From positions 62,001 through 126,000 of the IMG/VR virus record IMGVR_UViG_3300027963_000035: a stretch of 64,000 nt of DNA. One strand, 5' to 3'. Shown one piece after another: positions 1 to 64,000 of the stretch; the first letter of the stretch is position 1, and the number at the start of each line of letters is the position of its first letter. Position numbers and translations under genes: made by a program. Below the pieces are notes generated by a model. That model did not search any database. It had not been told where the DNA came from and worked only from the letters and a program-made list of their open reading frames with translations.

Positions 1-466
1 TCTTTCTCCAAAATCCTTTTTTTGTTGTTTTATAATCTATAATAAAACATTTTTCATCTTTTATTAAGATTCGGTCTATAACACCTGTGACAAATTTTTC
101 TTTTGGTGGCTCGAGATCATACTTAAAAAAGTATTCTGTTTCTCCATCGAATCCAATTCTGTCATTTAATTTTTTAATATTTGTTAGATGTTCTTTTAAT
201 TTATTTTTATAATCTTTTGTTAGTTCTACTTTCTTATTTTCAAGGAGCAATTCTCCCTTTAAATATGGGTGTAAAAAACTCTCTATCTCCACTTCTCCCT
301 TGTTTTTCACGTATTCTTCTGCTATCTTATGGACAAGTTTTCCGTATAAAAAGTACTCTGGTTCTGGTTCGGGTGACTTGATTTCAAGGTGGTATTTATA
401 TTTGTATGCTTGTTCGCATTGATCCCAAAGTTGTTTTCTGCTAACTGATATGTGTTGTATTTTCAT
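1..466 (-). CDS. PD-(D/E)XK nuclease family protein (RecB/AddB/Cas4-like fold), partial, runs off the left edge; not in the ORF track
   Basis: Manual translation from ATG at 466: MKIQHISVSRKQLWDQCEQAYKYKYHL...YGKLVHKIAEEY...GVIDRILIKDEKCFIIDYKTTKKG; open to base 1. The S-x-S...C...Y, G-x-x-x-H and G-x-I-D...I-I-D-Y-K-T motifs fit this family. Confidence 0.78.
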   Translation of the reverse strand, partial: MKIQHISVSRKQLWDQCEQAYKYKYHLEIKSPEPEPEYFLYGKLVHKIAEEYVKNKGEVEIESFLHPYLKGELLLENKKVELTKDYKNKLKEHLTNIKKLNDRIGFDGETEYFFKYDLEPPKEKFVTGVIDRILIKDEKCFIIDYKTTKKGFWRK

Positions 467-491
467 AAATATATTATAGTATAGTCTAAAC
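467..491. promoter_or_regulatory. Putative bidirectional AT-rich promoter between divergent nuclease and primase genes
   Basis: Only 25 nt separate the two divergent ATGs (aaatatattatagtatagtctaaac); contains the TATA-like element seen before many starts in this window. Confidence 0.4.
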
Positions 492-1550
492 ATGAGTGAT
501 ATTTTTGATAACTTTAAGAAGTGGGCTGAAAAAGCACTGGGCGATATAGTTGTTCACGGATCTGAGATCAGAGTTAATTCTGTTTTCGCAGAAGATTCAA
601 AGCACCATTTGTGGTGCTCTCCCTCTGGCGGTAAAACTAAAAGAAAGAATGGGGTATTCCATTGTTTCAAAACCGATAAGAAGGGAAGCCTGGTAAAATT
701 AATAAAGATAGTAGATAAGTGTTCTTATGAAGATGCCTATCTCACATTAAATGGCAGAAGCAGTATAAGAGAGCTGGAGGATAAACTTTATGACTTCTTT
801 GATAATTTGGATGATGACCAGGAATCTCCTAGTAAAGTTCAAGAAAAAAAGACAATATCCCTCCCAGAGGGAAGTAGCTTAATAAATAGTTTACCAAAAA
901 ATAATTTTTGGAGAAATTTAGCCGTTGAGTATCTAGAGAAAAGAAAGATACCCACTGATGGCCTATACATCTGCAGAACCGCACCATATAAAGCTAGAAT
1001 AGTTATTCCTTACTATGATAGAGATGGAGACTTATTCTATTTTAATGCTAGGCATATTGGTAAGTCTAGCCTCAGATACCTGGGGCCAGATAAGAGTATA
1101 GGTATTGGTAAAGGTGATGTTTTATTTATGGCCGGTGGAAGTTGGCCCGATAAAGATAATTTCGTCTATGTGTGTGAGGGAGAGTTTGATGCTTTGAGTA
1201 TTTTCCACTCTGGGTTAAACTCAATTGCATGTGGTGGAAAAAACCTTAGCGAAAAACAAATGTCTTTGATAAAAGACTATAAAATTGTAATCTGCTTAGA
1301 TAATGATAAAGCGGGTCTCCAGGGCAGTACATCAATGAGTATGATGGCTAGCCAGAACATGCAAACAAATGGATCCGACCAAAGACTGATGTTTGTCAGT
1401 CCGCATAAGCTGTATAAAGACTGGAATGAAATGTATGTTAAAGAGGGGCCAAGGATACTTAAAAATTATATTTTGGCCTCTAGGAAAAATTTAGATTTCC
1501 AGGCACCATTCGGGACGGGCGGAGACTATTTTAAGATCAAAACAATATAA
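492..1550 (+). CDS. DNA primase, DnaG-like (TOPRIM)
   Basis: TOPRIM motifs VCEGEFDALS and CLDNDKAG, RIVIPYYD...YFNAR catalytic-core motif, KDWNE C-terminal motif, N-terminal FHCFK Zn-binding-like segment. Confidence 0.85.
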   Translation: MSDIFDNFKKWAEKALGDIVVHGSEIRVNSVFAEDSKHHLWCSPSGGKTKRKNGVFHCFKTDKKGSLVKLIKIVDKCSYEDAYLTLNGRSSIRELEDKLYDFFDNLDDDQESPSKVQEKKTISLPEGSSLINSLPKNNFWRNLAVEYLEKRKIPTDGLYICRTAPYKARIVIPYYDRDGDLFYFNARHIGKSSLRYLGPDKSIGIGKGDVLFMAGGSWPDKDNFVYVCEGEFDALSIFHSGLNSIACGGKNLSEKQMSLIKDYKIVICLDNDKAGLQGSTSMSMMASQNMQTNGSDQRLMFVSPHKLYKDWNEMYVKEGPRILKNYILASRKNLDFQAPFGTGGDYFKIKTI

Positions 1551-1555
1551 AGGAA

Positions 1556-1927
1556 TTGATTATGGACTTGGAAAAATTTAGGTATTTTATAGGTAAGCCA
1601 ATAACTGTATTCACTGTTCATATAGGAAGGAAGTTTACAGAAAATCAATTCAATGATTATTTTACTGGCATATGTCAATCGGTTCATATTGATGGAATAG
1701 AAACCTTGCACCCAATAACAGGTTGTAAAAACTTTTTCTTTTTTAGTAATATTGTTGGGATCTGCGAAGAGCAGCAACTAGACCCAGATAATCCTGAGCA
1801 TCAGGAGATAATAAGTGAATTCAATAATAATAAATCTGAAAAGCCAGTTGATAAAAACATAGTCTTCAACAATGGAGATAATATAGATATTAATAATTTA
1901 AATATGCTTTTAAAGCCACAGAGGTAA
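1556..1927 (+). CDS. Hypothetical protein, possible Sm/LSm-like fold
   Basis: 123-aa ORF tightly following primase; FIGKPITVFT...FTG...DGI...FFF..IVGI pattern loosely resembles Sm-like beta barrels. Confidence 0.5.
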   Translation: MIMDLEKFRYFIGKPITVFTVHIGRKFTENQFNDYFTGICQSVHIDGIETLHPITGCKNFFFFSNIVGICEEQQLDPDNPEHQEIISEFNNNKSEKPVDKNIVFNNGDNIDINNLNMLLKPQR

Positions 1928-2662
1928 TTAGAAATCAAAATCAAAATCTGGGTTTTCTGATTTTAATTTATCTATTGCTTTTTTAACTGCCTCGGGAGAG
2001 TCAACTTTTTCTTCTGTGGTCGAGTCCTCAGTGTCTGCTTTTTCTTTTACCTTAGACTTTTTTGCTCTTGGTTTTCTTTGCTTTTTCTCCTTGGTCGCAA
2101 CTTCAGCCGCCGATGTTGCCTTTTCTTTTTCTTTTGGATCCGATGGGCCCACGGTAGGCTCAGATTTTCTAACACCTTCTCCCTCAACTGGAGCTACCGG
2201 AGTCGACTCAGCAGAATAAACCAAATCTAATATTACTTGTTTAAATTTCTTTCCCCAATCATCTATTATTCTGAATAATCTTAGATTCTTGAGATTTTCC
2301 GACTCTTCCTCATTTAGACTATCTTGATTTTTTTCTATAATTGTCTCTAAGATATCACAACTATCTTTAATAGCTCTATATTCTTGAAAAGAAAATTGAT
2401 AACACTCTGATTTTGGCTCATCCGCAGCCTTTGCTGTGTCTTTTTTTGCCTCTGGGTCCTGTTCAACCTGGGCTAGGTTGCCAAATTTACCATATCTAAA
2501 TTTATTCCACCAATTCTTAACGTGGTCCCATACACCCATCTTTCCATCGGGACCTGATGCTACAGGCGATGCCGATGTCAAGAATTTATTTTTGAGTTCT
2601 TTTATTAGTTCATCTATTTTAAGGGATAATTCTAATTTTTTCTTTTCAATATCAGTTATCAT
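1928..2662 (-). CDS. Hypothetical protein, charged low-complexity C-terminus
   Basis: 244-aa ORF, TATATA element 8 nt upstream, abuts the convergent gene with zero gap. Confidence 0.6.
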   Translation of the reverse strand: MITDIEKKKLELSLKIDELIKELKNKFLTSASPVASGPDGKMGVWDHVKNWWNKFRYGKFGNLAQVEQDPEAKKDTAKAADEPKSECYQFSFQEYRAIKDSCDILETIIEKNQDSLNEEESENLKNLRLFRIIDDWGKKFKQVILDLVYSAESTPVAPVEGEGVRKSEPTVGPSDPKEKEKATSAAEVATKEKKQRKPRAKKSKVKEKADTEDSTTEEKVDSPEAVKKAIDKLKSENPDFDFDF

Positions 2663-2675
2663 AATAACTTATATA

Positions 2676-3125
2676 TTAATTAGACTCGGAAATATATTCC
2701 CCGATTTTCTTTAAAGACATGAGGCAACTATCAAATCGGTGGAAATCGCTAGAAAGATACTCTAGGGCCAAACCTTGAAATTTACTATTGACTTCTTCAT
2801 TTTCTACTTCAAAGTATATTGATTTTCCACGTTTTCCAAGAACTTTATACTTGTGCATTAGAATATAAGCAGCAACACCCAGATCTGTTGCAAATCTGGT
2901 ATTTCTAGAATCAAAATTATATTCTTTTATCTTTTTGAGCGACATTATGCAGCTATCAAATCTATGGAATTCGCTAGAAAGATAATCCAAACAAAGCTCG
3001 TCGAATTTCTCTTCATTCTCTACTTCGAAGATTATTTCTTTGCCTTTGCGGCCAACAACACGATAGTTGTGCATTAATATATAGGCTGCTGAGCCTAGGT
3101 CGCTAACACTTTTATTTTTTTCCAT
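2676..3125 (-). CDS. Small protein made of two tandem copies of a DUF5659-like domain
   Basis: SDLGSAAYILMHNYRVVG...LDYLSSEFHRFDSCIMSLKKI is repeated as TDLGVAAYILMHKYKVLG...LEYLSSDFHRFDSCLMSLKKI. The family name is from recall only. Confidence 0.6.
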   Translation of the reverse strand: MEKNKSVSDLGSAAYILMHNYRVVGRKGKEIIFEVENEEKFDELCLDYLSSEFHRFDSCIMSLKKIKEYNFDSRNTRFATDLGVAAYILMHKYKVLGKRGKSIYFEVENEEVNSKFQGLALEYLSSDFHRFDSCLMSLKKIGEYISESN

Positions 3126-3181
3126 GTAATAATATAGTTATAAAGAAATTTATTTTGTGCTTTTTATGCCTAAAAATGCAA

Positions 3182-3203
3182 TCATCGCCCTTGCGGACGA
3201 TGA
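3182..3203 (-). terminator. Probable intrinsic terminator downstream of the actin-like gene
   Basis: Minus-strand RNA UCAUCGUCC-GCAA-GGGCGAUGA: 9-bp stem (one U-G) with GNRA loop, followed by UUGCAUUUUU. Confidence 0.55.
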
Positions 3204-3232
3204 AAGATTTCCTTCCACACATGGCGGATGAA

Positions 3233-4237
3233 TCATTTTGCGTTTTCTGCCGCTAACAAGCAACCCTTCGCAACAGAGTATAAATTATCTTCTGGTTTAA
3301 TAATCTGCCCTATTTTAACTGGTATTTCTGTTTGCTTCAAGCACTCTCCAAGCATTTCTTTGAATCCGTTTGGACTTGCAGTTCCACCAGCAACGACAAA
3401 GTCTACTTCGTCTTCTGTTCTTACGTTTTTCTGAACATTAGCGAAACCTTTTTTGATCTCAGTTACAGTGTGTTCTATCATTAATCTGTACTGAGTCTGT
3501 ATAGCTCTTTCAACAAGAGTTGTCGCAGGTCTTGTTAGATCTATTTTTGTTTTTTCTTTATTGATAAAAGTTGGACTTTCCCCAACGGCTTTTCCGGCCA
3601 TTTTGTCAATCCAATCGCCACTATTCACTATCGAGAAGCTAAATATTGGATTGCCAAACATTGCATAACAAACATTTACCATACCACCGCCAAAAGATGC
3701 TGCTATCCCCGTATATGATTTATGAGCCAGTTCAGCATATATTATAGCCAATGCCTCATTAATGGGCCTAGGATCGACTGAGAAGCCCTTCTCTGATCTA
3801 TATGACTTGAATATGGCTTCTAAGATTTTGCCGTGATAATCGGCGTCAGTCTCTTCGTTTATGGCATTTGCCGGAACGCTATAGTAGAGAAGTTCTTTGT
3901 CTTTTGAAACTTCTCCTATAAGACTGTGGATCATGATGCTCATTATCTGAAACGCATCTTTTTCTTTTGGATTAACACACCCCGCCACCATCGGTCTTTT
4001 TAATTCGAGGCTATTCATGGTATATGCCATGTTGACCGCTGCCTCTCCAAGGGCATAAGCAACCTTATCTCTCTCTATCAAAGGCACTCCGGCTTGTTTC
4101 ATCATATTGAAAACAAATCTGTTCTCCAGCGGGAGCTCTATGAATGCATTCACTTCTTTTTTATAAGAAAAATTATCTGCATCATCTCTTTTGCAATTGA
4201 TTAAATTATAAGTTCCAACATCTGCGCCAATAGCCAT
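3233..4237 (-). CDS. Actin-fold ATPase (MreB/ParM/MamK/FtsA superfamily)
   Basis: Phosphate-1 GADVGTYNL, connect-1 INEALA, phosphate-2 SFGGGMVNV, adenosine VAGGTA, connect-2 SVAKG. Start moved from 4288 to 4237 because AAGGAGA (SD) lies 6 nt upstream. Confidence 0.82.
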   Translation of the reverse strand: MAIGADVGTYNLINCKRDDADNFSYKKEVNAFIELPLENRFVFNMMKQAGVPLIERDKVAYALGEAAVNMAYTMNSLELKRPMVAGCVNPKEKDAFQIMSIMIHSLIGEVSKDKELLYYSVPANAINEETDADYHGKILEAIFKSYRSEKGFSVDPRPINEALAIIYAELAHKSYTGIAASFGGGMVNVCYAMFGNPIFSFSIVNSGDWIDKMAGKAVGESPTFINKEKTKIDLTRPATTLVERAIQTQYRLMIEHTVTEIKKGFANVQKNVRTEDEVDFVVAGGTASPNGFKEMLGECLKQTEIPVKIGQIIKPEDNLYSVAKGCLLAAENAK

Positions 4238-4362
4238 TTTATTTCTCCTTTTTTCTTTTATGGTTCTCAGAAATTCTTCTTTTTCCATCAGTGTCGTAAA
4301 CTACAGGTACAACTGGACCACCGGTAACATTCTTTTTAATTCCATATATCCCAACCACTGAA

Positions 4363-4593
4363 TCAACCGCCCTTTCCAAAGTTAATTTTTTCTGTTGGTG
4401 CAAAATCCGGGATTGCCCACTGGACTTTGTCTTCTTCTTTTTTGTTTATTTTTTCTTCAATATTACTCTTTAATATTCCAGCCCCACTAGAGATTTCTCC
4501 CATATTTATATTCAAATCCAAAGAGATAGATATTTTAACCTCTCCATCCTTTGTTATTATTTTTACATCACCTGGTTTAATGAGTTGAGGCAT
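4363..4593 (-). CDS. Hypothetical protein
   Basis: 76-aa ORF co-oriented and tightly packed between neighbours. Confidence 0.5.
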   Translation of the reverse strand: MPQLIKPGDVKIITKDGEVKISISLDLNINMGEISSGAGILKSNIEEKINKKEEDKVQWAIPDFAPTEKINFGKGG

Positions 4594-4595
4594 TA

Positions 4596-5138
4596 TTAAC
4601 TCCCTGATACTACATTCACCGATGCTATTACTTGAACGGGGACTGTTTCTTGGTTATCGTTTGAAAATTCTATTTTTTGGATGTTTAGATCACCTGTATT
4701 GAAGACTTGTGTTTCACTTCCTAAAAGTCCAAAAACTGCATCATTCGATGAATTTATTCTAACGCTGACAGTATCTGACCCTCTGTTTGATATTTGTACG
4801 AACTCGGCAAATTCACTAACACCCAAGTCTACTACATTGTTTTCAAAATCTCCCTCTACTGATAATATGTAAACTCTGGGGGCGTTATTATTTGTTTTAT
4901 CAACATAAACAGACCCGTCATCCTCTAGCACCTCTATGAACGCATCTTCTAATTTGGCTTGTGGATAAGCATATCTTTTCCAGTAATTGGAATCTGTGAA
5001 TATTTGACCATCCTTTAATTCTCTGTGCTTTCCAAGAGGGCCTGTAACATAAATACTTCTTTGAATGCTTATGTCTTCGTTATATATATCTAGCAATCCT
5101 TGGACTGCGTTCTTTAGTTTTACCTTGAATTTACTCAT
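4596..5138 (-). CDS. Hypothetical protein, beta-rich C-terminus
   Basis: 180-aa ORF with TATATATA element just upstream. Confidence 0.6.
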   Translation of the reverse strand: MSKFKVKLKNAVQGLLDIYNEDISIQRSIYVTGPLGKHRELKDGQIFTDSNYWKRYAYPQAKLEDAFIEVLEDDGSVYVDKTNNNAPRVYILSVEGDFENNVVDLGVSEFAEFVQISNRGSDTVSVRINSSNDAVFGLLGSETQVFNTGDLNIQKIEFSNDNQETVPVQVIASVNVVSGS

Positions 5139-5172
5139 ATATGTTATATATATTAATAAAATAAAAAATTAT
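5139..5172. promoter_or_regulatory. Putative bidirectional TATATATA element between divergent genes
   Basis: 34-nt spacer atatgttatatatattaataaaataaaaaattat between ATGs at 5138 (-) and 5173 (+). Confidence 0.4.
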
Positions 5173-5547
5173 ATGAACAAACAAAAAGATCTTAAAATTT
5201 TATGGCTTTATTTGGCAAAGAGAGATAAAAAAGGTGTACAGATACTAGCCAAATTATTATGTAGAGAAATTAATCCAATTGCTTTGTCTAGTATTAAAAT
5301 ACTTGGGCTTCCTCCAAGCTGGGAAGGCAAGATAGCCGATACCATCGAACAAAACAAAATATATTGGGAACCATGGGTCCAGACTGCCGAAACTTTTGAT
5401 GAAATAAAACTAAATCTAAAAGCCAGAGGATACTCCAATATCCCAGTCAATGGTAACCCTATGATACTTATAACCCCTCAGGTTGTTGTTAATATAAACA
5501 ATTTCCCAAAACAAAAAAACATGGTCCAGAAGGGGACGATTCAATAA
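5173..5547 (+). CDS. Hypothetical protein
   Basis: Likely start MNKQKDL at 5173 (the track start at 5065 overlaps the divergent gene). Confidence 0.55.
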   Translation: MNKQKDLKILWLYLAKRDKKGVQILAKLLCREINPIALSSIKILGLPPSWEGKIADTIEQNKIYWEPWVQTAETFDEIKLNLKARGYSNIPVNGNPMILITPQVVVNINNFPKQKNMVQKGTIQ

Positions 5548-5819
5548 ACGTATTTTTTGTTTATGTAAAAAGTTCCTGCGTTAACCTCTAGTCTCAGGAG
5601 ATCTTCCTCACTACCTATGACTGTCCCGCCACTTCTTATGAAATCTTTTTTTATTTCTTTGTGATTTCCCTCGTCTATTGTTATTTTAGTGCCAAGATTT
5701 TTTGTATTTTTTGGATAGACTCTTTCTTGGAGCTTTGGCATAGAGGGAACTTTGTCCTGTTTTATCCACTTATTAAATTCATTCAAAAATGAAAAGTTGT
5801 CGTCAAATGGTGTTTTCAT
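5541..5819 (-). CDS. Hypothetical protein, last gene of the tail operon
   Basis: 92-aa ORF overlapping the upstream gene end. Confidence 0.5.
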   Translation of the reverse strand: MKTPFDDNFSFLNEFNKWIKQDKVPSMPKLQERVYPKNTKNLGTKITIDEGNHKEIKKDFIRSGGTVIGSEEDLLRLEVNAGTFYINKKYVY

Positions 5820-6645
5820 CAGTTATAAATTCTTTCACGTCACTAAGTTGTATGTATCCAGCATTATCTAATTTTTTAGAATGCCCATAATATTTTATAT
5901 CCATTTTACCCTTTAACCAGTGAAGACAGCAATCTATTATTTCTGATATTAAATTTTGTTGAGGATAAGAATATAGGCCGCTTTCTAATTTAACGCTACC
6001 CGGCTTATTTTCAATAAAGGAATCATCACAAGATAACAACAGTAATTTCTTGCACTGAAATCTATATGCAAGATTAATGGCAGCGCATATTACATTTCTA
6101 TAATCATCTATTTGATACATATTTTCTTTTGATCCACTATAGTTCACCCTCTCTTCATTTACTGCATAGTATTTATATTTTATTCCATTGTATCTTTCTA
6201 AAAAAGTATGATTAGTCTTGCTTGAAGCTATGCATCTGGGGAGAGTTCTATTTGTTCTTGGCAAATAATTTAAACATTCATCATATGGATTGTTAACAAC
6301 ATAATAATTTGGAGATTTATTGTTTTTCCATTTCTTTAGAGTTCCATTTACTGCAAGCACGCATACGTTTTGATCTTCTAAGACTTTATGAGAGTTTTCA
6401 AAATCATAACCGTCCGATACTATTGCTACTGTTGGGTGATAGATATTTTCTGAATCTATCCATGAATATCTGTTTTTATTATTGTAGAATTCGTTCTCAA
6501 GAAAAAGAAAGTATTCTTTTTCAGATGTCGTGGAATTTATATCAACGTAAGGACAAGAATAATTACAAAAGTTTCTAACCCAAAAGTTATAACTTGGAGT
6601 CTTTATAAACTCGTTGTTTTTTATTTTTTTAGTTCTAGTTTGCAT
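5803..6645 (-). CDS. Hypothetical protein with divergent similarity to DUF115/MptE-like/Maf-type Rossmann proteins
   Basis: VAIVSDGYDF...VLAVNG...PNYYVV...N..CAAINLAYRFQCKKLLLLSCD resembles the IIGxGPS / IavN / PDy / A..LA...G.k.I.L.G.D pattern but is degenerate. Confidence 0.4.
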   Translation of the reverse strand: MQTRTKKIKNNEFIKTPSYNFWVRNFCNYSCPYVDINSTTSEKEYFLFLENEFYNNKNRYSWIDSENIYHPTVAIVSDGYDFENSHKVLEDQNVCVLAVNGTLKKWKNNKSPNYYVVNNPYDECLNYLPRTNRTLPRCIASSKTNHTFLERYNGIKYKYYAVNEERVNYSGSKENMYQIDDYRNVICAAINLAYRFQCKKLLLLSCDDSFIENKPGSVKLESGLYSYPQQNLISEIIDCCLHWLKGKMDIKYYGHSKKLDNAGYIQLSDVKEFITDENTI

Positions 6646-6648
6646 ATT

Positions 6649-8988
6649 TCACTTGCAGGGGACTATGCTGACGCAATTTAATTTATCACCTTCGCCAGTT
6701 ACCTTGCTGATATCAAGTTGTATTTTAACATCAATTGGTGCGCCCTTATAAACCATTTCTATTTCTGGTTTCTCAGGCATTACAAGTTGAATAGTATCAG
6801 GTATTGTTCCCTTTAATTCTATTACCGGAGGTATTCCTACGACCTGAATGGTATCAGGTATTCCTTCCGCATTCAATTTAATTTCGGACGGGAAGTCCCC
6901 AATTAATTTTAATCCTATACTTTCTGGAATATCCATATTGACAATTGGAATTGATTTAGGTAATTCCGACGCATCCAAAAGGATGCTAGATGGGATCTTG
7001 GCCTCACTTATTATCTTTATCTCAGAAGGTATGGGCATTATAGGAGGAATAATCTTAATTTCCGATATTCCTTCTATTCTTTCAACTTTTATTGAACTTG
7101 GAATTTCTGATGCGTCTATTTTTATGTCTGGGAATTTAGGGGCAACCACATTAATGACACTCGGTATCCCTATGTCACTGACTTGAATTTCCATTGTGTT
7201 ATCATCCATGCCGTCTAGGCCATTTGGCTTTACCATTCCGTATCCGCCGCCACTTGTGGGACATTGAACAGTAACGGTGCAGTTTAGTTCTGGCACCGGT
7301 CCCCAACTCACTGGAATATAGACTCCGTTCAAACCAGTTGGATCTATTTCTATGGGTGGCAAAGAAGTTCCATTAATATTTATAGAACTTGGTATAGTTG
7401 GTCCGTTGTAATTAATGTTAACCACATCAGGCAAATATATTAGCGGAGAATTTACCGTTATCACTGAAGGTATGCTGTCCTGAACATCTACATTTACAGT
7501 TATTGGATTTATATTTATCACACTAGGTATAGCCGCTCCGGCTGTATTTATATCAATTGATATAGGATCTACAGTTATATGACTTGGTATATTAATAGGA
7601 GATATTGTTATCGTGCTTGGTATTGGTATTCCACTCGATGTTATGTCCACTTGAACTGGATCTATGCTTATTCTTCCCGGTATATTAATTGGGCTAATTT
7701 CAATTTTACTTGGTATATTAAATGGAGTAGGAACAACAATCTCTACCTTTCCAGGTATATTAATTGGTGTTATTGATATTTTTCCTGGTATGTTGATTGG
7801 TGTTATGGTTATTAAAGATGGAACCTTCAGCGGAGGTACTATCTCTATTTTGCTGGGGATACTGGTGCCGGGGGTATTCTGAGCTATATCTAAACACGGG
7901 AAAACAATTGGAGGTATGTTATATTTGTTTGGAACAACTTGAAATGGAGTGATAAGTATAGGAGGAATTTGCGGAGGAGGAGGCACTGGTATATCCAAGC
8001 CATCTGTTATTGTCTGCTTCACCGGCTCTAGAGGAGTTAATCTCTCAGTAGGAGTCAATGTAAGTGAGCAATTATTATTAAATACACTCAGTGTGGGATC
8101 GTAATTAGATCCGATTGAATAAGTGTGTGTTCCCTGATATTCCGTTGTGGTGTATTGTCCATCTCCGAAGTCTAATCTGAAATTGGTACTTGCCGTACTG
8201 TTATCTATTGTTATAGAATATTGAGCTGTTATTCCTGTGGTTAAATTGTTATCTATAATATCGAACGTAAAGTTGACGCTTGGGCAAGAATGATCATCAA
8301 ATATTGTGGGCAATGAGTTTAAATTTCTTATTTTCCAATCTAAAGTGGATTGATTATCTGTAAAATTATAACCTATAAAGTTTTCTAAACTTATTATTGC
8401 ATCTACAATTTGATTGTGGTGTTCTGCCACTACAAATCCTCTGACCTTTGCTCCTGCATAATTTAATTTAGTTTGCTTTCCTCCCATGTTCCTGACACAT
8501 TCTTTAAACTTGCAAACTCTACCCACGACCAGAACGATTCCGCTGGTGTTTGATGAGCCTATGGGAGACAGTGCGGACCCATTCTTTTTGATCGAAAGTT
8601 TAAAATTATTCTGAGTCGCTTCTACAACATAATAATTTGTGCCTACTAAAAACGAGCTAGTTGCTGTTTGAAAATTAACTATAGAACCATCTATCAATCC
8701 GTGATTTTCTTTAACAAACACCCCAGAAGAATTCAGTAAAATATTTGATACATTTACTTCTGGATTGAAATTTAATTCTACTGAGTTGTAATAAAACAAT
8801 TCTCCGTTTATGTTTGCGAATCCATTGTTAGCCCATAACTCTTGAGGAGATGGTTTTATTTCTATGGTTTCTGACCAAGGAGGATTGTCCTTGATTAGTA
8901 TAGATTCAGATGTATTATAAACTAAAAAAAGAGTCTCATCTGAGTCATATTTTCTAGGATACAGTATATTTGGTGGTGGTTTACTCAA
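6649..8988 (-). CDS. Putative virion structural protein: shared N-terminal module, PKD-like domain, long Ile/Pro repeat tail
   Basis: VVAEHHNQIVDAIISLENFIG motif shared with the two upstream genes; LDFGDG...GTHTY PKD signature; about 400 aa of IPSxI repeats. Confidence 0.6.
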   Translation of the reverse strand: MSKPPPNILYPRKYDSDETLFLVYNTSESILIKDNPPWSETIEIKPSPQELWANNGFANINGELFYYNSVELNFNPEVNVSNILLNSSGVFVKENHGLIDGSIVNFQTATSSFLVGTNYYVVEATQNNFKLSIKKNGSALSPIGSSNTSGIVLVVGRVCKFKECVRNMGGKQTKLNYAGAKVRGFVVAEHHNQIVDAIISLENFIGYNFTDNQSTLDWKIRNLNSLPTIFDDHSCPSVNFTFDIIDNNLTTGITAQYSITIDNSTASTNFRLDFGDGQYTTTEYQGTHTYSIGSNYDPTLSVFNNNCSLTLTPTERLTPLEPVKQTITDGLDIPVPPPPQIPPILITPFQVVPNKYNIPPIVFPCLDIAQNTPGTSIPSKIEIVPPLKVPSLITITPINIPGKISITPINIPGKVEIVVPTPFNIPSKIEISPINIPGRISIDPVQVDITSSGIPIPSTITISPINIPSHITVDPISIDINTAGAAIPSVININPITVNVDVQDSIPSVITVNSPLIYLPDVVNINYNGPTIPSSININGTSLPPIEIDPTGLNGVYIPVSWGPVPELNCTVTVQCPTSGGGYGMVKPNGLDGMDDNTMEIQVSDIGIPSVINVVAPKFPDIKIDASEIPSSIKVERIEGISEIKIIPPIMPIPSEIKIISEAKIPSSILLDASELPKSIPIVNMDIPESIGLKLIGDFPSEIKLNAEGIPDTIQVVGIPPVIELKGTIPDTIQLVMPEKPEIEMVYKGAPIDVKIQLDISKVTGEGDKLNCVSIVPCK

Positions 8989-9006
8989 TTTATTTTTTCC
9001 TATAAA

Positions 9007-11355
9007 TTAATATATGGTAGAAAGCCATTGTTTTCCACTTGGTCTATTACCTATATATTTGAAAGTTAAGTCTATATCGTTGAATTTAATGAATGAATTT
9101 TCGCTATAGTCATAACTTATATATGCATTATGATCCTCATCGCTCGAAGCTAATAAGGTTTGTTTTTGGTCATCAAAGCCAGAGACATTCACATCTTGCA
9201 TACTTCTAAATTGATTAGAATTAGTTCCGGGGCCGCCTGTTATCCAAACATTTGTGTTGGAATTAAATACTCCCACACTACCGGAGTTATTAAACAGGAA
9301 TATCCCGTTAGTCATATTTAATAATTCTCCCTCAGCCTTGGTGGGGCCAGATAGGTCATTTATTTTCTTGATTCCTGTTACTTCATTGACCGTCGTGCCG
9401 GATGTTTTGTAAAATCCTCTGAATCTAAAAAATGTTCCTTGATCTTGATTTCTTAAGATATACCCAGCCCCATCCTTCCAAACAGACCTATAACAACTAT
9501 AGTATTCTTTTGATGCTGGATTTAAGGTGGTTGTGGTGGCTCCAGTATTCCATAAATCAAATATTGAGTTGGCCTTAAGTTCCTCGGCTCCATTTGAATA
9601 TGTTAAATCCGTGTAACTGCTCAGTGATTTGTTTGCTAAAGACAACTTTTGAACAGTCGTGTTTGTTTGAACCGATTTAGGATCAGACAAACCAAACAGG
9701 AAATACAAAGAAGTTTTTGAAGATAAACCAACCCAATTCCATTGTCTGTTTATCTCCGAATTAGCAGACCCCAAAACAGATAAAGATGAATAACAATCTG
9801 TAAAACCTGAATAATTTTGAAGTTTAATTTTTTCTTTGCTAATTGGTTCTGCCGCACCTCGGCCTGTAGACCAATAAACTATGCCAGATGATCCATCGCC
9901 CGACAACACCGCATCAGATTTTGAAAAACCATTATTTCTATTAAATTCTCTTATCTTTCTACATTTCTCTGATCGATAGTAATCGGGATCGGTGCAGGTT
10001 ATATAATTATTATTTCTTATAAAACTATCATCTATTTTTTCTATACTCTTAGTCGATAAAGTTTTAAAAGTTTCGCTAATTAATCCAAATTCATGAGGTG
10101 TTATTGAGTTTGATCCATTATTTATAGTCCACAACCACATATTTAATTTTTCTACAACATCTACTTGATTCTCAAGAGTTGTTATTCTGTAGTTTCCGAA
10201 CTTTGTGTCTACTCTTAATATTACGTCATACAATCCGCCCACACTAAATACTGCTCTTGTAACATTTGAGTTGAAGTGGTTGAGATCATCTGCTATTGAC
10301 CAAGTATAATTTGTTATATCATCATTTGCCTTGGCCCCAGCGTTTGTGACTTGGACATCAATTGGAACGTTGACAGGGGTTCTAAGGTTATTGTTAAAAA
10401 TAAATTGTGTTAATTTTGGAACAAAGATAATTTCGGCTTCATCTGGACAAGCTTCTTTTACATTGATTAATTTATCAAAAACTACTGTATCCTCACCAAA
10501 ATCATTTTCAACTTTAAGAGCGACTGTGTAAATTCCAGGATTGCAATAAATGTATTGTTTTACTTGATTATCAGCGACCGTAAGTCCATCGATTATGGTT
10601 TCGTAGGATAAGGTTTCTTCTGAATCATAATAAAAATCCATATTATTTAATGTTACATCTTTGTCATCACTTGCTTTGTTTATTGGAGCTCCATAGTCAT
10701 TCACTGTGGGTTTTAAATTAAAATACCAAGTGTGCTTTAGTCTCTCGCTAGATCCGTCCGTCCCTAGTCTGAAACTAAGATCGGTAAAATTTACAATCAA
10801 GCCTTTTTTGTTCTGACATTTATCACTTGAAATTGGGGATAAAACTCCGAGTCTTTTATCTACGCTAAACCATGCTTTTGGAATTAAAACTATGCTTCTT
10901 AGATAATTAATTCTTTCCTCTATAGTGCCTGTTAACGGCATTTCCGCCTTGGATCCCTGCAATCCAGCAAATTTTTCTATTGCTATAATAGAATCTTTTA
11001 ACGTATTGTGGTGCTGTGCCATCACATTTTGTGTTACATTAGTTAAATCTTTGTATTTTGCTACACTCTTGAATCCTGGGATTATTTTTATTCCTTCGAA
11101 TGTGGTTGTGGTTTTAGACGTGTATGTAAAAGATATTGCTCTTTCTTCTGGATTAGAGCATTGATCTGTTAATGTTATTATGCCACCGCCTTCTGCAGAC
11201 CCAGGGAATTTAGACATTACGCTGGCGTTCTCATACACAGTGATAGTTGTATCTCCTGGGTTATAGTCCTCAGCGAGTTTTAACCTCAAATAGTCGTGGA
11301 CAACATAAAGGTTTTGATTGTTGTCAAAATCATATGGGTAATTGCTTAGAGTCAT
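9007..11355 (-). CDS. Putative virion structural protein with PKD-like domains
   Basis: VMAQHHNTLKDSIIAIEKFAG motif; YCNPGIYTVALKVEN and FSVGGLYDVILRV PKD-like strands; inside the tail operon. Confidence 0.6.
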   Translation of the reverse strand: MTLSNYPYDFDNNQNLYVVHDYLRLKLAEDYNPGDTTITVYENASVMSKFPGSAEGGGIITLTDQCSNPEERAISFTYTSKTTTTFEGIKIIPGFKSVAKYKDLTNVTQNVMAQHHNTLKDSIIAIEKFAGLQGSKAEMPLTGTIEERINYLRSIVLIPKAWFSVDKRLGVLSPISSDKCQNKKGLIVNFTDLSFRLGTDGSSERLKHTWYFNLKPTVNDYGAPINKASDDKDVTLNNMDFYYDSEETLSYETIIDGLTVADNQVKQYIYCNPGIYTVALKVENDFGEDTVVFDKLINVKEACPDEAEIIFVPKLTQFIFNNNLRTPVNVPIDVQVTNAGAKANDDITNYTWSIADDLNHFNSNVTRAVFSVGGLYDVILRVDTKFGNYRITTLENQVDVVEKLNMWLWTINNGSNSITPHEFGLISETFKTLSTKSIEKIDDSFIRNNNYITCTDPDYYRSEKCRKIREFNRNNGFSKSDAVLSGDGSSGIVYWSTGRGAAEPISKEKIKLQNYSGFTDCYSSLSVLGSANSEINRQWNWVGLSSKTSLYFLFGLSDPKSVQTNTTVQKLSLANKSLSSYTDLTYSNGAEELKANSIFDLWNTGATTTTLNPASKEYYSCYRSVWKDGAGYILRNQDQGTFFRFRGFYKTSGTTVNEVTGIKKINDLSGPTKAEGELLNMTNGIFLFNNSGSVGVFNSNTNVWITGGPGTNSNQFRSMQDVNVSGFDDQKQTLLASSDEDHNAYISYDYSENSFIKFNDIDLTFKYIGNRPSGKQWLSTIY

Positions 11356-12789
11356 TTATATTATTTCTATTGTATTTTCTTTTTTGAGAAAGGCCTTTTT
11401 AATTACTTGATTTTTATACAAAACGAAAACGCTGGGTTGTGGTTGAGAGTATTGTTTTTCGTAAATAAAGTATGCAACATGTATGTTTGGATCAATTTCT
11501 CTGTAATTAAGAACGGAATCATTTTCAATCGCACCTATTTTTGCATTACTAACATTGAAGCCTGATAGATTTGCACTGGAGCCTCCGGCTATAGTAGCTA
11601 TAATTTCTGTTCTGTATATTGGAGTGGCTCCGTTTAGATCACAATGTGTTGAAATTTTTTCATCAACCTGCTCAGTATTTGTAGCTGTATCTGTGTAAAG
11701 TATGCCATACTTAATACTATTAATATTCATTGTGTAACAATTAGGCGGCTTCGCAGGGTCGCTATTATTAACAACTAATGCCAACTTCTTACCTTCAAAA
11801 TTATTTTTAACATTTTTTCCGTTTATGATGATTTTATAATTACCCCCAGAAGATAAAGAACCAGAACATTTATGCATTCTTTTGATCAACCTACCAGGTG
11901 AATTAAAGTTCCAATATCTCTCTTGTATGTCTCCGTCTGTTTGATCTATGAACTCAAAAATTGTAGGACCATACCCAGTGTTGGTGTTTAAATAATTTGC
12001 TATTATACCGCCTGATAGGTTGTCTGGTCTAGGATTGTTTATTAAAGATATGTAGAAAAATGGTTGTTTCTCTTCATTTGAAACCAAAACATAGTTGCTC
12101 TTGGTCATTATCGCTTGGCCACCCAACACACTCACAACAGTCAATTCTACACTATAAGAACCCTCTGTTACATAATGGTGTATTGGATTTTTCTCTGTAG
12201 ATGTTGTGCCATCTCCAAAATCCCAAAAATATCTAACTAGTGGCCCCGTGCTAAAATTTTGGAATGTTACAGATAATGGAGGAGCGCCACTTGTTGGATA
12301 TGCTCTGAATAATGGTTTTGGTGTTAAAAATCTATTTTCTTGAGTTTTTAGTATTCCATTAAGAGATATTGGATCTGGACTTTCTATTAATCCCAAATTT
12401 GTCTCTATCTTCATTATTGCATCTTTTACTGCATTATGATGCTCGGCACTAACAGTATTTCCAACTTTAGCGTTTATGTCCCACTGATTCTGCCTTGATC
12501 CTGCAAAACCACGAACTAAGTCTTTAAAGGTGTTTGCAGTTTTTGATCCATAATAAATTAATTCACCTTGTTTATCATTGTCTCCGCTTATTTTAATTAT
12601 TCCCTTGCTCGGAAAGCTGGATGTGTCGCCAACAATTACTCGAGTGCCGGAATAACTTAGACTCTGAGTTAACTTTGTCTCGGCATTATTCCTAACCTCG
12701 TACAGACTCTCCCTGCCATCCAGTGCTTCTGGATATAGTGATAAATCTCCTGTCTGGTAACCGTCTCTTAAGCTATCAATTCTCGCCAT
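11356..12789 (-). CDS. Putative virion structural protein with PKD domain
   Basis: Clear PKD domain GAPPLSVTFQNFS...YFWDFGDGTTSTEKNPIHHY...GSYSVELTV; VSAEHHNAVKDAIMKIETNLG motif. Confidence 0.7.
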   Translation of the reverse strand: MARIDSLRDGYQTGDLSLYPEALDGRESLYEVRNNAETKLTQSLSYSGTRVIVGDTSSFPSKGIIKISGDNDKQGELIYYGSKTANTFKDLVRGFAGSRQNQWDINAKVGNTVSAEHHNAVKDAIMKIETNLGLIESPDPISLNGILKTQENRFLTPKPLFRAYPTSGAPPLSVTFQNFSTGPLVRYFWDFGDGTTSTEKNPIHHYVTEGSYSVELTVVSVLGGQAIMTKSNYVLVSNEEKQPFFYISLINNPRPDNLSGGIIANYLNTNTGYGPTIFEFIDQTDGDIQERYWNFNSPGRLIKRMHKCSGSLSSGGNYKIIINGKNVKNNFEGKKLALVVNNSDPAKPPNCYTMNINSIKYGILYTDTATNTEQVDEKISTHCDLNGATPIYRTEIIATIAGGSSANLSGFNVSNAKIGAIENDSVLNYREIDPNIHVAYFIYEKQYSQPQPSVFVLYKNQVIKKAFLKKENTIEII

Positions 12790-13444
12790 TATTACCTATC
12801 TTTTCTTGAAACCCTTCTTTTATTTTTAACATGTTACTCTGTAGATAGTTAAGTTTGTTTAAAACTTGTTGTTTAATTGGGACATCATCCGGTAGAGATA
12901 GTGCTGTTTCAACAAGATCTATATCTACATTATTTTGAAGCAATATTTTCAAATTAATTTTTTCTAAAAGTTTAGTACCCCAATATTCTTTTTGTGAATC
13001 TAAGTCGTCAAAGTATTTTAAAGGTTCTGTTTTTTCTATATTCTCAAACGTTTGAATAAAGAACTCACACTCCTCCTCGGTATCCTTTTTCTTGCTCAAT
13101 AGTGATTGCACATTGTTTGAAATATTTGATATATTTCTCTTGATTTGTCTTTTCTTGATTTCTAATTCTCGTAAATCAAGTTCATCTTTTATTTCTTTTT
13201 CTTTACTATCTATTCTTAATAAACTAATATTGTATATCTCCAGATTATCTTTTTCCTCCTCTAACTGGAGATCTACGCTATTTAAAATCTCTTGTCTGGC
13301 CTTTAATTCCCGCAGACACTGCCACATTTTAGCTTGATTTGTGGGTTCTTTTCCAATTAGAAAATATTTCAATTGAAAATAACTGTGCCGAGAGACTACA
13401 TCGTTTTTCAAGAGTTCAGATACTTTTTCTTTTATTTCTGGCAT
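12776..13444 (-). CDS. Hypothetical coiled-coil protein in the tail operon
   Basis: 222-aa ORF, heptad-rich E/K/L composition, AGGAG SD upstream. Confidence 0.6.
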   Translation of the reverse strand: MPEIKEKVSELLKNDVVSRHSYFQLKYFLIGKEPTNQAKMWQCLRELKARQEILNSVDLQLEEEKDNLEIYNISLLRIDSKEKEIKDELDLRELEIKKRQIKRNISNISNNVQSLLSKKKDTEEECEFFIQTFENIEKTEPLKYFDDLDSQKEYWGTKLLEKINLKILLQNNVDIDLVETALSLPDDVPIKQQVLNKLNYLQSNMLKIKEGFQEKIGNNGEN

Positions 13445-13500
13445 TTTTATTTACTCCTAATAGGTATTCTATTATAGTAAAAATGCTAGAACATTGCATT

Positions 13501-15780
13501 TCAAGAAGAAGTTACTATTATGCTGCCGTGCATATTAAAACTATTTTCTGATATATAGTAATAAGTCCCTGGTTCGGATGGCACCCAGGTTATGGTTCCA
13601 TCATCTGTTCCGTTATTATTGATGCCTATTAAATCCGAACCAGAACCAGTAACATCATACTTTTTCAACCATACTGGGTGTCCAGAAGTTGAAATATTTA
13701 GTATTATTGCATCGCCAACCAAGACATTTATTGATAAATTATTCCCAGATAATACCCCATTATTATCTTTACCATTTAGCACATAAGCTGTGCCGGGGAT
13801 GGAGGTAATGTTTACATAGAATGCGTGTGGTCCTGGTCCTTGATTTTGTGGATCCCCGCCTGTTTCTCTTATCTGTCTTGTTTTTGGGCCAAATATGTAG
13901 GGATATGCGGGTGTATTTAAGTCTTCGCTTACAAATGTTAAGAAGTAAGCATATGTGCCATTTGGATATTCTGGCGTCACACAGTATCTTCCATTATACT
14001 CATCTAGGTATGGATTTGGCATGTAGTCTGCTTGGATATAATTATAATCTTCTATAAAAGAGCCCGAAGGATATTCATCGTAAGAGTAACCACGTCCAGA
14101 TTTCTCGGTCGTAGATGTTCTATAGGAGGATAACATTTGCACTACATTGCTGGAGGCGGACATTGAATTAGAATAGCCGTATGGACCATAAATAGGATAT
14201 CCATCAAAGCAGAATCCTACTATTTTTGAATGTCCGTTTCCGTGTCTAAAATGATCTCCCTGGTAGGTGCTTCCACTATAATAGGTATTTTTTCCGTAAA
14301 ACTTATTGACACTCCAACAATTTTTCAAGAATGATCCATCACGATAACTATACATTCCTTCTTCATTTGGACTACCACCACATTCATCAACACCAAATAA
14401 AGAGCTGTTGAGAACAGCATTAAATTGGTATCCCGTTCCTGGTAGGTCGGTCCCCCCGGGCAGTGATCCATACCCTGCAGATGGATTTAATAAAACAACT
14501 CCGTTTACTGTGACTCCCATTGCGCCCAAGCTTGTATCTTGGGGATTTTCCGAGTTATTCAAACCTCCCCTATAAGTAAACAAGAAATTGTGTGTTTGAT
14601 CAGCTATGCTGTTTGAATTCGAGAAGGTTCTAGAAATTAAACCATCATTGAATAATGGATTCCCGGCCAATGCTGGATAAGGGTCCCCATCACTAATTAT
14701 TTGTATCCTATTTCCCGCTGTTATTATATCTGTTATGCTCGGATAATTGCCGGCAACATCCGAGACAGATATTGAATTTAAATTAAATGGCGATAAAGTT
14801 GTTGTGGTCGGCGTCAAAGTTGTGGTGGTCACAGGCCGAGCTGTTGTGGTTGTTGCCGACTGCATTATTTCTATTTCATAGTCTACAAAAATTTTATCAT
14901 AACTTGATAAGGTTGAGGAAAGCATGAATTTTGCTTCATCATTCATCTCTGTGAAATACAAGTTATTCCATTGCGTATTTGGAGCTTTTAATTGTGGCGG
15001 CTGAGTTGTTACCGTGGAGCTAAATGCAGGATAATATATTCCGTCTGAAGCTGAACAATTCTGTGAGCACGATGGTATTCTGACTCCGTTAACATATACT
15101 CTTAAGGTATCTTTTTTGAATTCTTGAATGCCAGATATTTGATATTCTCCGTTTGCAAAAACAGGAGCAACTTCATAAAAATGTTTGTGATCAGTGGCAT
15201 TATTGAGTATGGGTTTAATTACTATGTTTTCATCGGAGGGATTGCTAATTTCCCAATAAATTCCATATGAGTCTTGGAATTCTATCATTCCTCCATCCAC
15301 CGGGGTACTCATGCCTGGAAATTGGAATGTTATATTATTGGCATCGGCAGTTATTTGTGAAAGCTTATCTCTCTCTGCTCTTAACATAACCACGAAATCT
15401 GGTGATGAATTTAAAGTATAACCTAAAGAATTATATTCATCCATTTCTTCTTGTGTTATCTGCTTACTTCCATTTGAGTGGTGTGCTATACTGTGATTGG
15501 CTTGATCTATTGCTCCTGGTTTTAAGTTTCCGTCCTTTTCCAAAGATTGATCTAGTCTCAAAGGGAGACTACCTGAATCACCGGCACCTTCTCTTAGTAT
15601 TTGTGAATTCTGGTTGATCTGACCAGACATTATCTGATCCCTCATCACTAGAGTTTTAATTGGCTTGTTGTCAAAGTCGTAATGATATGGATCATTTGGT
15701 TGATATAATGGAACTCCATAGGCTTCCAAAGAAGGAGGTACAGGTGGTCTTGCTATTGGGGCTATTGTTGTAGTTGGCAT
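13501..15780 (-). CDS. YHYH-domain protein with Thr-rich linker and C-terminal cupredoxin-like domain
   Basis: GVTVNGVVLLNP, FGVDECGG, HSKIVGFCFDGYPIYGPYG, LDEYNGR...TPEYPNGTYAYF are YHYH-family motifs; GHPVWLK...GTITWVP..PGTYYY...M.G.I is the cupredoxin-like tail. Confidence 0.72.
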   Translation of the reverse strand: MPTTTIAPIARPPVPPSLEAYGVPLYQPNDPYHYDFDNKPIKTLVMRDQIMSGQINQNSQILREGAGDSGSLPLRLDQSLEKDGNLKPGAIDQANHSIAHHSNGSKQITQEEMDEYNSLGYTLNSSPDFVVMLRAERDKLSQITADANNITFQFPGMSTPVDGGMIEFQDSYGIYWEISNPSDENIVIKPILNNATDHKHFYEVAPVFANGEYQISGIQEFKKDTLRVYVNGVRIPSCSQNCSASDGIYYPAFSSTVTTQPPQLKAPNTQWNNLYFTEMNDEAKFMLSSTLSSYDKIFVDYEIEIMQSATTTTARPVTTTTLTPTTTTLSPFNLNSISVSDVAGNYPSITDIITAGNRIQIISDGDPYPALAGNPLFNDGLISRTFSNSNSIADQTHNFLFTYRGGLNNSENPQDTSLGAMGVTVNGVVLLNPSAGYGSLPGGTDLPGTGYQFNAVLNSSLFGVDECGGSPNEEGMYSYRDGSFLKNCWSVNKFYGKNTYYSGSTYQGDHFRHGNGHSKIVGFCFDGYPIYGPYGYSNSMSASSNVVQMLSSYRTSTTEKSGRGYSYDEYPSGSFIEDYNYIQADYMPNPYLDEYNGRYCVTPEYPNGTYAYFLTFVSEDLNTPAYPYIFGPKTRQIRETGGDPQNQGPGPHAFYVNITSIPGTAYVLNGKDNNGVLSGNNLSINVLVGDAIILNISTSGHPVWLKKYDVTGSGSDLIGINNNGTDDGTITWVPSEPGTYYYISENSFNMHGSIIVTSS

Positions 15781-15798
15781 AAAATTATATAGAATTAG

Positions 15799-16275
15799 TT
15801 AGATGAAATTAATGCGCCAATTCCAGGTTATTTGAATGTCTTTTGTTTTCATTAAATCTGGAAATGCTACCATGCTGTATAAACTCTCATTGGCCATTTC
15901 TAGTGCCATTTCATTTATGGTTTGTCCTATTGCGTCATCAAAAGTCAGTACAGATGTAAAAGTTGCTTGTGTCGGTATATTTGGATCGATACTGGATATT
16001 ATTGGCTTTGATATTACCTCGGATCCAAACAACGACGATCGTTCTGCATTAACAGTTCTTAATTTACCTTCAATCATACCGCCATTGCCAAATATTATTT
16101 TATTTATATAAAAAGGATAATATTGTCCACTAATCTCGTTTGCTAAACTCATAGCAAGGGCAGATTTCCCAGACCTTAATATTGTATTGTTTATTCTGTA
16201 TAGGACTTTATTTTTCTTCCTATCTTCTATAGAAACATCTATAAAGCCTTTTACTTTTTGTTCATTGTTAATCAT
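15799..16275 (-). CDS. Putative baseplate/tail-collar-like structural protein
   Basis: NTILRSG...INKIIFGNGG...TFTSVL...INEMAL pattern typical of tail-fibre attachment/collar modules; position directly after the baseplate wedge genes. Confidence 0.5.
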   Translation of the reverse strand: MINNEQKVKGFIDVSIEDRKKNKVLYRINNTILRSGKSALAMSLANEISGQYYPFYINKIIFGNGGMIEGKLRTVNAERSSLFGSEVISKPIISSIDPNIPTQATFTSVLTFDDAIGQTINEMALEMANESLYSMVAFPDLMKTKDIQITWNWRINFI

Positions 16276-19200
16276 AATTCTTTTCTTTCTTTTGTTCCGT
16301 CTAGATTTGTTATAATTATTTGAATGTCTTCACTTTGTTCCGAGAAATCTGCTGGGCCATTTTTTGAATTAGCTTGGGCACTTAAGTTCTGCTTATCAAA
16401 CTTTTCTATTATCTCGTTGCTTGTTCTATTTATTTTTAGTTCTACTTCTTTCATGGTATAGTCATCTACTATTGTGGAGCTGTTTTTTGTGTACTTGTAT
16501 ATACTAACATTATTCTGTATTCCGCTTGTGTCCTGAGTTCCAAAATTATCAAAGACGCCAGATAGACTCATTACTGTTGTGTCTATACCTTCATAATAGT
16601 TTATTTCAGATATAAAGTAGTAGTTTCCATTGGAATTTAAGTATAGGGCATAATCTTCTTTAAAAGAATCTTCGGATGTTGCTTCTTCGTCTTCATTCTT
16701 TATGTTCAACTCTCCCTTTAAATCTCCGCTAATTTTTGCAACTATTCCATTGTAACCAAAATAACCCGATTTCTTTTCTGCTAAATTTTGACGGAATTTT
16801 ACTTGTATGCCCCCCAAATTAGCCCCATAAAACCCAGTAATATAAACATAATTTTCTTCTATCGACGTAACTTTACATAAATTCTCTGTTGATCCACTAT
16901 TGAAACTTAAGAAGTTATTGTAATTCTTTAATATTGTTTTATTTGGTATATTTTCATCGAAAACAACCTTTGAATTATTGGTATATTTTATGTTGCATCT
17001 TGAGATTTTTGATGTTCCCTTTATTATTATCTCTTGATTTAATGAATTTACTATTCGATAATTAGATGAGAGATTGCCATTAATTATTAAATTATTATTA
17101 TTTAATAATAATTTATTTTGATTCATTATTTTGATTAAGTCAAAATAATGATCTTGATTATTTATAGTTAATTTTATTTTATGTATGTCTTCTAAGTTAT
17201 TAAAATTAACTGATGTATCTTCGAGTTCAATCACATCGCTTCGCTCCAAAGAAGCGTTGGAGCTAAATATTTCATTATAGATATCGAAAATAAATGGAGA
17301 ATTATTTATTGGTTCCATTAATAAGTCTCTTCGATCATCGACATTGATTTGATTTTTATTTCCGTCAACAACCCCATACACCCCAGAGTTTATAGAAGAG
17401 AAAACTTCAATGTAACAATCTTCCCCCACTGACAGAGAGCTAAAATTGACATCAGGACAAAACAAAACCTTATCTTTATTATAAAAATTAATTAATTCTG
17501 TTTTTACAAAACTCTTAGTTGTTAGATCGCTTCTTCCTACAACATTCTCTAAAAATTTATTTCTATTAAATAAAGTTGCCCCTCCTGCAACTGAAGACTC
17601 CAGGTAATTGTGTGTTATTAATATCTCGTATTCTTCTAAGGGAGGTGTAACAAATTCACTATTGTTTCCAAATATATTTATTGTTTTAAGAACCGAATGG
17701 AAAGGTGCATTTTCTGTGACTATGTCCTTTACTTCTAATAATCTGTCTGAGGATAGGTTCTCTATTTCTAGATCAACATCGAATTTACCTGACCTACAAT
17801 AAGAGCACGGGTCAATGAAGTCTTTATCTATGTCACAGGGATTTGAAGAGTCCCTTATGCTTCCGTTGTACTCTTCCATGTTATAAACATTTTCAGAATA
17901 CGGGAATTCTGTTCTTACTTTTCCAAAAACTAAATCTTCATGAAATGGATGTCGTTCAACTAATATAGAATCTATTAATGGATCATCTTCTCTTATTAAA
18001 CGAACATTCCAATTTTTAAGCGGATATTGCCTGAAGACTTGTGAATCTTTTAGTATATTATATTCTTCCCTATCGTCTGCGAGAGGAAGCGATTTTATAT
18101 ACCTCTCCAGACTTCTCTCTTTTTCATTTATTGGCTCTTTATGATAATATTCAAACCTTATTATGTCATCTGCTTCTAGTTTGTGTTGAGTTGATATCCA
18201 ATTTAATTGAAATGGATTATCGGTAGATATTTCTACACTTTCATTAAAATTTAAAGATATTTCAACTTTAGATGTTGATTTAATTAAAAATAAATCGGGC
18301 AAATAGTTTTGACCGACTGGATTTAATAGAATTTTTTTTGAAAGAACAAATGATTCTTTCATCTCTGGTGTGTAAAAAAAAGAGTCTATATGGAAATAAG
18401 GCGATTTTATCTGCCAAAAATTCACTAATCTTAATAGTTTCATCCCGGCTTGAGAAAATGATTCTCTCATAGCTTGTATGGATCCTTTTTTCTTAAAAAG
18501 GGGCACCGCTTCTTTTATCTGCCTTCTCCATAAAGTAGGATCTGAACTCTTCAGCTTGAGATCTAAAGTATTTCCAAGATAACTTAAAAGTGATTCGCTT
18601 ATTACATTTGCATCAAATAAATCCACTATCTGATTAGTTAAATCCTCTAAAAATGTAAAACCCTTTGCAACCGATTTATTAAAATTATCTAAAACGTCTG
18701 GCGTTCTATCCTCGTCCGCTATTAGTGTTTTAAACATTTCGGGTAGGTATCTATCTAGTAATTCCTCATATTTCCCCGGAATTGTCTGATGGCTAGGTAT
18801 GCTTGTGTTTAATATCGTTGATCCGTTTAAGTAAAATCTCTCATGAATAGAAAGGGAAGATGCCCCAGCATAAGGGGTCCAGGTATAACATATGAAATAA
18901 TCACCCTCTCTTTTTCCGGAGGGATTCCATGTATAATTAAAAAGTCCCTCTGAGCAATCATCTTTTACAATTAAAGATTTTTCTTGATCTGTTGAAAGCC
19001 AAGCAGGAAAAGTTTCACTTCCAACTATCTCAACTGGCGTTGCTTCTTTATAATAAAAAAAGTCGTTGCCGTTAGGCATTTTGTATTCATAGTTAATTAT
19101 TATCTTATATGAACCTGGATCCTTATTCCAAGTTAAACTAATTTCTCCTGTGTCTAGGTTCACACTTCCGCAATTAACTTTAAATTCAGGAGAAATTCTA

Positions 19201-19583
19201 CCTGTTCTTATATCTGTTAATATGAATCTATTTTTCTTATCTAATGTAAATGTGTTAACTATATTCAGATCCTTAAATATAGTTCCACTTAGAGTTCCGC
19301 TTATAATCGGGGAGTGCTCTGTCATAAACTTAATGACTTTTTCGCCCGACCCAACGCCAGATGTTATTGCTTTGTGAATTTCTCCTTGAATATAATCATG
19401 GTTATAGTAACTCTCAGCAGAATATTCTTTATTATCTGTGCTGGCGAAATCTCTTTCAATAAAATATATTTTTAGTGTATCTACTTTATAGGGATCTATT
19501 GTTTTATTATTGACATCTTTTGTGTTAAATGTAAATAATATTTCATCCGTCACAGAAGGATTTTGATCTATTGTTAATATCAT
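16272..19583 (-). CDS. Baseplate wedge protein, P2 gpI / T4 gp7-like
   Basis: LLDRYLPEMF...DLFDA...LLSYLG...WRRQIKEAVPLFKKKGS matches the gpI-type core; follows the gp6/J-like gene. Confidence 0.7.
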   Translation of the reverse strand: MILTIDQNPSVTDEILFTFNTKDVNNKTIDPYKVDTLKIYFIERDFASTDNKEYSAESYYNHDYIQGEIHKAITSGVGSGEKVIKFMTEHSPIISGTLSGTIFKDLNIVNTFTLDKKNRFILTDIRTGRISPEFKVNCGSVNLDTGEISLTWNKDPGSYKIIINYEYKMPNGNDFFYYKEATPVEIVGSETFPAWLSTDQEKSLIVKDDCSEGLFNYTWNPSGKREGDYFICYTWTPYAGASSLSIHERFYLNGSTILNTSIPSHQTIPGKYEELLDRYLPEMFKTLIADEDRTPDVLDNFNKSVAKGFTFLEDLTNQIVDLFDANVISESLLSYLGNTLDLKLKSSDPTLWRRQIKEAVPLFKKKGSIQAMRESFSQAGMKLLRLVNFWQIKSPYFHIDSFFYTPEMKESFVLSKKILLNPVGQNYLPDLFLIKSTSKVEISLNFNESVEISTDNPFQLNWISTQHKLEADDIIRFEYYHKEPINEKERSLERYIKSLPLADDREEYNILKDSQVFRQYPLKNWNVRLIREDDPLIDSILVERHPFHEDLVFGKVRTEFPYSENVYNMEEYNGSIRDSSNPCDIDKDFIDPCSYCRSGKFDVDLEIENLSSDRLLEVKDIVTENAPFHSVLKTINIFGNNSEFVTPPLEEYEILITHNYLESSVAGGATLFNRNKFLENVVGRSDLTTKSFVKTELINFYNKDKVLFCPDVNFSSLSVGEDCYIEVFSSINSGVYGVVDGNKNQINVDDRRDLLMEPINNSPFIFDIYNEIFSSNASLERSDVIELEDTSVNFNNLEDIHKIKLTINNQDHYFDLIKIMNQNKLLLNNNNLIINGNLSSNYRIVNSLNQEIIIKGTSKISRCNIKYTNNSKVVFDENIPNKTILKNYNNFLSFNSGSTENLCKVTSIEENYVYITGFYGANLGGIQVKFRQNLAEKKSGYFGYNGIVAKISGDLKGELNIKNEDEEATSEDSFKEDYALYLNSNGNYYFISEINYYEGIDTTVMSLSGVFDNFGTQDTSGIQNNVSIYKYTKNSSTIVDDYTMKEVELKINRTSNEIIEKFDKQNLSAQANSKNGPADFSEQSEDIQIIITNLDGTKERKEL

Positions 19584-19585
19584 GA

Positions 19586-21136
19586 CTAATTGTTCTCATA
19601 TGTAAAATTGATCTGTATTGATTCTGGGCGTATAATCTCGTTGAATTTTGGTGTAATTATACTGCTGTTCCCATCGTCTGTGGTAAAAGACACCTCGTAT
19701 CTACTTGGGTCTTTGATATCAGATAGTTGTTTTATTATATCTATATCTCTTAATATTTTACCATAATCCCAATTTGAAATAAGGAAAAAGCTATTAATTC
19801 TTCTGTTTACTTTTTCTCTTACCTCGTCTTCGAATTTTCTATACAATCTGTCCATAAAGATATCCACACTAACAGCGGCGTTCAATACAGTTCCATCTCT
19901 TACACATACGTAATCTGTTATCATCTTTATTTGATCTATGTGACCCTTGAGTTCAGATTTTAGTTGGTCGCTAGCTAGCTCCAGATTACTTTCATCTTGT
20001 TTGGCTAGTATATATAAATCTACTATGTTTGCGGAGCACCCATAATTTCTTAGGACCGCTGTGGCCTTTCCAATCTGACCTTGATATGGACTAGTGAATT
20101 GCTCAGCAATTGTTTTATAGTCAGTGCCAGTTACGGCTCTATTTTGCGTTCTTAAGTATTGAGGGAGTTTCCTTCTTATATCCTCTATTGTATCTCCGTT
20201 GTATCCGTATTCTCCCTTTGTGTAATTATTAAATGTGACTGGAACACTAAGCTCATAACCAGTTGGATTAATAATAGTTTGAGTTTCAACAGATCCTGCA
20301 ACTATATTTCCGATGGTTCCGCCGCCTGTTCTGTACACTACCTCAATCACAGAGCCGCCAGAGGGCACCAGGCCTGCCCTGTTGTTGCCGAATATAACGA
20401 AAGCCGAATAATTGGAATCAAACTCTACTCTGTACTCCCTTCTGGGTTGGCTATCTGTAAAATAGTCCACCTTATTCCAGGAAACTCCGTCCACATAAAC
20501 TCTTATACTATCATATATTACCGATGGGTATGCCAAGCTTACTGTTTGATTTGGCGATCCGGTTCCATCTACTGTGTCTAATCTTGTTGTTCCTTCAAGG
20601 CCAACTACGCTTGCATTAACAAAGCCGCCTGCTGGAACCACTATGCTTTGATCAAATATTGGATTATTATTAGCATCTGCGGGGAATAATTCTATTCTTA
20701 TTAGTTGGTCGCCCGATGTTGTTGTTATATCAAATGGAGATGGTATATTTAAATCAAAATTTAAAACATTATTTATTTTGGCTGTCCAAAGTGATCGGGA
20801 ACAAATTGGCGGTTGAGGATTAAACCCTATTAATTTGCATAGTCTAAATGCATTCTCTACTTCTGTGACTGTGTCTATAAAGATTTCATTGGCAATTTGA
20901 TCCATTTTAAAACTAAGAGTATCTGCAAGAAACGCCCAGTTTTCTATCAGCATAATTGCCACAGAAGATTCTACGAAATCATTAAATTCTGTGGGGAACT
21001 TTTGCCTTATATATTCCACAAGTCTGGTCTTCATGGACCAGAAATCCTGATTAGTATAATTTAAATTAAATATATTGGGTTTACTTATGTTCTGTGATTG
21101 AGCATACGGGGTTATATCAAATGGGCAATTATTCAT
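19586..21136 (-). CDS. Baseplate wedge protein, T4 gp6 / P2 gpJ-like
   Basis: YTNQDFWSMKTRL...FNDFVESS...LIE...LSFKMD...FIDT N-terminus; VVYRTGGGTIGN; QNRAVTGTDY; IIRPESIQI end. Confidence 0.88.
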   Translation of the reverse strand: MNNCPFDITPYAQSQNISKPNIFNLNYTNQDFWSMKTRLVEYIRQKFPTEFNDFVESSVAIMLIENWAFLADTLSFKMDQIANEIFIDTVTEVENAFRLCKLIGFNPQPPICSRSLWTAKINNVLNFDLNIPSPFDITTTSGDQLIRIELFPADANNNPIFDQSIVVPAGGFVNASVVGLEGTTRLDTVDGTGSPNQTVSLAYPSVIYDSIRVYVDGVSWNKVDYFTDSQPRREYRVEFDSNYSAFVIFGNNRAGLVPSGGSVIEVVYRTGGGTIGNIVAGSVETQTIINPTGYELSVPVTFNNYTKGEYGYNGDTIEDIRRKLPQYLRTQNRAVTGTDYKTIAEQFTSPYQGQIGKATAVLRNYGCSANIVDLYILAKQDESNLELASDQLKSELKGHIDQIKMITDYVCVRDGTVLNAAVSVDIFMDRLYRKFEDEVREKVNRRINSFFLISNWDYGKILRDIDIIKQLSDIKDPSRYEVSFTTDDGNSSIITPKFNEIIRPESIQINFTYENN

Positions 21137-21150
21137 ATTATAATATAGTC

Positions 21151-21567
21151 TTAGGTTAAAGGAATTTGCAACCTTAATTCTTGAACTTCAGATATTTGAT
21201 CTGGATCTACAAATATAATTTTTATGCTTAATATATTTTCTATATCCTCGTAAGTATCGTAAGAATTTAGGTCACTTCTAGATGCTTGGCTCGAAACTTC
21301 TATTTGATTTACTACTATTCTGGGTTCCCACTTCTCTATAGAAGATATTATCATATTCCTGGCCAATGTCTCCAGAGCAGTATCATTTTGTTCAAATATT
21401 AGTCTTTTAAGAGGCGTTCCAAAATCTGGCAGGAATACACGTTCTCCTGGATTGGTTAGCAATAAAACCAACAAGTCAGATTTTATCTGATTTACTCCGC
21501 TTTGAGTTCTAAAAAATCCATGAGGACCTTTGGTAATTGGATATGGTGATCCTAAAAATTTATTCAT
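21151..21567 (-). CDS. Baseplate wedge protein, T4 gp25 / P2 gpW-like
   Basis: QIKSDL..LLLTNPGERVFLPDFGT.L..LIFE...I..WEPRI signature. Confidence 0.92.
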   Translation of the reverse strand: MNKFLGSPYPITKGPHGFFRTQSGVNQIKSDLLVLLLTNPGERVFLPDFGTPLKRLIFEQNDTALETLARNMIISSIEKWEPRIVVNQIEVSSQASRSDLNSYDTYEDIENILSIKIIFVDPDQISEVQELRLQIPLT

Positions 21568-21578
21568 ATTTGTAATTT

Positions 21579-23708
21579 CTAACTAGTTGGGCAGTTCACC
21601 AGTGGCTCTAGCATGAATATGCTCGCCGCCGGAGCCGACTTACTGGCGCTTGCAAAAACTCTATCGCTAAGTCTTACGCATCCGTTTACGTAAACTAATG
21701 CCGGACCCACACAAGGTGCAGGAGATCCATCCTCTGCGACACAGTCTTTACCTGCTAACAGGTATATATTTTCATCGGCTAAGAATAAATGAGATTTTTT
21801 AGTAACATTTATGTAATAATCTTCCGTAGACACGAGTTTTAATCTACTGACTATTTGGATATAATCTGATGGATTCTTTTCCTTGTCTCCCACTATATCT
21901 ATCTTATCTTTACAGGTAGATATTATATATCTTCCTCCTGCTCTCAAGAATATCAACGATCTCTCGGGAGATTGGCTTTCCTGCATTCTTAAGAAATGAG
22001 GTCCACAATCATTCGTATATTGAGGAGCTTTTATTTGTATGTATTGTTGTTGAGTTTCTGGTTCCTGTATATTGGAATCACTCATCATTATTTCTAGTCC
22101 ATAACCACTTCTAATTTTAACATACGCTTTTTTAGCCTTGGCTTCGGGTTTTCCGCCTTCTTTTCTACATGGAGAACATTGTTCGTTTGTATCATCACAC
22201 ATATCTATAGTGTGATTAGATGTGCTTTGTAGATGAATTCCTCTCTGACTACCGGCGATGTTGGGAGGACATCCAGGGCAGTTGGCACTTCCTACTGTAT
22301 GATCATTTAATTCTATTTTATTTCCTGTAGCACTTTTTATTCTTATGTAATTATTTTCGGCTCTTAATTTTGAATTGTTCAGACCAGTTTTTTCAACATC
22401 GCTCATTTCTATTAAATGACCTGTGGCTGATTTCCAATATGATCTTCCTGCAAAATTATCATTGCATCCAAAATCGAATGGCTTTATTGATCGCTCCCAC
22501 CCCAGAGTTCCTCCTGGTTCTTCTACGCTATCATCCATCACAAATGTATGTCCGCTTATGCTTGTGAATTGTATTCCTGTTTGAGGTAGATCGCATTTAT
22601 TATTTTGGGGGGTGCCTGGACCTTTATATGGTCTGCATTCATTTTCGTGTTTGAAATATGGATTGTCGCCTGACTGACTATCTGGATACTTTGATGATGG
22701 ATGCCCTGTGCTTGGATGTCCACCAATTACCTTGCTATTACTTTTTCTCCCAGAGCAACTTGTTTTTTCTTTGGGATTATATGAAAGAGCCCCAGCAGTA
22801 TCTGTTTGAGCCTCTTCTCCATTTTGAAATCTTGAGATTGAACCATATATTTTTGCCGTATCGTCAGACGGACTTCCTTCATCTTGACCTTCTACGCAAC
22901 TTACATCTCCTGGCTTGGCTCCACAACTTGGGTGTGCCCATTGCCCTGCATAATGAATATGATCATCTTTAAACATCATCCAATTTCCACAACTGGACAT
23001 TATTTCCAATCTTTTCCATCTTCTATTACATTTTGGATCTCCATCCACCATTTTTACCATATGTTTTTCTGGTGTTTTAAATCCATAAATATTTGGATAT
23101 GTTATTCTTTTTTGAGCCTCTGTATCGTTTGAAAAATCAACTATTGAATTTAGATCAAATCCGTTATAGCTCTCAGTATTCCATGGAGGTAAAACTTGTG
23201 ACTCATCATTTCTACCGGCGAGATATCCTTTTCTATGACCCTTATGTATATCTTGGTATTCTTTGATATTACCTGTCCAAGAGTCTCTTCCTTGTCCTCT
23301 ATCTCTATTCCATACTGTTCCGTGATAGTACGGGGATTCCCTATTTCCTCCTTCGAAAGAAACAACCACAGCCGACCCTGCCGGTGGAACCCAATTCAAT
23401 CCGCAGTCATCAAATCCCCCCATGCTTGATATTGGCATTGCCCAAGGAAGCTCATCAACAGGAGTTTTTGGATTATGTAATAATGGACAAAAGAATCGTA
23501 TTCTGTTCATTTTCCATATATCAATTGTCTCAACACAGAGTGCTATGTAAACACCAAATAAAGTCTCATCTTGCATGTGTATCTTCAATCCATCGTTCAA
23601 TTCACTTTGAACAACGGATTTGGTTTCATATCTCATTGCACCAAATCGTTCTTCTATTGTTGCAAGTCTGAGTTCGATCGCTTTTAATTCTTTATCATTG
23701 ACAAACAT
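21579..23708 (-). CDS. Central tail spike, gp5/VgrG-like (OB-fold plus beta-helix repeats)
   Basis: RIRFFCP...PWAMP...WVPPAGSAVVVSFEGG...PYYHG OB-fold motif; repeats SISGHTFVMDD, SATGHLIEMSD, SATGNKIELND, STSNHTIDMCD, SGYGLEIMMSD. Confidence 0.8.
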   Translation of the reverse strand: MFVNDKELKAIELRLATIEERFGAMRYETKSVVQSELNDGLKIHMQDETLFGVYIALCVETIDIWKMNRIRFFCPLLHNPKTPVDELPWAMPISSMGGFDDCGLNWVPPAGSAVVVSFEGGNRESPYYHGTVWNRDRGQGRDSWTGNIKEYQDIHKGHRKGYLAGRNDESQVLPPWNTESYNGFDLNSIVDFSNDTEAQKRITYPNIYGFKTPEKHMVKMVDGDPKCNRRWKRLEIMSSCGNWMMFKDDHIHYAGQWAHPSCGAKPGDVSCVEGQDEGSPSDDTAKIYGSISRFQNGEEAQTDTAGALSYNPKEKTSCSGRKSNSKVIGGHPSTGHPSSKYPDSQSGDNPYFKHENECRPYKGPGTPQNNKCDLPQTGIQFTSISGHTFVMDDSVEEPGGTLGWERSIKPFDFGCNDNFAGRSYWKSATGHLIEMSDVEKTGLNNSKLRAENNYIRIKSATGNKIELNDHTVGSANCPGCPPNIAGSQRGIHLQSTSNHTIDMCDDTNEQCSPCRKEGGKPEAKAKKAYVKIRSGYGLEIMMSDSNIQEPETQQQYIQIKAPQYTNDCGPHFLRMQESQSPERSLIFLRAGGRYIISTCKDKIDIVGDKEKNPSDYIQIVSRLKLVSTEDYYINVTKKSHLFLADENIYLLAGKDCVAEDGSPAPCVGPALVYVNGCVRLSDRVFASASKSAPAASIFMLEPLVNCPTS

Positions 23709-23722
23709 TGGTTGGTTATCCT

Positions 23723-25387
23723 TTATTTTCTATCACATCTATCTGGATCAGTCTCGGTACGGATACTGAAGGCTGGGCCATCGTCTCCTCCTCCTAATTT
23801 AGCATCGGGCTGCAACTCTGCTCCCGGTACCGCTAGGAATAACTTTAATGTAGTAGAAAATTGTCCTTCTCTTATTTGATGACTTATTCCATTTATTTGC
23901 CAATTTTTGTTGCTAAACACAGGATTGCATAATGGTTGAGATAACCAATCTATATTTGTTGCTCTTGTAATCGGATCTGACCCAGCTCGTTCATAATCAT
24001 CTACTGTATTATACTTTTTTATATGAAAGGGATTAATTACAACAAGAGCCAAGGATTTGCCTTTCATTCCCACGGGAAAGCAATAGCTGGGATCTCCAAG
24101 TATTCTTAATTCTGCCTCAATACTGTTCAGTCCTTCCATGTGACTATTGGCTGCTTGATGTGCTGCATCGGCTGCCGCCGTTTCTTTGGCTTGATTACTT
24201 GGATCTCTATAGTGCATTTGAGACCCTCCAGGTGCTGAATTTGTACTTGTTCCGCCTTTTGCACGCTTATCATCGCAATTGGTATTTCCTTCCATTTTGG
24301 CATATTTGCCACTTACTGCTGATTGTGCGCCACCCGATTTAGAAGAAAATGCAAATTGCCAGTTAACACTAGGATTGAAACTCAGAACGGGACTAAGATC
24401 TCCTCCGTTTACTATATATGTTCCAATGTTCCTGTCTTCGCATTTTATACTCTTATCGCATAGATCTGGGCCAGGGTCTTCTTGTATTATTATGGTTCCC
24501 GCTACTTTAGGATCTTTTCCTTCATTTTTACCATCCCAATGCATTACCAATCCCTTGTTATTTGTTGTCGTTAAAGGAGCTATCCACCTCCTAACAGCGG
24601 CTAATTTATTTTGTTGATTGGTGGTCCAGACAGATTTTGGTCCATTACCATTATCATCTCCGTCTTTCCCTCCATTCCCATCTGAGATTTTGAATTTAAA
24701 TTCACTTTTTCCATCTGCGCTTAAGAATTTTACTTTTAGTTGAGGGCCTGGTTCTTTTTTTTCAAATAAATCTTTTATAGCTTGTTTTAAATCAACTTTC
24801 TTTTGATCACTTCCTATAACGCATTCGACTCTTGCTTCGGCTATTCTTGTTTGTGCATCTGTTGCTTCTATTGTATATTTTATTTTACCTTGTTCGTAAG
24901 CTATTTTTGCACTTATTGGTATTAACCTTATCCATCCTCCATCTCCTCCGTGCAATGTAGATACTGATACCTTATCGAATCCCTTTGACAGAGTACCGCA
25001 CACTGAACCTTCTTTCTCCACTATCCATCCAAAATCTAATACAAAATTCATTGTCCCATCTTCTGTCGAATCGTAAAGAGATTTATTTAGAGCTGTGAAT
25101 GCTCTTTCAAAACTTCCTCCCATTTCATCAAATATCTCAATAACACAGCCCATGCCCTCTGATGTTCCAAATTCCATCGACTTTATAACAGCGGTATTTC
25201 CACTTTTTGGATAAGAATTATTTCCAACTGTTAACACATCTACACCAAATTTTTTACTAAACAATCTTAACTCAACAAAAGGTGCGAAAGAGTGGCCCCT
25301 TATTGGTTTTTTCACAGTATCTATTGTTGCATTGCACCCGTATTTTTGAATTCCTTCAAGAAAATTTTGATTTACTGGCATGTTCAC
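23723..25387 (-). CDS. Putative baseplate hub protein (T4 gp27 / late control D-like)
   Basis: Position between LysM and spike genes; AELRILGDP...WQINGISHQI..GQFSTTLKL C-terminal pattern typical of hub proteins. Confidence 0.62.
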   Translation of the reverse strand: MNMPVNQNFLEGIQKYGCNATIDTVKKPIRGHSFAPFVELRLFSKKFGVDVLTVGNNSYPKSGNTAVIKSMEFGTSEGMGCVIEIFDEMGGSFERAFTALNKSLYDSTEDGTMNFVLDFGWIVEKEGSVCGTLSKGFDKVSVSTLHGGDGGWIRLIPISAKIAYEQGKIKYTIEATDAQTRIAEARVECVIGSDQKKVDLKQAIKDLFEKKEPGPQLKVKFLSADGKSEFKFKISDGNGGKDGDDNGNGPKSVWTTNQQNKLAAVRRWIAPLTTTNNKGLVMHWDGKNEGKDPKVAGTIIIQEDPGPDLCDKSIKCEDRNIGTYIVNGGDLSPVLSFNPSVNWQFAFSSKSGGAQSAVSGKYAKMEGNTNCDDKRAKGGTSTNSAPGGSQMHYRDPSNQAKETAAADAAHQAANSHMEGLNSIEAELRILGDPSYCFPVGMKGKSLALVVINPFHIKKYNTVDDYERAGSDPITRATNIDWLSQPLCNPVFSNKNWQINGISHQIREGQFSTTLKLFLAVPGAELQPDAKLGGGDDGPAFSIRTETDPDRCDRK

Positions 25388-25393
25388 CGGCCT

Positions 25394-25720
25394 TTAAAAT
25401 AATATATTGTTTGGTATGACTATATTTTCGCCGCTCTTAAATTCAAAAATATCTTTCATCCCATTGGCTTCTAATATTTTCCACCAAAAATCAGGAGTTC
25501 CGTAAGCTTGATTTGACATCAAGTCAGGTCTATACTCATATCCCTTTGTTATAACTGCATACCTATCACTCTTACTTGGAATATAATTCTTCTTTTTATA
25601 TGTTTTAAATGTTAAAAGTTTATTTTCTGTATAATACACGACCCCACTCTCTGCATATCTGCTTGAGAATCCTACAAATTTAGAAGGCTGTATATTTGTT
25701 TCTTCATAATAGTTTGACAT
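25394..25720 (-). CDS. LysM-like baseplate protein (T4 gp53 / P2 gpX-like)
   Basis: YEYRPDLMSNQAYGTPDFWWKILEAN...GENIVIP signature. Confidence 0.85.
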   Translation of the reverse strand: MSNYYEETNIQPSKFVGFSSRYAESGVVYYTENKLLTFKTYKKKNYIPSKSDRYAVITKGYEYRPDLMSNQAYGTPDFWWKILEANGMKDIFEFKSGENIVIPNNILF

Positions 25721-25722
25721 TT

Positions 25723-26256
25723 TTATCCACCTACCCTGAATATTCTTCCTTGTCCGGGCAAATCACTACTTTCATAAACAACTTCCCATGTCATATCCAC
25801 ACTAAATTTATAAGGAAGTTTTGTCTCGCTATCCCAAGCAACATCTGTTGGATATTTTACGCTGTATGTCCTCAGAACTGCGCAGGTGTCAAGTATTTCA
25901 CCGCCGGGCTTTAACAAATGTCCACATCTTAAAGCACATACTGGCGGCGGTGCGTATGGTTCAAAATTACCTACTCTCGGGTAAACTGCACTTTCAATTG
26001 TTCTTAAAGCAGTTAAATTTTTTTGTATGTCGCTATCTTGTGTTACTACAAAATAAGCAGTCCAATTTATGGATCTATTTTCTGAGTGACTATAGGTTTT
26101 CATGGGAAAACTTCGACCAATCACTGGCTCATCGTTGTAAGCAGCAGATTTACTATCTGATATATCGGGTAGCACATTCATGTATATTGTGCGTCCCTCT
26201 ATTTTAATATAACAGTCTTTTATATTATTAAGTATTTTTCCTGTTGTTGCATTCAT
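25723..26256 (-). CDS. Putative tail tube initiator (gp48/gp54-like)
   Basis: ISDSKSAAYNDEPVIGRSFP...YSHSENRSINW...YP...PPPVC motif; located between tape measure and LysM genes. Confidence 0.65.
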   Translation of the reverse strand: MNATTGKILNNIKDCYIKIEGRTIYMNVLPDISDSKSAAYNDEPVIGRSFPMKTYSHSENRSINWTAYFVVTQDSDIQKNLTALRTIESAVYPRVGNFEPYAPPPVCALRCGHLLKPGGEILDTCAVLRTYSVKYPTDVAWDSETKLPYKFSVDMTWEVVYESSDLPGQGRIFRVGG

Positions 26257-26259
26257 TTT

Positions 26260-29200
26260 TTAGCCTACTGTTCCTATGCTTGTTATTCCCTTAGATGCGC
26301 CTTGTCCGTGTTTACCTGTTTTCCATTTATAATATTTTGGAGGACTAGAGGAAACATAATTGGTCGCAGTGCTGGCTGCTGATTGCCCACCCTCTCCCGA
26401 TCCTTGTGATGGTTTCATGAATCCCACCATCTGCTGTAATAGAGTTATCATATTTTCTAATTTTTCAACTTGAGTCTGACCGGATTCTGCAATTGTGCTA
26501 AGTTCGGAAGTTTCCGCTGTTGCCGCTCCCGAAGTCACAGCGTCTCTTTGTAAAGACTCACCAATATCGGTAACCCGTGCGGTTGACGCCGGAACTGATC
26601 CGCTTGTAGTATTGTTTAATGGATATATCGGACTTGGCATACTCATCTTATTGGCCGTAGCAGCCCCTGTTTCTGCTGCTTTATTTGCACCTCCGAAGAA
26701 CCCGGCAATTTTCCCTCCTGCCCATCCGGCAGCAGATGCAAGTGTTCTGGCTGGTAGTGTTGCTGCATCCAGAGCAAACTTACCTACTGATAATGCGCCT
26801 TTGCCTATCATCTTCCAGCCATCAATATATTTTTGACCTAACCACATGGCGCCCTCACCAACAGTTTTTGCCCCATCCCACAGTTTAGACCCTAGATTTT
26901 TTGCACCTTCCCATAATGTTGATCCAAGATTTTTTGCACCTTCCCACGCACTGCTTGCTATTGACTTTGCACCTTCCCATGCACTACTCGCTAGTTTTCC
27001 TGCACCGCTTATTAATCCGTCCCCAAAGAAGTCGATACCTGCCGATAGAACTGGCCCTATAAAAGGAATCGCACCAGCTAGCCCACTTGCTAATTCTTTT
27101 ACCGCTCCTCCAACGTTTCCTTGAACCAATGCCGACAAAGCAAAACCAGCGCCGGCTAATGCGCCTATTCCCGGTAATTTTTTCAATAAACTTTTACCCA
27201 CTCCGCCCAATCCGGCTTTTGCTATAAAACCTCCGGCCTTGCCGAACATGCTTCCCATCAAACCGCCGCCCTTACTAAATAATGAACCTGCCTTGGCAGC
27301 AACTCCGCTTGCTTTGCCAAATAACCCACTCATTAAGCCTGTTCCTTTACTCAAAATTCCTCCGGCTTTGCTTGCTCCACCAGCTTTACCAAACATGCTT
27401 CCTACTATCCCTTTGCCAGACTTAATGCCTGAATCAACCTTGCTTTTTAATCCTCCTAAGAATCCTTTACTCGACTTGCCAGCTATTTTTTCAGCTGCAT
27501 TGCCTAAACTTTTTGTATTTTGATTCTTTAAATTTTTCATTCCTTTTAATAGAGGAATTTCAAGAGATTGTGCTGCCTCTGCACTGCAAGCACATGCATC
27601 ATCTCCTCCTCCATCTAATAGGGATCCAAACATAGATCCTACTCCACCAAGTAATTTGCCTGCTTTTCCTTTAATCCCACCAAGCAGATTACCGGCTGTT
27701 CCTAATGCTGCGTTCTTTCCTTTATTGGCGACTCCTAATACTCCTCTGCCAGCGGATGTTGATTTTACTTGACTTGTTAAACCCTTTCCAAGAGACGATA
27801 GTATTCCTCCTCCTTGTTCTCTTGACCTTGAGTACCCCTTAGCAAGAGGACTAAATGTTTCTTTTATTTTTGATCCTATTCCTTTAAAGAAATCTCCTAT
27901 CTTGGCGGCACCACCCGTCCCGGTCATACTTGAGAATCCTTTTGCAATTGATGAGAAAAATCCTTCTTGAGCTTGTCTGGCACCTGAGAATCCTTTTACA
28001 AAACCTGAAAATAAATTGGAGGTCAAGTTCATAGCCTGCCCAGCTACACTCTTTACTCCATTGAAAGAACTTGTTAATATTCCTGATAAACTCGACATTG
28101 CCTTCATAGCTAAACTTGGCAAACCAGTAACATAGCCTATAATTGTATAGGCCATCACAGAGAATATAGAAACCATCGCAGTTGCTAGATCAGGTATTAT
28201 CGAATGACCTACAAGCGTGTCATAGAGCCAAAAGAATGGAGCGAATATAGCCTTGACTAAATTAGAGGCCCAAGTTATTAATCCATTGAAAAAGTTTATT
28301 ATCATATACACAGGCGCTGTAAAGGCTTTCCAAATTCCTTTTGTTATTCTTGATAAATCAAAAGTTAATAAACCTTCAAAAAATTCAAGTACTCCAAATC
28401 CTATATCATAAATAAGTTCAAATACGGGACCAAATACATAGGAAATTAAACTAGCAATTGCTCCTATTATTCTTAAAGCATATGCAATAGGTTCCACGAT
28501 TACAGTCACTATTGCTCCTATTAACATTCCAACTGTCTTCAAAACAAATCTTAATATTTTGCCTATTGCCCCGAACATCTTGGAGAATATAGTAAACAGA
28601 CTACCAGTTTCTTCTAGTGTGGCATTGAAATCAAATATCGGATTAAGTATTGCGTATATTACATCGCCAATTGCGGTTAGTATTGATCCGAAGGGCGCCA
28701 ATGCGTAATATACAAGTTCTCCCACACCCATTAAGACATCACCAATAGTAGTGATTACACCCCAAATAGCTCCTGCTATTGCATCTATAATTCCCATTAC
28801 AACACTTAATATGGGTATCATTTTATTAAACTTTGCCAATGCTATAGTCAGCGTTCCTGTCGATCCTAACAGACTGTCAAAAATTCCAAAAGTTAAATAA
28901 TTTAATGCTCCTGTAACAGCGCCCGCACCCTTAGCAGCATAATATTCGGCAGTAGTTAATTTTTCTTGAGAGATTCCAAATATTTCAGCAGCTTGCTCCC
29001 CTGCTGCCATACTTCCCATTATAGCTCCTGCTATACCTACCAATATCGCCGCCCCTGCTGCTATCCCGGGCAGTGCTGCTACTATGGCACTCGCCGCCGT
29101 TCCACCTGCGCCGCCGGCGCTAGCTGTGCCATAGATTATTGCCTCTAATTTATTAATCTGATAATCTGTGGCTTTGCCCATTATGTCTGCTATGCCACCG

Positions 29201-31308
29201 GCAGCGCCAAAAACCCCTGTCAATGTCTTAGCCAAACCAGACTGATTTAATAGTCCGCCTATAACTCCGAGAGATGTTACTCTTAAGGTATCGTTCAATT
29301 CATTTAAAGATTGATTTACATCGGTCAACGCATCTACTTGACTCTTTTCTTTTACGCCAAGTTCTGCATTGGCATCACCCATTGTTTTAACTAGTTCTCT
29401 ATATGACTTGGGATCTTTTAAGGCGTTCTCTATTTGACTCGAAGTTATATTTAATTCTTTTTTCTTAGCCTTTTTTAAGCCTTCATTTATACCCTTTAAC
29501 GCAGTCTCTATAGATTGTTTCGCAACACCCTTAGAGTCAGTTGCAGTTATGCCAAGAGCTTTTAAGTCTTTGTCCATTCCTGGAAGTTTTGATCCAAATT
29601 TATCAAATGCTGCATCCATATTTCCAGCACTCTTAGCAACTTCGTCAAGTTGCGACATTATGTCTAAAGAACCTCCTGTGGTTAATGATCTTTGCTGATC
29701 CAGAAGGAGATTTTTTTCACCCAGAGTTAAGTTTTGTTTTTGCTTGGTTGTTATGTCACTTAATTTTTCGTCTAGTCCCTTTGAGGCTTCTCTTGTTGCT
29801 TCTATGCTCTTCTGGAATTCTCCCAATCCCATGCCATACCCAGATCTTAATTGTGCATCTAGTGTGGACTTCTGTTCATCGCTCATGTTGGCTATTTGAT
29901 CTAAGGAGGTTACTCCAAAGTTGCCAAGGATGCTTTCCATTCCTCCTGCTAGCTTTTTCATTCCTTCTTTAGTGCTCAATAGAGTGCCCGACATGAGTTC
30001 ACTTGTTGCTCCCATAGCGCCTGCAGCCTGATATAACAATGCCTTTTGTTGAGATGATGCTTCCATCAATCCACTCAATCCTTTGGTTGCAACACCTGCT
30101 ATTGAGCCCATCTGCTCGGATACTCCAAATTTTTCTGCGCTAGCCATCATTTCGACCATATTAGAAGCGGCAGACGTAGTTAATCTGGCTCCATTTCTTA
30201 GATTTTTTATAAATTGATCACTTTGTTTGACTGCGTTAGCAAGATTATCTCCTGTTACTCCTGTATTCCTTGCCGTTTCCTTTATGCTTCTTCCGAATTG
30301 TGCTAATTGATTTTCAGTCATACCTGTCGATAAAGCCATCCCGGAGAAAGTATCCCCTAACACTCCAGCTTCCACGCCTATCATCTTCTCTGTGTTTAAC
30401 TGGGTTTTAGATACATTTAAAGCTGCTTTTTGATCTTTGAATCCTTTCTTTAGATTAGAAATATAAGATGCTTGTGTCTTATCTCTTTCAAAACCTGTTA
30501 TTTTTGAAACCCTTCCTATATCTTCATAGGTTTTCTGCAAGCTTCTTGAATTTTTTGTGACGCCTTCTGTTTCATATGCAACCGCTCTGACACTCTGAGA
30601 GAATTCTCTTTCTTTCTTGACAATGCCATCTGTGACTTTGCTGAAAGCCGTATACCCAAGCATCGTTTCCTGAGACACTGCCAGGCTTCTGGATATATCT
30701 CCAATTGATTGCTTTTTTCTTCTGAGTGAGTTTAAGGCTGCGAGTTGATCTGGATCTTCTCTTCCGTAGCCTCCATATCCACCACCACCACCACCACCAC
30801 CACCACCTCCACCTCCACCACCTCCACCGGTTCCTCCACTACCTGTCCCACCTGTCATTGCACCAAAACCTTTTCTCAGGCTCTTTGCCAACGATTTCAT
30901 TATTTCCCCTAATTTGAAATCGTGTGTAAATATACTTCCCTTTTTTAGCCCGTGCTCAGCCAGTTTGGTCATCGAAGCTTCCATCTTCTTGTTTCCGGGA
31001 TTTTTTCTTCCCATGTCTCTAGGTAGCATAGGTCCGAATTTATTATTGCCGCCACTCGATGCTTTAGTGGATGATTTCAAAAAATCACCAACTGCAACCG
31101 CTAATTTTTTTGTTTCTTGTATCGATGACCGAAACTCTTTAGAAAGAGTTTCCATATCTTTTAGTAATTTAGTTGTGGGATCATTATCGTTTTTTTTGCC
31201 AAATGGCTTTGCTGGACCCGTGTCTTGTTTTGCTAATGATGAAATTAATCCACGGAGATCCTGCGCATTTAATCCCGAATCAATATTTCTCCCTAGATTG
31301 TCTATCAT
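26260..31308 (-). CDS. Tail tape measure protein
   Basis: 1682 aa, Ala/Gly-rich helical composition, central hydrophobic stretch, 11-residue Trp repeats (AWEGAKSIASS / AWEGAKNLGST / LWEGAKNLGSK / LWDGAKTVGEG); first gene of the baseplate operon. Confidence 0.85.
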   Translation of the reverse strand: MIDNLGRNIDSGLNAQDLRGLISSLAKQDTGPAKPFGKKNDNDPTTKLLKDMETLSKEFRSSIQETKKLAVAVGDFLKSSTKASSGGNNKFGPMLPRDMGRKNPGNKKMEASMTKLAEHGLKKGSIFTHDFKLGEIMKSLAKSLRKGFGAMTGGTGSGGTGGGGGGGGGGGGGGGGGYGGYGREDPDQLAALNSLRRKKQSIGDISRSLAVSQETMLGYTAFSKVTDGIVKKEREFSQSVRAVAYETEGVTKNSRSLQKTYEDIGRVSKITGFERDKTQASYISNLKKGFKDQKAALNVSKTQLNTEKMIGVEAGVLGDTFSGMALSTGMTENQLAQFGRSIKETARNTGVTGDNLANAVKQSDQFIKNLRNGARLTTSAASNMVEMMASAEKFGVSEQMGSIAGVATKGLSGLMEASSQQKALLYQAAGAMGATSELMSGTLLSTKEGMKKLAGGMESILGNFGVTSLDQIANMSDEQKSTLDAQLRSGYGMGLGEFQKSIEATREASKGLDEKLSDITTKQKQNLTLGEKNLLLDQQRSLTTGGSLDIMSQLDEVAKSAGNMDAAFDKFGSKLPGMDKDLKALGITATDSKGVAKQSIETALKGINEGLKKAKKKELNITSSQIENALKDPKSYRELVKTMGDANAELGVKEKSQVDALTDVNQSLNELNDTLRVTSLGVIGGLLNQSGLAKTLTGVFGAAGGIADIMGKATDYQINKLEAIIYGTASAGGAGGTAASAIVAALPGIAAGAAILVGIAGAIMGSMAAGEQAAEIFGISQEKLTTAEYYAAKGAGAVTGALNYLTFGIFDSLLGSTGTLTIALAKFNKMIPILSVVMGIIDAIAGAIWGVITTIGDVLMGVGELVYYALAPFGSILTAIGDVIYAILNPIFDFNATLEETGSLFTIFSKMFGAIGKILRFVLKTVGMLIGAIVTVIVEPIAYALRIIGAIASLISYVFGPVFELIYDIGFGVLEFFEGLLTFDLSRITKGIWKAFTAPVYMIINFFNGLITWASNLVKAIFAPFFWLYDTLVGHSIIPDLATAMVSIFSVMAYTIIGYVTGLPSLAMKAMSSLSGILTSSFNGVKSVAGQAMNLTSNLFSGFVKGFSGARQAQEGFFSSIAKGFSSMTGTGGAAKIGDFFKGIGSKIKETFSPLAKGYSRSREQGGGILSSLGKGLTSQVKSTSAGRGVLGVANKGKNAALGTAGNLLGGIKGKAGKLLGGVGSMFGSLLDGGGDDACACSAEAAQSLEIPLLKGMKNLKNQNTKSLGNAAEKIAGKSSKGFLGGLKSKVDSGIKSGKGIVGSMFGKAGGASKAGGILSKGTGLMSGLFGKASGVAAKAGSLFSKGGGLMGSMFGKAGGFIAKAGLGGVGKSLLKKLPGIGALAGAGFALSALVQGNVGGAVKELASGLAGAIPFIGPVLSAGIDFFGDGLISGAGKLASSAWEGAKSIASSAWEGAKNLGSTLWEGAKNLGSKLWDGAKTVGEGAMWLGQKYIDGWKMIGKGALSVGKFALDAATLPARTLASAAGWAGGKIAGFFGGANKAAETGAATANKMSMPSPIYPLNNTTSGSVPASTARVTDIGESLQRDAVTSGAATAETSELSTIAESGQTQVEKLENMITLLQQMVGFMKPSQGSGEGGQSAASTATNYVSSSPPKYYKWKTGKHGQGASKGITSIGTVG
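30778..30828. repeat. Trinucleotide microsatellite encoding a poly-Gly run in the tape measure gene
   Basis: Perfect (ACC)9 at 30781-30807 inside 17 consecutive ACC/TCC triplets (Gly codons on the minus strand). Confidence 0.85.
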
Positions 31309-31399
31309 TTATTAAAAAATTACTTAGAGTTGAGTACAAAACATATATATCAATATAATAATTTATTTTAAATTATATCTTGTTTTAATATATATATTT

Positions 31400-32083
31400 A
31401 TGAAAAAATTCATCGAGTGGGTTGAAGCAAACGAATCATTTTTTGGTAATCTTGCAACTGATATTGGTAAGATCGGAGGTATAGTTGCAAATACGATTCA
31501 AGGAAAAGAAAATGATCTACACAATGTTATGCGAGGAGATATTGTAAAAACTCCTCAAGGACAAAGAACTGTTGGTGGAATTAAAAATACAATTGTCAAT
31601 CCTTTGAAATATGGTGCATGTGGCGGAAGATCTTGTAGTAGAGGATCGGCCCCATCCTATGACTTTGACAGTGTGGATACTTCCCAGGGACATCAGCAGC
31701 TAGTTAACATCAAAGAAGCAGCTGTTTTTATCGAACAAAATACATATAACAGATTCATAGAAGAAAGAAAGTTAGAATCTAAAGTAAAATATCTTCCGCA
31801 AGAACTTGCGATACATGTTCATATACAAGGAGACTCTTCAACTGTAGGAAGTATCGAGGCCCTTGTTCAAAAGATTTATAATGAACTTAAAATAGATCCT
31901 TCTGTTAAATACGAACCTAATCTAATAACTGTAGGCCAGCAATTAGTTAAAAATAAAAAATCTGGTATTACAATCAACATACCAGCAGCAAAAACTGGCA
32001 GTTCTAGGCCTATAGCAACGCCGCCAAGTGTTGGTGTTGGTGCCGCCGCAGCCAGAAGACGAGATGCTGCCCGTAGACGATAA
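31400..32083 (+). CDS. Hypothetical protein with capsid-targeting-like N-terminus
   Basis: Starts MKKFIEWVEANE; TATATATA immediately upstream. Confidence 0.6.
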   Translation: MKKFIEWVEANESFFGNLATDIGKIGGIVANTIQGKENDLHNVMRGDIVKTPQGQRTVGGIKNTIVNPLKYGACGGRSCSRGSAPSYDFDSVDTSQGHQQLVNIKEAAVFIEQNTYNRFIEERKLESKVKYLPQELAIHVHIQGDSSTVGSIEALVQKIYNELKIDPSVKYEPNLITVGQQLVKNKKSGITINIPAAKTGSSRPIATPPSVGVGAAAARRRDAARRR

Positions 32084-32117
32084 TTTTTATTCAGAATAAT
32101 CTATATTAAGATTAATC

Positions 32118-33809
32118 ATGAATAAAAATATTACCCTTGTCACAGGTCTTTGGGATCTTAATCGAGAAAGCTTAGACGGCTGGGCACAAAGAAACTTTAG
32201 CGACTACAAGGCCAGATTTTTTGAGATGTTGGAAGTTGATGCTCAAATGTGTATTTGGATTCCAAAATCTCTGGAGCAGGAGGTTTTGGATATAAGAAAG
32301 GATAAGCCAACAAGAATATATTTTAAAGAAAATGAAGACTTTAAAACTTGGAATCCTTTCTTTGATAAAATACAAGAAATAAGAAAAAATGAGGAATGGC
32401 TATCTAGAGCAGGTTGGCTTAGAGAATCCCCTCAAGCAGCGTTGGAATTTTACAATCCAATGATGTTCACAAAAATGTTCATGTTAAATGATTCGTCCAT
32501 TTACAATCCATTTAAATCTGATTATTTCTTTTGGATAGATGGAGGATTGACAAATACAGTCCACCAGGGAACTTTTACACATGATAAGGTTCTCGATAAT
32601 CTTGATAATTATTGTAAAATTCAAAAGAAGTTTGTGCACATAACATATCCATATACCGCTAACGATGAAATACATGGCTTTGAAAGAAATGCTATGGCAA
32701 AATATTGCGGTGTTAATTATGTAGATTATGTTGCAAGAGGGGGATTCTTTGGCGGAAGAAAAGAACTAGTATCTCAAATTAATAGCCTTTATTATGGGGT
32801 TATGGAATCAACCCTCAGAGAAGGGAATATGGGCGCAGATGAGTGTTTATTTACAATACTATGCCATAGGCACCCTGCTTTGATTCATAGATACGAAATA
32901 CCGGGAAACGGTTTAGTTTATCCTTTCTTTGAGAATCTTAAAGAATTTACAAACGAGAAGGTAAAAGAAAATAAATTAAATTGTCAATCAGATACAGATA
33001 ACACTGCGCTTTACGTAATAACTTTTAACAGCCCCAATCAATTTAGAACATTATTAAAAAGCATGGAAGCATACGACTCTGATTTTCTTATAAAACCCAA
33101 GAAAAGATTTCTTCTCAATAACTCAACAGACTTGTCGAAGAATGATGAATACATCAAACTATGTGAAGAATATAATTTCGAGCATATTAAAAAAGATAAC
33201 TTGGGGATATGTGGTGGCCGACAATTCATAGCAGATCATGCGGAACAAAACGAATTTGATTTTCATTGGTTTTTCGAAGATGATATGTTCTTCTATTCAA
33301 ATAAAAATGAACCTCTTTGTAAAAATGGCTTCAATAGAATAACAGAGAATCTTTATTCTAAGTCAATGGAAATAGCAAACAAAGAAAGTTTTGATTTTTT
33401 AAAATTAAACTATACTGAGTTTTTCGGAGACAATGGAACTCAATGGAGTTGGTATAACGTGTCCCAAGATGTCAGAGAAAAGTATTGGCCAAATAATAAA
33501 AAGCTTCCTCAATTAGGAACCGATCCAAATGCTCCTAAGACTGTTTATAATAACATAAAAAGTCATCGAGGAGTTCCGTATACAAATGGAGAAGTTTACT
33601 ATTGCAATTGGCCCCAAGTAGTCTCCAGAGAAGGAAACAAAAAAATGTTTTTAGAAACTACTTGGGCTCATTCATACGAACAAACTTGGATGAGTTATAT
33701 TTACCAAGAAACTAAAAAAGGTAATATTCAAGGTGGACTTTTGCTCATGACACCAACCGAACACAATAGATTCGAACACTACTCGGCAGAATTAAGAAAA
33801 GAATCTTGA
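32118..33809 (+). CDS. HtrL/YibB-like domain fused to a GT-A glycosyltransferase-like domain
   Basis: ITLVTGLWDL, MFTKMFMLND...NPFKSDYFFWIDGG, ARGGFFGG, ADECLFT (HtrL/YibB-like); second domain with WFFEDDMFF DxD-type motif. Confidence 0.65.
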   Translation: MNKNITLVTGLWDLNRESLDGWAQRNFSDYKARFFEMLEVDAQMCIWIPKSLEQEVLDIRKDKPTRIYFKENEDFKTWNPFFDKIQEIRKNEEWLSRAGWLRESPQAALEFYNPMMFTKMFMLNDSSIYNPFKSDYFFWIDGGLTNTVHQGTFTHDKVLDNLDNYCKIQKKFVHITYPYTANDEIHGFERNAMAKYCGVNYVDYVARGGFFGGRKELVSQINSLYYGVMESTLREGNMGADECLFTILCHRHPALIHRYEIPGNGLVYPFFENLKEFTNEKVKENKLNCQSDTDNTALYVITFNSPNQFRTLLKSMEAYDSDFLIKPKKRFLLNNSTDLSKNDEYIKLCEEYNFEHIKKDNLGICGGRQFIADHAEQNEFDFHWFFEDDMFFYSNKNEPLCKNGFNRITENLYSKSMEIANKESFDFLKLNYTEFFGDNGTQWSWYNVSQDVREKYWPNNKKLPQLGTDPNAPKTVYNNIKSHRGVPYTNGEVYYCNWPQVVSREGNKKMFLETTWAHSYEQTWMSYIYQETKKGNIQGGLLLMTPTEHNRFEHYSAELRKES

Positions 33810-33851
33810 AATAAAATATATTAATTGTTATAATACAAAAAAGGAAAAATA

Positions 33852-34715
33852 ATGAGTGAAAAATTATTGACTATCGGAATGGCGACCTATGATGATTATG
33901 ATGGAGTGTATTTCTCTCTCCAAGCACTTCGCATGTATCACGAAGTATGCAACACTGATCAGGTTGAATTTTTAGTCATAGATAATAACCCAAAAGGTAA
34001 ACATGCCGAACCGGTTAAATCTTTTGTTAATAGTTGGGCCAGAGGAAGATATATCCCATATGAAGAAAAGAAAAGCACTGCAGTAAGAAATGAAATATTC
34101 AAGCAAGCAAAGGGCAAGTATACCATATCAATGGATTGCCACGTTTTATTTCAAAAGGGTGCAATAGAAAGTCTTTTGAAATATTATGAACAAAACCCTG
34201 ATTGCAAAAACATAGTTCAGGGACCTCTTCTTTATGACGATTTGCGAAATGAATCTACAAGCTTTTCTCCGGTCTGGAATCATTCCATGTATGGGACCTG
34301 GCACACAGATCATGAAAACTTGAAAAAAGGTGAGCCTTTTGAGATTCTCATGCATGGTCTTGGTGTTTTTTCATGCGAGACCAAGAATTGGGTCGGATTC
34401 AACCAGCACTTTAAGGGATTTGGCGGAGAAGAAGGTTATATTCATGAAAAATTTAGAACACGTGGGGGCAAAGCAATTTGTATCCCTCAATTAAAGTGGG
34501 TTCACCGGTTTGGTAGGCCCGAAGGCGTTAAATACCCTCTTGTTCTAGAGGATAGAATTTGGAATTATTTTGTAGGTTGGCTTGAATTAACATGCAACCC
34601 GGAACATGAAATGATAAAAGGAGCTTACAATCACTTCAAAGATAAGATACCTGCGGGAAGCATAGACAAGATTCTAAACAATGCTAAAAAGCTGGTCCTA
34701 GAATCACCAGGCTGA
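33852..34715 (+). CDS. Glycosyltransferase, GT2-like (GT-A fold)
   Basis: LTIGMATY, EFLVIDNNP, RNEIF..AKGKYTISMDCH, FKGFGGEEG. Confidence 0.82.
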   Translation: MSEKLLTIGMATYDDYDGVYFSLQALRMYHEVCNTDQVEFLVIDNNPKGKHAEPVKSFVNSWARGRYIPYEEKKSTAVRNEIFKQAKGKYTISMDCHVLFQKGAIESLLKYYEQNPDCKNIVQGPLLYDDLRNESTSFSPVWNHSMYGTWHTDHENLKKGEPFEILMHGLGVFSCETKNWVGFNQHFKGFGGEEGYIHEKFRTRGGKAICIPQLKWVHRFGRPEGVKYPLVLEDRIWNYFVGWLELTCNPEHEMIKGAYNHFKDKIPAGSIDKILNNAKKLVLESPG

Positions 34716-35909
34716 TGTTGAATATATCTTTTTCCACTTATTAACTTTGTTATCAGAAAGTCCGCAAGGAGTTGAAACCTGCTGGTAATTATTTCTTTCT
34801 GCTTGATACATGCTGATAAGATGTGCGATATCTTCTACTTCTCTTGATTCCCACCCCGCTGATAGTAAAGCAAATTTAACTTGTTCTATTGCTTTATCTT
34901 TCATCAACCAAGCAGAAGTTAAAAATCTATCATTGTAAGCTTTTTCTGGCACGTCGTCCACAGCTAAATTATCTAAAGGATAAACTGTATTTAAAAGACC
35001 TGTGTTTTTATACATATCCAAATATTTTCTGTCATTTATTTCGGGATTCTCGAGACCAAGAATGTATTCCCTTTTATAGTTTTTATTTAGATCGTTTATT
35101 TTTCCCATAGATTCGATGTGATCTTCAGGGATGTCTTCATTTCCGTATCTGGCTTGCATTCTTATATATCTATGTGCTGTCATTGGGTCATCTTCAACTC
35201 TTTTTGAGAACTTCCCGATAGAGATTATTTGACCATTTTTAAGATGATGAGCACCACCATAAACATCAAGTAGTTCTGTGTTTTCTCCTTCACTATTTTT
35301 AAGTGGAATATACATTGCATTTATTGTAAAGTCTCTTGATGCTGCATCGTCTTCTAAGCTTGATGTTGCTGAAAATCCATCAACATTTAAATTCCTATTC
35401 TTAATGGATTTTGACAAAGGAGATAATTCAAAGTTTTCTCCGTTAATAACAACTGTGAATTCTACGGGCTTATTTTTATCATCCATCCTACTGGCAAAGA
35501 AACTCTTGTTACTTCTCGGAGTCTGAGTTTCCTCAAAACCATTTCCCTTTAAAATTAATTTAATTTCGCTTGATGTGGCATCTGTTACAAGATCATAGTT
35601 TCTCGGGGTCTTTCCTTTTAGATGATCACGAACTGCCCCACCTGTTAAGTAGACGACTTTCTTTTTAAGTTTTGGTTCAACCTCACCATCTGTTTTATCC
35701 ATGGTGGTGTAACCAACACCTATTTGTGGGCTATTTTCGAAAGCTTTTATAAGCAATCTTAAACTGGGGTGGTTGTCTTTATCGATTACGAATGGTTGGA
35801 AATCTTCTACTCCTGGATTCCTAGCCAATTTAACTTTTGAAACTACCGGAATATTGTTCTCTTTGTAGTTGTTCTCTTTGTATAAAACGTAATCTTGAAA
35901 TTTTCCCAT
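34704..35909 (-). CDS. Class II tRNA nucleotidyltransferase/poly(A) polymerase-like protein with altered catalytic motifs
   Basis: GGAVRDHL and RDFTINAMY are present, but the catalytic DxD reads NYD and the EDxxR template reads DDPMT; N-terminus MGKFQDYVLYKE. Confidence 0.8.
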   Translation of the reverse strand: MGKFQDYVLYKENNYKENNIPVVSKVKLARNPGVEDFQPFVIDKDNHPSLRLLIKAFENSPQIGVGYTTMDKTDGEVEPKLKKKVVYLTGGAVRDHLKGKTPRNYDLVTDATSSEIKLILKGNGFEETQTPRSNKSFFASRMDDKNKPVEFTVVINGENFELSPLSKSIKNRNLNVDGFSATSSLEDDAASRDFTINAMYIPLKNSEGENTELLDVYGGAHHLKNGQIISIGKFSKRVEDDPMTAHRYIRMQARYGNEDIPEDHIESMGKINDLNKNYKREYILGLENPEINDRKYLDMYKNTGLLNTVYPLDNLAVDDVPEKAYNDRFLTSAWLMKDKAIEQVKFALLSAGWESREVEDIAHLISMYQAERNNYQQVSTPCGLSDNKVNKWKKIYSTSAW

Positions 35910-35954
35910 TTTTTCACCTTTTGTTATTGTTATATATTGTTTTAATTTATTTTT

Positions 35955-36230
35955 TCACACTGAAGGGCTTTGTATTCCCAATTTATACAATAGATATGAA
36001 GCAACAACCACCCAGAATATCTTGACTATAAAATCAATCAGTTGATCCCAATTTTGTTGAGATCTTGATGTCCTAAGATTAATTCCTTCCATTTTAATTT
36101 CAAATTCTTGAATTTTCTTTGAGAAAGAATCCATCTCCGATGACATTTCTTTTATTTTATCTTCAAAATGCTCGATTTTGTGCTCGATGCGACCCAAGTC
36201 CCCAGATTGATTTTTTCTTTTTTCGACCAT
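35955..36230 (-). CDS. Small coiled-coil protein with a C-terminal transmembrane segment (holin/XhlA-like architecture)
   Basis: Heptad N-terminal region, then hydrophobic LIDFIVKIFWVVVASYLLY. Confidence 0.5.
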   Translation of the reverse strand: MVEKRKNQSGDLGRIEHKIEHFEDKIKEMSSEMDSFSKKIQEFEIKMEGINLRTSRSQQNWDQLIDFIVKIFWVVVASYLLYKLGIQSPSV

Positions 36231-36279
36231 TTTTTGTTATATACTTAAACTTTATAAACTTTCACTAATATATATAGTT

Positions 36280-36753
36280 ATGGAAAATCAAGATCAAATT
36301 ATAATAAGTCAAATAGATGATGCAAAAGAATTAATACCTCAAATGAACGTAGACCTTCCGTCCGTTCAGAATCAAAATGATCTCTCTCACATAGTTTCTG
36401 ATGAAGAATTGGCTGGAGTCTACAGCGAGATTCTAAATAATATAAGAGAAGATAGAAAACAAATAGATGAATTTATAGGTAATTTTGCCGATCTCGTAAT
36501 AAATGAGGGCGACAGCACCAGTGCAAGCAAAGAAGCTCTTGTAAGTTTGGTTAAGATAAAAAGCGATGTAGCGGATAAAATGGCTAAAATGGCAGATTTA
36601 ATGACAAGAATAAAGTTAAAAGATAAGGATACCTTCCCTAAATACTTAGCAGCCAATCAAAATAATACAATAAATATAAATTCAGGAAACAATAAAAGAC
36701 AGTTACTAGAAGCGATAAATAAAGCAAAGAAAGAAGCAAAAGATGAAAATTAA
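36280..36753 (+). CDS. Hypothetical helical protein
   Basis: 157-aa ORF, AATATATATAG directly upstream. Confidence 0.6.
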   Translation: MENQDQIIISQIDDAKELIPQMNVDLPSVQNQNDLSHIVSDEELAGVYSEILNNIREDRKQIDEFIGNFADLVINEGDSTSASKEALVSLVKIKSDVADKMAKMADLMTRIKLKDKDTFPKYLAANQNNTININSGNNKRQLLEAINKAKKEAKDEN

Positions 36754-38053
36754 TACTTTAAATTGGTTTAATGAAGAACTTGGAAATCCAGGCGAAGCCG
36801 CAGGAGGACAGCCTCCTTCCGATGCTACTGGCGGCAATCAGGTGGTGATGCAAAACAACACCTCCGAAGAACCACCACAGGACCAAAATACAGATGGGGC
36901 CCCAGAGGAGACAGAGATAGAACTCCCAAAACAAGATTCTCCGCAAGATTTATCGCAAGAACCACAATCTCCCGACATCCCAGAAGAACAAGAGGAATCA
37001 GAAGATTTTGAAACTTGGAAAATAAGCTATTTTAAAAATCTAGTTAAAGGCGACACAAGTCTTTTATTAAATGATATTCATAAAATCAGGGATTATGATT
37101 TAGAGGCTTATCCAAGAAAGTTTGTTGAAGACAATTTACAGATTCTTTTTTTAAGACAAAATTCTAATATAGAAAAAGCTGGTAAGGATATAAGAAAATC
37201 TATCAGACAGGAATTGGATAACAATAATCCCTCGATGTCAGTTGTCAACCACATCTTCACCTCACTTCAGAGTTATTCTGATTTAACAAATGTATTTATT
37301 AAGCTGAAGGGAACACTGGGCATGAAGAGTGACCTTCACAGAAAATATTTGGCCTCATTATTAGGTGCGGCCCAAGTTGGCAGTGGAGGAAACTCCGAAG
37401 ATATCATTTACAATGAAAGAACATATTCAATAAAGATATCAACAAGATTCAATGAAAAATGGGGAATGATAGATTTAGGAAAATGGTCCTTAAGGGAAGA
37501 CGACCCAGAAAGATTTTTGGAGGATCCCGAACTCAAGAGGCTAGAAGAAGGCAGCCCAGAAGAGAGAGATGTTCTAAGAAGAAGAGTTATCATGGAAGCT
37601 ATTGCAGATAATTTCAAGCAAAGATCTTTCCTCATAAACGTAGTGGGAGTAGATGGAACCGTTTATTTTGTAGGTTTAGATCTCGGAAGCTGTCTAAGCA
37701 CCGCTTATGCAGACGGTAAATTGTCAGTAAGAACAATACAGTCGGAAAACAGTGAGGCTATGATAGATGATGATGGAAATGTTGTTCCGTATGTAGATTT
37801 AAAGATCAAGTATTTATATGAAACAGGGGAGATTGATGAGAATGGATTTCCTAAAAAAGGAGAGTCCGACTTCATTGAGAGGATAGATGGAATTTTATTT
37901 GTGACAGCTCAACTAGATACTCTTAAGCAGGCTGCTGCAAGTTTTCCTGGAGTCATTGTTAAAGAACTTCCCTTTAACGGTAACCCATCAGACTTGAAAG
38001 TCATACAGAGATGTGTGCCCAGTGCAGCTGAAATAATTTTAAGGAACTGCTAA
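36743..38053 (+). CDS. Hypothetical protein with acidic Pro/Glu/Gln-rich N-terminus; possible internal head protein
   Basis: 436 aa; starts MKINTLNWFNEE; about 85 aa low-complexity acidic leader. Confidence 0.6.
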   Translation: MKINTLNWFNEELGNPGEAAGGQPPSDATGGNQVVMQNNTSEEPPQDQNTDGAPEETEIELPKQDSPQDLSQEPQSPDIPEEQEESEDFETWKISYFKNLVKGDTSLLLNDIHKIRDYDLEAYPRKFVEDNLQILFLRQNSNIEKAGKDIRKSIRQELDNNNPSMSVVNHIFTSLQSYSDLTNVFIKLKGTLGMKSDLHRKYLASLLGAAQVGSGGNSEDIIYNERTYSIKISTRFNEKWGMIDLGKWSLREDDPERFLEDPELKRLEEGSPEERDVLRRRVIMEAIADNFKQRSFLINVVGVDGTVYFVGLDLGSCLSTAYADGKLSVRTIQSENSEAMIDDDGNVVPYVDLKIKYLYETGEIDENGFPKKGESDFIERIDGILFVTAQLDTLKQAAASFPGVIVKELPFNGNPSDLKVIQRCVPSAAEIILRNC

Positions 38054-38063
38054 GGGATTAAAA

Positions 38064-38570
38064 ATGTATAAATTTTTTGATTATATTAACCAATCGGAAA
38101 TGCAGGCTCATAGGAAGCTTAAGATAATAAGCGATCTATTGAAGAGTCAAAAGATAAAAAATAAACTATTTGACTCGGACCAAGAACCTCATATTTTTGT
38201 ATTTTCAACTAATCCCGATACTTATTTTCAAGGAGTTAGAGTATATCCTATTGCTAATTCTATAGCATTCAAGGTTCAAAACAAGACGAATACTCATCCT
38301 TATGGAAAGCCATATCTGCTGGACTTTGAGAAAATGTATAATAATCTCATGGGACAAAAAGATGCAACAGAAGATGACTGTGCAAAAAATATAATTGAAT
38401 ACATATGTGCTGAACTTAAAAAATTCTTCACTATGAGTGCCAAATATCAATATGAAAAGAATCCTGAAAACATTAAATTAATGGTCAGATCACAAGGAAC
38501 AGACTACTCAACTAAGTTGTTTGGTGGTGCATCCGGAGATTATTCCTCTAAAGTTTACAATGGGTATTAA
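38064..38570 (+). CDS. Hypothetical protein with capsid-targeting-like N-terminus
   Basis: Starts MYKFFDYINQSE. Confidence 0.6.
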   Translation: MYKFFDYINQSEMQAHRKLKIISDLLKSQKIKNKLFDSDQEPHIFVFSTNPDTYFQGVRVYPIANSIAFKVQNKTNTHPYGKPYLLDFEKMYNNLMGQKDATEDDCAKNIIEYICAELKKFFTMSAKYQYEKNPENIKLMVRSQGTDYSTKLFGGASGDYSSKVYNGY

Positions 38571-38571
38571 A

Positions 38572-38958
38572 ATGATAAGTTTAAATGATTATAAAAATTC
38601 TAAAAGCGTCAAGAGCCTAGTTCAGAAAATGTTTGAGGCACGCCAAGTGGCTCATGTTCACCATTTACAAACTAAAAGTTATAGTCAACATAAAGCCTTA
38701 AATGGATTTTATGATGGTATTCTGGATCTAGCGGATTCTTTTATTGAAACATATCAAGGTCAATATGGAATATTAAACGGATATGGAGATATTAGTATTT
38801 CTGATGTTGATATTGAAGATTATCTCCAAGATTGTGCAAAGATATTCATGCTTGGAAAAGATAGCATGAATGATAAAGACACTCATCTCAAAAATATTAT
38901 GGATGAGGTTGTAGCGCTAACTTACAGAACAATATATAAGATAAAGTATTTAAAGTAA
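38572..38958 (+). CDS. Ferritin-like four-helix protein (DUF5856-like)
   Basis: QVAHVHHLQTKSYSQHKALNGFYD.....ADSFIETYQGQYG...LKNIMDE....TIYKIKYLK; start moved to the ATG just after the upstream stop. Confidence 0.72.
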   Translation: MISLNDYKNSKSVKSLVQKMFEARQVAHVHHLQTKSYSQHKALNGFYDGILDLADSFIETYQGQYGILNGYGDISISDVDIEDYLQDCAKIFMLGKDSMNDKDTHLKNIMDEVVALTYRTIYKIKYLK

Positions 38959-38977
38959 CTCCAATTAAAGGAGAAAG

Positions 38978-39412
38978 ATGGACCTTATACAGGATGTTAA
39001 AAAAGGTAGTTTAGTTTCTTTTAACTACATGTTCCATAAGGCTGGTCATGATCCCAATCCAAATGTAATGGTAACAGCCGCAGACTCTTTTTATGTTTGG
39101 GGAATCAACGTTCATTATTTAACTTTCCCATATATAAGAAATCTATTACAAAAAAATTGTAATAATATTATGTTTGGTTACCCAAATATAAAGAGCGACA
39201 AATTTGTAACTTCGGCTTTTAGACAATACAAGAAAAATGGTATAAGGTCTTTAAAAAAACTTGATTGTGAATTTGTGTTAAATTTATTGGGATCTGCAAG
39301 GGCTCTCACTCCGGGAGAAGTTGAGGCTATAAGAAATACAATTAATGATCAAGTGAATCAGGCCATTAATCAAGTATCTGCGTTGAATCCCAATTCTAAT
39401 ATTTTAAGATAA
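38978..39412 (+). CDS. DNA end protector-like protein (T4 gp2-like)
   Basis: G..V.F.Y...DP.P.V...WGINVHYL...AFRQY...IRS pattern recalls the gp2 G(L/I)NxHYL motif. Confidence 0.6.
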   Translation: MDLIQDVKKGSLVSFNYMFHKAGHDPNPNVMVTAADSFYVWGINVHYLTFPYIRNLLQKNCNNIMFGYPNIKSDKFVTSAFRQYKKNGIRSLKKLDCEFVLNLLGSARALTPGEVEAIRNTINDQVNQAINQVSALNPNSNILR

Positions 39413-42285
39413 TCGCTAAATGATACCGCTTCCTCCATAGATTTGGAGGCAGCCTTTGCTATTAAATTCTTAATTTCTTCATCTATTTTATTTGCTTCTA
39501 CTTGAGTATCAATTAGCTTCTGTAGCAGCTTTTCATCGGCCTGAACATCTTGGTATTCTTTTCTGTATCTTTGGATAATTTCTGCAAGCTTCCTTTTACG
39601 CTGAACTGCTTCATAGATTTCGGTGTCTAGACCCGGTGCTAGTGTATAATCTATCTTAACGGAGTGGTTGGTGTTGATTCTGTATATTCTTCCCTCACTC
39701 TGCTCAGAGCTTTCAGGAGTCCAATCAAAGTCATTGACGATCATATTCTGAGCTGCGTTGGGAAAACTTATCCCAGTTCCACCCATTTTCATACTCATTA
39801 CAAGTGCTTTTGCATTGGGATCATTTGTAAATAGTTCTTTAACCTTTTCTCTTTCTGCTTTCTTTGTGCTAGAAAGGTATGTTATTACTTTAAAATTAGG
39901 ATTAATTTCTTTTAATTTAGCTGATAACTTGTTGTTTATTTGTTCGCCGGATTGAACGAAGTTTGTAAATATGACAACTTTACTTGCTGCGTAATTGTTT
40001 TCTGATTTTTCTTTATTTGAATTTATTATTTTCAAGGCTTTATCTACTGTGGAATCCACCTTTAGATGAGCAAGGATTTCTCTTGAGGCTATTAATTCTG
40101 ATATTGCTAAATTGGGATCCTTATAAGCCTTGAGTTTTTCTTTTAATTTTTTACTAAATTCTGATGTGTCTACGTCAGTTGTGTATGCATTAACTTCAAG
40201 ATTGGGCATTTCTCTTAATTCATTCTTTGTTCTTCTGACATAGACTCCCGATAGATTTAACCATCGATTTAGTTTCTCAGCGGCTTTGATCTTATCTCTA
40301 AATGTTCCTTCAATATAACTTCCACCATAACCACCGGGCACCATGCCCGCAAAATCTTTTTTAAACTTTCCTTCTTTTATGGAGCCGAGTGGGTGGCCGA
40401 TCATAATCAATTGATTCTTTACGTCCATAGGCTTGTTTGCACTTATTGTTGCACTGGCGCCCCATTTATAAGGTATGTTCTGAGTTGCGACGAGTATGTT
40501 CTGGCTTCTTTTGGACGTGCTGTGTTTTAGTTTGTGAAGTTCATCAAATATTGCTATTTCAAAATTTGTCCCGCTGACTGACTTGACAACATTATCCACT
40601 TGTTTTCCACTTGAAAAATTGTCGTAGTACAGAACGGTCCACTTCTTTGGATTCAATGCATCAGTTGAGATTTCGGATTTATCTCCTACAACATTTTTTA
40701 TCTCATCTACCCACTGCTGTTGAACCGATTTCAATGTAATCACAAGAGTTTTTGCGCCAGGAGTGTCTTGCATCTTCAACTCCGCAGCACTTATAAGCAT
40801 TGCAGTTTTTCCATATCCTGTTTCATCACCAAGTATTGCGTGATGTCTGCCGTACAAGAAGGTCACTCCATCTTTTTGCTGATCATATAATTCAAACTTA
40901 GATTCAGGTAGTTTTTCTTCTATTTTATCTTTTAATCCTTCTGGAACTTCCCCTTCGTATTTTGTCTTTTTGACTCCGCCATTTTTAAGTTTAGTTTGTA
41001 GGATTAGTTTAAGACTATTTGGGTTCTGCGTGTAATTGTCTGTTATTTCAAACATGTAACCGAATTTTTTAAGTGTTGCACCAAAAGATACATATTGTTT
41101 AAAATTACCCCTAACGATATAAGAATAGTTGTCTCTATCCCATTCGTAATTTGGAAATGTGTATTGCACAAGTTCCCTAAGGAACTCTTTTTGTTGAGGA
41201 GATACTCTTGTGTATAATATTTTTATATGAAGTTTATCGTCTCTTCCCTTGGAAGGATCTGTAAACTCTATTCTCTCACTGGCAGGCGCACTCTCGGATC
41301 CTTTTGTTGGTTTTTCTTCTTCTGAAGGATCGTCCGCAGATTGAACTGATAATTGATTCTTTTCCACAAAATCATCTATTGGTTTGGCATCTATTCCAAA
41401 TTCACTGAACTTTTTGATTACTTGGTCGTGAATCTTTCTATCCAATGATAATAAGAATCTTGTTGGGTTTCTTTCGTATGCCATTCCACTTGGAGAAAGT
41501 CCTGCTGCCTTAACCGCATCAAATAAGGCTTTACTTTTTTCAAACGGAACATTAAACTGTATGGCAAGCCTTTTGCCATATCTCTGGGTTTCTTCTACTC
41601 CTATAACATTAACATCTGAGGATGATCCGGTGTTTATTCCCGGGGCGGCAACTGCAGCCGATGCTCCTATTTTTTTAACGCCTATCTTTTTCTCACCCGC
41701 TACTAGTTCCACTATCTCATCAATGACTTCGGGCGAAACATAGTATGTATCTAGTGTGTTTTTATCTTGACTGAAGTATCGCCATGCTTCATATTGATGT
41801 TTTCCAAATTTATTTAAAGTTTTTTGGAGATTCTTTTTTTGTACTATTATCGCTTCTATTCTCCTGGATAGAGCTTTATCTATGCCTCCGGGAATTAAAA
41901 CTTTCACCTTGCCGTATTGTTTAGGAGCATTGTTATCAATTGTTATTTTGTCATCTTCTTGATCATGGAGCGACAATGAGTCTTTTATGTCTTTATTAAC
42001 TGCTGCCTTGATATCTTCATAATGAGTTACTTGGGTCTTTTTATATCTGTTTAATATTGATAAAATATTATTTGCCATTGCAACGGGTATGGTGTCTTCA
42101 TGATATTTTGGATCGCTAGTTATTCTCTTAAAAGACATAAAATCAGGCTTATTAAATCCTGTATCATCATATTCTACTGGGGCTCCTCTGCTGAACATTC
42201 CATCAAATGTGGATTTAAGCAATTGTATGCCAGGACCACCGACAAGATTTTCTTGATTCTCTACATAATTTTTAAATAAACTCAT
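39370..42285 (-). CDS. SNF2-family helicase/ATPase with a long N-terminal extension
   Basis: LYDQQKDG (Q motif), GDETGYGKT (Walker A), IFDELH (Walker B), SAT, KVVIFTNF, GGTGISF, DFDWTP...QSEGRIYR; N-terminus MSLFKNYVENQE. Confidence 0.9.
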   Translation of the reverse strand: MSLFKNYVENQENLVGGPGIQLLKSTFDGMFSRGAPVEYDDTGFNKPDFMSFKRITSDPKYHEDTIPVAMANNILSILNRYKKTQVTHYEDIKAAVNKDIKDSLSLHDQEDDKITIDNNAPKQYGKVKVLIPGGIDKALSRRIEAIIVQKKNLQKTLNKFGKHQYEAWRYFSQDKNTLDTYYVSPEVIDEIVELVAGEKKIGVKKIGASAAVAAPGINTGSSSDVNVIGVEETQRYGKRLAIQFNVPFEKSKALFDAVKAAGLSPSGMAYERNPTRFLLSLDRKIHDQVIKKFSEFGIDAKPIDDFVEKNQLSVQSADDPSEEEKPTKGSESAPASERIEFTDPSKGRDDKLHIKILYTRVSPQQKEFLRELVQYTFPNYEWDRDNYSYIVRGNFKQYVSFGATLKKFGYMFEITDNYTQNPNSLKLILQTKLKNGGVKKTKYEGEVPEGLKDKIEEKLPESKFELYDQQKDGVTFLYGRHHAILGDETGYGKTAMLISAAELKMQDTPGAKTLVITLKSVQQQWVDEIKNVVGDKSEISTDALNPKKWTVLYYDNFSSGKQVDNVVKSVSGTNFEIAIFDELHKLKHSTSKRSQNILVATQNIPYKWGASATISANKPMDVKNQLIMIGHPLGSIKEGKFKKDFAGMVPGGYGGSYIEGTFRDKIKAAEKLNRWLNLSGVYVRRTKNELREMPNLEVNAYTTDVDTSEFSKKLKEKLKAYKDPNLAISELIASREILAHLKVDSTVDKALKIINSNKEKSENNYAASKVVIFTNFVQSGEQINNKLSAKLKEINPNFKVITYLSSTKKAEREKVKELFTNDPNAKALVMSMKMGGTGISFPNAAQNMIVNDFDWTPESSEQSEGRIYRINTNHSVKIDYTLAPGLDTEIYEAVQRKRKLAEIIQRYRKEYQDVQADEKLLQKLIDTQVEANKIDEEIKNLIAKAASKSMEEAVSFSDYLKILELGFNADT

Positions 42286-43012
42286 GATGAAATATATATG
42301 AGTTTAATTTGAATTTTGGCCTCAAAACTTTTCTTTTAACATTTTTAAATTTTAGTAATCTTTCCCAATTATGTGTGTATGTATGGAATATTATCGCATC
42401 CATATATTCAAAGTCATTGATATTTTCTGGTATCTTAACATGATTTCTTTTAAAATAATTTTTATTTATATTATCATCATGAACTATTTGACTCATTAGG
42501 AATTCTTCCCTCACCCATTTATTATATCTCTCAAGCCAAACCCATAGTTCGGGGTGGGTTTCTTTTATTTTATTGAGCTTATCATTAAAGTCTTTGTATA
42601 TTTTTTTGTTAGATCCATTTCTAAACAATAGCACGCCTGAATTAATGGGCTTAAATAATTTAAAGTCTGCACTATAGGCCCACTTGTTCTCACAGCCCAC
42701 AATATCTTCTGGGTATTTATTTATTATTTTTTCTATATCATCAAATATAAAAGTGTCACTATCTATGTAAAATATATTGTCAAAGTCCAAATCGGCTAGA
42801 TATTGTTTGTTTGCTGGGAAGTATTCTGGGTCTATGTTCTTCACATACTTTGTTTCAACCATCAATTCTTCTGGAAACATGGTCTCATCATGTGTGCAAA
42901 AACATATTATTCTTATATTTTTGTTGAATTTTCTAAGCATTTTGATGCTATTAAGAGCCATTTTATGGTAATTTAGATTACCGTTTATTATGTAAACTAC
43001 CACAGAAGTCAT
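42272..43012 (-). CDS. Glycosyltransferase, GT8-like
   Basis: MALNSIKMLRKFN, FYIDSDTFIF (DxD), INSGVLLF, IIFH. Confidence 0.72.
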   Translation of the reverse strand: MTSVVVYIINGNLNYHKMALNSIKMLRKFNKNIRIICFCTHDETMFPEELMVETKYVKNIDPEYFPANKQYLADLDFDNIFYIDSDTFIFDDIEKIINKYPEDIVGCENKWAYSADFKLFKPINSGVLLFRNGSNKKIYKDFNDKLNKIKETHPELWVWLERYNKWVREEFLMSQIVHDDNINKNYFKRNHVKIPENINDFEYMDAIIFHTYTHNWERLLKFKNVKRKVLRPKFKLNSYIFHHEFI

Positions 43013-43033
43013 AAACTAATTATAGTTCAAATT

Positions 43034-44368
43034 TCAAGGACTTCCGCCATCTATATCCCCCCAAACTGGGTAGTTACCTTCGATCACCAATACTTTTCCC
43101 GGAGATCCTAGTCCGGCATTTGATATGCTATTTAGATTTTGACTATATGGCATGGCATCTGTTATCCCATAGCCAGCGAGAGTGGTTGGATTTGATCCTC
43201 CTACAACTCTACCATAATAATCCACTATGACCTTTGAATAAGGGCCGGAAACTAATCCGGGTATGACGGCTAGATCAATACCAGAAGGAGTTACGACTAT
43301 CCTACCCAGAGTTCCTCTGGCCGAAAAAGAATTCCCAGTCCTAGTCAACCCATCTCCAGCAGTTAATTGGTTGGCTCCATTAAACAAACTAAAGACTAAA
43401 TCTGTTACTCCCAAGTTGATGGTGTCGTTGGTTATTAACAGCCAACCAGTGTCCATATTTGCTGTGCCCTCTGACGCAAAGACAAAAAGTCCAGTAGTAA
43501 CATTATTGTTAGAATTAGCGTCAGAAGATCTCGCCCAGGCGCCTATTTTAACATCATATATTCCGTTTTCATATGGAAGAATTTGATTCTTAACCAACAC
43601 CCTGTCGCCAGCTACTAAAGAAATATTATCTATTGTTTGAAGACCGGTTAGATTTATATCAGCCGTTGTTGCAGCCCTGACAGATTGCTTTATATCAAAA
43701 CTTCTTCTTGAATTATCGACATATTCTTCGGTTGCTATTTTTTTATTATTTGAATAGAAACTTCCCGATGATCTTATATCCCCGACTGAAGTTAATGCCC
43801 CGGTTAAAGATAGATGTCCCAATCCAGACAAATTTAAATTACTATCGACAAATAATGGTTTATTTACGGTGGCTGTTCCTGGAGTTACCTCGTGAAGATA
43901 GTTTAATTCTGCTGCCGTCGAATTAACAGTAACAGATCCAACCCTAAAAGTCCCAGTTATATCAACCATACCAGCAAATGTATTGCTATACTGTGAGGCA
44001 AATACATTGTTTTGATTTTTTCTCGCATATTGTTCGAGTATTGCTGACCCGCCCACTGCCCCTGTTGCACCTGTAAGGCTCGACCTGGTTATAATTTCAT
44101 CATCGTTTACATACGCTTTACCTGTTCCGTTGGGCCGAAGGTATATATTTCCATTAACATCCTGAGAACTTATTGTGTTGCCATTTACGTAGATATTATC
44201 GAATTGTTTAGAAGAATAGGGAAGATTGTTCCATCGAGATATTCCATTGCCTGTTTTCTTTCTATTTGTGTCTGTTTCTAGGCCCTCTTCCCCCTCAAGA
44301 AGCAAAGGATTAACCAGTGCCCAGTTAGACGATAATGCTCTTTTTAATTGAATTAATGTATCGGCCAT
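43034..44368 (-). CDS. Tail fibre-like protein (Mtd-N/hyaluronidase-type N-terminal domain)
   Basis: IQLKRA...W...NPLLLEGE.GLETDT...KTGNG...WNNLPY; KQSVRAATT..I.LTGLQTID...GDRVLVKNQ...NGIY; VIVDYYGRV....PTTLAGYGITDA fibre motifs. Confidence 0.8.
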   Translation of the reverse strand: MADTLIQLKRALSSNWALVNPLLLEGEEGLETDTNRKKTGNGISRWNNLPYSSKQFDNIYVNGNTISSQDVNGNIYLRPNGTGKAYVNDDEIITRSSLTGATGAVGGSAILEQYARKNQNNVFASQYSNTFAGMVDITGTFRVGSVTVNSTAAELNYLHEVTPGTATVNKPLFVDSNLNLSGLGHLSLTGALTSVGDIRSSGSFYSNNKKIATEEYVDNSRRSFDIKQSVRAATTADINLTGLQTIDNISLVAGDRVLVKNQILPYENGIYDVKIGAWARSSDANSNNNVTTGLFVFASEGTANMDTGWLLITNDTINLGVTDLVFSLFNGANQLTAGDGLTRTGNSFSARGTLGRIVVTPSGIDLAVIPGLVSGPYSKVIVDYYGRVVGGSNPTTLAGYGITDAMPYSQNLNSISNAGLGSPGKVLVIEGNYPVWGDIDGGSP

Positions 44369-44442
44369 TTTTACCTTTCAGAATCTAAAATATATAGTTG
44401 TATTTTTCTTTAAAAATAATTAATAAGTAACTAATATAATTT

Positions 44443-46728
44443 ATGAAAAAAATAGTAGTTGCTCAATTTTATACAAAGAATCTATCCTATGGAAAATTTT
44501 CAGAGGAAATAAACAAAAAGTACTGTGAAGAAAAAGGGTACACTTATCATGTTGAGAAAGACACGGATAAGATAAAAACCTATATAGAAGACAGGGCGCA
44601 TACTTGGGCTAAACCCAGATTAATATCAGATGTAATGAAAAAGTATGATTGTGATTATGTTTTATTTTTAGATATGGATGCCGTTGTCTCAGATAATACA
44701 ATAAGAATAGAAGAATTTATAGATGATGACTTTGATCTAATAGCAACAGAGGACTATAGCTCACACAGCAAAATGAATGCTGGGGTTCTATTGTTTAAGA
44801 ACTCCGAATGGTCCAGAAACTTTATGAATGATTGGTGGGAAGCTGGAAATTATTTGAGAGGCGGAGATTGTTCATTTTTGGTAACAAACAATAATCAAGA
44901 AGGTTATTTTAAAAACAATCTTTGGCACGATCAAACTTGTTTAACTGTTCTCTACGACAGAAGTTCCAATGTTAGGAATAAAGTCAAGATAATAACCAAT
45001 AGAAGTTTAAATTGGCGTGAATACAATGATGGAAATTTTATTTTTCATGCCTTCGGATACGGACATATCAGAAATAGAAAAATAGATAAAATCTATTATG
45101 ATGTATTCAATATAAAAATGGACCCCAACAATAAGAGCTTAGCAGATATATCGGAATTTTACCATACTGATAAGGAATCATCTCATAAGTATATTTCTAA
45201 TTATTATGAAGATTTATTCAATCCAATAAAAGAAAATTTAAAAAGATTTTGTGAAATAGGCACAGATGGCGAGTCTCTTAAAATGTGGCGTGACTTTTTC
45301 AATAATGCCGAAATTATTGGATGTGACATTAACCCAATAAAAATTAATGAAAAGAGAATTAACTGTGTCCAGATGGATCAAAGCAAGGAAGAAGATCTTG
45401 AGAAATTTGCTTTAACTCAAGAAGATTTTGATGTCATATTGGATGATGCTTCTCATAAAATGAGAGATCAACAAATAACTTTTGCCAAACTTTTTAGGAA
45501 ACTAAAACCAGGCGGGTTATTTATTATAGAGAACCTACAGACCAGTCATGAAGCTAAGATGTCTGGGAAGCAAATATTTAATTGGGGAGATCCTAATAAA
45601 ACCACCACTCTTGAGATGCTTCAAAATTTAATATTATTAAACAACAATGTCCAATCAGATTACATATCTGATGCCGATAAAGAATATCTTAAAAACAATA
45701 TTGATTATTGTAAATTGTTGTATGAGCGGGGAGAAGAATTATCGAGTGTGACATCTGTTATTAAAAAACGAGTTAGTCCTTCTCAAATAGAAAAGACTGG
45801 CTTAGAAGGTAAAACTTTTGACAATGAAGATCTTTCTAACTCTAATGAAGATCTTCATAGTGCTAATTATGGCGGCAAGGATGTTAAAGATATTCTAACT
45901 AGAAAAATGATAAATGGAAGTTTGTCAATTGTCGTTGGAAACGAATTGTTTGGAGATCCAAATCCAGGAGTCTTCAAGAGTTTGGTTGTTAATTATAAAA
46001 ACGAAACCATGACGATCCCAGAGGGAAAAAAATTGGTATTAGGTAAAAAAGATTCCTCCCACAAGAGTCTTTCGGATATCTCTAAAAAATACCCCACCGA
46101 CAAAGATTTTACTCACAATTACTACGAATCTGTTTACGAAGAATTTTTTTACCCAATAAAAGACAATGTGAAGCTTGTTTGTGAAATTGGAATTGGTGGT
46201 TTTTTAAAGGAAGCAGGATGGGAGCCTGGAAATTCGCTAAGGGTTTGGCGTGATTATTTTAAAAATGCTCAAATTTTAGGACTGGATATTGTGAGACATC
46301 AATTGAGAGATTTGGAGAGAATAACTATAGACTGGTTGGATCAATCCAAAAAAGAACTTGTTTCCGACTATGCTGCTAAATTAAGAGAATACGACATCAT
46401 CATAGATGATGGTTCTCACAATATACATGACCAACAGATAACCTTCGTTTCTTTTATGAAATCATTAAAGAGTGGAGGGCTATTTATAATAGAAGATCTG
46501 CATTCTAGCATAGAGGTGAAAATACCAGAAAAACGTGATGTTTGGGGTTGGGGAGATCCGACAAAAATCACTACATTGGAATTGTTAGAAAATTTTATAG
46601 ATAAAAAAGAAATAATATCAGATTATTTAGATGAAGAAGAAAAAGAATATTTAAAGAATAATATAAAATCTATTCAAATTTTTAAATTAGGTCCTACTAG
46701 CATTACCTCCGTAATAGTAAAGACATAA
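44443..46728 (+). CDS. Multidomain protein: GT34-like glycosyltransferase, two class I SAM methyltransferase domains and a lectin-like insert
   Basis: WAKPRLI, LFLDMDAVV, MNAGVLLF, WHDQT; two repeats of TDK...H.Y...YE / EIG / DDxSH...DQ / GGLFIIExL; FGDPNPGVFKSL insert between them. Confidence 0.78.
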   Translation: MKKIVVAQFYTKNLSYGKFSEEINKKYCEEKGYTYHVEKDTDKIKTYIEDRAHTWAKPRLISDVMKKYDCDYVLFLDMDAVVSDNTIRIEEFIDDDFDLIATEDYSSHSKMNAGVLLFKNSEWSRNFMNDWWEAGNYLRGGDCSFLVTNNNQEGYFKNNLWHDQTCLTVLYDRSSNVRNKVKIITNRSLNWREYNDGNFIFHAFGYGHIRNRKIDKIYYDVFNIKMDPNNKSLADISEFYHTDKESSHKYISNYYEDLFNPIKENLKRFCEIGTDGESLKMWRDFFNNAEIIGCDINPIKINEKRINCVQMDQSKEEDLEKFALTQEDFDVILDDASHKMRDQQITFAKLFRKLKPGGLFIIENLQTSHEAKMSGKQIFNWGDPNKTTTLEMLQNLILLNNNVQSDYISDADKEYLKNNIDYCKLLYERGEELSSVTSVIKKRVSPSQIEKTGLEGKTFDNEDLSNSNEDLHSANYGGKDVKDILTRKMINGSLSIVVGNELFGDPNPGVFKSLVVNYKNETMTIPEGKKLVLGKKDSSHKSLSDISKKYPTDKDFTHNYYESVYEEFFYPIKDNVKLVCEIGIGGFLKEAGWEPGNSLRVWRDYFKNAQILGLDIVRHQLRDLERITIDWLDQSKKELVSDYAAKLREYDIIIDDGSHNIHDQQITFVSFMKSLKSGGLFIIEDLHSSIEVKIPEKRDVWGWGDPTKITTLELLENFIDKKEIISDYLDEEEKEYLKNNIKSIQIFKLGPTSITSVIVKT

Positions 46729-46729
46729 A

Positions 46730-47950
46730 ATGACAGAAAAAATTAATTTTATAGAAAGTGCCGTTTATGGAAGTAAGGATGTCACAGATATACTTAATGA
46801 TAAAATAAAGAAAGGATTATCTTTTGTATTAGTGGGAAATGATTTATTTGGAGATCCTACTCCCGGAGTATTTAAATATCTAGATTTAATTCACGACGGC
46901 AAAAAATTAAAGATCCCAGAAAATCAAACTTTAATTTTAAGTGATCATGTGTTGGAGGAAGAGGGTGATAAAAGCGTAATAGTTGTCATATTTTGTTGGG
47001 CAGTAAATGATTGGAAAGATAGACTTATCGCAAAGATAAATAGAATGATAAATTCTGGATTGTATGACGCTGCCGATGAGATTTATTTAACCATAACGGA
47101 TACCAACAATCAAGAAGAAGACATAAGAACAACTTTTAATAAATATAATAAATTAATAATAGAATACCACACAGATAATATACCAGAATATTGGGGAATA
47201 AAGAAAATAGATGATTTAGGAAAAACTAGAAATAATACAAATTTATTATACAGTCATGTAAAAGGTGTTTATAATAAATTTAAGAATTTTTCAACGAAAG
47301 AAATATCTCAACAAAAAATAAACAGCATAAATGACTGGGCTGAATCACTTGATTACTTCACAATTGATAGGTGGAAGGATTGTGTTGATAAATTAAACAA
47401 TGGATTCGATACAGTTGGCGTCACAAATATATTTGGCTGGTGGTGGGGTAATTTTTGGTGGACCAAATCTTCTCATATAAAGAAAAACATAGAATACAAA
47501 TACAGGGATAGGTGGTATGGAGAGGCGTGGCTACATGAGGGCAACATAAGTCCAAGCGAAATAAAGAAATATGAGATGTGGCACTATGAGTTTGATCCAC
47601 AAGGAACCGACTGCCCTAGATTTTTTTATGATGGATCATATTCATTTGAAGAAAAAAAACCAGAAATTATTTCAGCGTTTTTTGGTTTTGATGGTATCCA
47701 GCGAGATGAAGCCCAGCCACCAGGTCCTGAAAATTTAGTCGATGTTACAAATAAAGTTAAAGATTTGATCTCGGAAAAAGAGTTGAGTTTTGTTGCCGAT
47801 GAGCATGTTTTGTGCATATCTGACCCCAGTATAAATTCATTGCCTCCACACAATAAATGTTTAATAATAAACTATAAACTACCTGATATACCAGATAGAA
47901 CATTTAGATTAAAAACTTTTTCTGGGTTCAGGACAAAAATAGGTTGGTGA
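46730..47950 (+). CDS. Putative glycan-modifying protein: lectin-like N-terminal domain and a glycosyltransferase-like core
   Basis: SAVYG.KDVT...FGDPTPGVFKYL; LLYSHVKGV...DW...W.DCV.KL..GFDTVG...GNFWWTKSSHI; degenerate lectin-like repeat at the C-terminus. Confidence 0.55.
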   Translation: MTEKINFIESAVYGSKDVTDILNDKIKKGLSFVLVGNDLFGDPTPGVFKYLDLIHDGKKLKIPENQTLILSDHVLEEEGDKSVIVVIFCWAVNDWKDRLIAKINRMINSGLYDAADEIYLTITDTNNQEEDIRTTFNKYNKLIIEYHTDNIPEYWGIKKIDDLGKTRNNTNLLYSHVKGVYNKFKNFSTKEISQQKINSINDWAESLDYFTIDRWKDCVDKLNNGFDTVGVTNIFGWWWGNFWWTKSSHIKKNIEYKYRDRWYGEAWLHEGNISPSEIKKYEMWHYEFDPQGTDCPRFFYDGSYSFEEKKPEIISAFFGFDGIQRDEAQPPGPENLVDVTNKVKDLISEKELSFVADEHVLCISDPSINSLPPHNKCLIINYKLPDIPDRTFRLKTFSGFRTKIGW

Positions 47951-47981
47951 TATTTTAATTAGTTCTGCATATATAATTATT

Positions 47982-48302
47982 ATGAACTTCTACAAACTAA
48001 ACAAATTGATAAACGAAATGGCTCCCCCTGCTGTTGGACTTCAACAACCTATGGCAACCAATTCTTCCAACGACGTAACCCCAGGACAAAATACACAACA
48101 ACCTGCTCCCGAGGTTCATTCAAAACAGCAAATGAATAAAAACCTAGCTAAGATTTCCAGCAATCTTGGCGAAAAAGGAAATAAATATCAAAAACTGATT
48201 CAGTTTGTGGGAAGAAACCCTGAGATGCTTGCTCTTCTCGATGATTTATTAGGCAACGTCGGTGGCATGCAGGGATCTAAATTTGGAAATATTTACAAGT
48301 AA
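47982..48302 (+). CDS. Hypothetical Gln/Pro-rich protein
   Basis: Starts MNFYKLNKLINE; TATATA upstream. Confidence 0.55.
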   Translation: MNFYKLNKLINEMAPPAVGLQQPMATNSSNDVTPGQNTQQPAPEVHSKQQMNKNLAKISSNLGEKGNKYQKLIQFVGRNPEMLALLDDLLGNVGGMQGSKFGNIYK

Positions 48303-48303
48303 T

Positions 48304-48753
48304 TTAATCTCCAAATACTGCACACCAATAAATTTTACCTTCTGCTGAGAAGTACCCAAAACCTATATGTCCATACTCCGATGACATAATATTGGATCTA
48401 TGACCATAGGATCCCATCCAAGCTTTGACTACCTCCTCAGGCGTTCTTTGCCCAAAGGCAATGTTTTCCGCACAAGCATTATGATCCTTTAATAAAACCG
48501 ATATATTGGAATGTCTGAGAGTATTATTATTTGCCATATATTCGGCATGATTCTGGGCATATTTATTTAAACCATCATCTAATTCCAATGATTTTATGCC
48601 TCTACTATTTCTTTCAAAATTATGTAATTTAAGCAATATTAAAGTTACAGAAGCTTTCTGTGACTTTTGTTGTGTCTCTGGAGGTTTTTCTGGAATATTG
48701 GGTTCTTTATAACATCCCGCCAGTAAACAAATCGATAATAACAATTTCTTCAT
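48304..48753 (-). CDS. CAP/SCP-domain lipoprotein
   Basis: Lipobox MKKLLLSICLLAG-C; LHNFER...L...AQNHAEYM...HS, AENIAFG, WMGSYGHRSNIM, IGFG; AGGAGG SD. Confidence 0.88.
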   Translation of the reverse strand: MKKLLLSICLLAGCYKEPNIPEKPPETQQKSQKASVTLILLKLHNFERNSRGIKSLELDDGLNKYAQNHAEYMANNNTLRHSNISVLLKDHNACAENIAFGQRTPEEVVKAWMGSYGHRSNIMSSEYGHIGFGYFSAEGKIYWCAVFGD

Positions 48754-48821
48754 TTTTGCCTCCTTGCAAGTATGAAATTGATCTATATTTATATATGCAT
48801 CAAATACAGGTAACTTAAAAA

Positions 48822-49265
48822 CTATTTTTTAATATGTTTTATGTTCCATATGCCACCGTCTCCTGAATCTGGAACAAAATCCTTATTTTTCGTGTAAGAA
48901 GGTTTTCCGGGTATTTTTTTTATGCTCCAGGGCTTTCCTTCTCCATATTTTGCCGAGAACCCATCTTTATTACTTTTTGGCTCAGAGGATTCGCCACCTA
49001 TGCCCTTTATACTCCACAAACCAGACTCGCCGCTATTTAATTTTGTATTTGACTCCCCAGGTATATGAGTTATATCAAACGATGTCTTATCTGTTGAATT
49101 GTAGATTCTTTCGTCTACGGACAGGTAAAAGATTGCATCCGCACTTCTTGTGAGGTACCACTGGGGCGGGTATAATCCTATTCCACCGTATCCCAATGGA
49201 TACAAACCAGTTTTGCCGCCAGGATTAGAACCTTCACTTATAAGCCAATCTTTAAAATTTAACAT
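48822..49265 (-). CDS. Hypothetical protein with capsid-targeting-like N-terminus and short internal repeats
   Basis: Starts MLNFKDWLISE; repeats FDITHIPG / WSIKGIGG / WSIKKIPG / WNIKHIKK. Confidence 0.6.
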   Translation of the reverse strand: MLNFKDWLISEGSNPGGKTGLYPLGYGGIGLYPPQWYLTRSADAIFYLSVDERIYNSTDKTSFDITHIPGESNTKLNSGESGLWSIKGIGGESSEPKSNKDGFSAKYGEGKPWSIKKIPGKPSYTKNKDFVPDSGDGGIWNIKHIKK

Positions 49266-49270
49266 ATAAT

Positions 49271-49633
49271 TTATCTATAAATTTTATTTAGTTTTTCTCT
49301 CCAATTTTTAGCATCTTCTAATATATTTGGATTAAATCTAACCCAATTTTTTAGATGGCCGAAAAATAGATGGCAGTTAAATGTGGGCGTTTCACATAAA
49401 ACTATAAAATTATCATTATCAAGTTCTTTTGTTGGGTCCACATGAACAGGCACTATATGATGCACAACCAAATTTTTTGTTGCGCCACATACGGCACATT
49501 CTTTACGCTCAATCGGAAGTGATTCAAGATAATTTTTTCTGACCGTCCTCCACTTCCCAGATCTTGGTGCAGATAAAGCTTGAATTTCTTCTTTTGATAA
49601 TTTAAAGAATATACTTTTAATAAAGTTGAACAT
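49271..49633 (-). CDS. HNH endonuclease
   Basis: CAVCG...VVHHIVP...LDNDNFIVLCE...CHLFFGH. Confidence 0.85.
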   Translation of the reverse strand: MFNFIKSIFFKLSKEEIQALSAPRSGKWRTVRKNYLESLPIERKECAVCGATKNLVVHHIVPVHVDPTKELDNDNFIVLCETPTFNCHLFFGHLKNWVRFNPNILEDAKNWREKLNKIYR

Positions 49634-49653
49634 CTAATAATATATAGTATATC
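49634..49653. promoter_or_regulatory. Putative bidirectional TATATA promoter element
   Basis: 20-nt spacer ctaataatatatagtatatc between divergent ATGs at 49633 (-) and 49654 (+); no SD on either side. Confidence 0.45.
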
Positions 49654-50472
49654 ATGAATTTTAAACTTTGGCTTGTCGAATCTAGTCTTAGGGATTTACT
49701 TAAGGATGTCCCTCAAAATCCCGAACACCACGCAGAGGGCGATGTTTTTAAACATACTAGAATGGTTAGAAACTCTCTTGATATTGCTAAAAGACTACTT
49801 AAGAAAGAGCAAGGAATTTTTCCCTTTTCAAAAATAAACTTTGATCTGTCTGATAAAGAGGAAAAGATTCTTAAGATTTGTGCTTGGCTTCACGATATTG
49901 GAAAAGCAAGTGCGACAACTGTAGACGGCATTCATTGGAAAGATGCCGCCGACACATCCGGTAAGATATCAGCACACCAGCACGATCAATCCCACCATTA
50001 CGAGCCAATGATAGATAAGCTTGGTTCAATGTGGAGTCCTATGTTATCGGCACTATCCCCTGATGAAATACAAGATATATACTTCTGTATTGATTATCAC
50101 ATGAGTCTTGGAAATGGATCTTTTTCCAAGAAGGTGTCTTCTGTTGTTTTCGATCAAGATGGAAATTATAAAAATGAAAGAAAAGTTAAACTTCTTCTTT
50201 ATATAATAACAATGGATTGGACTGGAAGAATATCTGGGAATAAGGGCGGTGAAAATGGGGCGCTAGACGCCATACAAGGTTTTAAAAATTCTGCGTATAA
50301 ATTATTAGAAAAAAATAAAATTATTAATAGCAGAAAGAAAACTTCCATAGATGATCCAAAAGAATTTATCTTATCCTTAAAAGGCAAGCCGATAGAAGTT
50401 ATCAAAAAAGCATTTATTAATAAATTCGGTAGAGAAATATCTGATGATGAGATTTCTTTAGTTGATTTTTAA
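49654..50472 (+). CDS. Stand-alone HD-domain phosphohydrolase of the CCA-enzyme/Pnkp-associated type
   Basis: QNPEHHAEGDVFKHT, AWLHDIGKA, HH, YHM, MD..GR; N-terminus MNFKLWLVES. Confidence 0.82.
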   Translation: MNFKLWLVESSLRDLLKDVPQNPEHHAEGDVFKHTRMVRNSLDIAKRLLKKEQGIFPFSKINFDLSDKEEKILKICAWLHDIGKASATTVDGIHWKDAADTSGKISAHQHDQSHHYEPMIDKLGSMWSPMLSALSPDEIQDIYFCIDYHMSLGNGSFSKKVSSVVFDQDGNYKNERKVKLLLYIITMDWTGRISGNKGGENGALDAIQGFKNSAYKLLEKNKIINSRKKTSIDDPKEFILSLKGKPIEVIKKAFINKFGREISDDEISLVDF

Positions 50473-50499
50473 TTATTTTTGCATTATAATAATATCATT

Positions 50500-50931
50500 A
50501 TGCTACAAGAAATAATATACTCTTGGCAAGATTTTGATTCAGATATGAGAATCTTATCTGGTCGTGTATCTGGGTCGGGTGTAATGCCTGATTTCATAAT
50601 TGGTATTAAACGAGGAGGATTAGTTCCTTCTATTAAATTCAGCCACATACTCTCTGTTCCTCTTAGAGTTGCAACAATTTATAAAGATAATATAACCATA
50701 GAATTAGAAGATGTGTCTAAATCTTCTAATCTACTATTGGTAGACGAAATTTGTGATAGCGGGGATACTCTACAAAGAATAAGATCACGTCTGACTTCAG
50801 AAGGTTTTTCAAACATATATTCGGCATGCCTGTTCTACAATATAAGACAATCTTTTACAGTAGACTACACTGCAAGAAAAATAGATCGAGAAAAAGAAAA
50901 TAGATGGATAGTTTTTCCTTGGGAAAACTAA
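50500..50931 (+). CDS. Type I phosphoribosyltransferase (purine PRT-like)
   Basis: IIGIKRGGLVP, LLLVDEICDSGDTL (PRPP loop), WIVFPWE. Confidence 0.88.
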   Translation: MLQEIIYSWQDFDSDMRILSGRVSGSGVMPDFIIGIKRGGLVPSIKFSHILSVPLRVATIYKDNITIELEDVSKSSNLLLVDEICDSGDTLQRIRSRLTSEGFSNIYSACLFYNIRQSFTVDYTARKIDREKENRWIVFPWEN

Positions 50932-51018
50932 TTCTTTAAGTTTCTTTTTGGTACGGTATCTTGAATATCCATCCTGTGAGGAGTAGTATTTCTCCACACA
51001 CTATACCAAGGTGCCGCA

Positions 51019-51552
51019 ATGAATTTGGAATCGTTTGATTTTGATATCAACAAATATAAAATTGAAGACAATTCTTCTAAGACAAAGAAAAAGAAGCGAA
51101 AATATTACCCATTATATGAAAACTATGATAATGGCAGTGAAAAGTATTACAAGAGAATAGTGGATGAAGATCCTGTTTGGGATGGTACTCGAATCTTTTT
51201 CATGAATGACACTGGCTATCTTTCTTACTTGATGAAGCATCCTTTATTGAAGAAGTTTCAAAATATAGATTGCACCGTTTTTGAATCTAAGAATACAAGT
51301 AAACTGGACATTGATTTCGCCAAATTCAAGCCCGATATAATTGTTGCTGTCGGTAAGTCCGCACCATTTGCTCTCAAATTGAATGATAAGATCCCTGTCG
51401 TGCTAGTTGATCCCGAAGGATTTTTCATGGACGAAGAACGCAAGTCAATCATCCTGAACTCTAAGAGAGACATATACGACCAGCTAAGGACTATTATTGA
51501 CTTCATAGAGACAGATGTTTCACCAGACAAATATCCTCTTTATGCTTTTTAA
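51019..51552 (+). CDS. Hypothetical protein
   Basis: 177-aa ORF; no longer ORF on the opposite strand; KPDIIVAVG...IPVVLVDP alpha/beta-like segment. Confidence 0.5.
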   Translation: MNLESFDFDINKYKIEDNSSKTKKKKRKYYPLYENYDNGSEKYYKRIVDEDPVWDGTRIFFMNDTGYLSYLMKHPLLKKFQNIDCTVFESKNTSKLDIDFAKFKPDIIVAVGKSAPFALKLNDKIPVVLVDPEGFFMDEERKSIILNSKRDIYDQLRTIIDFIETDVSPDKYPLYAF

Positions 51553-52646
51553 TTTTTTCGGATTAATATCCACTTGTTTTTATTGATTTCTAATAATTCT
51601 ATATTTTCTTTAATATTGTCTGTGATCTCTGAGCCGGGATAGATTTCAAATATTCTGTCTCTGTACAAATCGGAATCGGGAATATATGCCAAACCATTTT
51701 CTTTTAAAGAAGATATGTGTTCTCTGAATACAGCCTCTTCAGGTTGATGTTCTAGATTATAATCAAAATTATAAAACATCAATCTGGACAATGCCCCCTC
51801 CCCAAATGGGCAGCATTGCCTGTGTTCATATTGGCATCTTGTTTGACCCGTATAATATTCCCAATTATAAATATCTTTTTCATAAGAATACCAAAATGGT
51901 GTTCCTCCCCAATCCCAATTCCAAGTCTTGACGGGGAATAGTTTTCCAAAATTTGCGGGACTGTTCACCACAACTTTTCTATCTACTGGATTTCCGCCAT
52001 AGTAATAATCTAATATATTATTTACAAAATATTGTCTTTTGCCATTTGTGTAATGAATAGAGAATAGTTTTTCACCAAGTATGTAAAAACAAGATAATAA
52101 ATTAGTGACTTTTGTTTTAAACTTTTTAATTGCTAAAAAATTAAAAAAAGCAATATCTTCTAATGTTATATTTGAGGTATTTTCAAATTTTATAAATTCT
52201 CGACAAACTTCTTTGGACATTAAAATTCCACCGCCGCCACCAAATTTTGCCCTCAATACATCGAATCCTTCCATCTCCTTCATTAAATCATCTATCACGT
52301 AATGATTTAAATAAGATCCATCGTCTGTCCTGAATATGTAATCAAACTCTTCGTTTTTTAACGACCATAGTACAGCCTCTTTCAATCTTTCAATCATAAA
52401 CGACCCCAGTCCAGTATTGGGATAGTCGTAAGATTCATTAGCTATTAAGTGTAGTATCTTGTTGTCTTTATCATAAGATACTTCTTTGTTGCCTCCATCA
52501 AAAAATATCACTTTGTGGCCCAAAGACTCTATTTTTGGGACCCATGTCTCTAAACAAGACATTTTTCGTGTCAGTCCAGGATTCTCTATTTTAATCCCAC
52601 TCCCATTATAATATTTGCTAGTATAGGCTAAAAAAAGTATTTTCAC
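51549..52646 (-). CDS. Glycosyltransferase, GT31/Fringe-like
   Basis: CLETWV, FDYIFRTDDGSYLN, GGGGILMS, LEDIAF, FSIH. Confidence 0.68.
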   Translation of the reverse strand: MKILFLAYTSKYYNGSGIKIENPGLTRKMSCLETWVPKIESLGHKVIFFDGGNKEVSYDKDNKILHLIANESYDYPNTGLGSFMIERLKEAVLWSLKNEEFDYIFRTDDGSYLNHYVIDDLMKEMEGFDVLRAKFGGGGGILMSKEVCREFIKFENTSNITLEDIAFFNFLAIKKFKTKVTNLLSCFYILGEKLFSIHYTNGKRQYFVNNILDYYYGGNPVDRKVVVNSPANFGKLFPVKTWNWDWGGTPFWYSYEKDIYNWEYYTGQTRCQYEHRQCCPFGEGALSRLMFYNFDYNLEHQPEEAVFREHISSLKENGLAYIPDSDLYRDRIFEIYPGSEITDNIKENIELLEINKNKWILIRKN

Positions 52647-52689
52647 TTAATAACATAGTAATTTTAGATGAAAACAATATATATCCTTA

Positions 52690-54078
52690 ATGACAGACAC
52701 ACTAAGAACAAGAACAGATATATTATCCTTATTTTACAATAATTCTTCTGGCGATATATCCGCCCAGGATATGAGAGATTTTGTAACTAGTATTTTCTTA
52801 TCTGCCGATAATCAATTGGTAATAGGCTCTTTGAATACAAGTGACCTTGGTGCGGATCAAAGTGGAATCAAGGTAAATGCGGCAACCCCTAAAACCATAT
52901 TATTCGACTATACCAAACATTCTTGGACAAGTAGTGAAAGCTTTAATTTAAGTCTTTATAAGTCATATAAAATTGATGGGGACTTAGTGTTGGATCAATA
53001 CTCCCTGGGAGATACCGTTAGTTATTCTAAACTAACGCAAGTCGGAACCATTCTCTCTGGCACGTGGGAAGCCACCCCAGTTGATGTTTCTTGGGGAGGA
53101 ACAGGCAGATCATCTCTTAATCTAGGCAGCTTCTTAGTCGGTGATGGAGCCAATCCGGTAAGTGTAACAGACGATGTTGTTTGGAGTAAATCGGAAAAAT
53201 CTCTTCATGTTAAGGGCTATGTATCTATAGAGAATAATAGTGATCCGTTCTCAGAAAATCAGAATTCAATAATTTTAGAAAAAAGAAACAATCTATCTAA
53301 AAGCATAACGTACTCGGGCACGGCAACAACAATTGGAAATAGCGAAAAAACTTTTTTTGAATTTGATGTCCCTGATAATCTTTTGGCCAAGTTTAGAATA
53401 TCATGTAGCGGCACTAACTTCGACAGAAATGCCGCAATATCATCTGATATAGAAGTGACATATAGGAGATCAATAAACCCTGATACTCCATTAAGTCCAA
53501 CTCAATACATATATCTTGTGGGCGAAGAAAATAAATCATTAAATACTGATAATGACGATTGGGATGTTAACATTAGAGTTGAAGATGATAAGATTAGATT
53601 AAAGGTTTTGGGGAGCGATGTTAATTGGATAGCTGAAATAGATGTTCACTTCATGTACACTCCGACAGTTACTACAACCACGATTGGCCCGACCACAACC
53701 ACACTAGAGCCGACAACCACAACCACGACCACCACAGGACCAACAACAACCATGGCACCAACCACTACCACAACCACTACGACAACAACTGTTTTCTTGA
53801 ATACATCTATTACTACTGTGTTGGGGGCAAATCCCCTATCACCTAGTTACTGGTTCGTGGAATCTACTGGGGTCACAGTAACATCGGAAAGCGAAACTAT
53901 ATTTGAGTTTAATGCTTTAAGTAGCTCGGGAATTCCATATAACATGGATATTAAAGCAGAAGGAATTTTAATAGCTTCTGTGTCTTTTTCTCCAAGCTAC
54001 TTATCTTTGCCATTTAGAATCACAAAATCAGGAAGCACTTATTCTGGATTTTTTACAAATGGCGACGTGAATTTTTAA
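52690..54078 (+). CDS. Putative virion fibre/structural protein with a Thr-rich linker
   Basis: 462 aa; TPVDVSWGGTG fibre-like motif; TTTTIGPTTTTLEPTTTTTTTTGPTTTMAPTTTTTTTTTT linker. Confidence 0.6.
   Translation: MTDTLRTRTDILSLFYNNSSGDISAQDMRDFVTSIFLSADNQLVIGSLNTSDLGADQSGIKVNAATPKTILFDYTKHSWTSSESFNLSLYKSYKIDGDLVLDQYSLGDTVSYSKLTQVGTILSGTWEATPVDVSWGGTGRSSLNLGSFLVGDGANPVSVTDDVVWSKSEKSLHVKGYVSIENNSDPFSENQNSIILEKRNNLSKSITYSGTATTIGNSEKTFFEFDVPDNLLAKFRISCSGTNFDRNAAISSDIEVTYRRSINPDTPLSPTQYIYLVGEENKSLNTDNDDWDVNIRVEDDKIRLKVLGSDVNWIAEIDVHFMYTPTVTTTTIGPTTTTLEPTTTTTTTTGPTTTMAPTTTTTTTTTTVFLNTSITTVLGANPLSPSYWFVESTGVTVTSESETIFEFNALSSSGIPYNMDIKAEGILIASVSFSPSYLSLPFRITKSGSTYSGFFTNGDVNF
53658..53790 (+). repeat. 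Poly-Thr/Pro low-complexity coding tract
   Basis: ACN-rich coding run seen directly. Confidence 0.8.
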
Positions 54079-54111
54079 TTTTATGTGCTTCACTTTGAGG
54101 TTAGAACTAAA

Positions 54112-57096
54112 ATGATAATTAATAAATTATATCAAATAATAAGTTCAAGAGAAAGTTATAATCTATCCGGTTTATCTCAAGTCGATATAGTATATGGAGA
54201 ATCCGCTAGTGGCAATAATCTTTTATCTTGGACCCCAACAGGACTTCCTGGATTTAGTACGTTGGGTCCTGAAAAATCATACATAATAAAAAATGCAAGT
54301 AATTTTTCTGATTATATTTTGAATATTAATTCAAATTCTCCTGATCAAAGTGGAGCTATAAATAAAAAATTTCAATTTATTACCTACAAAGCGGAATCTA
54401 ATTTTAATATTTCCAACCTTTCATCCGAAGTAAAGAATAGGATCACCGCAATTATTGCAGAATCCCCCAGTGGAAATAATTTGTTATCTTGGACGCCCAG
54501 TGGATTTCCTGGCTTTTCTCAGCTTGTTTGTGGAAAAACATACCTTGTAATAAGCAGGTCAAATAATTTTTCTCCTTATGATTTAGATTTGCCTCCCCCT
54601 CAAGTCTCATATCCAGTGTCCGCCTATTATGTTGGTGGATATTTTAGATTAAAAAATCCAAACACAAACAACTACACCTCTAATTTATCGTCTTCTTATT
54701 TTTATGAATCAGATATTGGTGACTATAATCTAATTGATAGAAAATTTTCCGGAACATCATTTGACTTTAATTATTCTAACTCAATCGATAAAGCAAAAGA
54801 AGACTTTCCCGAATTCACAGAAGTTGATTATGCATCATTTGAAGTTGTGTTAATTGACTCTTCTAGTAAAGTTGTCGGATGGGCCACCACTAGCACAGAT
54901 GCAGCAGAAGTTCCTACTCATGGAGCCGGGGGTTCTTATTTAAATATAAGATTATTTGATTTTCCAACAATATATGATGAAGAATCTTGGACATTGGGAT
55001 CCTTATCCAGCGGACCTTCTTCTATTGTTTTTAATAATATTAGTCCATATAAGATATTATCCCCCTCTGTTGTTTCCACCCCTACTCCCACGCTTACTCC
55101 CACGCTTACTCCCACATTAACCCTAACACCAACTCTCACAAGAACAAATACTAGAACCCCAACTGCAACACTTACAAGCACACCTACGCTAACAAGTACT
55201 CAGACGCTCACTTCAACTAATACTCAAACTCCAACTTTAACCTCAACCAACACTCAAGCATCTACTCCCACTTATACTCCTATTCCGACAAATACTCCAA
55301 CTTTAACAATAACCCCCACACTAACAGAGACTCCAACTTTAACAAGTACTCCCACACTAACAGAGACTCCAACTTTAACAAATACCCCCACATTAACAGA
55401 AACTTCTGCCCCAACGAATACTCCTACTCCTACGAATACTCCTACTCCTACGAATACTCCTACATTAACAAACACACAAACATCAACAAGTACTCCTACA
55501 CTAACTCCCACAATAAGTTTAACAAACACCAATACTCAAACACCAATTAAAACCAGTACTCCGACTTTAACAAATACTCCTACACTAACAGAAACTCCCA
55601 CTTTAACTAGTACTCCCACTTTAACAAATACTCCGACAATAACTGGCACTCAAACCCTGACCAGTACTCAAACATTAATTTTAACTCAGACGGCAACCTT
55701 AACAAGCACTCCAACACTCACTCCGACTTTAACTCCCACACTAACTAATACTCCTACTTTAACGGGAACTCCAACTTTAACTAGTTCTCAAACACCGACC
55801 AATACTAGCACTCCTACACAAACTAGTACCACAACATTAACTAACACTCCAACTTTAACATTAACTAGCACTCCAACTTTAACCAACACTAGAACATCAA
55901 CTAATACTCCAACATTAACTAACACCAAAACATTAACTAACACTCCAACATTAACTAGAACCAACACCAGAACTCCCACCAATACTCAAACTCCTACTTC
56001 AACTAAAACCCCAACATTAACCCAAACAGTAACAGGCACATATTTGTCTTCTGTTAATGGGTTAGTTCTACATCTAGATGCCGGGGATATATCGAGTTAC
56101 CCTGGCACTGGCTATGTGTGGAGAGATCTTAGCGGTCTTGGTAATCACGCAACACTCATAAGTCAGCCAATTTATAGTGCTAATCATGGTGGAATTTTGA
56201 TATTTAATTCCAATAGCACCACTCAATGGGCGGAGGTTACCAACAATGCTTCGATCAATAATTTGAGCGGTGACTTTGCTTATGAAATATGGGTTTATCC
56301 AAAGAATGGAGGTTTTACTTATGGTAAAATCTTTGGTAAAGGAAAATACTCGGCGGGGGCCGGATTCAATGGTGTTTTAAACAATATAAATAGTAATACC
56401 ACCGAGTGGCAATACCAAGATGCCGGCGGCAATCCGATTTCTCTCTTGACGGACAGTACTGATTTTAATACTTGGGTTCATCTCGTATACACCAGAACTA
56501 AGGGCGTGTTTAGATTATATAAAAATTCAGTAAAAATGTTTACCGATAATAGCCCGTTGATAAATAATTATGACTTTAGTAGCAATTATCCTCTTAGAAT
56601 TGCAGCCAACAGCCAACCAGTTCCAGATTGGTCACAACAAAGAGTAGGGGTATTTAAACAATACAATAGGGGATTATCTGCAGTCGAGGTTCTTCAAAAT
56701 TTCGAGATGTTGCGAGGTCGTTATGATATACCCTTCCCGACACCAACTCCAACAAAAACTTTAACTCCTACACCTACAATCACATTGACGGCAACGCCCA
56801 CATATACGCCGAATGTTATTTTTACTGATCCTATTAATCTAAGATCAAGATATGGTGCACCAAGTACACTGGCGTGGGATCAGAGAAACCTAGACTATAT
56901 AGCCAGCATAGAATCACCTAGGAATTATAAAATATTATCCGTATCTCAAAAAGCACCCGGATCAGGAAATAAATCAAATTACACGAGTTGCGGAGACAAT
57001 AATCACTGTTATTGGAATGGAAGTGGCTGGACTTTGGTAGGTGCTTGCTCGTCCAACTGGATCGGCAGCATGACACTAACTAAGATTTGCTGTTAA
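54112..57096 (+). CDS. Mucin-like Thr/Pro repeat protein with LamG/concanavalin-like jelly-roll domain; putative fibre/adhesin
   Basis: Duplicated N-terminal module ([18 protein letters not shown] twice), about 320 aa of TPT/TLT repeats, [25 protein letters not shown] LamG signature; start moved to ATG 54112 (GAGG upstream). Confidence 0.75.
55075..56037 (+). repeat. Degenerate 6-residue (18-nt) T-P-T-L-T-x coding repeat array
   Basis: Recurrent actccaactttaacaaat-like units through the region. Confidence 0.82.
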
Positions 57097-57099
57097 TAA

Positions 57100-57735
57100 T
57101 TATTTGAAAAAAGCAACGATAGAGCAGCGGGCATTGGCCCCAGAATCTTCGTCTACTCTATTTATTTGATGCCAAACCCCACCTCTTGTTGCAACAATTC
57201 TGTTGGGCTTTGGTTGAATATAATACCCACATGCAACATAGTTCATTATTTTATCTGTCCACCAAGTCTCTAAAGGTCCGCCTACATTTTCCTTTTTATA
57301 CTCTATGTTTGGGGTCTCGGCCAACATTAACTCGCCACCCCATCCTGCTCCCCAATAGGGATGAGTATAAAATATAACTGCTGCTGTATAGCCAGTGTCG
57401 TTGTGCCAATTTATTTTAGTTCCTCTTCCATAGATATATGCTCTTAAAAAGACTTCTTTCCATTTGCCAAAAATTTCTGGATGGTTATTATTAATTTCGT
57501 TTATTTTTTCATAAACCTTATCAAGTGGGTTTTTGAATGGGTAATCTTTAGCATTATATTCCTTACTCCCCATGGGATTCCCGTCAGTCAATTTCCAAAC
57601 TTTCATGAATCCATTTGAGTTTATAGAAGAATAATCTATGGTTTGAAACCAATCCCACATAACTTTAAACTCTTCTGGAGTGAGGACGTTATCGTAGATT
57701 ACGAATTTATCTTCATTTTGTAATATTTTATCCAT
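57100..57735 (-). CDS. 2OG-Fe(II) oxygenase, prolyl-4-hydroxylase-like
   Basis: HxD (WHND), WGGEL, PKPNRIV, distal His (WHQI) and RxS (RCS). Confidence 0.85.
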   Translation of the reverse strand: MDKILQNEDKFVIYDNVLTPEEFKVMWDWFQTIDYSSINSNGFMKVWKLTDGNPMGSKEYNAKDYPFKNPLDKVYEKINEINNNHPEIFGKWKEVFLRAYIYGRGTKINWHNDTGYTAAVIFYTHPYWGAGWGGELMLAETPNIEYKKENVGGPLETWWTDKIMNYVACGYYIQPKPNRIVATRGGVWHQINRVDEDSGANARCSIVAFFK

Positions 57736-57790
57736 TCTTTAATTATAGATTATTTTTAGTTCAAATCAATATATATTAAAAAGGATAAAA

Positions 57791-58141
57791 ATGAACGATA
57801 TATTAAAACTCGCCGGTTTAACTGAACAAGTTGAAAAATTTAATAATTTCTCAGAAAAAAGATTTGATGGTGCAAAAAAGATATCTGAGATGGCTGAAGA
57901 AAAAGGTGGTCCCGCCCTTCTTACACATTATCACTTTGCCGTCAAACTTCCCTACTACAAAAAAGCCTTAGAAGGAAAGATGGACTTTGAAAAAAGCAAA
58001 GAAGAATATAAAAAGCTTTGTGAAAAACTTCATTCAATGATGGATAAAATAGAAGATGTAAACCAAAAAACATTCCAGGAACTACTTGGTAAAATGGAAG
58101 TTTTAGGAGAACTATTAATACAAGAAAAAAATTCTAAATGA
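57791..58141 (+). CDS. Hypothetical helical protein
   Basis: 116-aa ORF, AAGGA SD and AATATATATT upstream. Confidence 0.6.
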   Translation: MNDILKLAGLTEQVEKFNNFSEKRFDGAKKISEMAEEKGGPALLTHYHFAVKLPYYKKALEGKMDFEKSKEEYKKLCEKLHSMMDKIEDVNQKTFQELLGKMEVLGELLIQEKNSK

Positions 58142-58959
58142 ACTTCAAAGATTTTATCAACGAGTCGCCTGTAACCAATTTTGAACTAATGGGTCAATGG
58201 GGACCTGAAGCTAAGAGAAAATACGGATATAACACACAAGACTCGGGAATACTAGAAAATCCCAAGGCGGTTGAAAAAATACATAAGCACTGGAGCAACA
58301 GCAAGAGTAATTTTGAATTTTACTTTTTAAGAAGTTTTAAGGCAAGTAAACATGTCGAAGTCGGTCAAGTGACCCCGGAATGGGTTAAAGAGAATTTAGA
58401 AGTTGATATAAAGCCAAAAGAAGATTCTATAACCGTTATATTCACAAATAATACTGGGGCAGAAAAAATACCTATGACAGCTTGGTCCATGGCACATAGA
58501 TTAGGCCATGCGATTAGACGTGATAAAACTTTTGAAAGACATTTTAATGAAGAAGTCAGAAGAGACTTCGATGAAATATTACAATATGTATATGGAATAA
58601 GCACAGACAGATATAACACCCTGCGGCCAGACTATGAGAAGCAGAGAAAAGCAATCTTCTTAGCTGTAGGCACTATGAAAAGTGCAAGAAATAATATCCT
58701 GAGGAATAGTGATGAGTTCGTATATGAACTATTGGCCCAGTATATTATATCAGGTAAAATAACATTCAATGACCTTCCTAAAAGCCTCATAATAGACAGA
58801 AAGATGGCCTGGGGCAGACCCAACTATAGAACAAAGAATATGGTAGATGAAACAGCATACAGAGAATATAATGAAATGCTACACAATAATGCCGTTAAAT
58901 ACGAATATAATCTTGATACTATCTTCAATGGTCTTGAGGGATTGATGTTTGTAATGTGA
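58138..58959 (+). CDS. Hypothetical protein with capsid-targeting-like N-terminus and zincin-like HRxxH motif
   Basis: Starts MNFKDFINES; WSMAHRLGHAI followed later by YELLAQY. Confidence 0.62.
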   Translation: MNFKDFINESPVTNFELMGQWGPEAKRKYGYNTQDSGILENPKAVEKIHKHWSNSKSNFEFYFLRSFKASKHVEVGQVTPEWVKENLEVDIKPKEDSITVIFTNNTGAEKIPMTAWSMAHRLGHAIRRDKTFERHFNEEVRRDFDEILQYVYGISTDRYNTLRPDYEKQRKAIFLAVGTMKSARNNILRNSDEFVYELLAQYIISGKITFNDLPKSLIIDRKMAWGRPNYRTKNMVDETAYREYNEMLHNNAVKYEYNLDTIFNGLEGLMFVM

Positions 58960-59377
58960 TATCAGAGGTGCAATAAGGACATTTTTTCGCTTCAGGGTCT
59001 ATTTCTTTGCAACAATACTCACATTTTTTACCTTTTATGGGCTCTTCTTTTCTTTTTAATCTACCCAATCCCTTTTGACAAATTAAATACAAAATAAAAG
59101 AAATTAAAATAAAATCTACAAGCACACCTATCATTCTTCCCACTTCAAACTCAAGTCCGTTAAACGGAATGAATGCCCAGTTTCTCCATCCATCTCCTGT
59201 CTTTGAAACTAAAAACTTAAAAATAGGCATTAATAGATAGTCAGATATTCCATTTATAACTTTATTGAAAGAATTTCCAAGTATAACCCCAACAGCAAAC
59301 TTCATCATATCTTCACGAAATGCGAAGTCTCTATATTCCTTTATATTTTTACTATTGAGAAAATCTCTTTCATCCAT
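58925..59377 (-). CDS. mscL: Large-conductance mechanosensitive channel with C-terminal Zn ribbon
   Basis: FAFREDMMKFAVGVILGNSFNKVI....DYLLMP (TM1), G..IG.LVDFILISFILYL (TM2), CEYCCKEI...AKKCPYCTS; start moved to ATG 59377. Confidence 0.85.
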   Translation of the reverse strand: MDERDFLNSKNIKEYRDFAFREDMMKFAVGVILGNSFNKVINGISDYLLMPIFKFLVSKTGDGWRNWAFIPFNGLEFEVGRMIGVLVDFILISFILYLICQKGLGRLKRKEEPIKGKKCEYCCKEIDPEAKKCPYCTSDITLQTSIPQDH

Positions 59378-59395
59378 ACTACTATATATTAACAT

Positions 59396-59476
59396 ACAAC
59401 ATTGTTTGGTGTTCCGGGTATGGGAACAAAGGTGTTGACCTTGGCAGGAAAGCAGAAATGCTTTCCTGTTTTTTTT
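59396..59476 (+). ncRNA. Candidate small structured RNA (about 80 nt)
   Basis: Long hairpin CAACATT...TGTTCC-loop-GGAACA...GGTGTTG followed by a strong plus-strand terminator inside a divergent intergenic region; no RNA family recognised. Confidence 0.3.
59445..59476 (+). terminator. Intrinsic terminator
   Basis: Perfect 10-bp stem CAGGAAAGCA / TGCTTTCCTG, GAAA loop, then 8 T. Confidence 0.8.
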
Positions 59477-59489
59477 ACTATACTATGTT

Positions 59490-60428
59490 ATGAAAACCTT
59501 AATTTATTTAATTATATTCTTACTAACCTCCTCTAGTCTATTTGCTGAAGTCAAAGAAACAGGATTATCTTTTGATTATGGTGAAAGTAATCTCGCAGGG
59601 TTGTTTACAATGACTAATGAAAATGGTAGGCTGAAAAACCTTGAATTAATAGACGGAGTTTTTTCTGATGGTAAACTTGGGTTCAAATCAGAGAAATATC
59701 ATAACGTTAGTTCCACAGAGATATATAAAAAAATATCGGAGTTAACAGGCAAGTTGAGTGATAATGGAACTCTATTGCTTTACTTGAATAGTCACGGAGG
59801 AGGTAGTAATCAAAATTTTGCAATGACAGCTGCTGGAGGAAGTTTTAAATTTAGCAAAGCTTTAAAAGCAATAGCATCTGTGAAAAAAGTAAAGAGATTG
59901 GTTGTTCTTATAGATACATGCCATGCTGCAGGAGGGATACAAGAAGGATTTGATGTTAATGGTGAATTACTTAGAAATCTCCAGAGTGCAAAACCTGCAT
60001 CGGTACTTCCTGAACTTCCAAAAGAGTATAGGAGCAACACAAGACCATTTATTGGAATATTTGATATTCTGAAGAATAACGATGTAGACTATGGCGAGGA
60101 CAGCGGAGCATATGAAGAAGCTCTTATTATAAGCTCGTCTAGCGTAGAAGATTTATCCATAAGAGGTGTTTTTGCAAGTAGGCTAAAAACAACTTTCGAT
60201 AAAGTCAAAAATAACAGAGATGTAACAGTGGGACAATTTTTGAAAATGTTTGCAGATAGTCACTCTCAATCCGGACAACAACCATATTATAAAGTCGTAC
60301 CTGATAAAAGTATGTTAAATGAATTTTTATTCAGAAACTACCCAGCAGAAGAAATACCAATATATGACTATAAAACAAGAGAAAAAATCCCAGGTAAGGG
60401 AAATATTTTAATACCTAGTCAAGAATAG
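59490..60428 (+). CDS. Exported caspase-fold (clan CD, C14/C13-like) cysteine peptidase
   Basis: Signal peptide MKTLIYLIIFLLTSSSLFA; His-Gly in LLLYLNSHGG and Cys in VLIDTCHAAG; IISSS...S...G.F later. Confidence 0.75.
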   Translation: MKTLIYLIIFLLTSSSLFAEVKETGLSFDYGESNLAGLFTMTNENGRLKNLELIDGVFSDGKLGFKSEKYHNVSSTEIYKKISELTGKLSDNGTLLLYLNSHGGGSNQNFAMTAAGGSFKFSKALKAIASVKKVKRLVVLIDTCHAAGGIQEGFDVNGELLRNLQSAKPASVLPELPKEYRSNTRPFIGIFDILKNNDVDYGEDSGAYEEALIISSSSVEDLSIRGVFASRLKTTFDKVKNNRDVTVGQFLKMFADSHSQSGQQPYYKVVPDKSMLNEFLFRNYPAEEIPIYDYKTREKIPGKGNILIPSQE

Positions 60429-61058
60429 TTTAAAAACTTTTTTATATTTATTGTGCAGTTCTTTTTTTGTTCTGACGCTCTTGCATAACTCAGCATCCAT
60501 TTCTGTAGCCATATATGCTTGAATTTCATCTTTAATAACTTTGGGATTATATCCAAGGTCGGTTAAACATTTTTTCATTTTATTGAAATCTTTTTTACTT
60601 ATTGTGTTGGTTATATCGTCCATCTGATTTTTATAAGCCTCATCAGAATAATAAAATGCATGACAAAGCTCATGTCTAAATGTGACGCTGTTAAGTGATC
60701 TGATTCCTATAATATATCCTATTTCTTTTTTGTTTATACTTGATATTTTTCTTAGTATTTCATTCATTATCAAATCATATGGAGTCTCAACAACACTTTT
60801 TTTCTGACAGTCTACAGCGGTCTTTAAAGGTAAATTAAAACCAGACCAGTCAGAAGCATAGGTGAAACTGTCCCCGTGCTTTTTACTATACCATCTATAA
60901 TAATCAAAAATAGAGAATGCCTTGCCGGCGAACTCTTCATTTTTTGATTCATAATATTCTTGGACACGGCAGAATAAATTTGCTCTATCGTAATTATCTT
61001 TTATAATTACCGCAAAAATTCTTGGATATATTTGTTTTAAACTATATTCAATATTCAT
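60408..61058 (-). CDS. Hypothetical phage protein with HExxH motif
   Basis: FRHELCHAFY and later DEIQAY; LFCRVQEYYES...WSGFN.P N-terminal part. Confidence 0.6.
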   Translation of the reverse strand: MNIEYSLKQIYPRIFAVIIKDNYDRANLFCRVQEYYESKNEEFAGKAFSIFDYYRWYSKKHGDSFTYASDWSGFNLPLKTAVDCQKKSVVETPYDLIMNEILRKISSINKKEIGYIIGIRSLNSVTFRHELCHAFYYSDEAYKNQMDDITNTISKKDFNKMKKCLTDLGYNPKVIKDEIQAYMATEMDAELCKSVRTKKELHNKYKKVFKLFLTRY

Positions 61059-61094
61059 GAATATAATTCTATATGTTTATTGACAAACAGTCAA

Positions 61095-61298
61095 CTAGTA
61101 AAATATATTTCGGTATACAAACCAGAAGAATTGTATTATGGAGCATATTGCAGATATTACCATGATCATAGTAATTACCCCAATTGTGCATCCTCCTGCT
61201 ATTACAAATGATTTCTTCTTCTGATGATTTAAATACAAGTAAGAAAAAAGACAAGAAAAGAAAACTATTATCGGTAACGTGTAAATTAAATTATTCAT
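61095..61298 (-). CDS. Small membrane protein (two hydrophobic segments)
   Basis: 67 aa, two long hydrophobic stretches separated by KKK; co-oriented with neighbours. Confidence 0.45.
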   Translation of the reverse strand: MNNLIYTLPIIVFFSCLFSYLYLNHQKKKSFVIAGGCTIGVITMIMVISAICSIIQFFWFVYRNIFY

Positions 61299-61303
61299 AT
61301 AAA

Positions 61304-62536
61304 TTATGTATTATTTCTAAAATTAGAATATTCATCATCATTCATTCTGTCGCTTATTTCTTTTCCTTTTAAATGCATATAATCTTCTGATTTTGTGACT
61401 TGCTTATACATTAAAAAATATTTGATCTCTCTCTGTAGACCACTTATCTTACCAAATTCCATAAAAGATTTTTTAAGCTTGTCGCTTAAATTATCCCTCA
61501 TCCTTATCATTCTTATGATATTAGATTTATTTAAATCATAAGCTACTTTTAGAATAAACGCAACTGTGTCTGCTATTTCATTTGAATATTTTAATTCATT
61601 TAGTTTTGATCTTAATTTATTTGGATCATTATTTTTAAAAATTAGACTCATCACCGCAATTGGATCGTGAGAATCTATCTCTGAGCTTAAATCAACATTC
61701 AATCCGGGAAAAATTGTTGACAATAAATCTAACGCCTTATAGTTCATAATATAATTTTTAACATTCTTGCATTTACTCAACCCCGACAAAAATTCATTTG
61801 CAATTCTTTCTCCACTAACACCTTTTAAATCTTTGAATTTCTCAACTGCACTTATTGTTTTTTGATCTAAATGACTTGTAATAATGTCATCGTTGAATCT
61901 AGAGAAGAATCTAACAAGTCTCAACACTCTAAGTTTATCCTCTCTGAATCTTTCCTCGGGATCACCAACACTTCTAACAGAAAGATTCTTTATATCTTTG
62001 AATCCCTCGCCCTCTCCTTTGTGATCGAGGTTATAATCACGGATTTGCTTATCTTTTAAATCATAAAAGAGGGCGTTAATGTTGAGATCTCTGCGTTTTG
62101 CATCCAAACCCGGGCTGCTATATGAGACTTTATCGGGTCTTCTTCCATCTCCTTTTTCTGGATCGTAAAACTCGGTCCTGAATGTTGCTATTTCGAATTC
62201 TTTTCCATTTATAATGGCGCTTATTACACCAAAACTTTCTCCTTTTGGAAAAACTTTTATTCCATTCTCTACTGCTTCTTTAGAACTCAGTATTTTGATC
62301 ACCTGATCCGGTGTTTGATCCGTTGCCAGGTCAACATCTTTCGGATTATACGGAACATGCTTTTGATGAAATATGTGATACAAGTAATCTCTTATTGCGC
62401 CACCAACTGCGTATAATTTTGCTCCAAATTTTTTAAATATATCACTTAAAATGTCTACTTCTGATGGCATTGGTATGGAAGCACTCATTGCATGGTACTG
62501 TTCTTCCTCTTTTAGTAGCCAATTTTTGAATTTCAT
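61304..62536 (-). CDS. cca: CCA-adding tRNA nucleotidyltransferase (class II), catalytic motifs intact, no HD domain
   Basis: GGAIRD...KDVDLAT (DxD), FEIATFR, RRDLNINALFY, RFREDKLRVLRLVRF (EDxxR), VSGERI; start moved to MKFKNWLLKEE at 62536. CCA vs poly(A) specificity cannot be proven from sequence alone. Confidence 0.82.
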   Translation of the reverse strand: MKFKNWLLKEEEQYHAMSASIPMPSEVDILSDIFKKFGAKLYAVGGAIRDYLYHIFHQKHVPYNPKDVDLATDQTPDQVIKILSSKEAVENGIKVFPKGESFGVISAIINGKEFEIATFRTEFYDPEKGDGRRPDKVSYSSPGLDAKRRDLNINALFYDLKDKQIRDYNLDHKGEGEGFKDIKNLSVRSVGDPEERFREDKLRVLRLVRFFSRFNDDIITSHLDQKTISAVEKFKDLKGVSGERIANEFLSGLSKCKNVKNYIMNYKALDLLSTIFPGLNVDLSSEIDSHDPIAVMSLIFKNNDPNKLRSKLNELKYSNEIADTVAFILKVAYDLNKSNIIRMIRMRDNLSDKLKKSFMEFGKISGLQREIKYFLMYKQVTKSEDYMHLKGKEISDRMNDDEYSNFRNNT

Positions 62537-62687
62537 GTTATTTTTGCTCAACATTTGATGGTTTCCAATATATACTATGGAAATAGTAATAAAATTGATC
62601 AAAATCACTAAAATCAATTGAATATTAGCTTAAAATATACAAATATAAAAGTAAAATTGCTTTACATAGGCCAAAAAAGGATAAAAA

Positions 62688-63317
62688 ATGAAAATTTTCA
62701 AGAGCTTAGTCTTAATTTTGTTGATTTCTTGTGCAATTTTGTGTTTTTTAAATGAAAATCACACCAAACAGAGCAATATCAAGCAATCTTTTGAGGTAAA
62801 TAAGCCCTATCTTAGTGTTTTGAAGGATTTTTCAACAAAAAATTCACTAGAAAAAATAGTTGAGCAAAACAATGCTGTTCTACTGGACAAAAAATGGGAG
62901 TATTTAAATCTTGAAGTGGTGAGAATCCGCAAACCAAGACAATGGAACGTTGATGGAAGATTAATTTTTACTATTGAGACCAAGGATAGCGACTTGGGCA
63001 AACAAAAATTAAAGTTTTATCAAGATATTAATCTAAAAAACAACGTTATGATCATAAAAACTAGTCTAGTTTCACCTGGCAAGAACATAATTGTATGTGA
63101 AAGAACTATAAAATTCTTTGAAGAAGACCAAAAAGATAAAACCTTAGTTGAAATCGAGAGTAAACTCTTGGTAAAGAAAATGGTTCCAAAGTTTTTTATT
63201 AAGAATATGGATAAAAAAGTTGATGAAAACAATATGAAAGAAGTCGAGAACTTAAAGAATAATATTTTAGAAGCAACTAAAGGCCAAAATGCCATAATTA
63301 GCATACCAATCAATTGA
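62688..63317 (+). CDS. Hypothetical protein with N-terminal signal/membrane anchor
   Basis: MKIFKSLVLILLISCAILCFL; AAGGA SD upstream. Confidence 0.6.
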   Translation: MKIFKSLVLILLISCAILCFLNENHTKQSNIKQSFEVNKPYLSVLKDFSTKNSLEKIVEQNNAVLLDKKWEYLNLEVVRIRKPRQWNVDGRLIFTIETKDSDLGKQKLKFYQDINLKNNVMIIKTSLVSPGKNIIVCERTIKFFEEDQKDKTLVEIESKLLVKKMVPKFFIKNMDKKVDENNMKEVENLKNNILEATKGQNAIISIPIN

Positions 63318-63384
63318 ATATTCTCTAAAATATTACTATATAAGATTAAGCATCTTATACAATCAAAGCAAAATGAGGATAAAA

Positions 63385-64000
63385 ATGTCTTTTTTTCAAA
63401 ATTTATTTAATTCGGAATTCAGGGGAAACTGGACCTTAGACGATAAGAAATATTCACTAACGTTCACATGTCCTGCAAATAAAAATAGCTCTAATTTTCA
63501 ATCAACTTATAATGTTGGTCCATGGGATTTAGACGGTAAAGAAATTTTGACATTAAATTACGCATATGACACCGAATTTAGAAATTACTCAGCTCTTTCA
63601 ATTGATGTGTCGGGAACAAATTCATCGGCTACGACACCAAAAGAAATTTGTGATGCATTGAACTCAAATGTAACATTCTCAAGTATGTTTTATGCCAATG
63701 TGAATGGATCCGCTGTAGTTATTACTGCTAAACAAAACAGAAATACAAGAGAAATAAAGTTATGGATAAGCAATACCGGGGCTGAACAATTGTTGGGCTT
63801 TAATAAAAAGGCTGGGGTTTCTGAATTACCCTCTTATTTTGCAAGACACACAATCGAAAACAGATTTAATTTTCCTGATTCGGCTGGACAACTCGTTCTT
63901 CTTGATGAAAATGATTCGGCAGATCAAGATATCATAGAGAGTGCCGGATTCTCGCCTTCCGATATGAAACAAGACTGGGAATTGATAGCAGGCAGAGCAT
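63385..64000 (+). CDS. Hypothetical (probably structural) protein, partial, runs off the right edge; not in the ORF track
   Basis: GAGGA SD then ATG 63385; open to the end: MSFFQNLFNSEFRGNWTLDDKKYSLTF...TTPKEICDALN...AEQLLGF...DWELIAGRA. Confidence 0.7.
   Translation, partial: MSFFQNLFNSEFRGNWTLDDKKYSLTFTCPANKNSSNFQSTYNVGPWDLDGKEILTLNYAYDTEFRNYSALSIDVSGTNSSATTPKEICDALNSNVTFSSMFYANVNGSAVVITAKQNRNTREIKLWISNTGAEQLLGFNKKAGVSELPSYFARHTIENRFNFPDSAGQLVLLDENDSADQDIIESAGFSPSDMKQDWELIAGRA

Follow-up and report, generated by a model that had tools for sequence, protein, structure and literature searches.

The window analysed here, a stretch of 64,000 nucleotides, carries a gene which probably specifies a maintained pseudoenzyme derived from a CCA-adding enzyme, a candidate tRNA 3'-end binder that would not add nucleotides. 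CCA-adding enzymes are textbook essential catalysts, and among them we are aware of no branch that is conserved yet stripped of its catalytic residues. The literature searched contained no example of a dead class II CCA-type protein, and its treatment of CCA enzymes in jumbo or huge phages amounted to general mentions, with no inactive clade reported. A match on tRNA-dependent DNA hypermodification was set aside because the CCA enzyme is merely a reagent there.

34704..35909 (-), predicted catalytically disabled homolog of class II CCA-adding enzymes; full ORF, 401 aa, PF01743

The ORF is intact; it starts with ATG, preceded by a GGTG ribosome-binding site, and is full length and uninterrupted as the original prediction held. 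Its product matches PF01743 [E 1.2e-19, score 71 bits, cut-off 23], and its Pol-beta-like head domain possesses the GGxVRD glycine loop, in which G90, G91, R94 and D95 are invariant. Homologs with the ORF intact were found in 212 clusters, down to 41% identity. An AF2 model [pLDDT 92.5] aligned to human TRNT1 at Z 25.3 (VIA-align), and Foldseek on the same model gave E 4e-13. As modelled, its fold is the head-neck-body one typical of class II tRNA nucleotidyltransferases, shared, like the Pfam head, with the enzymes of G. stearothermophilus (1MIV), human (TRNT1, 4X4W) and Thermotoga maritima (5HC9) at Z 20–25. Neck and body are both present in the model, the aligned span covering TRNT1 residues 3–347 and Bst residues 1–324. 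Unlike class II enzymes it carries about 60 extra N-terminal residues, and by structure alignment its tail domain is without the last 50–60 residues, a feature of its sub-clade. In most clade members the architecture of the tRNA enzyme is complete down to the tail; the model of a 493-aa member is a complete head-to-tail CCA enzyme (TRNT1 3–395, T. maritima 1–409, full tail).

The catalytic motifs were placed by residue-by-residue HMMER alignment to the solved CCA enzymes 6ibp and 3aqk, and clade conservation was counted over 120 homolog clusters:

35580..35642 (-), motif A, G90-D110; GGAVRD retained, DxD replaced by N104-Y-D106
35412..35438 (-), strand E158-S166; third-carboxylate position E161, F-R replaced by L165-S166
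35310..35348 (-), motif B region, D188-Y200; RRD replaced by S191-R-D
35238..35273 (-), motif C region, L213-K224; D215, G218 and G219 retained, clade-specific GGAHHLK
35160..35201 (-), motif D/E region, R237-R250; EDxxR replaced by D240-D-P-M-T244, R247 retained

The four substitutions first noticed (Asn at 35598–35600, SRD, ELSPLS and DDPMT) were borne out by codon and by alignment. Codon 104 is AAC, that is, Asn, a residue found in 111 of the 120 clusters, while D106 occurs in 101 (84%) and is Asn in 17. F160-E-L-S-P-L-S166 aligns under the E-x-x-T-F-R strand, with S166 present in 101 clusters. Position 191 is N, G, T or S in the clade and RRD is found in all canonical relatives, with R192, D193, T195, N197 and Y200 invariant in this region. 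P242 is universal (120/120), T244 occurs in 100 clusters against Arg in all of the canonical sister group, and the clade consensus of this last motif is [ED]-D-P-x-T; the conservation of the N and T substitutions among orthologs, which had been proposed as a check, is thus high. Sites conserved in both groups yet different between them include the catalytic or nucleotide-contact positions 104, 166 (R166S) and 244. In the same alignment DxD, [TS]FR, RRD and EDxxR are present in every one of about 100 canonical representatives, so that these deviations are not alignment noise.

In common with class II enzymes the protein keeps the GGxVRD loop, the second Asp, the motif B RD, the motif C D..GG, the motif D Asp and the motif E Arg. 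As aligned, however, every class of residue serving the incoming nucleotide is replaced in the clade: the first metal-binding Asp by Asn, the Arg of F-R by Ser, the first Arg of RRD by Asn or Ser, and the templating Arg, following an invariant Pro, by Thr. The carboxylate triad (DxD plus a third Glu/Asp) is accordingly incomplete in this protein and its clade, and neither the motif B RRD nor the EDxxR template of motif D is present in the protein. The third carboxylate is unconstrained; E161 is present here, with Glu in only 31 of 120 clusters, and conservation at this position is 0.26 in the clade versus 0.94 in canonical proteins. From these replacements we infer that nucleotide addition has probably been lost. 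Given conserved substitutions in a maintained gene that has lost its residues for catalysis and nucleotide templating, we regard a non-catalytic role as the foremost interpretation, in keeping with the catalytically dead protein originally envisaged.

A new acidic residue, E150, is fixed in 95% of the clade and is Val in the canonical sister group. Together with the specific, conserved Asn, Ser, Pro and Thr replacements it would also fit a remodelled pocket with a new chemistry or ligand, an observation that runs counter to a tRNA-end binder. The active site might instead have been rewired in a protein that is still a transferase, N104 and D106 (with E161 here, or with the fixed E150) holding one metal and the pocket S166, S/N191, P242 and T244 selecting a different nucleotide or a non-triphosphate donor. 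The strong conservation of the specific substitutes, a cleft that is the best-conserved part of the protein and the frequency of D106 would suit such an enzyme, which we nevertheless regard as unlikely: Arg 166, 191 and 244, invariant in canonical relatives, were lost together with the first metal ligand, and the third carboxylate is free to vary. In deeper clade members, moreover, the second Asp is gone as well (NYH, NYQ, KYN, NYT), as is even the motif B RD (RC, RN), in proteins that are still full length. No class II enzyme reported to be active is known to us to carry NxD, and the literature searched yielded none.

The gene is maintained rather than decayed, as had been proposed. Against its closest relative (L007) dN is 0.085 with dS saturated, placing dN/dS far below 1; as saturation makes pairwise dN/dS unreliable beyond this closest pair, strain SNVs from lake metagenomes were used instead. 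Seventeen of 19 SNVs are synonymous and two of them share one codon, which stays Leu, leaving V108A as the sole protein change. The sequence comparisons indicate strong purifying selection, with the cleft motifs the best-conserved part of the gene (conservation peaks of 0.92 for motif A and 0.80 for motifs B–C). The absence of the canonical catalytic residues could be read as the mark of a decaying pseudogene or a chance deviation, a reading to which we give practically no credence in view of the intact ORF in more than 200 clusters, the low dN/dS, the single protein-changing SNV and the confident AF2 model. A pseudogene, an alternative genetic code and a frameshift were likewise rejected, the ORF being clean under table 11 and conserved. 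No RNA runs are listed for the gene, which occurs in DNA metagenomes only. A clear homolog, lacking residues essential for catalysis and under purifying selection, it has the attributes of a pseudoenzyme and not of a pseudogene.

The features which bear on its origin are the following:

35655..35909 (-), N-terminal extension, residues 1–85; a hallmark of the huge-phage clade, common to canonical sisters such as P0123
35955..36230 (-), small coiled-coil protein, its C-terminal helix hydrophobic; next gene upstream, same strand, at a distance of 45 nt
36280..38570 (+), three divergently transcribed conserved genes (157, 436 and 168 aa); mark the syntenic block
61304..62617 (-), canonical CCA-adding enzyme of the same phage; PF01743 [E 3e-22], with DVD, ATFR, RRD and EDKLR

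The ORF of the canonical enzyme extends to a TTG at 62617, but an ATG at 62554 or 62536 is the likely start. With only 25% identity the 401-aa protein and this enzyme fall in separate clades, which rules out a recent duplication of the 61304 gene; the description of our protein as a CCA-enzyme paralog therefore stands as to family (PF01743) and fails as to close paralogy. Its identity to the canonical protein P0123 is 39% from end to end, N-terminal extension included. P0123 and the other N-extended canonical sisters (the LR756511.1 homolog, L046, L053 and L059) have the GGAVRDHL and GGAHHL signatures in common with it and, unlike it, retain DxD, EIATFR, RRD and EDxxR. The same neighbours were found at 50–52 of 53 related loci, whether of the dead or the canonical type. 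A homolog of the coiled-coil protein, which has only weak XhlA-like PHROG matches, adjoins the CCA-family gene in 50 of the 53, and the three divergent genes are present in 52, at loci of both types. These three gave no Pfam or PHROG match, and the 436-aa product met only unnamed clusters of viral hypothetical proteins in the ESM Atlas. The conserved synteny makes the 401-aa gene the positional ortholog of the N-extended canonical CCA enzyme in sister huge phages. On this sequence evidence it is descended in place from that enzyme, a syntenic core gene of a freshwater huge-phage lineage.

The clade of the 401-aa protein comprises 14 representatives, all non-DxD, with support of 100/99. Its N-terminal extension is more conserved (0.75 over residues 46–85) than that of the canonical sister group (0.46), and a hairpin within it, G66-P79, is newly constrained. 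In the ESM Atlas the look-alikes of the N-terminal 86 residues were unnamed viral clusters only.

The canonical enzyme at 61304 raises the question of a division of labour. Split CC-/A-adding pairs (Aquifex, Deinococcus, Bacillus halodurans, S. pombe) likewise have two class II members per genome which divide the work. There each partner retains its catalytic carboxylates, the differences lying in the flexible loop and in templating. Here, by contrast, DxD is found in the 61304 enzyme only, and one genome (G002) has the dead form alone. Dead and active proteins of the nucleotidyltransferase fold form heterodimers elsewhere, and the 401-aa protein could be an obligate non-catalytic subunit or regulator of the 61304–62617 enzyme. 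Both genes reside in one phage, and orthologs of the canonical enzyme accompany it in four divergent sub-lineages of the dead form, with similar rates of divergence (identities of 89/67/50/45% for the enzyme and 83/43/43/45% for the dead form). The two genes nevertheless lie 13 to 268 kb apart in records where both are placed, and G002 (532 kb, estimated by CheckV as 100% complete) has the dead form while lacking a canonical PF01743 gene. The suggestion that the protein is a partner of the active enzyme is weakened by this genome, and we consider an obligate subunit very unlikely.

A second enzyme was found in 4 of 10 dead-type records (those of at least 130 kb) as against 0 of 6 canonical-type records; with a Fisher estimate of p ~0.2 this co-occurrence is suggestive only. 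Three genomes which are 98–100% complete and carry the N-extended canonical enzyme have no other PF01743 gene. The tRNA genes of the phage do not encode CCA. G002 possesses 59 such CCA-less tRNA genes and only the dead form, a combination that favours the transferase reading and would be easier to understand, to the detriment of a tRNA-end binder, if the protein were active.

The explanation which we favour, a pseudoenzyme that binds tRNA ends, supposes that the ancestral enzyme already had a non-catalytic job, which the 401-aa protein kept. Most likely it binds tRNA, a view based on the retention of the modelled fold and on general knowledge of the family. The likeliest job would be to bind a tRNA or pre-tRNA by its acceptor 3' end within the former active-site cleft, thereby holding, sorting or shielding it. 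The specific roles first suggested (shield, decoy for tRNA-targeting toxins, transferase of new specificity) are conjectural. CCA would presumably be added to the CCA-less tRNAs of the phage by the 61304–62617 enzyme or by that of the host. The tail domain of canonical CCA enzymes anchors the tRNA elbow; with the end of the tail missing in this sub-clade, binding would rest on the acceptor end and not on the elbow. The loss of these last 50–60 residues may also be held against tRNA binding as such. Dead and canonical proteins are not told apart by the net charge of their N-terminal, head or body regions, which is therefore uninformative on RNA binding.

A pocket devoid of positive charges and metal ligands, yet conserved, could also bind or sequester a small nucleotide-like ligand that has nothing to do with tRNA, such as a host immune signal; the shortened tail of this sub-clade might likewise speak for this. 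This idea is purely speculative; most clade members display the full tRNA-enzyme architecture, tail included, and the gene context contains no defence or anti-defence genes, so that we think it highly improbable. Proteins in which a Pol-beta-type fold was kept for binding roles, and conserved as such after loss of the catalytic carboxylates, include the DZF domains of NF45/NF90 as well as MiD49/MiD51. They are analogies only, as they belong to unrelated eukaryotic sub-families and have different partners.

Across the wider phage family DxD has been lost 8–10 times. One might tentatively suppose, although we are inclined to doubt it, that the whole family of N-extended huge-phage CCA enzymes performs a further job at the tRNA 3' end that is not catalytic, and that catalysis was discarded on these 8–10 independent occasions while the protein was kept. 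Candidates for this job would be the reading or shielding of mature or aminoacylated CCA ends, or the binding of unusual N73-C74-U75 trailers of phage pre-tRNAs. The clade studied here would then be specialised in reading tRNA ends for the phage, by means of a pocket both remodelled and conserved (N104/S166/N191/P242/T244), and could serve in tRNA sorting or in protection against host defences that target tRNA.

The gene most likely represents a previously undescribed pseudoenzyme branch of the well-known CCA-enzyme family. Source annotations of clade members read "tRNA nucleotidyltransferase/poly(A) polymerase," and active CCA enzymes may consequently be over-counted in inventories of huge-phage translation genes. 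The gene belongs to the syntenic core of hundreds of huge-phage contigs, and the catalytic Asp pair has been lost repeatedly and independently; this suggests that the fold has a non-enzymatic role so far unrecognised, which would lie in phage manipulation of the tRNA pool. Orthologs at this one locus range from canonical through partly substituted to fully stripped and form a natural mutational map, by which residues needed for nucleotide chemistry may be told from those needed for tRNA binding.

The gene and its conserved neighbours are arranged as follows:

34704..35909, complementary strand: intact ORF for the 401-aa CCA-enzyme homolog (the query)
35955-36230, same strand as the query and directly upstream: 91-aa coiled-coil protein with a hydrophobic C-terminus
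36280-38570, divergent: conserved genes for proteins of 157, 436 and 168 aa, in the syntenic block

The query begins with ATG, 8 nt downstream of a GGTG ribosome-binding site, and runs full length and uninterrupted as originally predicted. It matches PF01743 [PolyA_pol head domain, 1.2e-19] and the PHROG "tRNA nucleotidyltransferase" family. Residue-level HMMER alignment with solved CCA-adding enzymes and E. coli poly(A) polymerase places N104-Y-D106 on the DxD metal motif, F160-E-L-S-P-L-S166 on the E-x-x-T-F-R strand, S191-R-D on RRD and D240-D-P-M-T244 on EDxxR. The motif readings made earlier from the DNA (SRD, ELSPLS, DDPMT, and Asn for the first metal-binding Asp, codon 104 being AAC at 35598-35600) are thereby borne out. 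The standard motifs are present in all canonical representatives aligned with them, about 100 in number. By these alignments the query is a PF01743-fold member which fails three of the catalytic motifs defining the family; the label of CCA-adding enzyme should not be given to it. The JGI source annotations of P0005, P0010, P0031, P0112 and other protein representatives read "tRNA nucleotidyltransferase/poly(A) polymerase"; the missing catalytic residues of such members go unflagged by automatic annotation.

The source is a freshwater huge phage. Its parent IMG/VR record is 251 kb, about 50% complete and 36% G+C; the same phage is also present in a 323-kb record, and the query sequence recurs across many independent freshwater and lake metagenomes. 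Genes in the window include baseplate, tape-measure-like and tail-fibre genes, glycosyltransferases and an SNF2 helicase. The stretch around the query is rich in glycosyltransferases (31400-34715 and 42272-43012), one gene of which converges on the query and overlaps its 3' end by 12 nt; glycosyltransferases and sugar-modifying enzymes adjoin the gene in close relatives too (L003). The clade is essentially phage-restricted, a search of 185,579 bacterial and archaeal species genomes having returned only two MAG contigs. One is a 2.5-kb Omnitrophota contig. The sole substantial match (L206, JAYVUD010000138.1, 48 kb, 44% identity) had been assigned to the bin of a Chloracidobacterium MAG; either it is a phage contig placed in the wrong bin, or it hints at an Acidobacteriota host.

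Searching 5.8 billion proteins with the query gave 212 relatives at E ≤ 1e-5, and residues were counted in the best 120 of these, down to 41% identity over full length. The substitutions recur: N104 is present in 111 of 120 clusters, S166 in 101, P242 in all 120 and T244 in 100, while R never occurs at position 191, which has N, G, T or S. D106 is found in 101 clusters (N in 17); position 161, that of the third carboxylate, varies freely, and just 31 clusters have E there. Comparison with the nearest relative at the DNA level gave a saturated dS and a dN of 0.085. Strain variants in two other lake metagenomes amount to 19 SNVs within the gene; 17 are synonymous, two share one codon which still reads Leu with both applied, and V108A is the sole protein change. 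The gene is thus maintained rather than decayed, as had been proposed. A pseudogene, for which practically no probability remains, is refuted by the intact ORF, the conserved substitutions and a dN far below the saturated dS.

When 121 sequences of the dead form (our label for proteins with replaced catalytic residues) were compared with 16 canonical sister sequences, D104N, R166S and R244T were among the sites conserved within both groups yet differing between them. Position 161 is relaxed in the dead clade; newly constrained are P242, E150 (Val in the canonical group), R141 and the N-terminal hairpin G66-P79. With redundancy equalised, conservation in the dead clade peaks at 0.92 in motif A and 0.80 in motifs B-C, values at least as high as those of the sister group. 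Selection still acts on the fold and on the cleft.

An AlphaFold2 model of the query built from the family alignment (mean pLDDT 92.5) is matched over nearly its full length by class II CCA-adding enzymes (Foldseek, 4e-13), with VIA-align Z of 25.3 to human TRNT1 and 21-24 to bacterial enzymes. It has some 60 extra N-terminal residues. Since the alignment ends at residue 347 of TRNT1, 324 of the Bst enzyme and 358 of the T. maritima enzyme, the tail domain lacks its final 50-60 residues. P0121, a 493-aa member of the same clade (pLDDT 92.4), can be aligned with residues 3-395 of TRNT1 and 1-409 of the T. maritima enzyme. Judging from these models the clade overall keeps the complete architecture, and only the sub-clade of about 400 aa found in the window is predicted to be tail-truncated.

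A profile search of 1.84 billion representatives, with a motif table, placed the query in a phage clade of CCA-family proteins sharing an N-terminal extension and GGAVRDHL and GGAHHLK signatures. Fully canonical members exist within it: P0123 (DYD, EIATFR, RRD, EDQLR) is 39% identical to the query over full length including the N-terminus, and the homolog in GenBank phage LR756511.1 is of the same type. In a careful ML tree with motif columns removed, the query's clade comprises 14 representatives, all non-DxD (UFboot 100, SH-aLRT 99); its sisters in a quick tree are canonical P0123, P0124 and P0127. The DxD state changes nine times across the family (bootstrap range 8-10). In the N-extended family it was lost about nine times independently (P0121-P0170, L046-L064), with differing residue patterns, e.g. 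NIE, HIE, DYH, KYH and DYN; several of these lineages retain the templating Arg.

The same flanking genes, those for the coiled-coil protein and for divergently encoded proteins of about 160, 440 and 165 aa, occur in 50-52 of the 53 IMG/VR loci compared, 42 of them with the dead gene and 11 with a canonical N-extended one. The dead form therefore came about at this locus, out of the resident canonical enzyme. No Pfam or PHROG assignment, and no recognisable function, was found for the four block genes (35955-38570). The two proteins just past the block (38521-38958 and 38978-39412) gave matches to a DUF5856 Dps/ferritin-like protein [4e-20] and, weakly, to a gp2-like "DNA end protector" [6e-5].

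The same phage has a second, fully canonical CCA-adding enzyme at 61304-62617 (likely start 62554 or 62536). The original prediction called the query a CCA-enzyme paralog. It is not a close paralog of this second enzyme, the two being only 25% identical and in different clades; the query's positional relatives are the canonical N-extended enzymes. Orthologs of the second enzyme occur in four further dead-type genomes (G018, 89% identity; G004, 67%; G013/G044, 50%; G005, 45%), spanning with the window's phage four divergent sub-lineages, and their divergences resemble those of the dead gene. Three genomes 98-100% complete with a canonical N-extended enzyme lack another PF01743 gene. Among records of at least 130 kb, most of them fragments, the second enzyme is present in 4 of 10 dead-type versus 0 of 6 canonical-type records. 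Although the numbers are small, this distribution fits catalysis having been handed over first and the catalytic set lost afterwards. A counter-example is G002 (532 kb, CheckV 100%), which has the dead form only and 59 tRNA genes without CCA. A phage-encoded active partner is therefore not strictly needed, which weakens the idea of an obligate partner of the active enzyme, a reading we consider very unlikely. Unless the dead protein still has activity, the G002 phage must rely on the enzyme of its host.

Some relatives have, beside the N-extended gene, a short PF01743 protein of 229-260 aa which consists of the head only and keeps canonical DxD, RRD and EDxxR (L084 in G017, L085 in G007 and L117 in G039). 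No tRNA gene of two relatives of about 530 kb encodes CCA, and nearly all of them have N73-C74-T75 following the acceptor stem: 43 of 46 distinct genes in G002 (L146-L175) and 46 of 51 in G009, which has only the canonical N-extended type (L176-L205). The window's genome, G000, has it in two of six tRNA genes (tRNA-Glu and tRNA-Lys, outside the window). It may be a 3'-processing signal. Among the ARAGORN calls in G002 are three tRNAs of amber-suppressor type (anticodon CUA) and one whose anticodon has four bases; this phage may recode TAG. Also outside the window, at G000:C1 208765-208832, lies an odd 68-nt tRNA-like gene whose anticodon ARAGORN did not determine.

In class II enzymes (Li et al. 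2002; Betat and Mörl reviews) two metals are bound by the DxD pair together with the third carboxylate, and the triphosphate by basic residues and the glycine loop; RRD makes contact with the ribose, and EDxxR acts as template for the base. Of these elements on the nucleotide or metal side, all but the glycine loop have been replaced in the dead clade. One might suppose a transferase whose active site was rewired for another chemistry or specificity, the substitutes being specific and conserved and G002 carrying the dead form alone. But metal, triphosphate and base ligands are lost jointly, and erosion goes further in deep clade members, where proteins still of full length have also lost portions of motif B and the second Asp (NYH, NYQ, KYN, NYT); we regard this alternative as unlikely. 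Binding of a small ligand has a slimmer chance than either the rewired transferase or the obligate partner.

The jumbo- and huge-phage surveys (PMC7824862, PMC7162821), which list CCA enzymes as tRNA-repair genes, do not note an inactive clade, and our literature search found no report of one. Split CC- and A-adding pairs are a different case, both of their partners being catalytic. The query's likeness to dead nucleotidyltransferase-fold proteins such as NF45/NF90 and MiD49/51 is one of analogy only. The catalytic loss and the maintenance both rest on sequence evidence, while tRNA binding is a prediction. Probably, then, the protein is a pseudoenzyme which would no longer transfer nucleotides and would be retained for binding at the old cleft, most plausibly of the acceptor 3' end of tRNA or pre-tRNA.

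What the first reader, a model, noticed from the sequence alone, without database searches (positions are those of the whole stretch)
34704..62536. Candidate virion-delivered tRNA 3'-end repair kit: active CCA enzyme + free HD domain + altered CCA paralog
Three genes spread over 28 kb (34704-35909, 49654-50472, 61304-62536) are linked by function and by the shared N-terminal tag, not by an operon. The intact CCA enzyme lacks an HD domain, while the free HD protein has the Q..EH..EG.V..HT / LHDIGK signature of the domain fused to many bacterial CCA enzymes, where (E. coli) it removes 2',3'-cyclic and 2'/3' phosphates. Together they could heal and rebuild tRNA acceptor ends damaged by defence toxins (e.g. 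toxSAS/CapRel pyrophosphorylation of the 3' CCA, acceptor-end nucleases, MenT-type extension). This differs from the T4 Pnk/Rnl anticodon repair route. The anti-defence role is inference; the enzyme might simply mature phage tRNAs encoded elsewhere.
Basis: inference. Interest (0 to 1): 0.8.

Follow-up and report, generated by a model that had tools for sequence, protein, structure and literature searches.

The report
Split tRNA-end enzyme with capsid tags
A freshwater jumbo phage with a T4-type head encodes a CCA-adding enzyme, a separate HD phosphoesterase that is fused to that enzyme in related phages, and a catalytically dead CCA-enzyme look-alike; all three carry a short N-terminal tag like the one phage T4 uses to load proteins into its capsid, but many unrelated genes carry the same tag.

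Summary
All three ORFs exist at the stated coordinates. 61304-62536 is a complete class-II CCA-type nucleotidyltransferase. 49654-50472 is an HD phosphohydrolase with every metal ligand. 34704-35909 is a CCA-enzyme paralog without the catalytic DxD.

- **HD and CCA link: strong.** In related phages the two orthologues form one HD-CCA polypeptide. Other HD homologues are fused to a polynucleotide-kinase-like domain.
- **Paralog: not shown to belong to a kit.** It is a member of a large conserved pseudo-enzyme family (0 of 113 keep DxD). It lies next to a conserved block of genes beside the tape-measure gene in all 77 loci.
- **Tag: real but not specific.** It marks 6 of 55 window genes (0.04 expected), about 21 genes in about 150 kb of this genome, and more than 95 protein clusters in relatives. 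It therefore does not define a kit.
- **Virion delivery: plausible, unproven.** The tag resembles T4's capsid targeting sequence MKTYQEFIAE. The same genome encodes a gp21-type prohead protease and a gp23-type capsid protein about 20 kb upstream.
- **The ordinary role is also supported.** The genome has four tRNA genes, none with an encoded CCA.

An anti-defence role remains inference.

The parts
61304..62536 (-). CCA-type class-II tRNA nucleotidyltransferase, 410 aa, all catalytic and templating motifs intact, no HD domain
   Evidence: Pfam PF01743 3e-22 and PF12627. Best solved relatives are human TRNT1 (1e-23) and a bacterial CCA-adding enzyme (3e-20). DxD and EDxxR are kept in 120 of 120 family members. 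Invariant columns are listed. It is 36-47% identical over its full length to the C-terminal halves of the HD-CCA fusion proteins.
62507..62536 (-). N-terminal tag MKFKNWLLKE of the CCA enzyme
   Evidence: The same tag type (M.F[KR].[FW]LE) occurs in 101 of 120 family members.
49654..50472 (+). Free-standing HD phosphohydrolase, 272 aa, of the CCA-enzyme-associated HD clade
   Evidence: An exhaustive phmmer search gave 95 relatives. Invariant residues are H26 E28 G29 H34 H80 D81 K84 H110 H149 D188. Homologues are fused N-terminally to CCA enzymes or C-terminally to AAA_33 kinases. The AlphaFold model has pLDDT 95. The best PDB matches by profile and by fold are 3WFO-3WFS, deposited as 'Poly A polymerase' / 'tRNA processing enzyme'. 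hhalign to the E. coli Cca HD domain gives E 9e-4 over residues 211-353.
49654..49680 (+). N-terminal tag MNFKLWLVE of the HD protein
   Evidence: Most HD homologues carry the tag. In the kinase-HD fusions it sits in front of the kinase instead.
34704..35909 (-). Catalytically degenerate CCA-enzyme paralog (pseudo-nucleotidyltransferase), 401 aa, with a family-specific N-terminal domain (about residues 20-85)
   Evidence: Pfam PF01743 1e-19. It has NYD for DxD and DDPMT for EDxxR. Zero of 113 family members keep DxD (NxD 92, NxN 12, GxD 4, DxH 2, SxD 2, DxN 1). Family alignment. Profile-profile E 3e-39 against the CCA family. The AlphaFold model has pLDDT 89 and matches whole CCA-adding enzymes at TM 0.55-0.6.
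35874..35909 (-). N-terminal tag MGKFQDYVLYKE of the paralog (variant form F..Y[FIL].[LY][RK]E)
   Evidence: It is conserved across the family and is followed in many members by a low-complexity linker.
48822..49265 (-). Tagged 147-aa protein of unknown function (MLNFKDWLISE)
   Evidence: No Pfam or PHROG hit. Conserved in relative L003.
58138..58959 (+). Tagged 273-aa protein of unknown function (MNFKDFINE)
   Evidence: No Pfam or PHROG hit.
39370..42285 (-). Tagged SNF2-family helicase, 971 aa (MSLFKNYVE)
   Evidence: Absent from the 88%-identical relative L003.
36280..39412 (+). Conserved four-gene block (157, 436, 168 and 144 aa), transcribed divergently from the paralog gene. In relatives it directly precedes the tape-measure gene. 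Probably tail genes (sheath, tube, chaperone), judged only from sizes and position.
   Evidence: Present next to the paralog in 74-77 of 77 loci and mapped to window genes. No Pfam, PHROG or Atlas name.

Best explanation
The window belongs to a freshwater jumbo myovirus (contigs of 251 and 323 kb) with T4-type head genes.

**HD and CCA.** Genes 49654-50472 (HD) and 61304-62536 (CCA) are the two halves of a bifunctional tRNA 3'-end enzyme. Related phages make it as one HD-CCA polypeptide, and E. coli makes it in the opposite order (Cca, nucleotidyltransferase then HD). The likely mechanism has two steps. The HD phosphoesterase removes a 2',3'-cyclic phosphate or a 2'/3' phosphate from a tRNA acceptor end. 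The nucleotidyltransferase then adds or completes CCA.

**Substrates.** The certain substrates are the phage's own tRNAs, none of which has an encoded CCA. Damaged host tRNAs are possible further substrates.

**Paralog.** Gene 34704-35909 keeps the whole CCA-enzyme architecture but has lost the catalytic carboxylates. It most likely binds tRNA or RNA 3' ends without polymerising.

**Tag.** All three proteins start with a roughly 10-residue peptide of the T4 capsid-targeting type. I infer that this peptide docks them on the scaffold core of the prohead, that the gp21-family protease cuts it off after its glutamate, and that the enzymes are injected with the DNA. The tag marks a large and diverse cargo set, not a three-gene kit.

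**Shown:** gene families, motif states, fusions, tag statistics, the head genes and the CCA-less tRNAs.
**Inferred:** enzyme activities, packaging and cleavage, and any anti-defence role.

The confidence given is for the whole statement. The HD plus CCA split-enzyme part alone I would put at about 0.8, and capsid loading at about 0.5.
For: **HD-CCA link**
- The exhaustive search found HD homologues of about 700-760 aa. Those scanned carry PolyA_pol C-terminal to the HD region, and their C-halves are 36-47% identical to the window CCA over its full length.
- Four IMG/VR contigs (L015/L098, L017, L078, L115) carry the same fusion as one ORF.
- Canonical CCA-HD proteins are also hit (P0081, P0089).
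- The best PDB matches for the HD protein, by profile and by fold, are chains of 3WFO-3WFS, deposited as 'Poly A polymerase' / 'tRNA processing enzyme'.
- The HD profile aligns to E. coli Cca residues 211-353. That domain has 2',3'-cyclic phosphodiesterase and phosphatase activity (PMC6961547, citing Yakunin 2004).
- Kinase(AAA_33)-HD fusions exist. One lies among aminoacyl-tRNA-synthetase-like genes.

**tRNA substrates**
- The same genome has tRNA-Thr, Leu, Glu and Lys, all without an encoded CCA.
- Distant CCA relatives sit beside arrays of 10-22 tRNAs, and 157 of 164 of those tRNAs lack CCA.

**Paralog:**

**Tag as a capsid signal**
- The T4 CTS is MKTYQEFIAE. It is cut by gp21 and is enough to package foreign proteins (PMC8442874, PMC5694885, PMC3012670).
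- Tags here read MKTFNEFIEQ, MKSFQEYLKD, MKNYQEAIVD, MNFKLWLVE and the like.
- The genome encodes Peptidase_S77 (5e-24 to T4 gp21) and Gp23 (7e-38 to T4 gp23) 20-23 kb upstream, with tagged small genes on both sides.
- The long array of small genes that holds the tRNAs has no tagged gene.
- The interdomain linker of 9 of 10 HD-CCA fusions keeps the tag motif.
- A TATATA-like upstream element is shared with tail genes.
Against: - No protein-level data exist. No cultured close relative has a virion proteome; the nearest record is an uncultured 595-kb phage, and Xanthomonas phage XacN1 (34% MCP identity) does not report its CCA enzyme in virions.
- The tag is longer or more variable than the T4 CTS. 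Only 4 of the 6 window tags end in a clean [LI]-x-E.
- Tagged proteins include very large enzymes (971-aa and 925-aa helicases), which would be unusual cargo.
- The tag motif kept inside the fusion linkers could mean it is part of the CCA module's own fold.
- HMM scores do not separate CCA-adding enzyme from poly(A) polymerase (NCBIfam 126 versus 118 bits, both far under cut-off).
- The HD protein's similarity to E. coli Cca HD is weak (E 9e-4, probability 23%).
- HD and CCA lie 11 kb apart and the HD family is much rarer than the CCA family, so many relatives manage without it.
Confidence: 0.55

Rival explanations
1. Housekeeping only. The CCA enzyme (with HD as an accessory) simply matures the phage's own CCA-less tRNAs in the cytoplasm. 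There is no anti-defence function and no need for virion delivery.
For: Four tRNA genes without encoded CCA lie in the same genome. CCA genes of distant relatives sit directly beside tRNA arrays that lack CCA. Jumbo phages with many tRNAs commonly carry this enzyme (PMC5852040).
Against: Ordinary 3' trimming leaves 3'-OH ends and needs no phosphoesterase, yet the HD partner is fused to the enzyme in many relatives. Kinase-HD fusions and a tagged HAD 'Swiss army knife' RNA-repair phosphatase in relatives point to end healing. This reading does not explain the tag. It is compatible with the main explanation rather than exclusive of it.
Confidence: 0.45
2. The N-terminal tag is not a capsid-loading signal. 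It has another job, such as translation start efficiency, a degradation or localisation signal, or binding to a common partner, so the proteins are not delivered by the virion.
For: The tag sits on a very diverse set that includes large helicases and a sigma-like factor. No proteomic evidence exists. The motif persists inside fusion proteins, where an N-terminal signal should not be needed.
Against: The tag closely resembles the experimentally defined T4 CTS (PMC8442874). The genome has gp21- and gp23-family genes, with tagged small genes clustered around them. Conservation is at the peptide level, not the DNA level. The array of small genes that holds the tRNAs has no tag.
Confidence: 0.35
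3. A dedicated three-gene kit, as first proposed: the CCA enzyme, the HD protein and the altered paralog act together, are marked as a set by the tag, and counter acceptor-end toxins.
For: All three occur on four IMG/VR contigs, two of them this same genome. All three are tagged. The paralog keeps a full tRNA-enzyme architecture.
Against: The tag is general. The paralog's invariant neighbours are the conserved block beside the tape-measure gene, not HD or CCA. Contigs exist with CCA and paralog but no detected HD. The HD family is rare. No defence-related evidence was found.
Confidence: 0.15
4. The enzymes act on other substrates. The nucleotidyltransferase is a poly(A) polymerase or A-adding enzyme, and the HD protein hydrolyses free nucleotides or signalling nucleotides.
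For: NCBIfam scores for CCA enzyme and PcnB are nearly equal and both below cut-off. The HD fold search also lists SAMHD1 and phosphodiesterases.
Against: Best solved relatives are CCA-adding enzymes. The tRNA context in relatives, the EDxxR templating motif, and HD fusions to CCA enzymes and a polynucleotide-kinase-like domain rather than to nucleotide-metabolism enzymes all argue against it.
Confidence: 0.1

Closest known systems
E. coli Cca (multifunctional CCA addition/repair protein: class-II nucleotidyltransferase fused to an HD phosphohydrolase)
   Same: The same two modules are present. The nucleotidyltransferase has all motifs. The HD domain shares the PQxPxxHPEGDxxxHT and HDxGK signatures, which align to Cca residues 211-353. 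The known HD activities (2',3'-cyclic phosphodiesterase, phosphatase) fit end healing before CCA addition (PMC6961547).
   Different: Here the modules are separate genes 11 kb apart. In relatives they are fused in the reverse order (HD first). The phage HD is a 270-aa protein with extra C-terminal helices, and sequence similarity is weak (E about 1e-3). Each half carries an N-terminal tag.
T4 internal proteins and Alt with the capsid targeting sequence (CTS), loaded on the scaffold core and cut by gp21
   Same: A short conserved N-terminal peptide of the same pattern (M-K/N-x-F/Y-K/Q-x-aromatic-L/I-x-E) sits on otherwise unrelated proteins. A gp21-family protease and a gp23-family capsid protein lie in the same genome. 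Tagged small genes cluster around the head genes. In T4 such cargo is a diverse set of injected counter-defence proteins (PMC3012670).
   Different: The cargo set here is far larger and includes RNA-end enzymes, helicases and a sigma-like protein. The tag varies more. Packaging and cleavage are not shown.
T4 Pnkp/Rnl and bacterial HD-Pnk (Runella) RNA end-healing enzymes
   Same: Relatives of the HD protein are fused to an AAA_33 polynucleotide-kinase-like domain. This is the same domain pair as HD-Pnk, a 2',3'-phosphoesterase plus 5'-OH kinase (PMC6097658).
   Different: The domain order is reversed (kinase first). No RNA ligase was seen in the window. The window's own HD has no kinase and pairs instead with a CCA enzyme, so it would act on acceptor ends rather than on anticodon breaks.
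CCA-adding enzymes listed among jumbo-phage RNA-repair genes (Iyer et al. 2021, PMC7824862)
   Same: That survey already predicts that jumbo-phage CCA-adding enzymes restore tRNA 3' ends in host-phage conflict, and it notes HD-like phosphatases in a few jumbo phages.
   Different: In the passages retrieved from that survey, the HD-CCA fusion or split pair, the DxD-less paralog family and the CTS-like tag on these enzymes do not appear. The survey was not read in full.

Membership tests
Class-II CCA-adding tRNA nucleotidyltransferase (gene 61304-62536) | Pol-beta-type head with GGxVRD and the catalytic DxD | tested here: met
   GGAIRD and DVD are present. PF01743 3e-22. 120 of 120 family members keep DxD.
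Class-II CCA-adding tRNA nucleotidyltransferase (gene 61304-62536) | Motifs B-E, including the EDxxR nucleotide-selecting motif | tested here: met
   DGRRP, RRDLNINAL, EDKLR and ERI are invariant columns of alignment A3. EDxxR is kept in 120 of 120 members.
Class-II CCA-adding tRNA nucleotidyltransferase (gene 61304-62536) | Curated equivalog score, and distinction from poly(A) polymerase | tested here: not met
   NCBIfam CCA model 126 bits against a cut-off of 290; PcnB model 118 bits. This is a divergent member, and specificity cannot be called from scores.
Class-II CCA-adding tRNA nucleotidyltransferase (gene 61304-62536) | Adds C, C, A to tRNA 3' ends | not testable with these tools
   Context only: CCA-less tRNA genes in the genome and beside relatives' genes.
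Class-II CCA-adding enzyme (paralog 34704-35909) | Catalytic DxD and EDxxR | tested here: not met
   NYD and DDPMT. Zero of 113 family members have DxD. The E of the FEIATFR strand is not conserved.
Class-II CCA-adding enzyme (paralog 34704-35909) | Head-neck-body-tail fold | tested here: met
   Foldseek top 40 hits are all class-II tRNA nucleotidyltransferases or poly(A) polymerases, mostly CCA-adding enzymes. E 2e-13 to 2e-6; TM 0.44-0.59 by query, 0.41-0.65 by target. Profile-profile E 3e-39 against the CCA family.
HD-superfamily phosphohydrolase, CCA-enzyme-associated clade (gene 49654-50472) | H...HD...D metal-binding residues | tested here: met
   H34, H80-D81, H110, H149 and D188 are invariant in 37 sequences.
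HD-superfamily phosphohydrolase, CCA-enzyme-associated clade (gene 49654-50472) | Match to the curated HD model | tested here: not met
   No Pfam hit at E<=0.01 for the window protein. Homologues P0007 and P0018 reach 21-22 bits, just under the cut-off of 22. NCBIfam HDIG 16.8 bits against 27.6.
HD-superfamily phosphohydrolase, CCA-enzyme-associated clade (gene 49654-50472) | Homology to the HD domain of bacterial CCA enzymes, or physical fusion with a CCA enzyme | tested here: met
   Fusions with orthologous CCA enzymes. phmmer hits to canonical CCA-HD proteins. hhalign to E. coli Cca 211-353 gives E 9e-4, which is weak. Best PDB matches are 3WFO-3WFS.
HD-superfamily phosphohydrolase, CCA-enzyme-associated clade (gene 49654-50472) | Phosphoesterase activity on RNA 3' ends | not testable with these tools
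   Inferred from E. coli Cca HD (PMC6961547) and HD-Pnk (PMC6097658).
T4-type capsid targeting sequence cargo | Short conserved N-terminal peptide shared by unrelated proteins and resembling MKTYQEFIAE | tested here: met
   6 of 55 window genes against 0.04 expected. More than 95 unrelated clusters in relatives. Pattern comparison. CTS sequence taken from PMC8442874.
T4-type capsid targeting sequence cargo | Genome encodes a gp21-family prohead protease and a T4-type scaffold and capsid | tested here: met
   Peptidase_S77 and Gp23 Pfam hits on the same contig. phmmer to T4 gp21 gives 5e-24 and to gp23 7e-38. The contig overlaps the window at 100% identity. The 298-aa gene between protease and capsid gene is scaffold-like by position only.
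T4-type capsid targeting sequence cargo | Tag ends at a gp21-type site ([L/I]-x-E) | tested here: inconclusive
   Four of six window tags fit: LVE, LKE, ISE, INE. The paralog (YKE) and the helicase (YVE) do not fit cleanly.
T4-type capsid targeting sequence cargo | Protein present in virions, with the tag removed | not testable with these tools
   No cultured close relative. The nearest records are uncultured.

The most novel reading that the evidence does not exclude
A large clade of uncultured freshwater jumbo and huge phages with T4-type heads uses a CTS-like N-terminal tag to load dozens of different enzymes into the capsid for injection. The cargo would include a tRNA 3'-end healing and rebuilding pair (HD plus CCA), a dead CCA-like tRNA binder, polynucleotide kinase and HAD RNA-repair phosphatases, helicases and a sigma-like factor. 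The phage would then arrive with a ready-made RNA-repair and takeover toolkit. The tag motif kept between the domains of HD-CCA fusions would be an internal protease site that separates the two enzymes inside the head.
Probability: 0.4. Interest if true: 0.8.

Novelty: new variant of a known kind. Interest (0 to 1): 0.62.

Why it matters
If the tag is a working capsid-loading signal, it gives a sequence-only way to read out the injected proteome of a whole clade of uncultured huge phages. It would also show that tRNA-end enzymes can be delivered with the genome, before any phage gene is expressed. That is relevant to defences that disable tRNA.

Three results stand whether or not the tag works that way:
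- The HD-CCA fusion or split pair extends the E. coli Cca design to phages in a new arrangement.
- The DxD-less paralog is a large, conserved, unstudied pseudo-enzyme family with a full tRNA-enzyme fold.
- The tag itself could serve as a tool for loading foreign proteins into T4-type capsids other than T4's.

Tried and rejected
- Nucleotide search of the window against known phages: no match. tblastn of the HD protein against known phages: no match.
- Direct sequence search of the HD protein against PDB: only noise.
- Pfam, PHROG and Atlas searches on the conserved neighbours of the paralog gave no names. Calling them tail sheath, tube and chaperone rests on size and on their position before the tape measure in relatives.
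It showed only that several hit contigs are the same ones that carry the CCA or paralog families.
- Rfam found nothing in 127 kb around the window.
- No RNA runs hold the sequence, so expression was not examined and read laying was not used.
- The C-terminal 455 residues of the kinase-HD-X protein P0020 have no solved relative.
- I considered that the two nucleotidyltransferases might be a CC-adding and A-adding pair. I rejected this because the paralog family lacks the catalytic aspartates altogether.
- I considered that the tag might be a DNA- or RNA-level start signal. I rejected this because codons vary synonymously and the motif is kept inside fusion proteins.
- XacN1 virion proteomics (the nearest cultured phage with data) does not list its CCA enzyme.

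Full report
**1. What the window is**

The window has 35% G+C and matches no known phage at the nucleotide level. It is identical to parts of two IMG/VR contigs of 251 and 323 kb. It carries a myovirus baseplate and tape-measure block at 6.6-31 kb. The sequence recurs in freshwater and lake metagenomes from 2017 to 2025.

I walked outward with exact-protein look-ups. All overlaps with the window were 100% identical.
- A T4-type large terminase lies about 8 kb upstream of window position 1.
- A head module in T4 order lies 20-23 kb upstream. It comprises a 595-aa portal-like protein, Peptidase_S77 (5e-24 to T4 gp21), a 298-aa scaffold-like protein and a Gp23-family capsid protein (7e-38 to T4 gp23).
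- The closest capsid protein in phage records is 75% identical and comes from an uncultured 595-kb phage. Cultured phages reach at most about 34%.

**2. The three genes**

*CCA enzyme, 61304-62536.*
- It is a full-length class-II nucleotidyltransferase with PF01743 and PF12627.
- Its best solved relatives are human TRNT1 and a bacterial CCA-adding enzyme.
- Its family has more than 3,000 members, many on contigs of 300-600 kb.
- GGxxRD, DxD, DGRRP, RRD..NA, EDxxR and ER..E are invariant in the family.
- Curated models cannot tell it from poly(A) polymerase by score. The solved relatives and the tRNA context favour CCA addition.

*Paralog, 34704-35909.*
- It is homologous to the CCA enzyme along its whole length (E 3e-39).
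- Its predicted structure (pLDDT 89) matches complete CCA-adding enzymes.
- It reads NYD where DxD should be, and DDPMT where EDxxR should be.
- This is not decay. The family has at least 289 members at 42-92% identity, and none of 113 scored members has DxD: NxD 92, NxN 12, GxD 4, DxH 2, SxD 2, DxN 1.
- The family also has a conserved N-terminal domain of its own.
- It is best described as a conserved pseudo-nucleotidyltransferase with an intact tRNA-enzyme scaffold.

*HD protein, 49654-50472.*
- It has no Pfam hit and no direct PDB hit.
- An exhaustive search found 95 relatives, and the H..HD..H..H..D ligands are invariant among them.
- The model is confident (pLDDT 95).

**3. The link between HD and CCA**

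This is the firmest result.
- The exhaustive search found HD homologues of about 700-760 aa, and those scanned carry HD at the N-terminus and PolyA_pol at the C-terminus.
- Their C-halves are 36-47% identical to the window's CCA enzyme from about residue 3 to the end. Their N-halves are 32-40% identical to the window's HD.
- The same single ORF is seen on four IMG/VR contigs.

The window's two genes are therefore the split form of one bifunctional protein. Further support:
- Canonical CCA-HD proteins are weak direct hits.
- The best PDB matches, by profile and by fold, are chains of 3WFO-3WFS, deposited as 'Poly A polymerase' / 'tRNA processing enzyme'.
- The HD profile aligns motif for motif with E. 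coli Cca residues 211-353, although weakly.
- That E. coli domain removes 2',3'-cyclic phosphate (PMC6961547).
- Other HD homologues follow an AAA_33 kinase domain, the domain pair of the end-healing enzyme HD-Pnk (PMC6097658). One such gene lies among four aminoacyl-tRNA-synthetase-like genes on a 346-kb contig.

**4. The paralog's company**

In 77 of 77 loci the paralog is flanked by the same genes. A small upstream gene is present in 65 of them. A divergent block of about 176, 446, 171 and 178 aa is present in 74-77 of them, and in most relatives that block runs straight into the tape-measure gene. In the window an inversion-like rearrangement has placed the tape measure on the other side.

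The paralog is thus a conserved gene beside that block. Its neighbours say nothing about HD or CCA.

**5. Co-occurrence**

- All three families occur on four IMG/VR contigs. Two are this genome, one is an 83-90% syntenic relative, and one is a 381-kb contig where the genes are dispersed.
- CCA and paralog occur together without a detected HD on at least two contigs.
- The HD family is much rarer: 35 loci, of which only about 12 are close homologues, against about 200 for each of the others. These numbers are lower bounds, because outputs are capped at 80 loci and most contigs are fragments.

**6. The tag**

- Six of 55 window genes begin with M-x(0-3)-F-x-x-aromatic-hydrophobic-x(0-4)-E. The expectation from composition is 0.04, and 0 of 335 internal Met positions match.
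- Codons differ synonymously between tags.
- The tag is present in most members of the HD, CCA and paralog families. In kinase-HD fusions it precedes the kinase, so it is portable.
- It is not specific to these enzymes. In the fetched neighbourhoods, 143 further tagged proteins fall into 95 clusters, with runs of consecutive tagged small genes.
- Tagged proteins with a recognisable family include a HAD 'Swiss army knife' RNA-repair phosphatase next to a paralog gene, an AAA_33 kinase, UvrD and SNF2 helicases, a sigma-70-like protein and an ankyrin protein.
- In this genome I count about 21 tagged genes in about 150 kb. Eleven of them lie around the head module. They include MKTFYEWLNE, MKSFQEYLKD, MKTFNEFIEQ and, on a 519-aa RNase_T-domain protein, MKNYQEAIVD.
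- The T4 capsid targeting sequence is MKTYQEFIAE. It docks internal proteins on the scaffold core, is cut off by gp21 and suffices to package foreign proteins (PMC8442874, PMC5694885).
- T4's CTS cargo is described as a diverse set of injected counter-defence proteins that share only the CTS (PMC3012670).
- The long one-strand array of small genes downstream, which holds the tRNAs, has no tagged gene.
- A TATATA-like element lies 6-45 nt upstream of 19 of 55 genes, against 3% of background windows. Those genes include HD, paralog, CCA and tail genes.

Together with the gp21-family protease, this makes capsid loading the best reading of the tag, but it remains inference. A puzzle remains: 9 of 10 HD-CCA fusions keep the tag motif in the interdomain linker. 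That would fit an internal protease site, or it could be a structural role within the CCA module.

**7. tRNAs**

- The window has none, and Rfam finds nothing in 127 kb around it.
- Between 18.6 and 35 kb past the window end, the same genome has tRNA-Thr(UGU), Leu(UAA), Glu(UUC) and Lys(UUU). None is followed by CCA.
- In distant relatives the CCA gene sits beside arrays of 10-22 tRNA genes, and 157 of 164 of those lack CCA.

It does not conflict with a repair role. The phosphoesterase partner is what argues for healing damaged ends, since normal 3' trimming leaves a hydroxyl.

**8. Comparison with what is known**

- A survey of jumbo phages already lists CCA-adding enzymes among RNA-repair counter-defence genes and mentions HD-like phosphatases (PMC7824862).
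- In the papers I searched and the passages I read, I did not find the reversed or split HD-CCA arrangement, the DxD-less paralog family, or a T4-CTS-like tag on such enzymes and on a very large cargo set in uncultured T4-headed jumbo phages. A search for the CTS together with T4-like phages and metagenomes returned only an unrelated paper.

**9. Verdict**

- The three-gene kit is not supported as a unit.
- The HD plus CCA pair is well supported as a split bifunctional tRNA 3'-end enzyme.
- Virion delivery is plausible, at roughly even odds.
- The anti-defence role is open.

Noticed in passing
L322 c10717-10909 and c10945-11017 (about 18.6 kb past the window end, same genome): A group I intron match (RF00028, 68.6 bits) lies 36 nt downstream of a complete tRNA-Thr(UGU) gene, on the same strand and outside any called ORF.
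   Followed up: partly
L323 990-17879 (about 18-35 kb past the window end): Four tRNA genes (Lys, Glu, Leu, Thr), all without encoded CCA, are scattered in a long one-strand array of some 40 small genes. None of those genes carries the N-terminal tag.
   Followed up: yes
L319:17093-18295 (about 38 kb upstream of the window start): A 1.2-kb stretch has no ORF and looks GC-richer than its surroundings, between a 70-aa gene and a tail-fibre-like gene. There is no Rfam match.
   Followed up: partly
window 39370-42285: A 971-aa SNF2-family helicase carries the tag. The whole gene is missing from the otherwise syntenic 88%-identical relative (L003).
   Followed up: partly
window 32118-34715, 42272-43012, 44443-46728: Several glycosyltransferase and methyltransferase genes are present (GT2, HtrL_YibB, GT34-methyltransferase fusion, and a weak TET-associated glycosyltransferase hit). 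They may modify DNA or virion proteins.
   Followed up: no
window 49271-49633 and 50479-50931: An HNH endonuclease gene sits head-to-head with the HD gene, and a phosphoribosyltransferase gene follows it directly. Both are conserved in relative L003.
   Followed up: no
window-wide, for example 49641-49646 upstream of the HD gene: A TATATA-like element lies 6-45 nt upstream of 19 of 55 genes (3% of background windows). It is often only 8-13 nt from the ATG, which suggests very short leaders and one shared promoter class for tail genes and tagged genes.
   Followed up: partly
window 26260-39412 compared with 77 related loci: In relatives the tape-measure gene directly follows the conserved four-gene block next to the paralog. 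In the window it lies on the other side of the paralog, which implies a local rearrangement.
   Followed up: partly
L318:2295-3854 (beside the capsid gene, about 24 kb upstream of the window): A 519-aa protein with an RNase_T (DEDD exonuclease) domain starts MKNYQEAIVD. This is the closest match to T4's MKTYQEFIAE seen in this genome.
   Followed up: no
L326:8001-10685 (346-kb contig of another huge phage): An 894-aa kinase-HD protein has an unassigned 450-residue C-terminal part and lies among four aminoacyl-tRNA-synthetase-like genes.
   Followed up: partly
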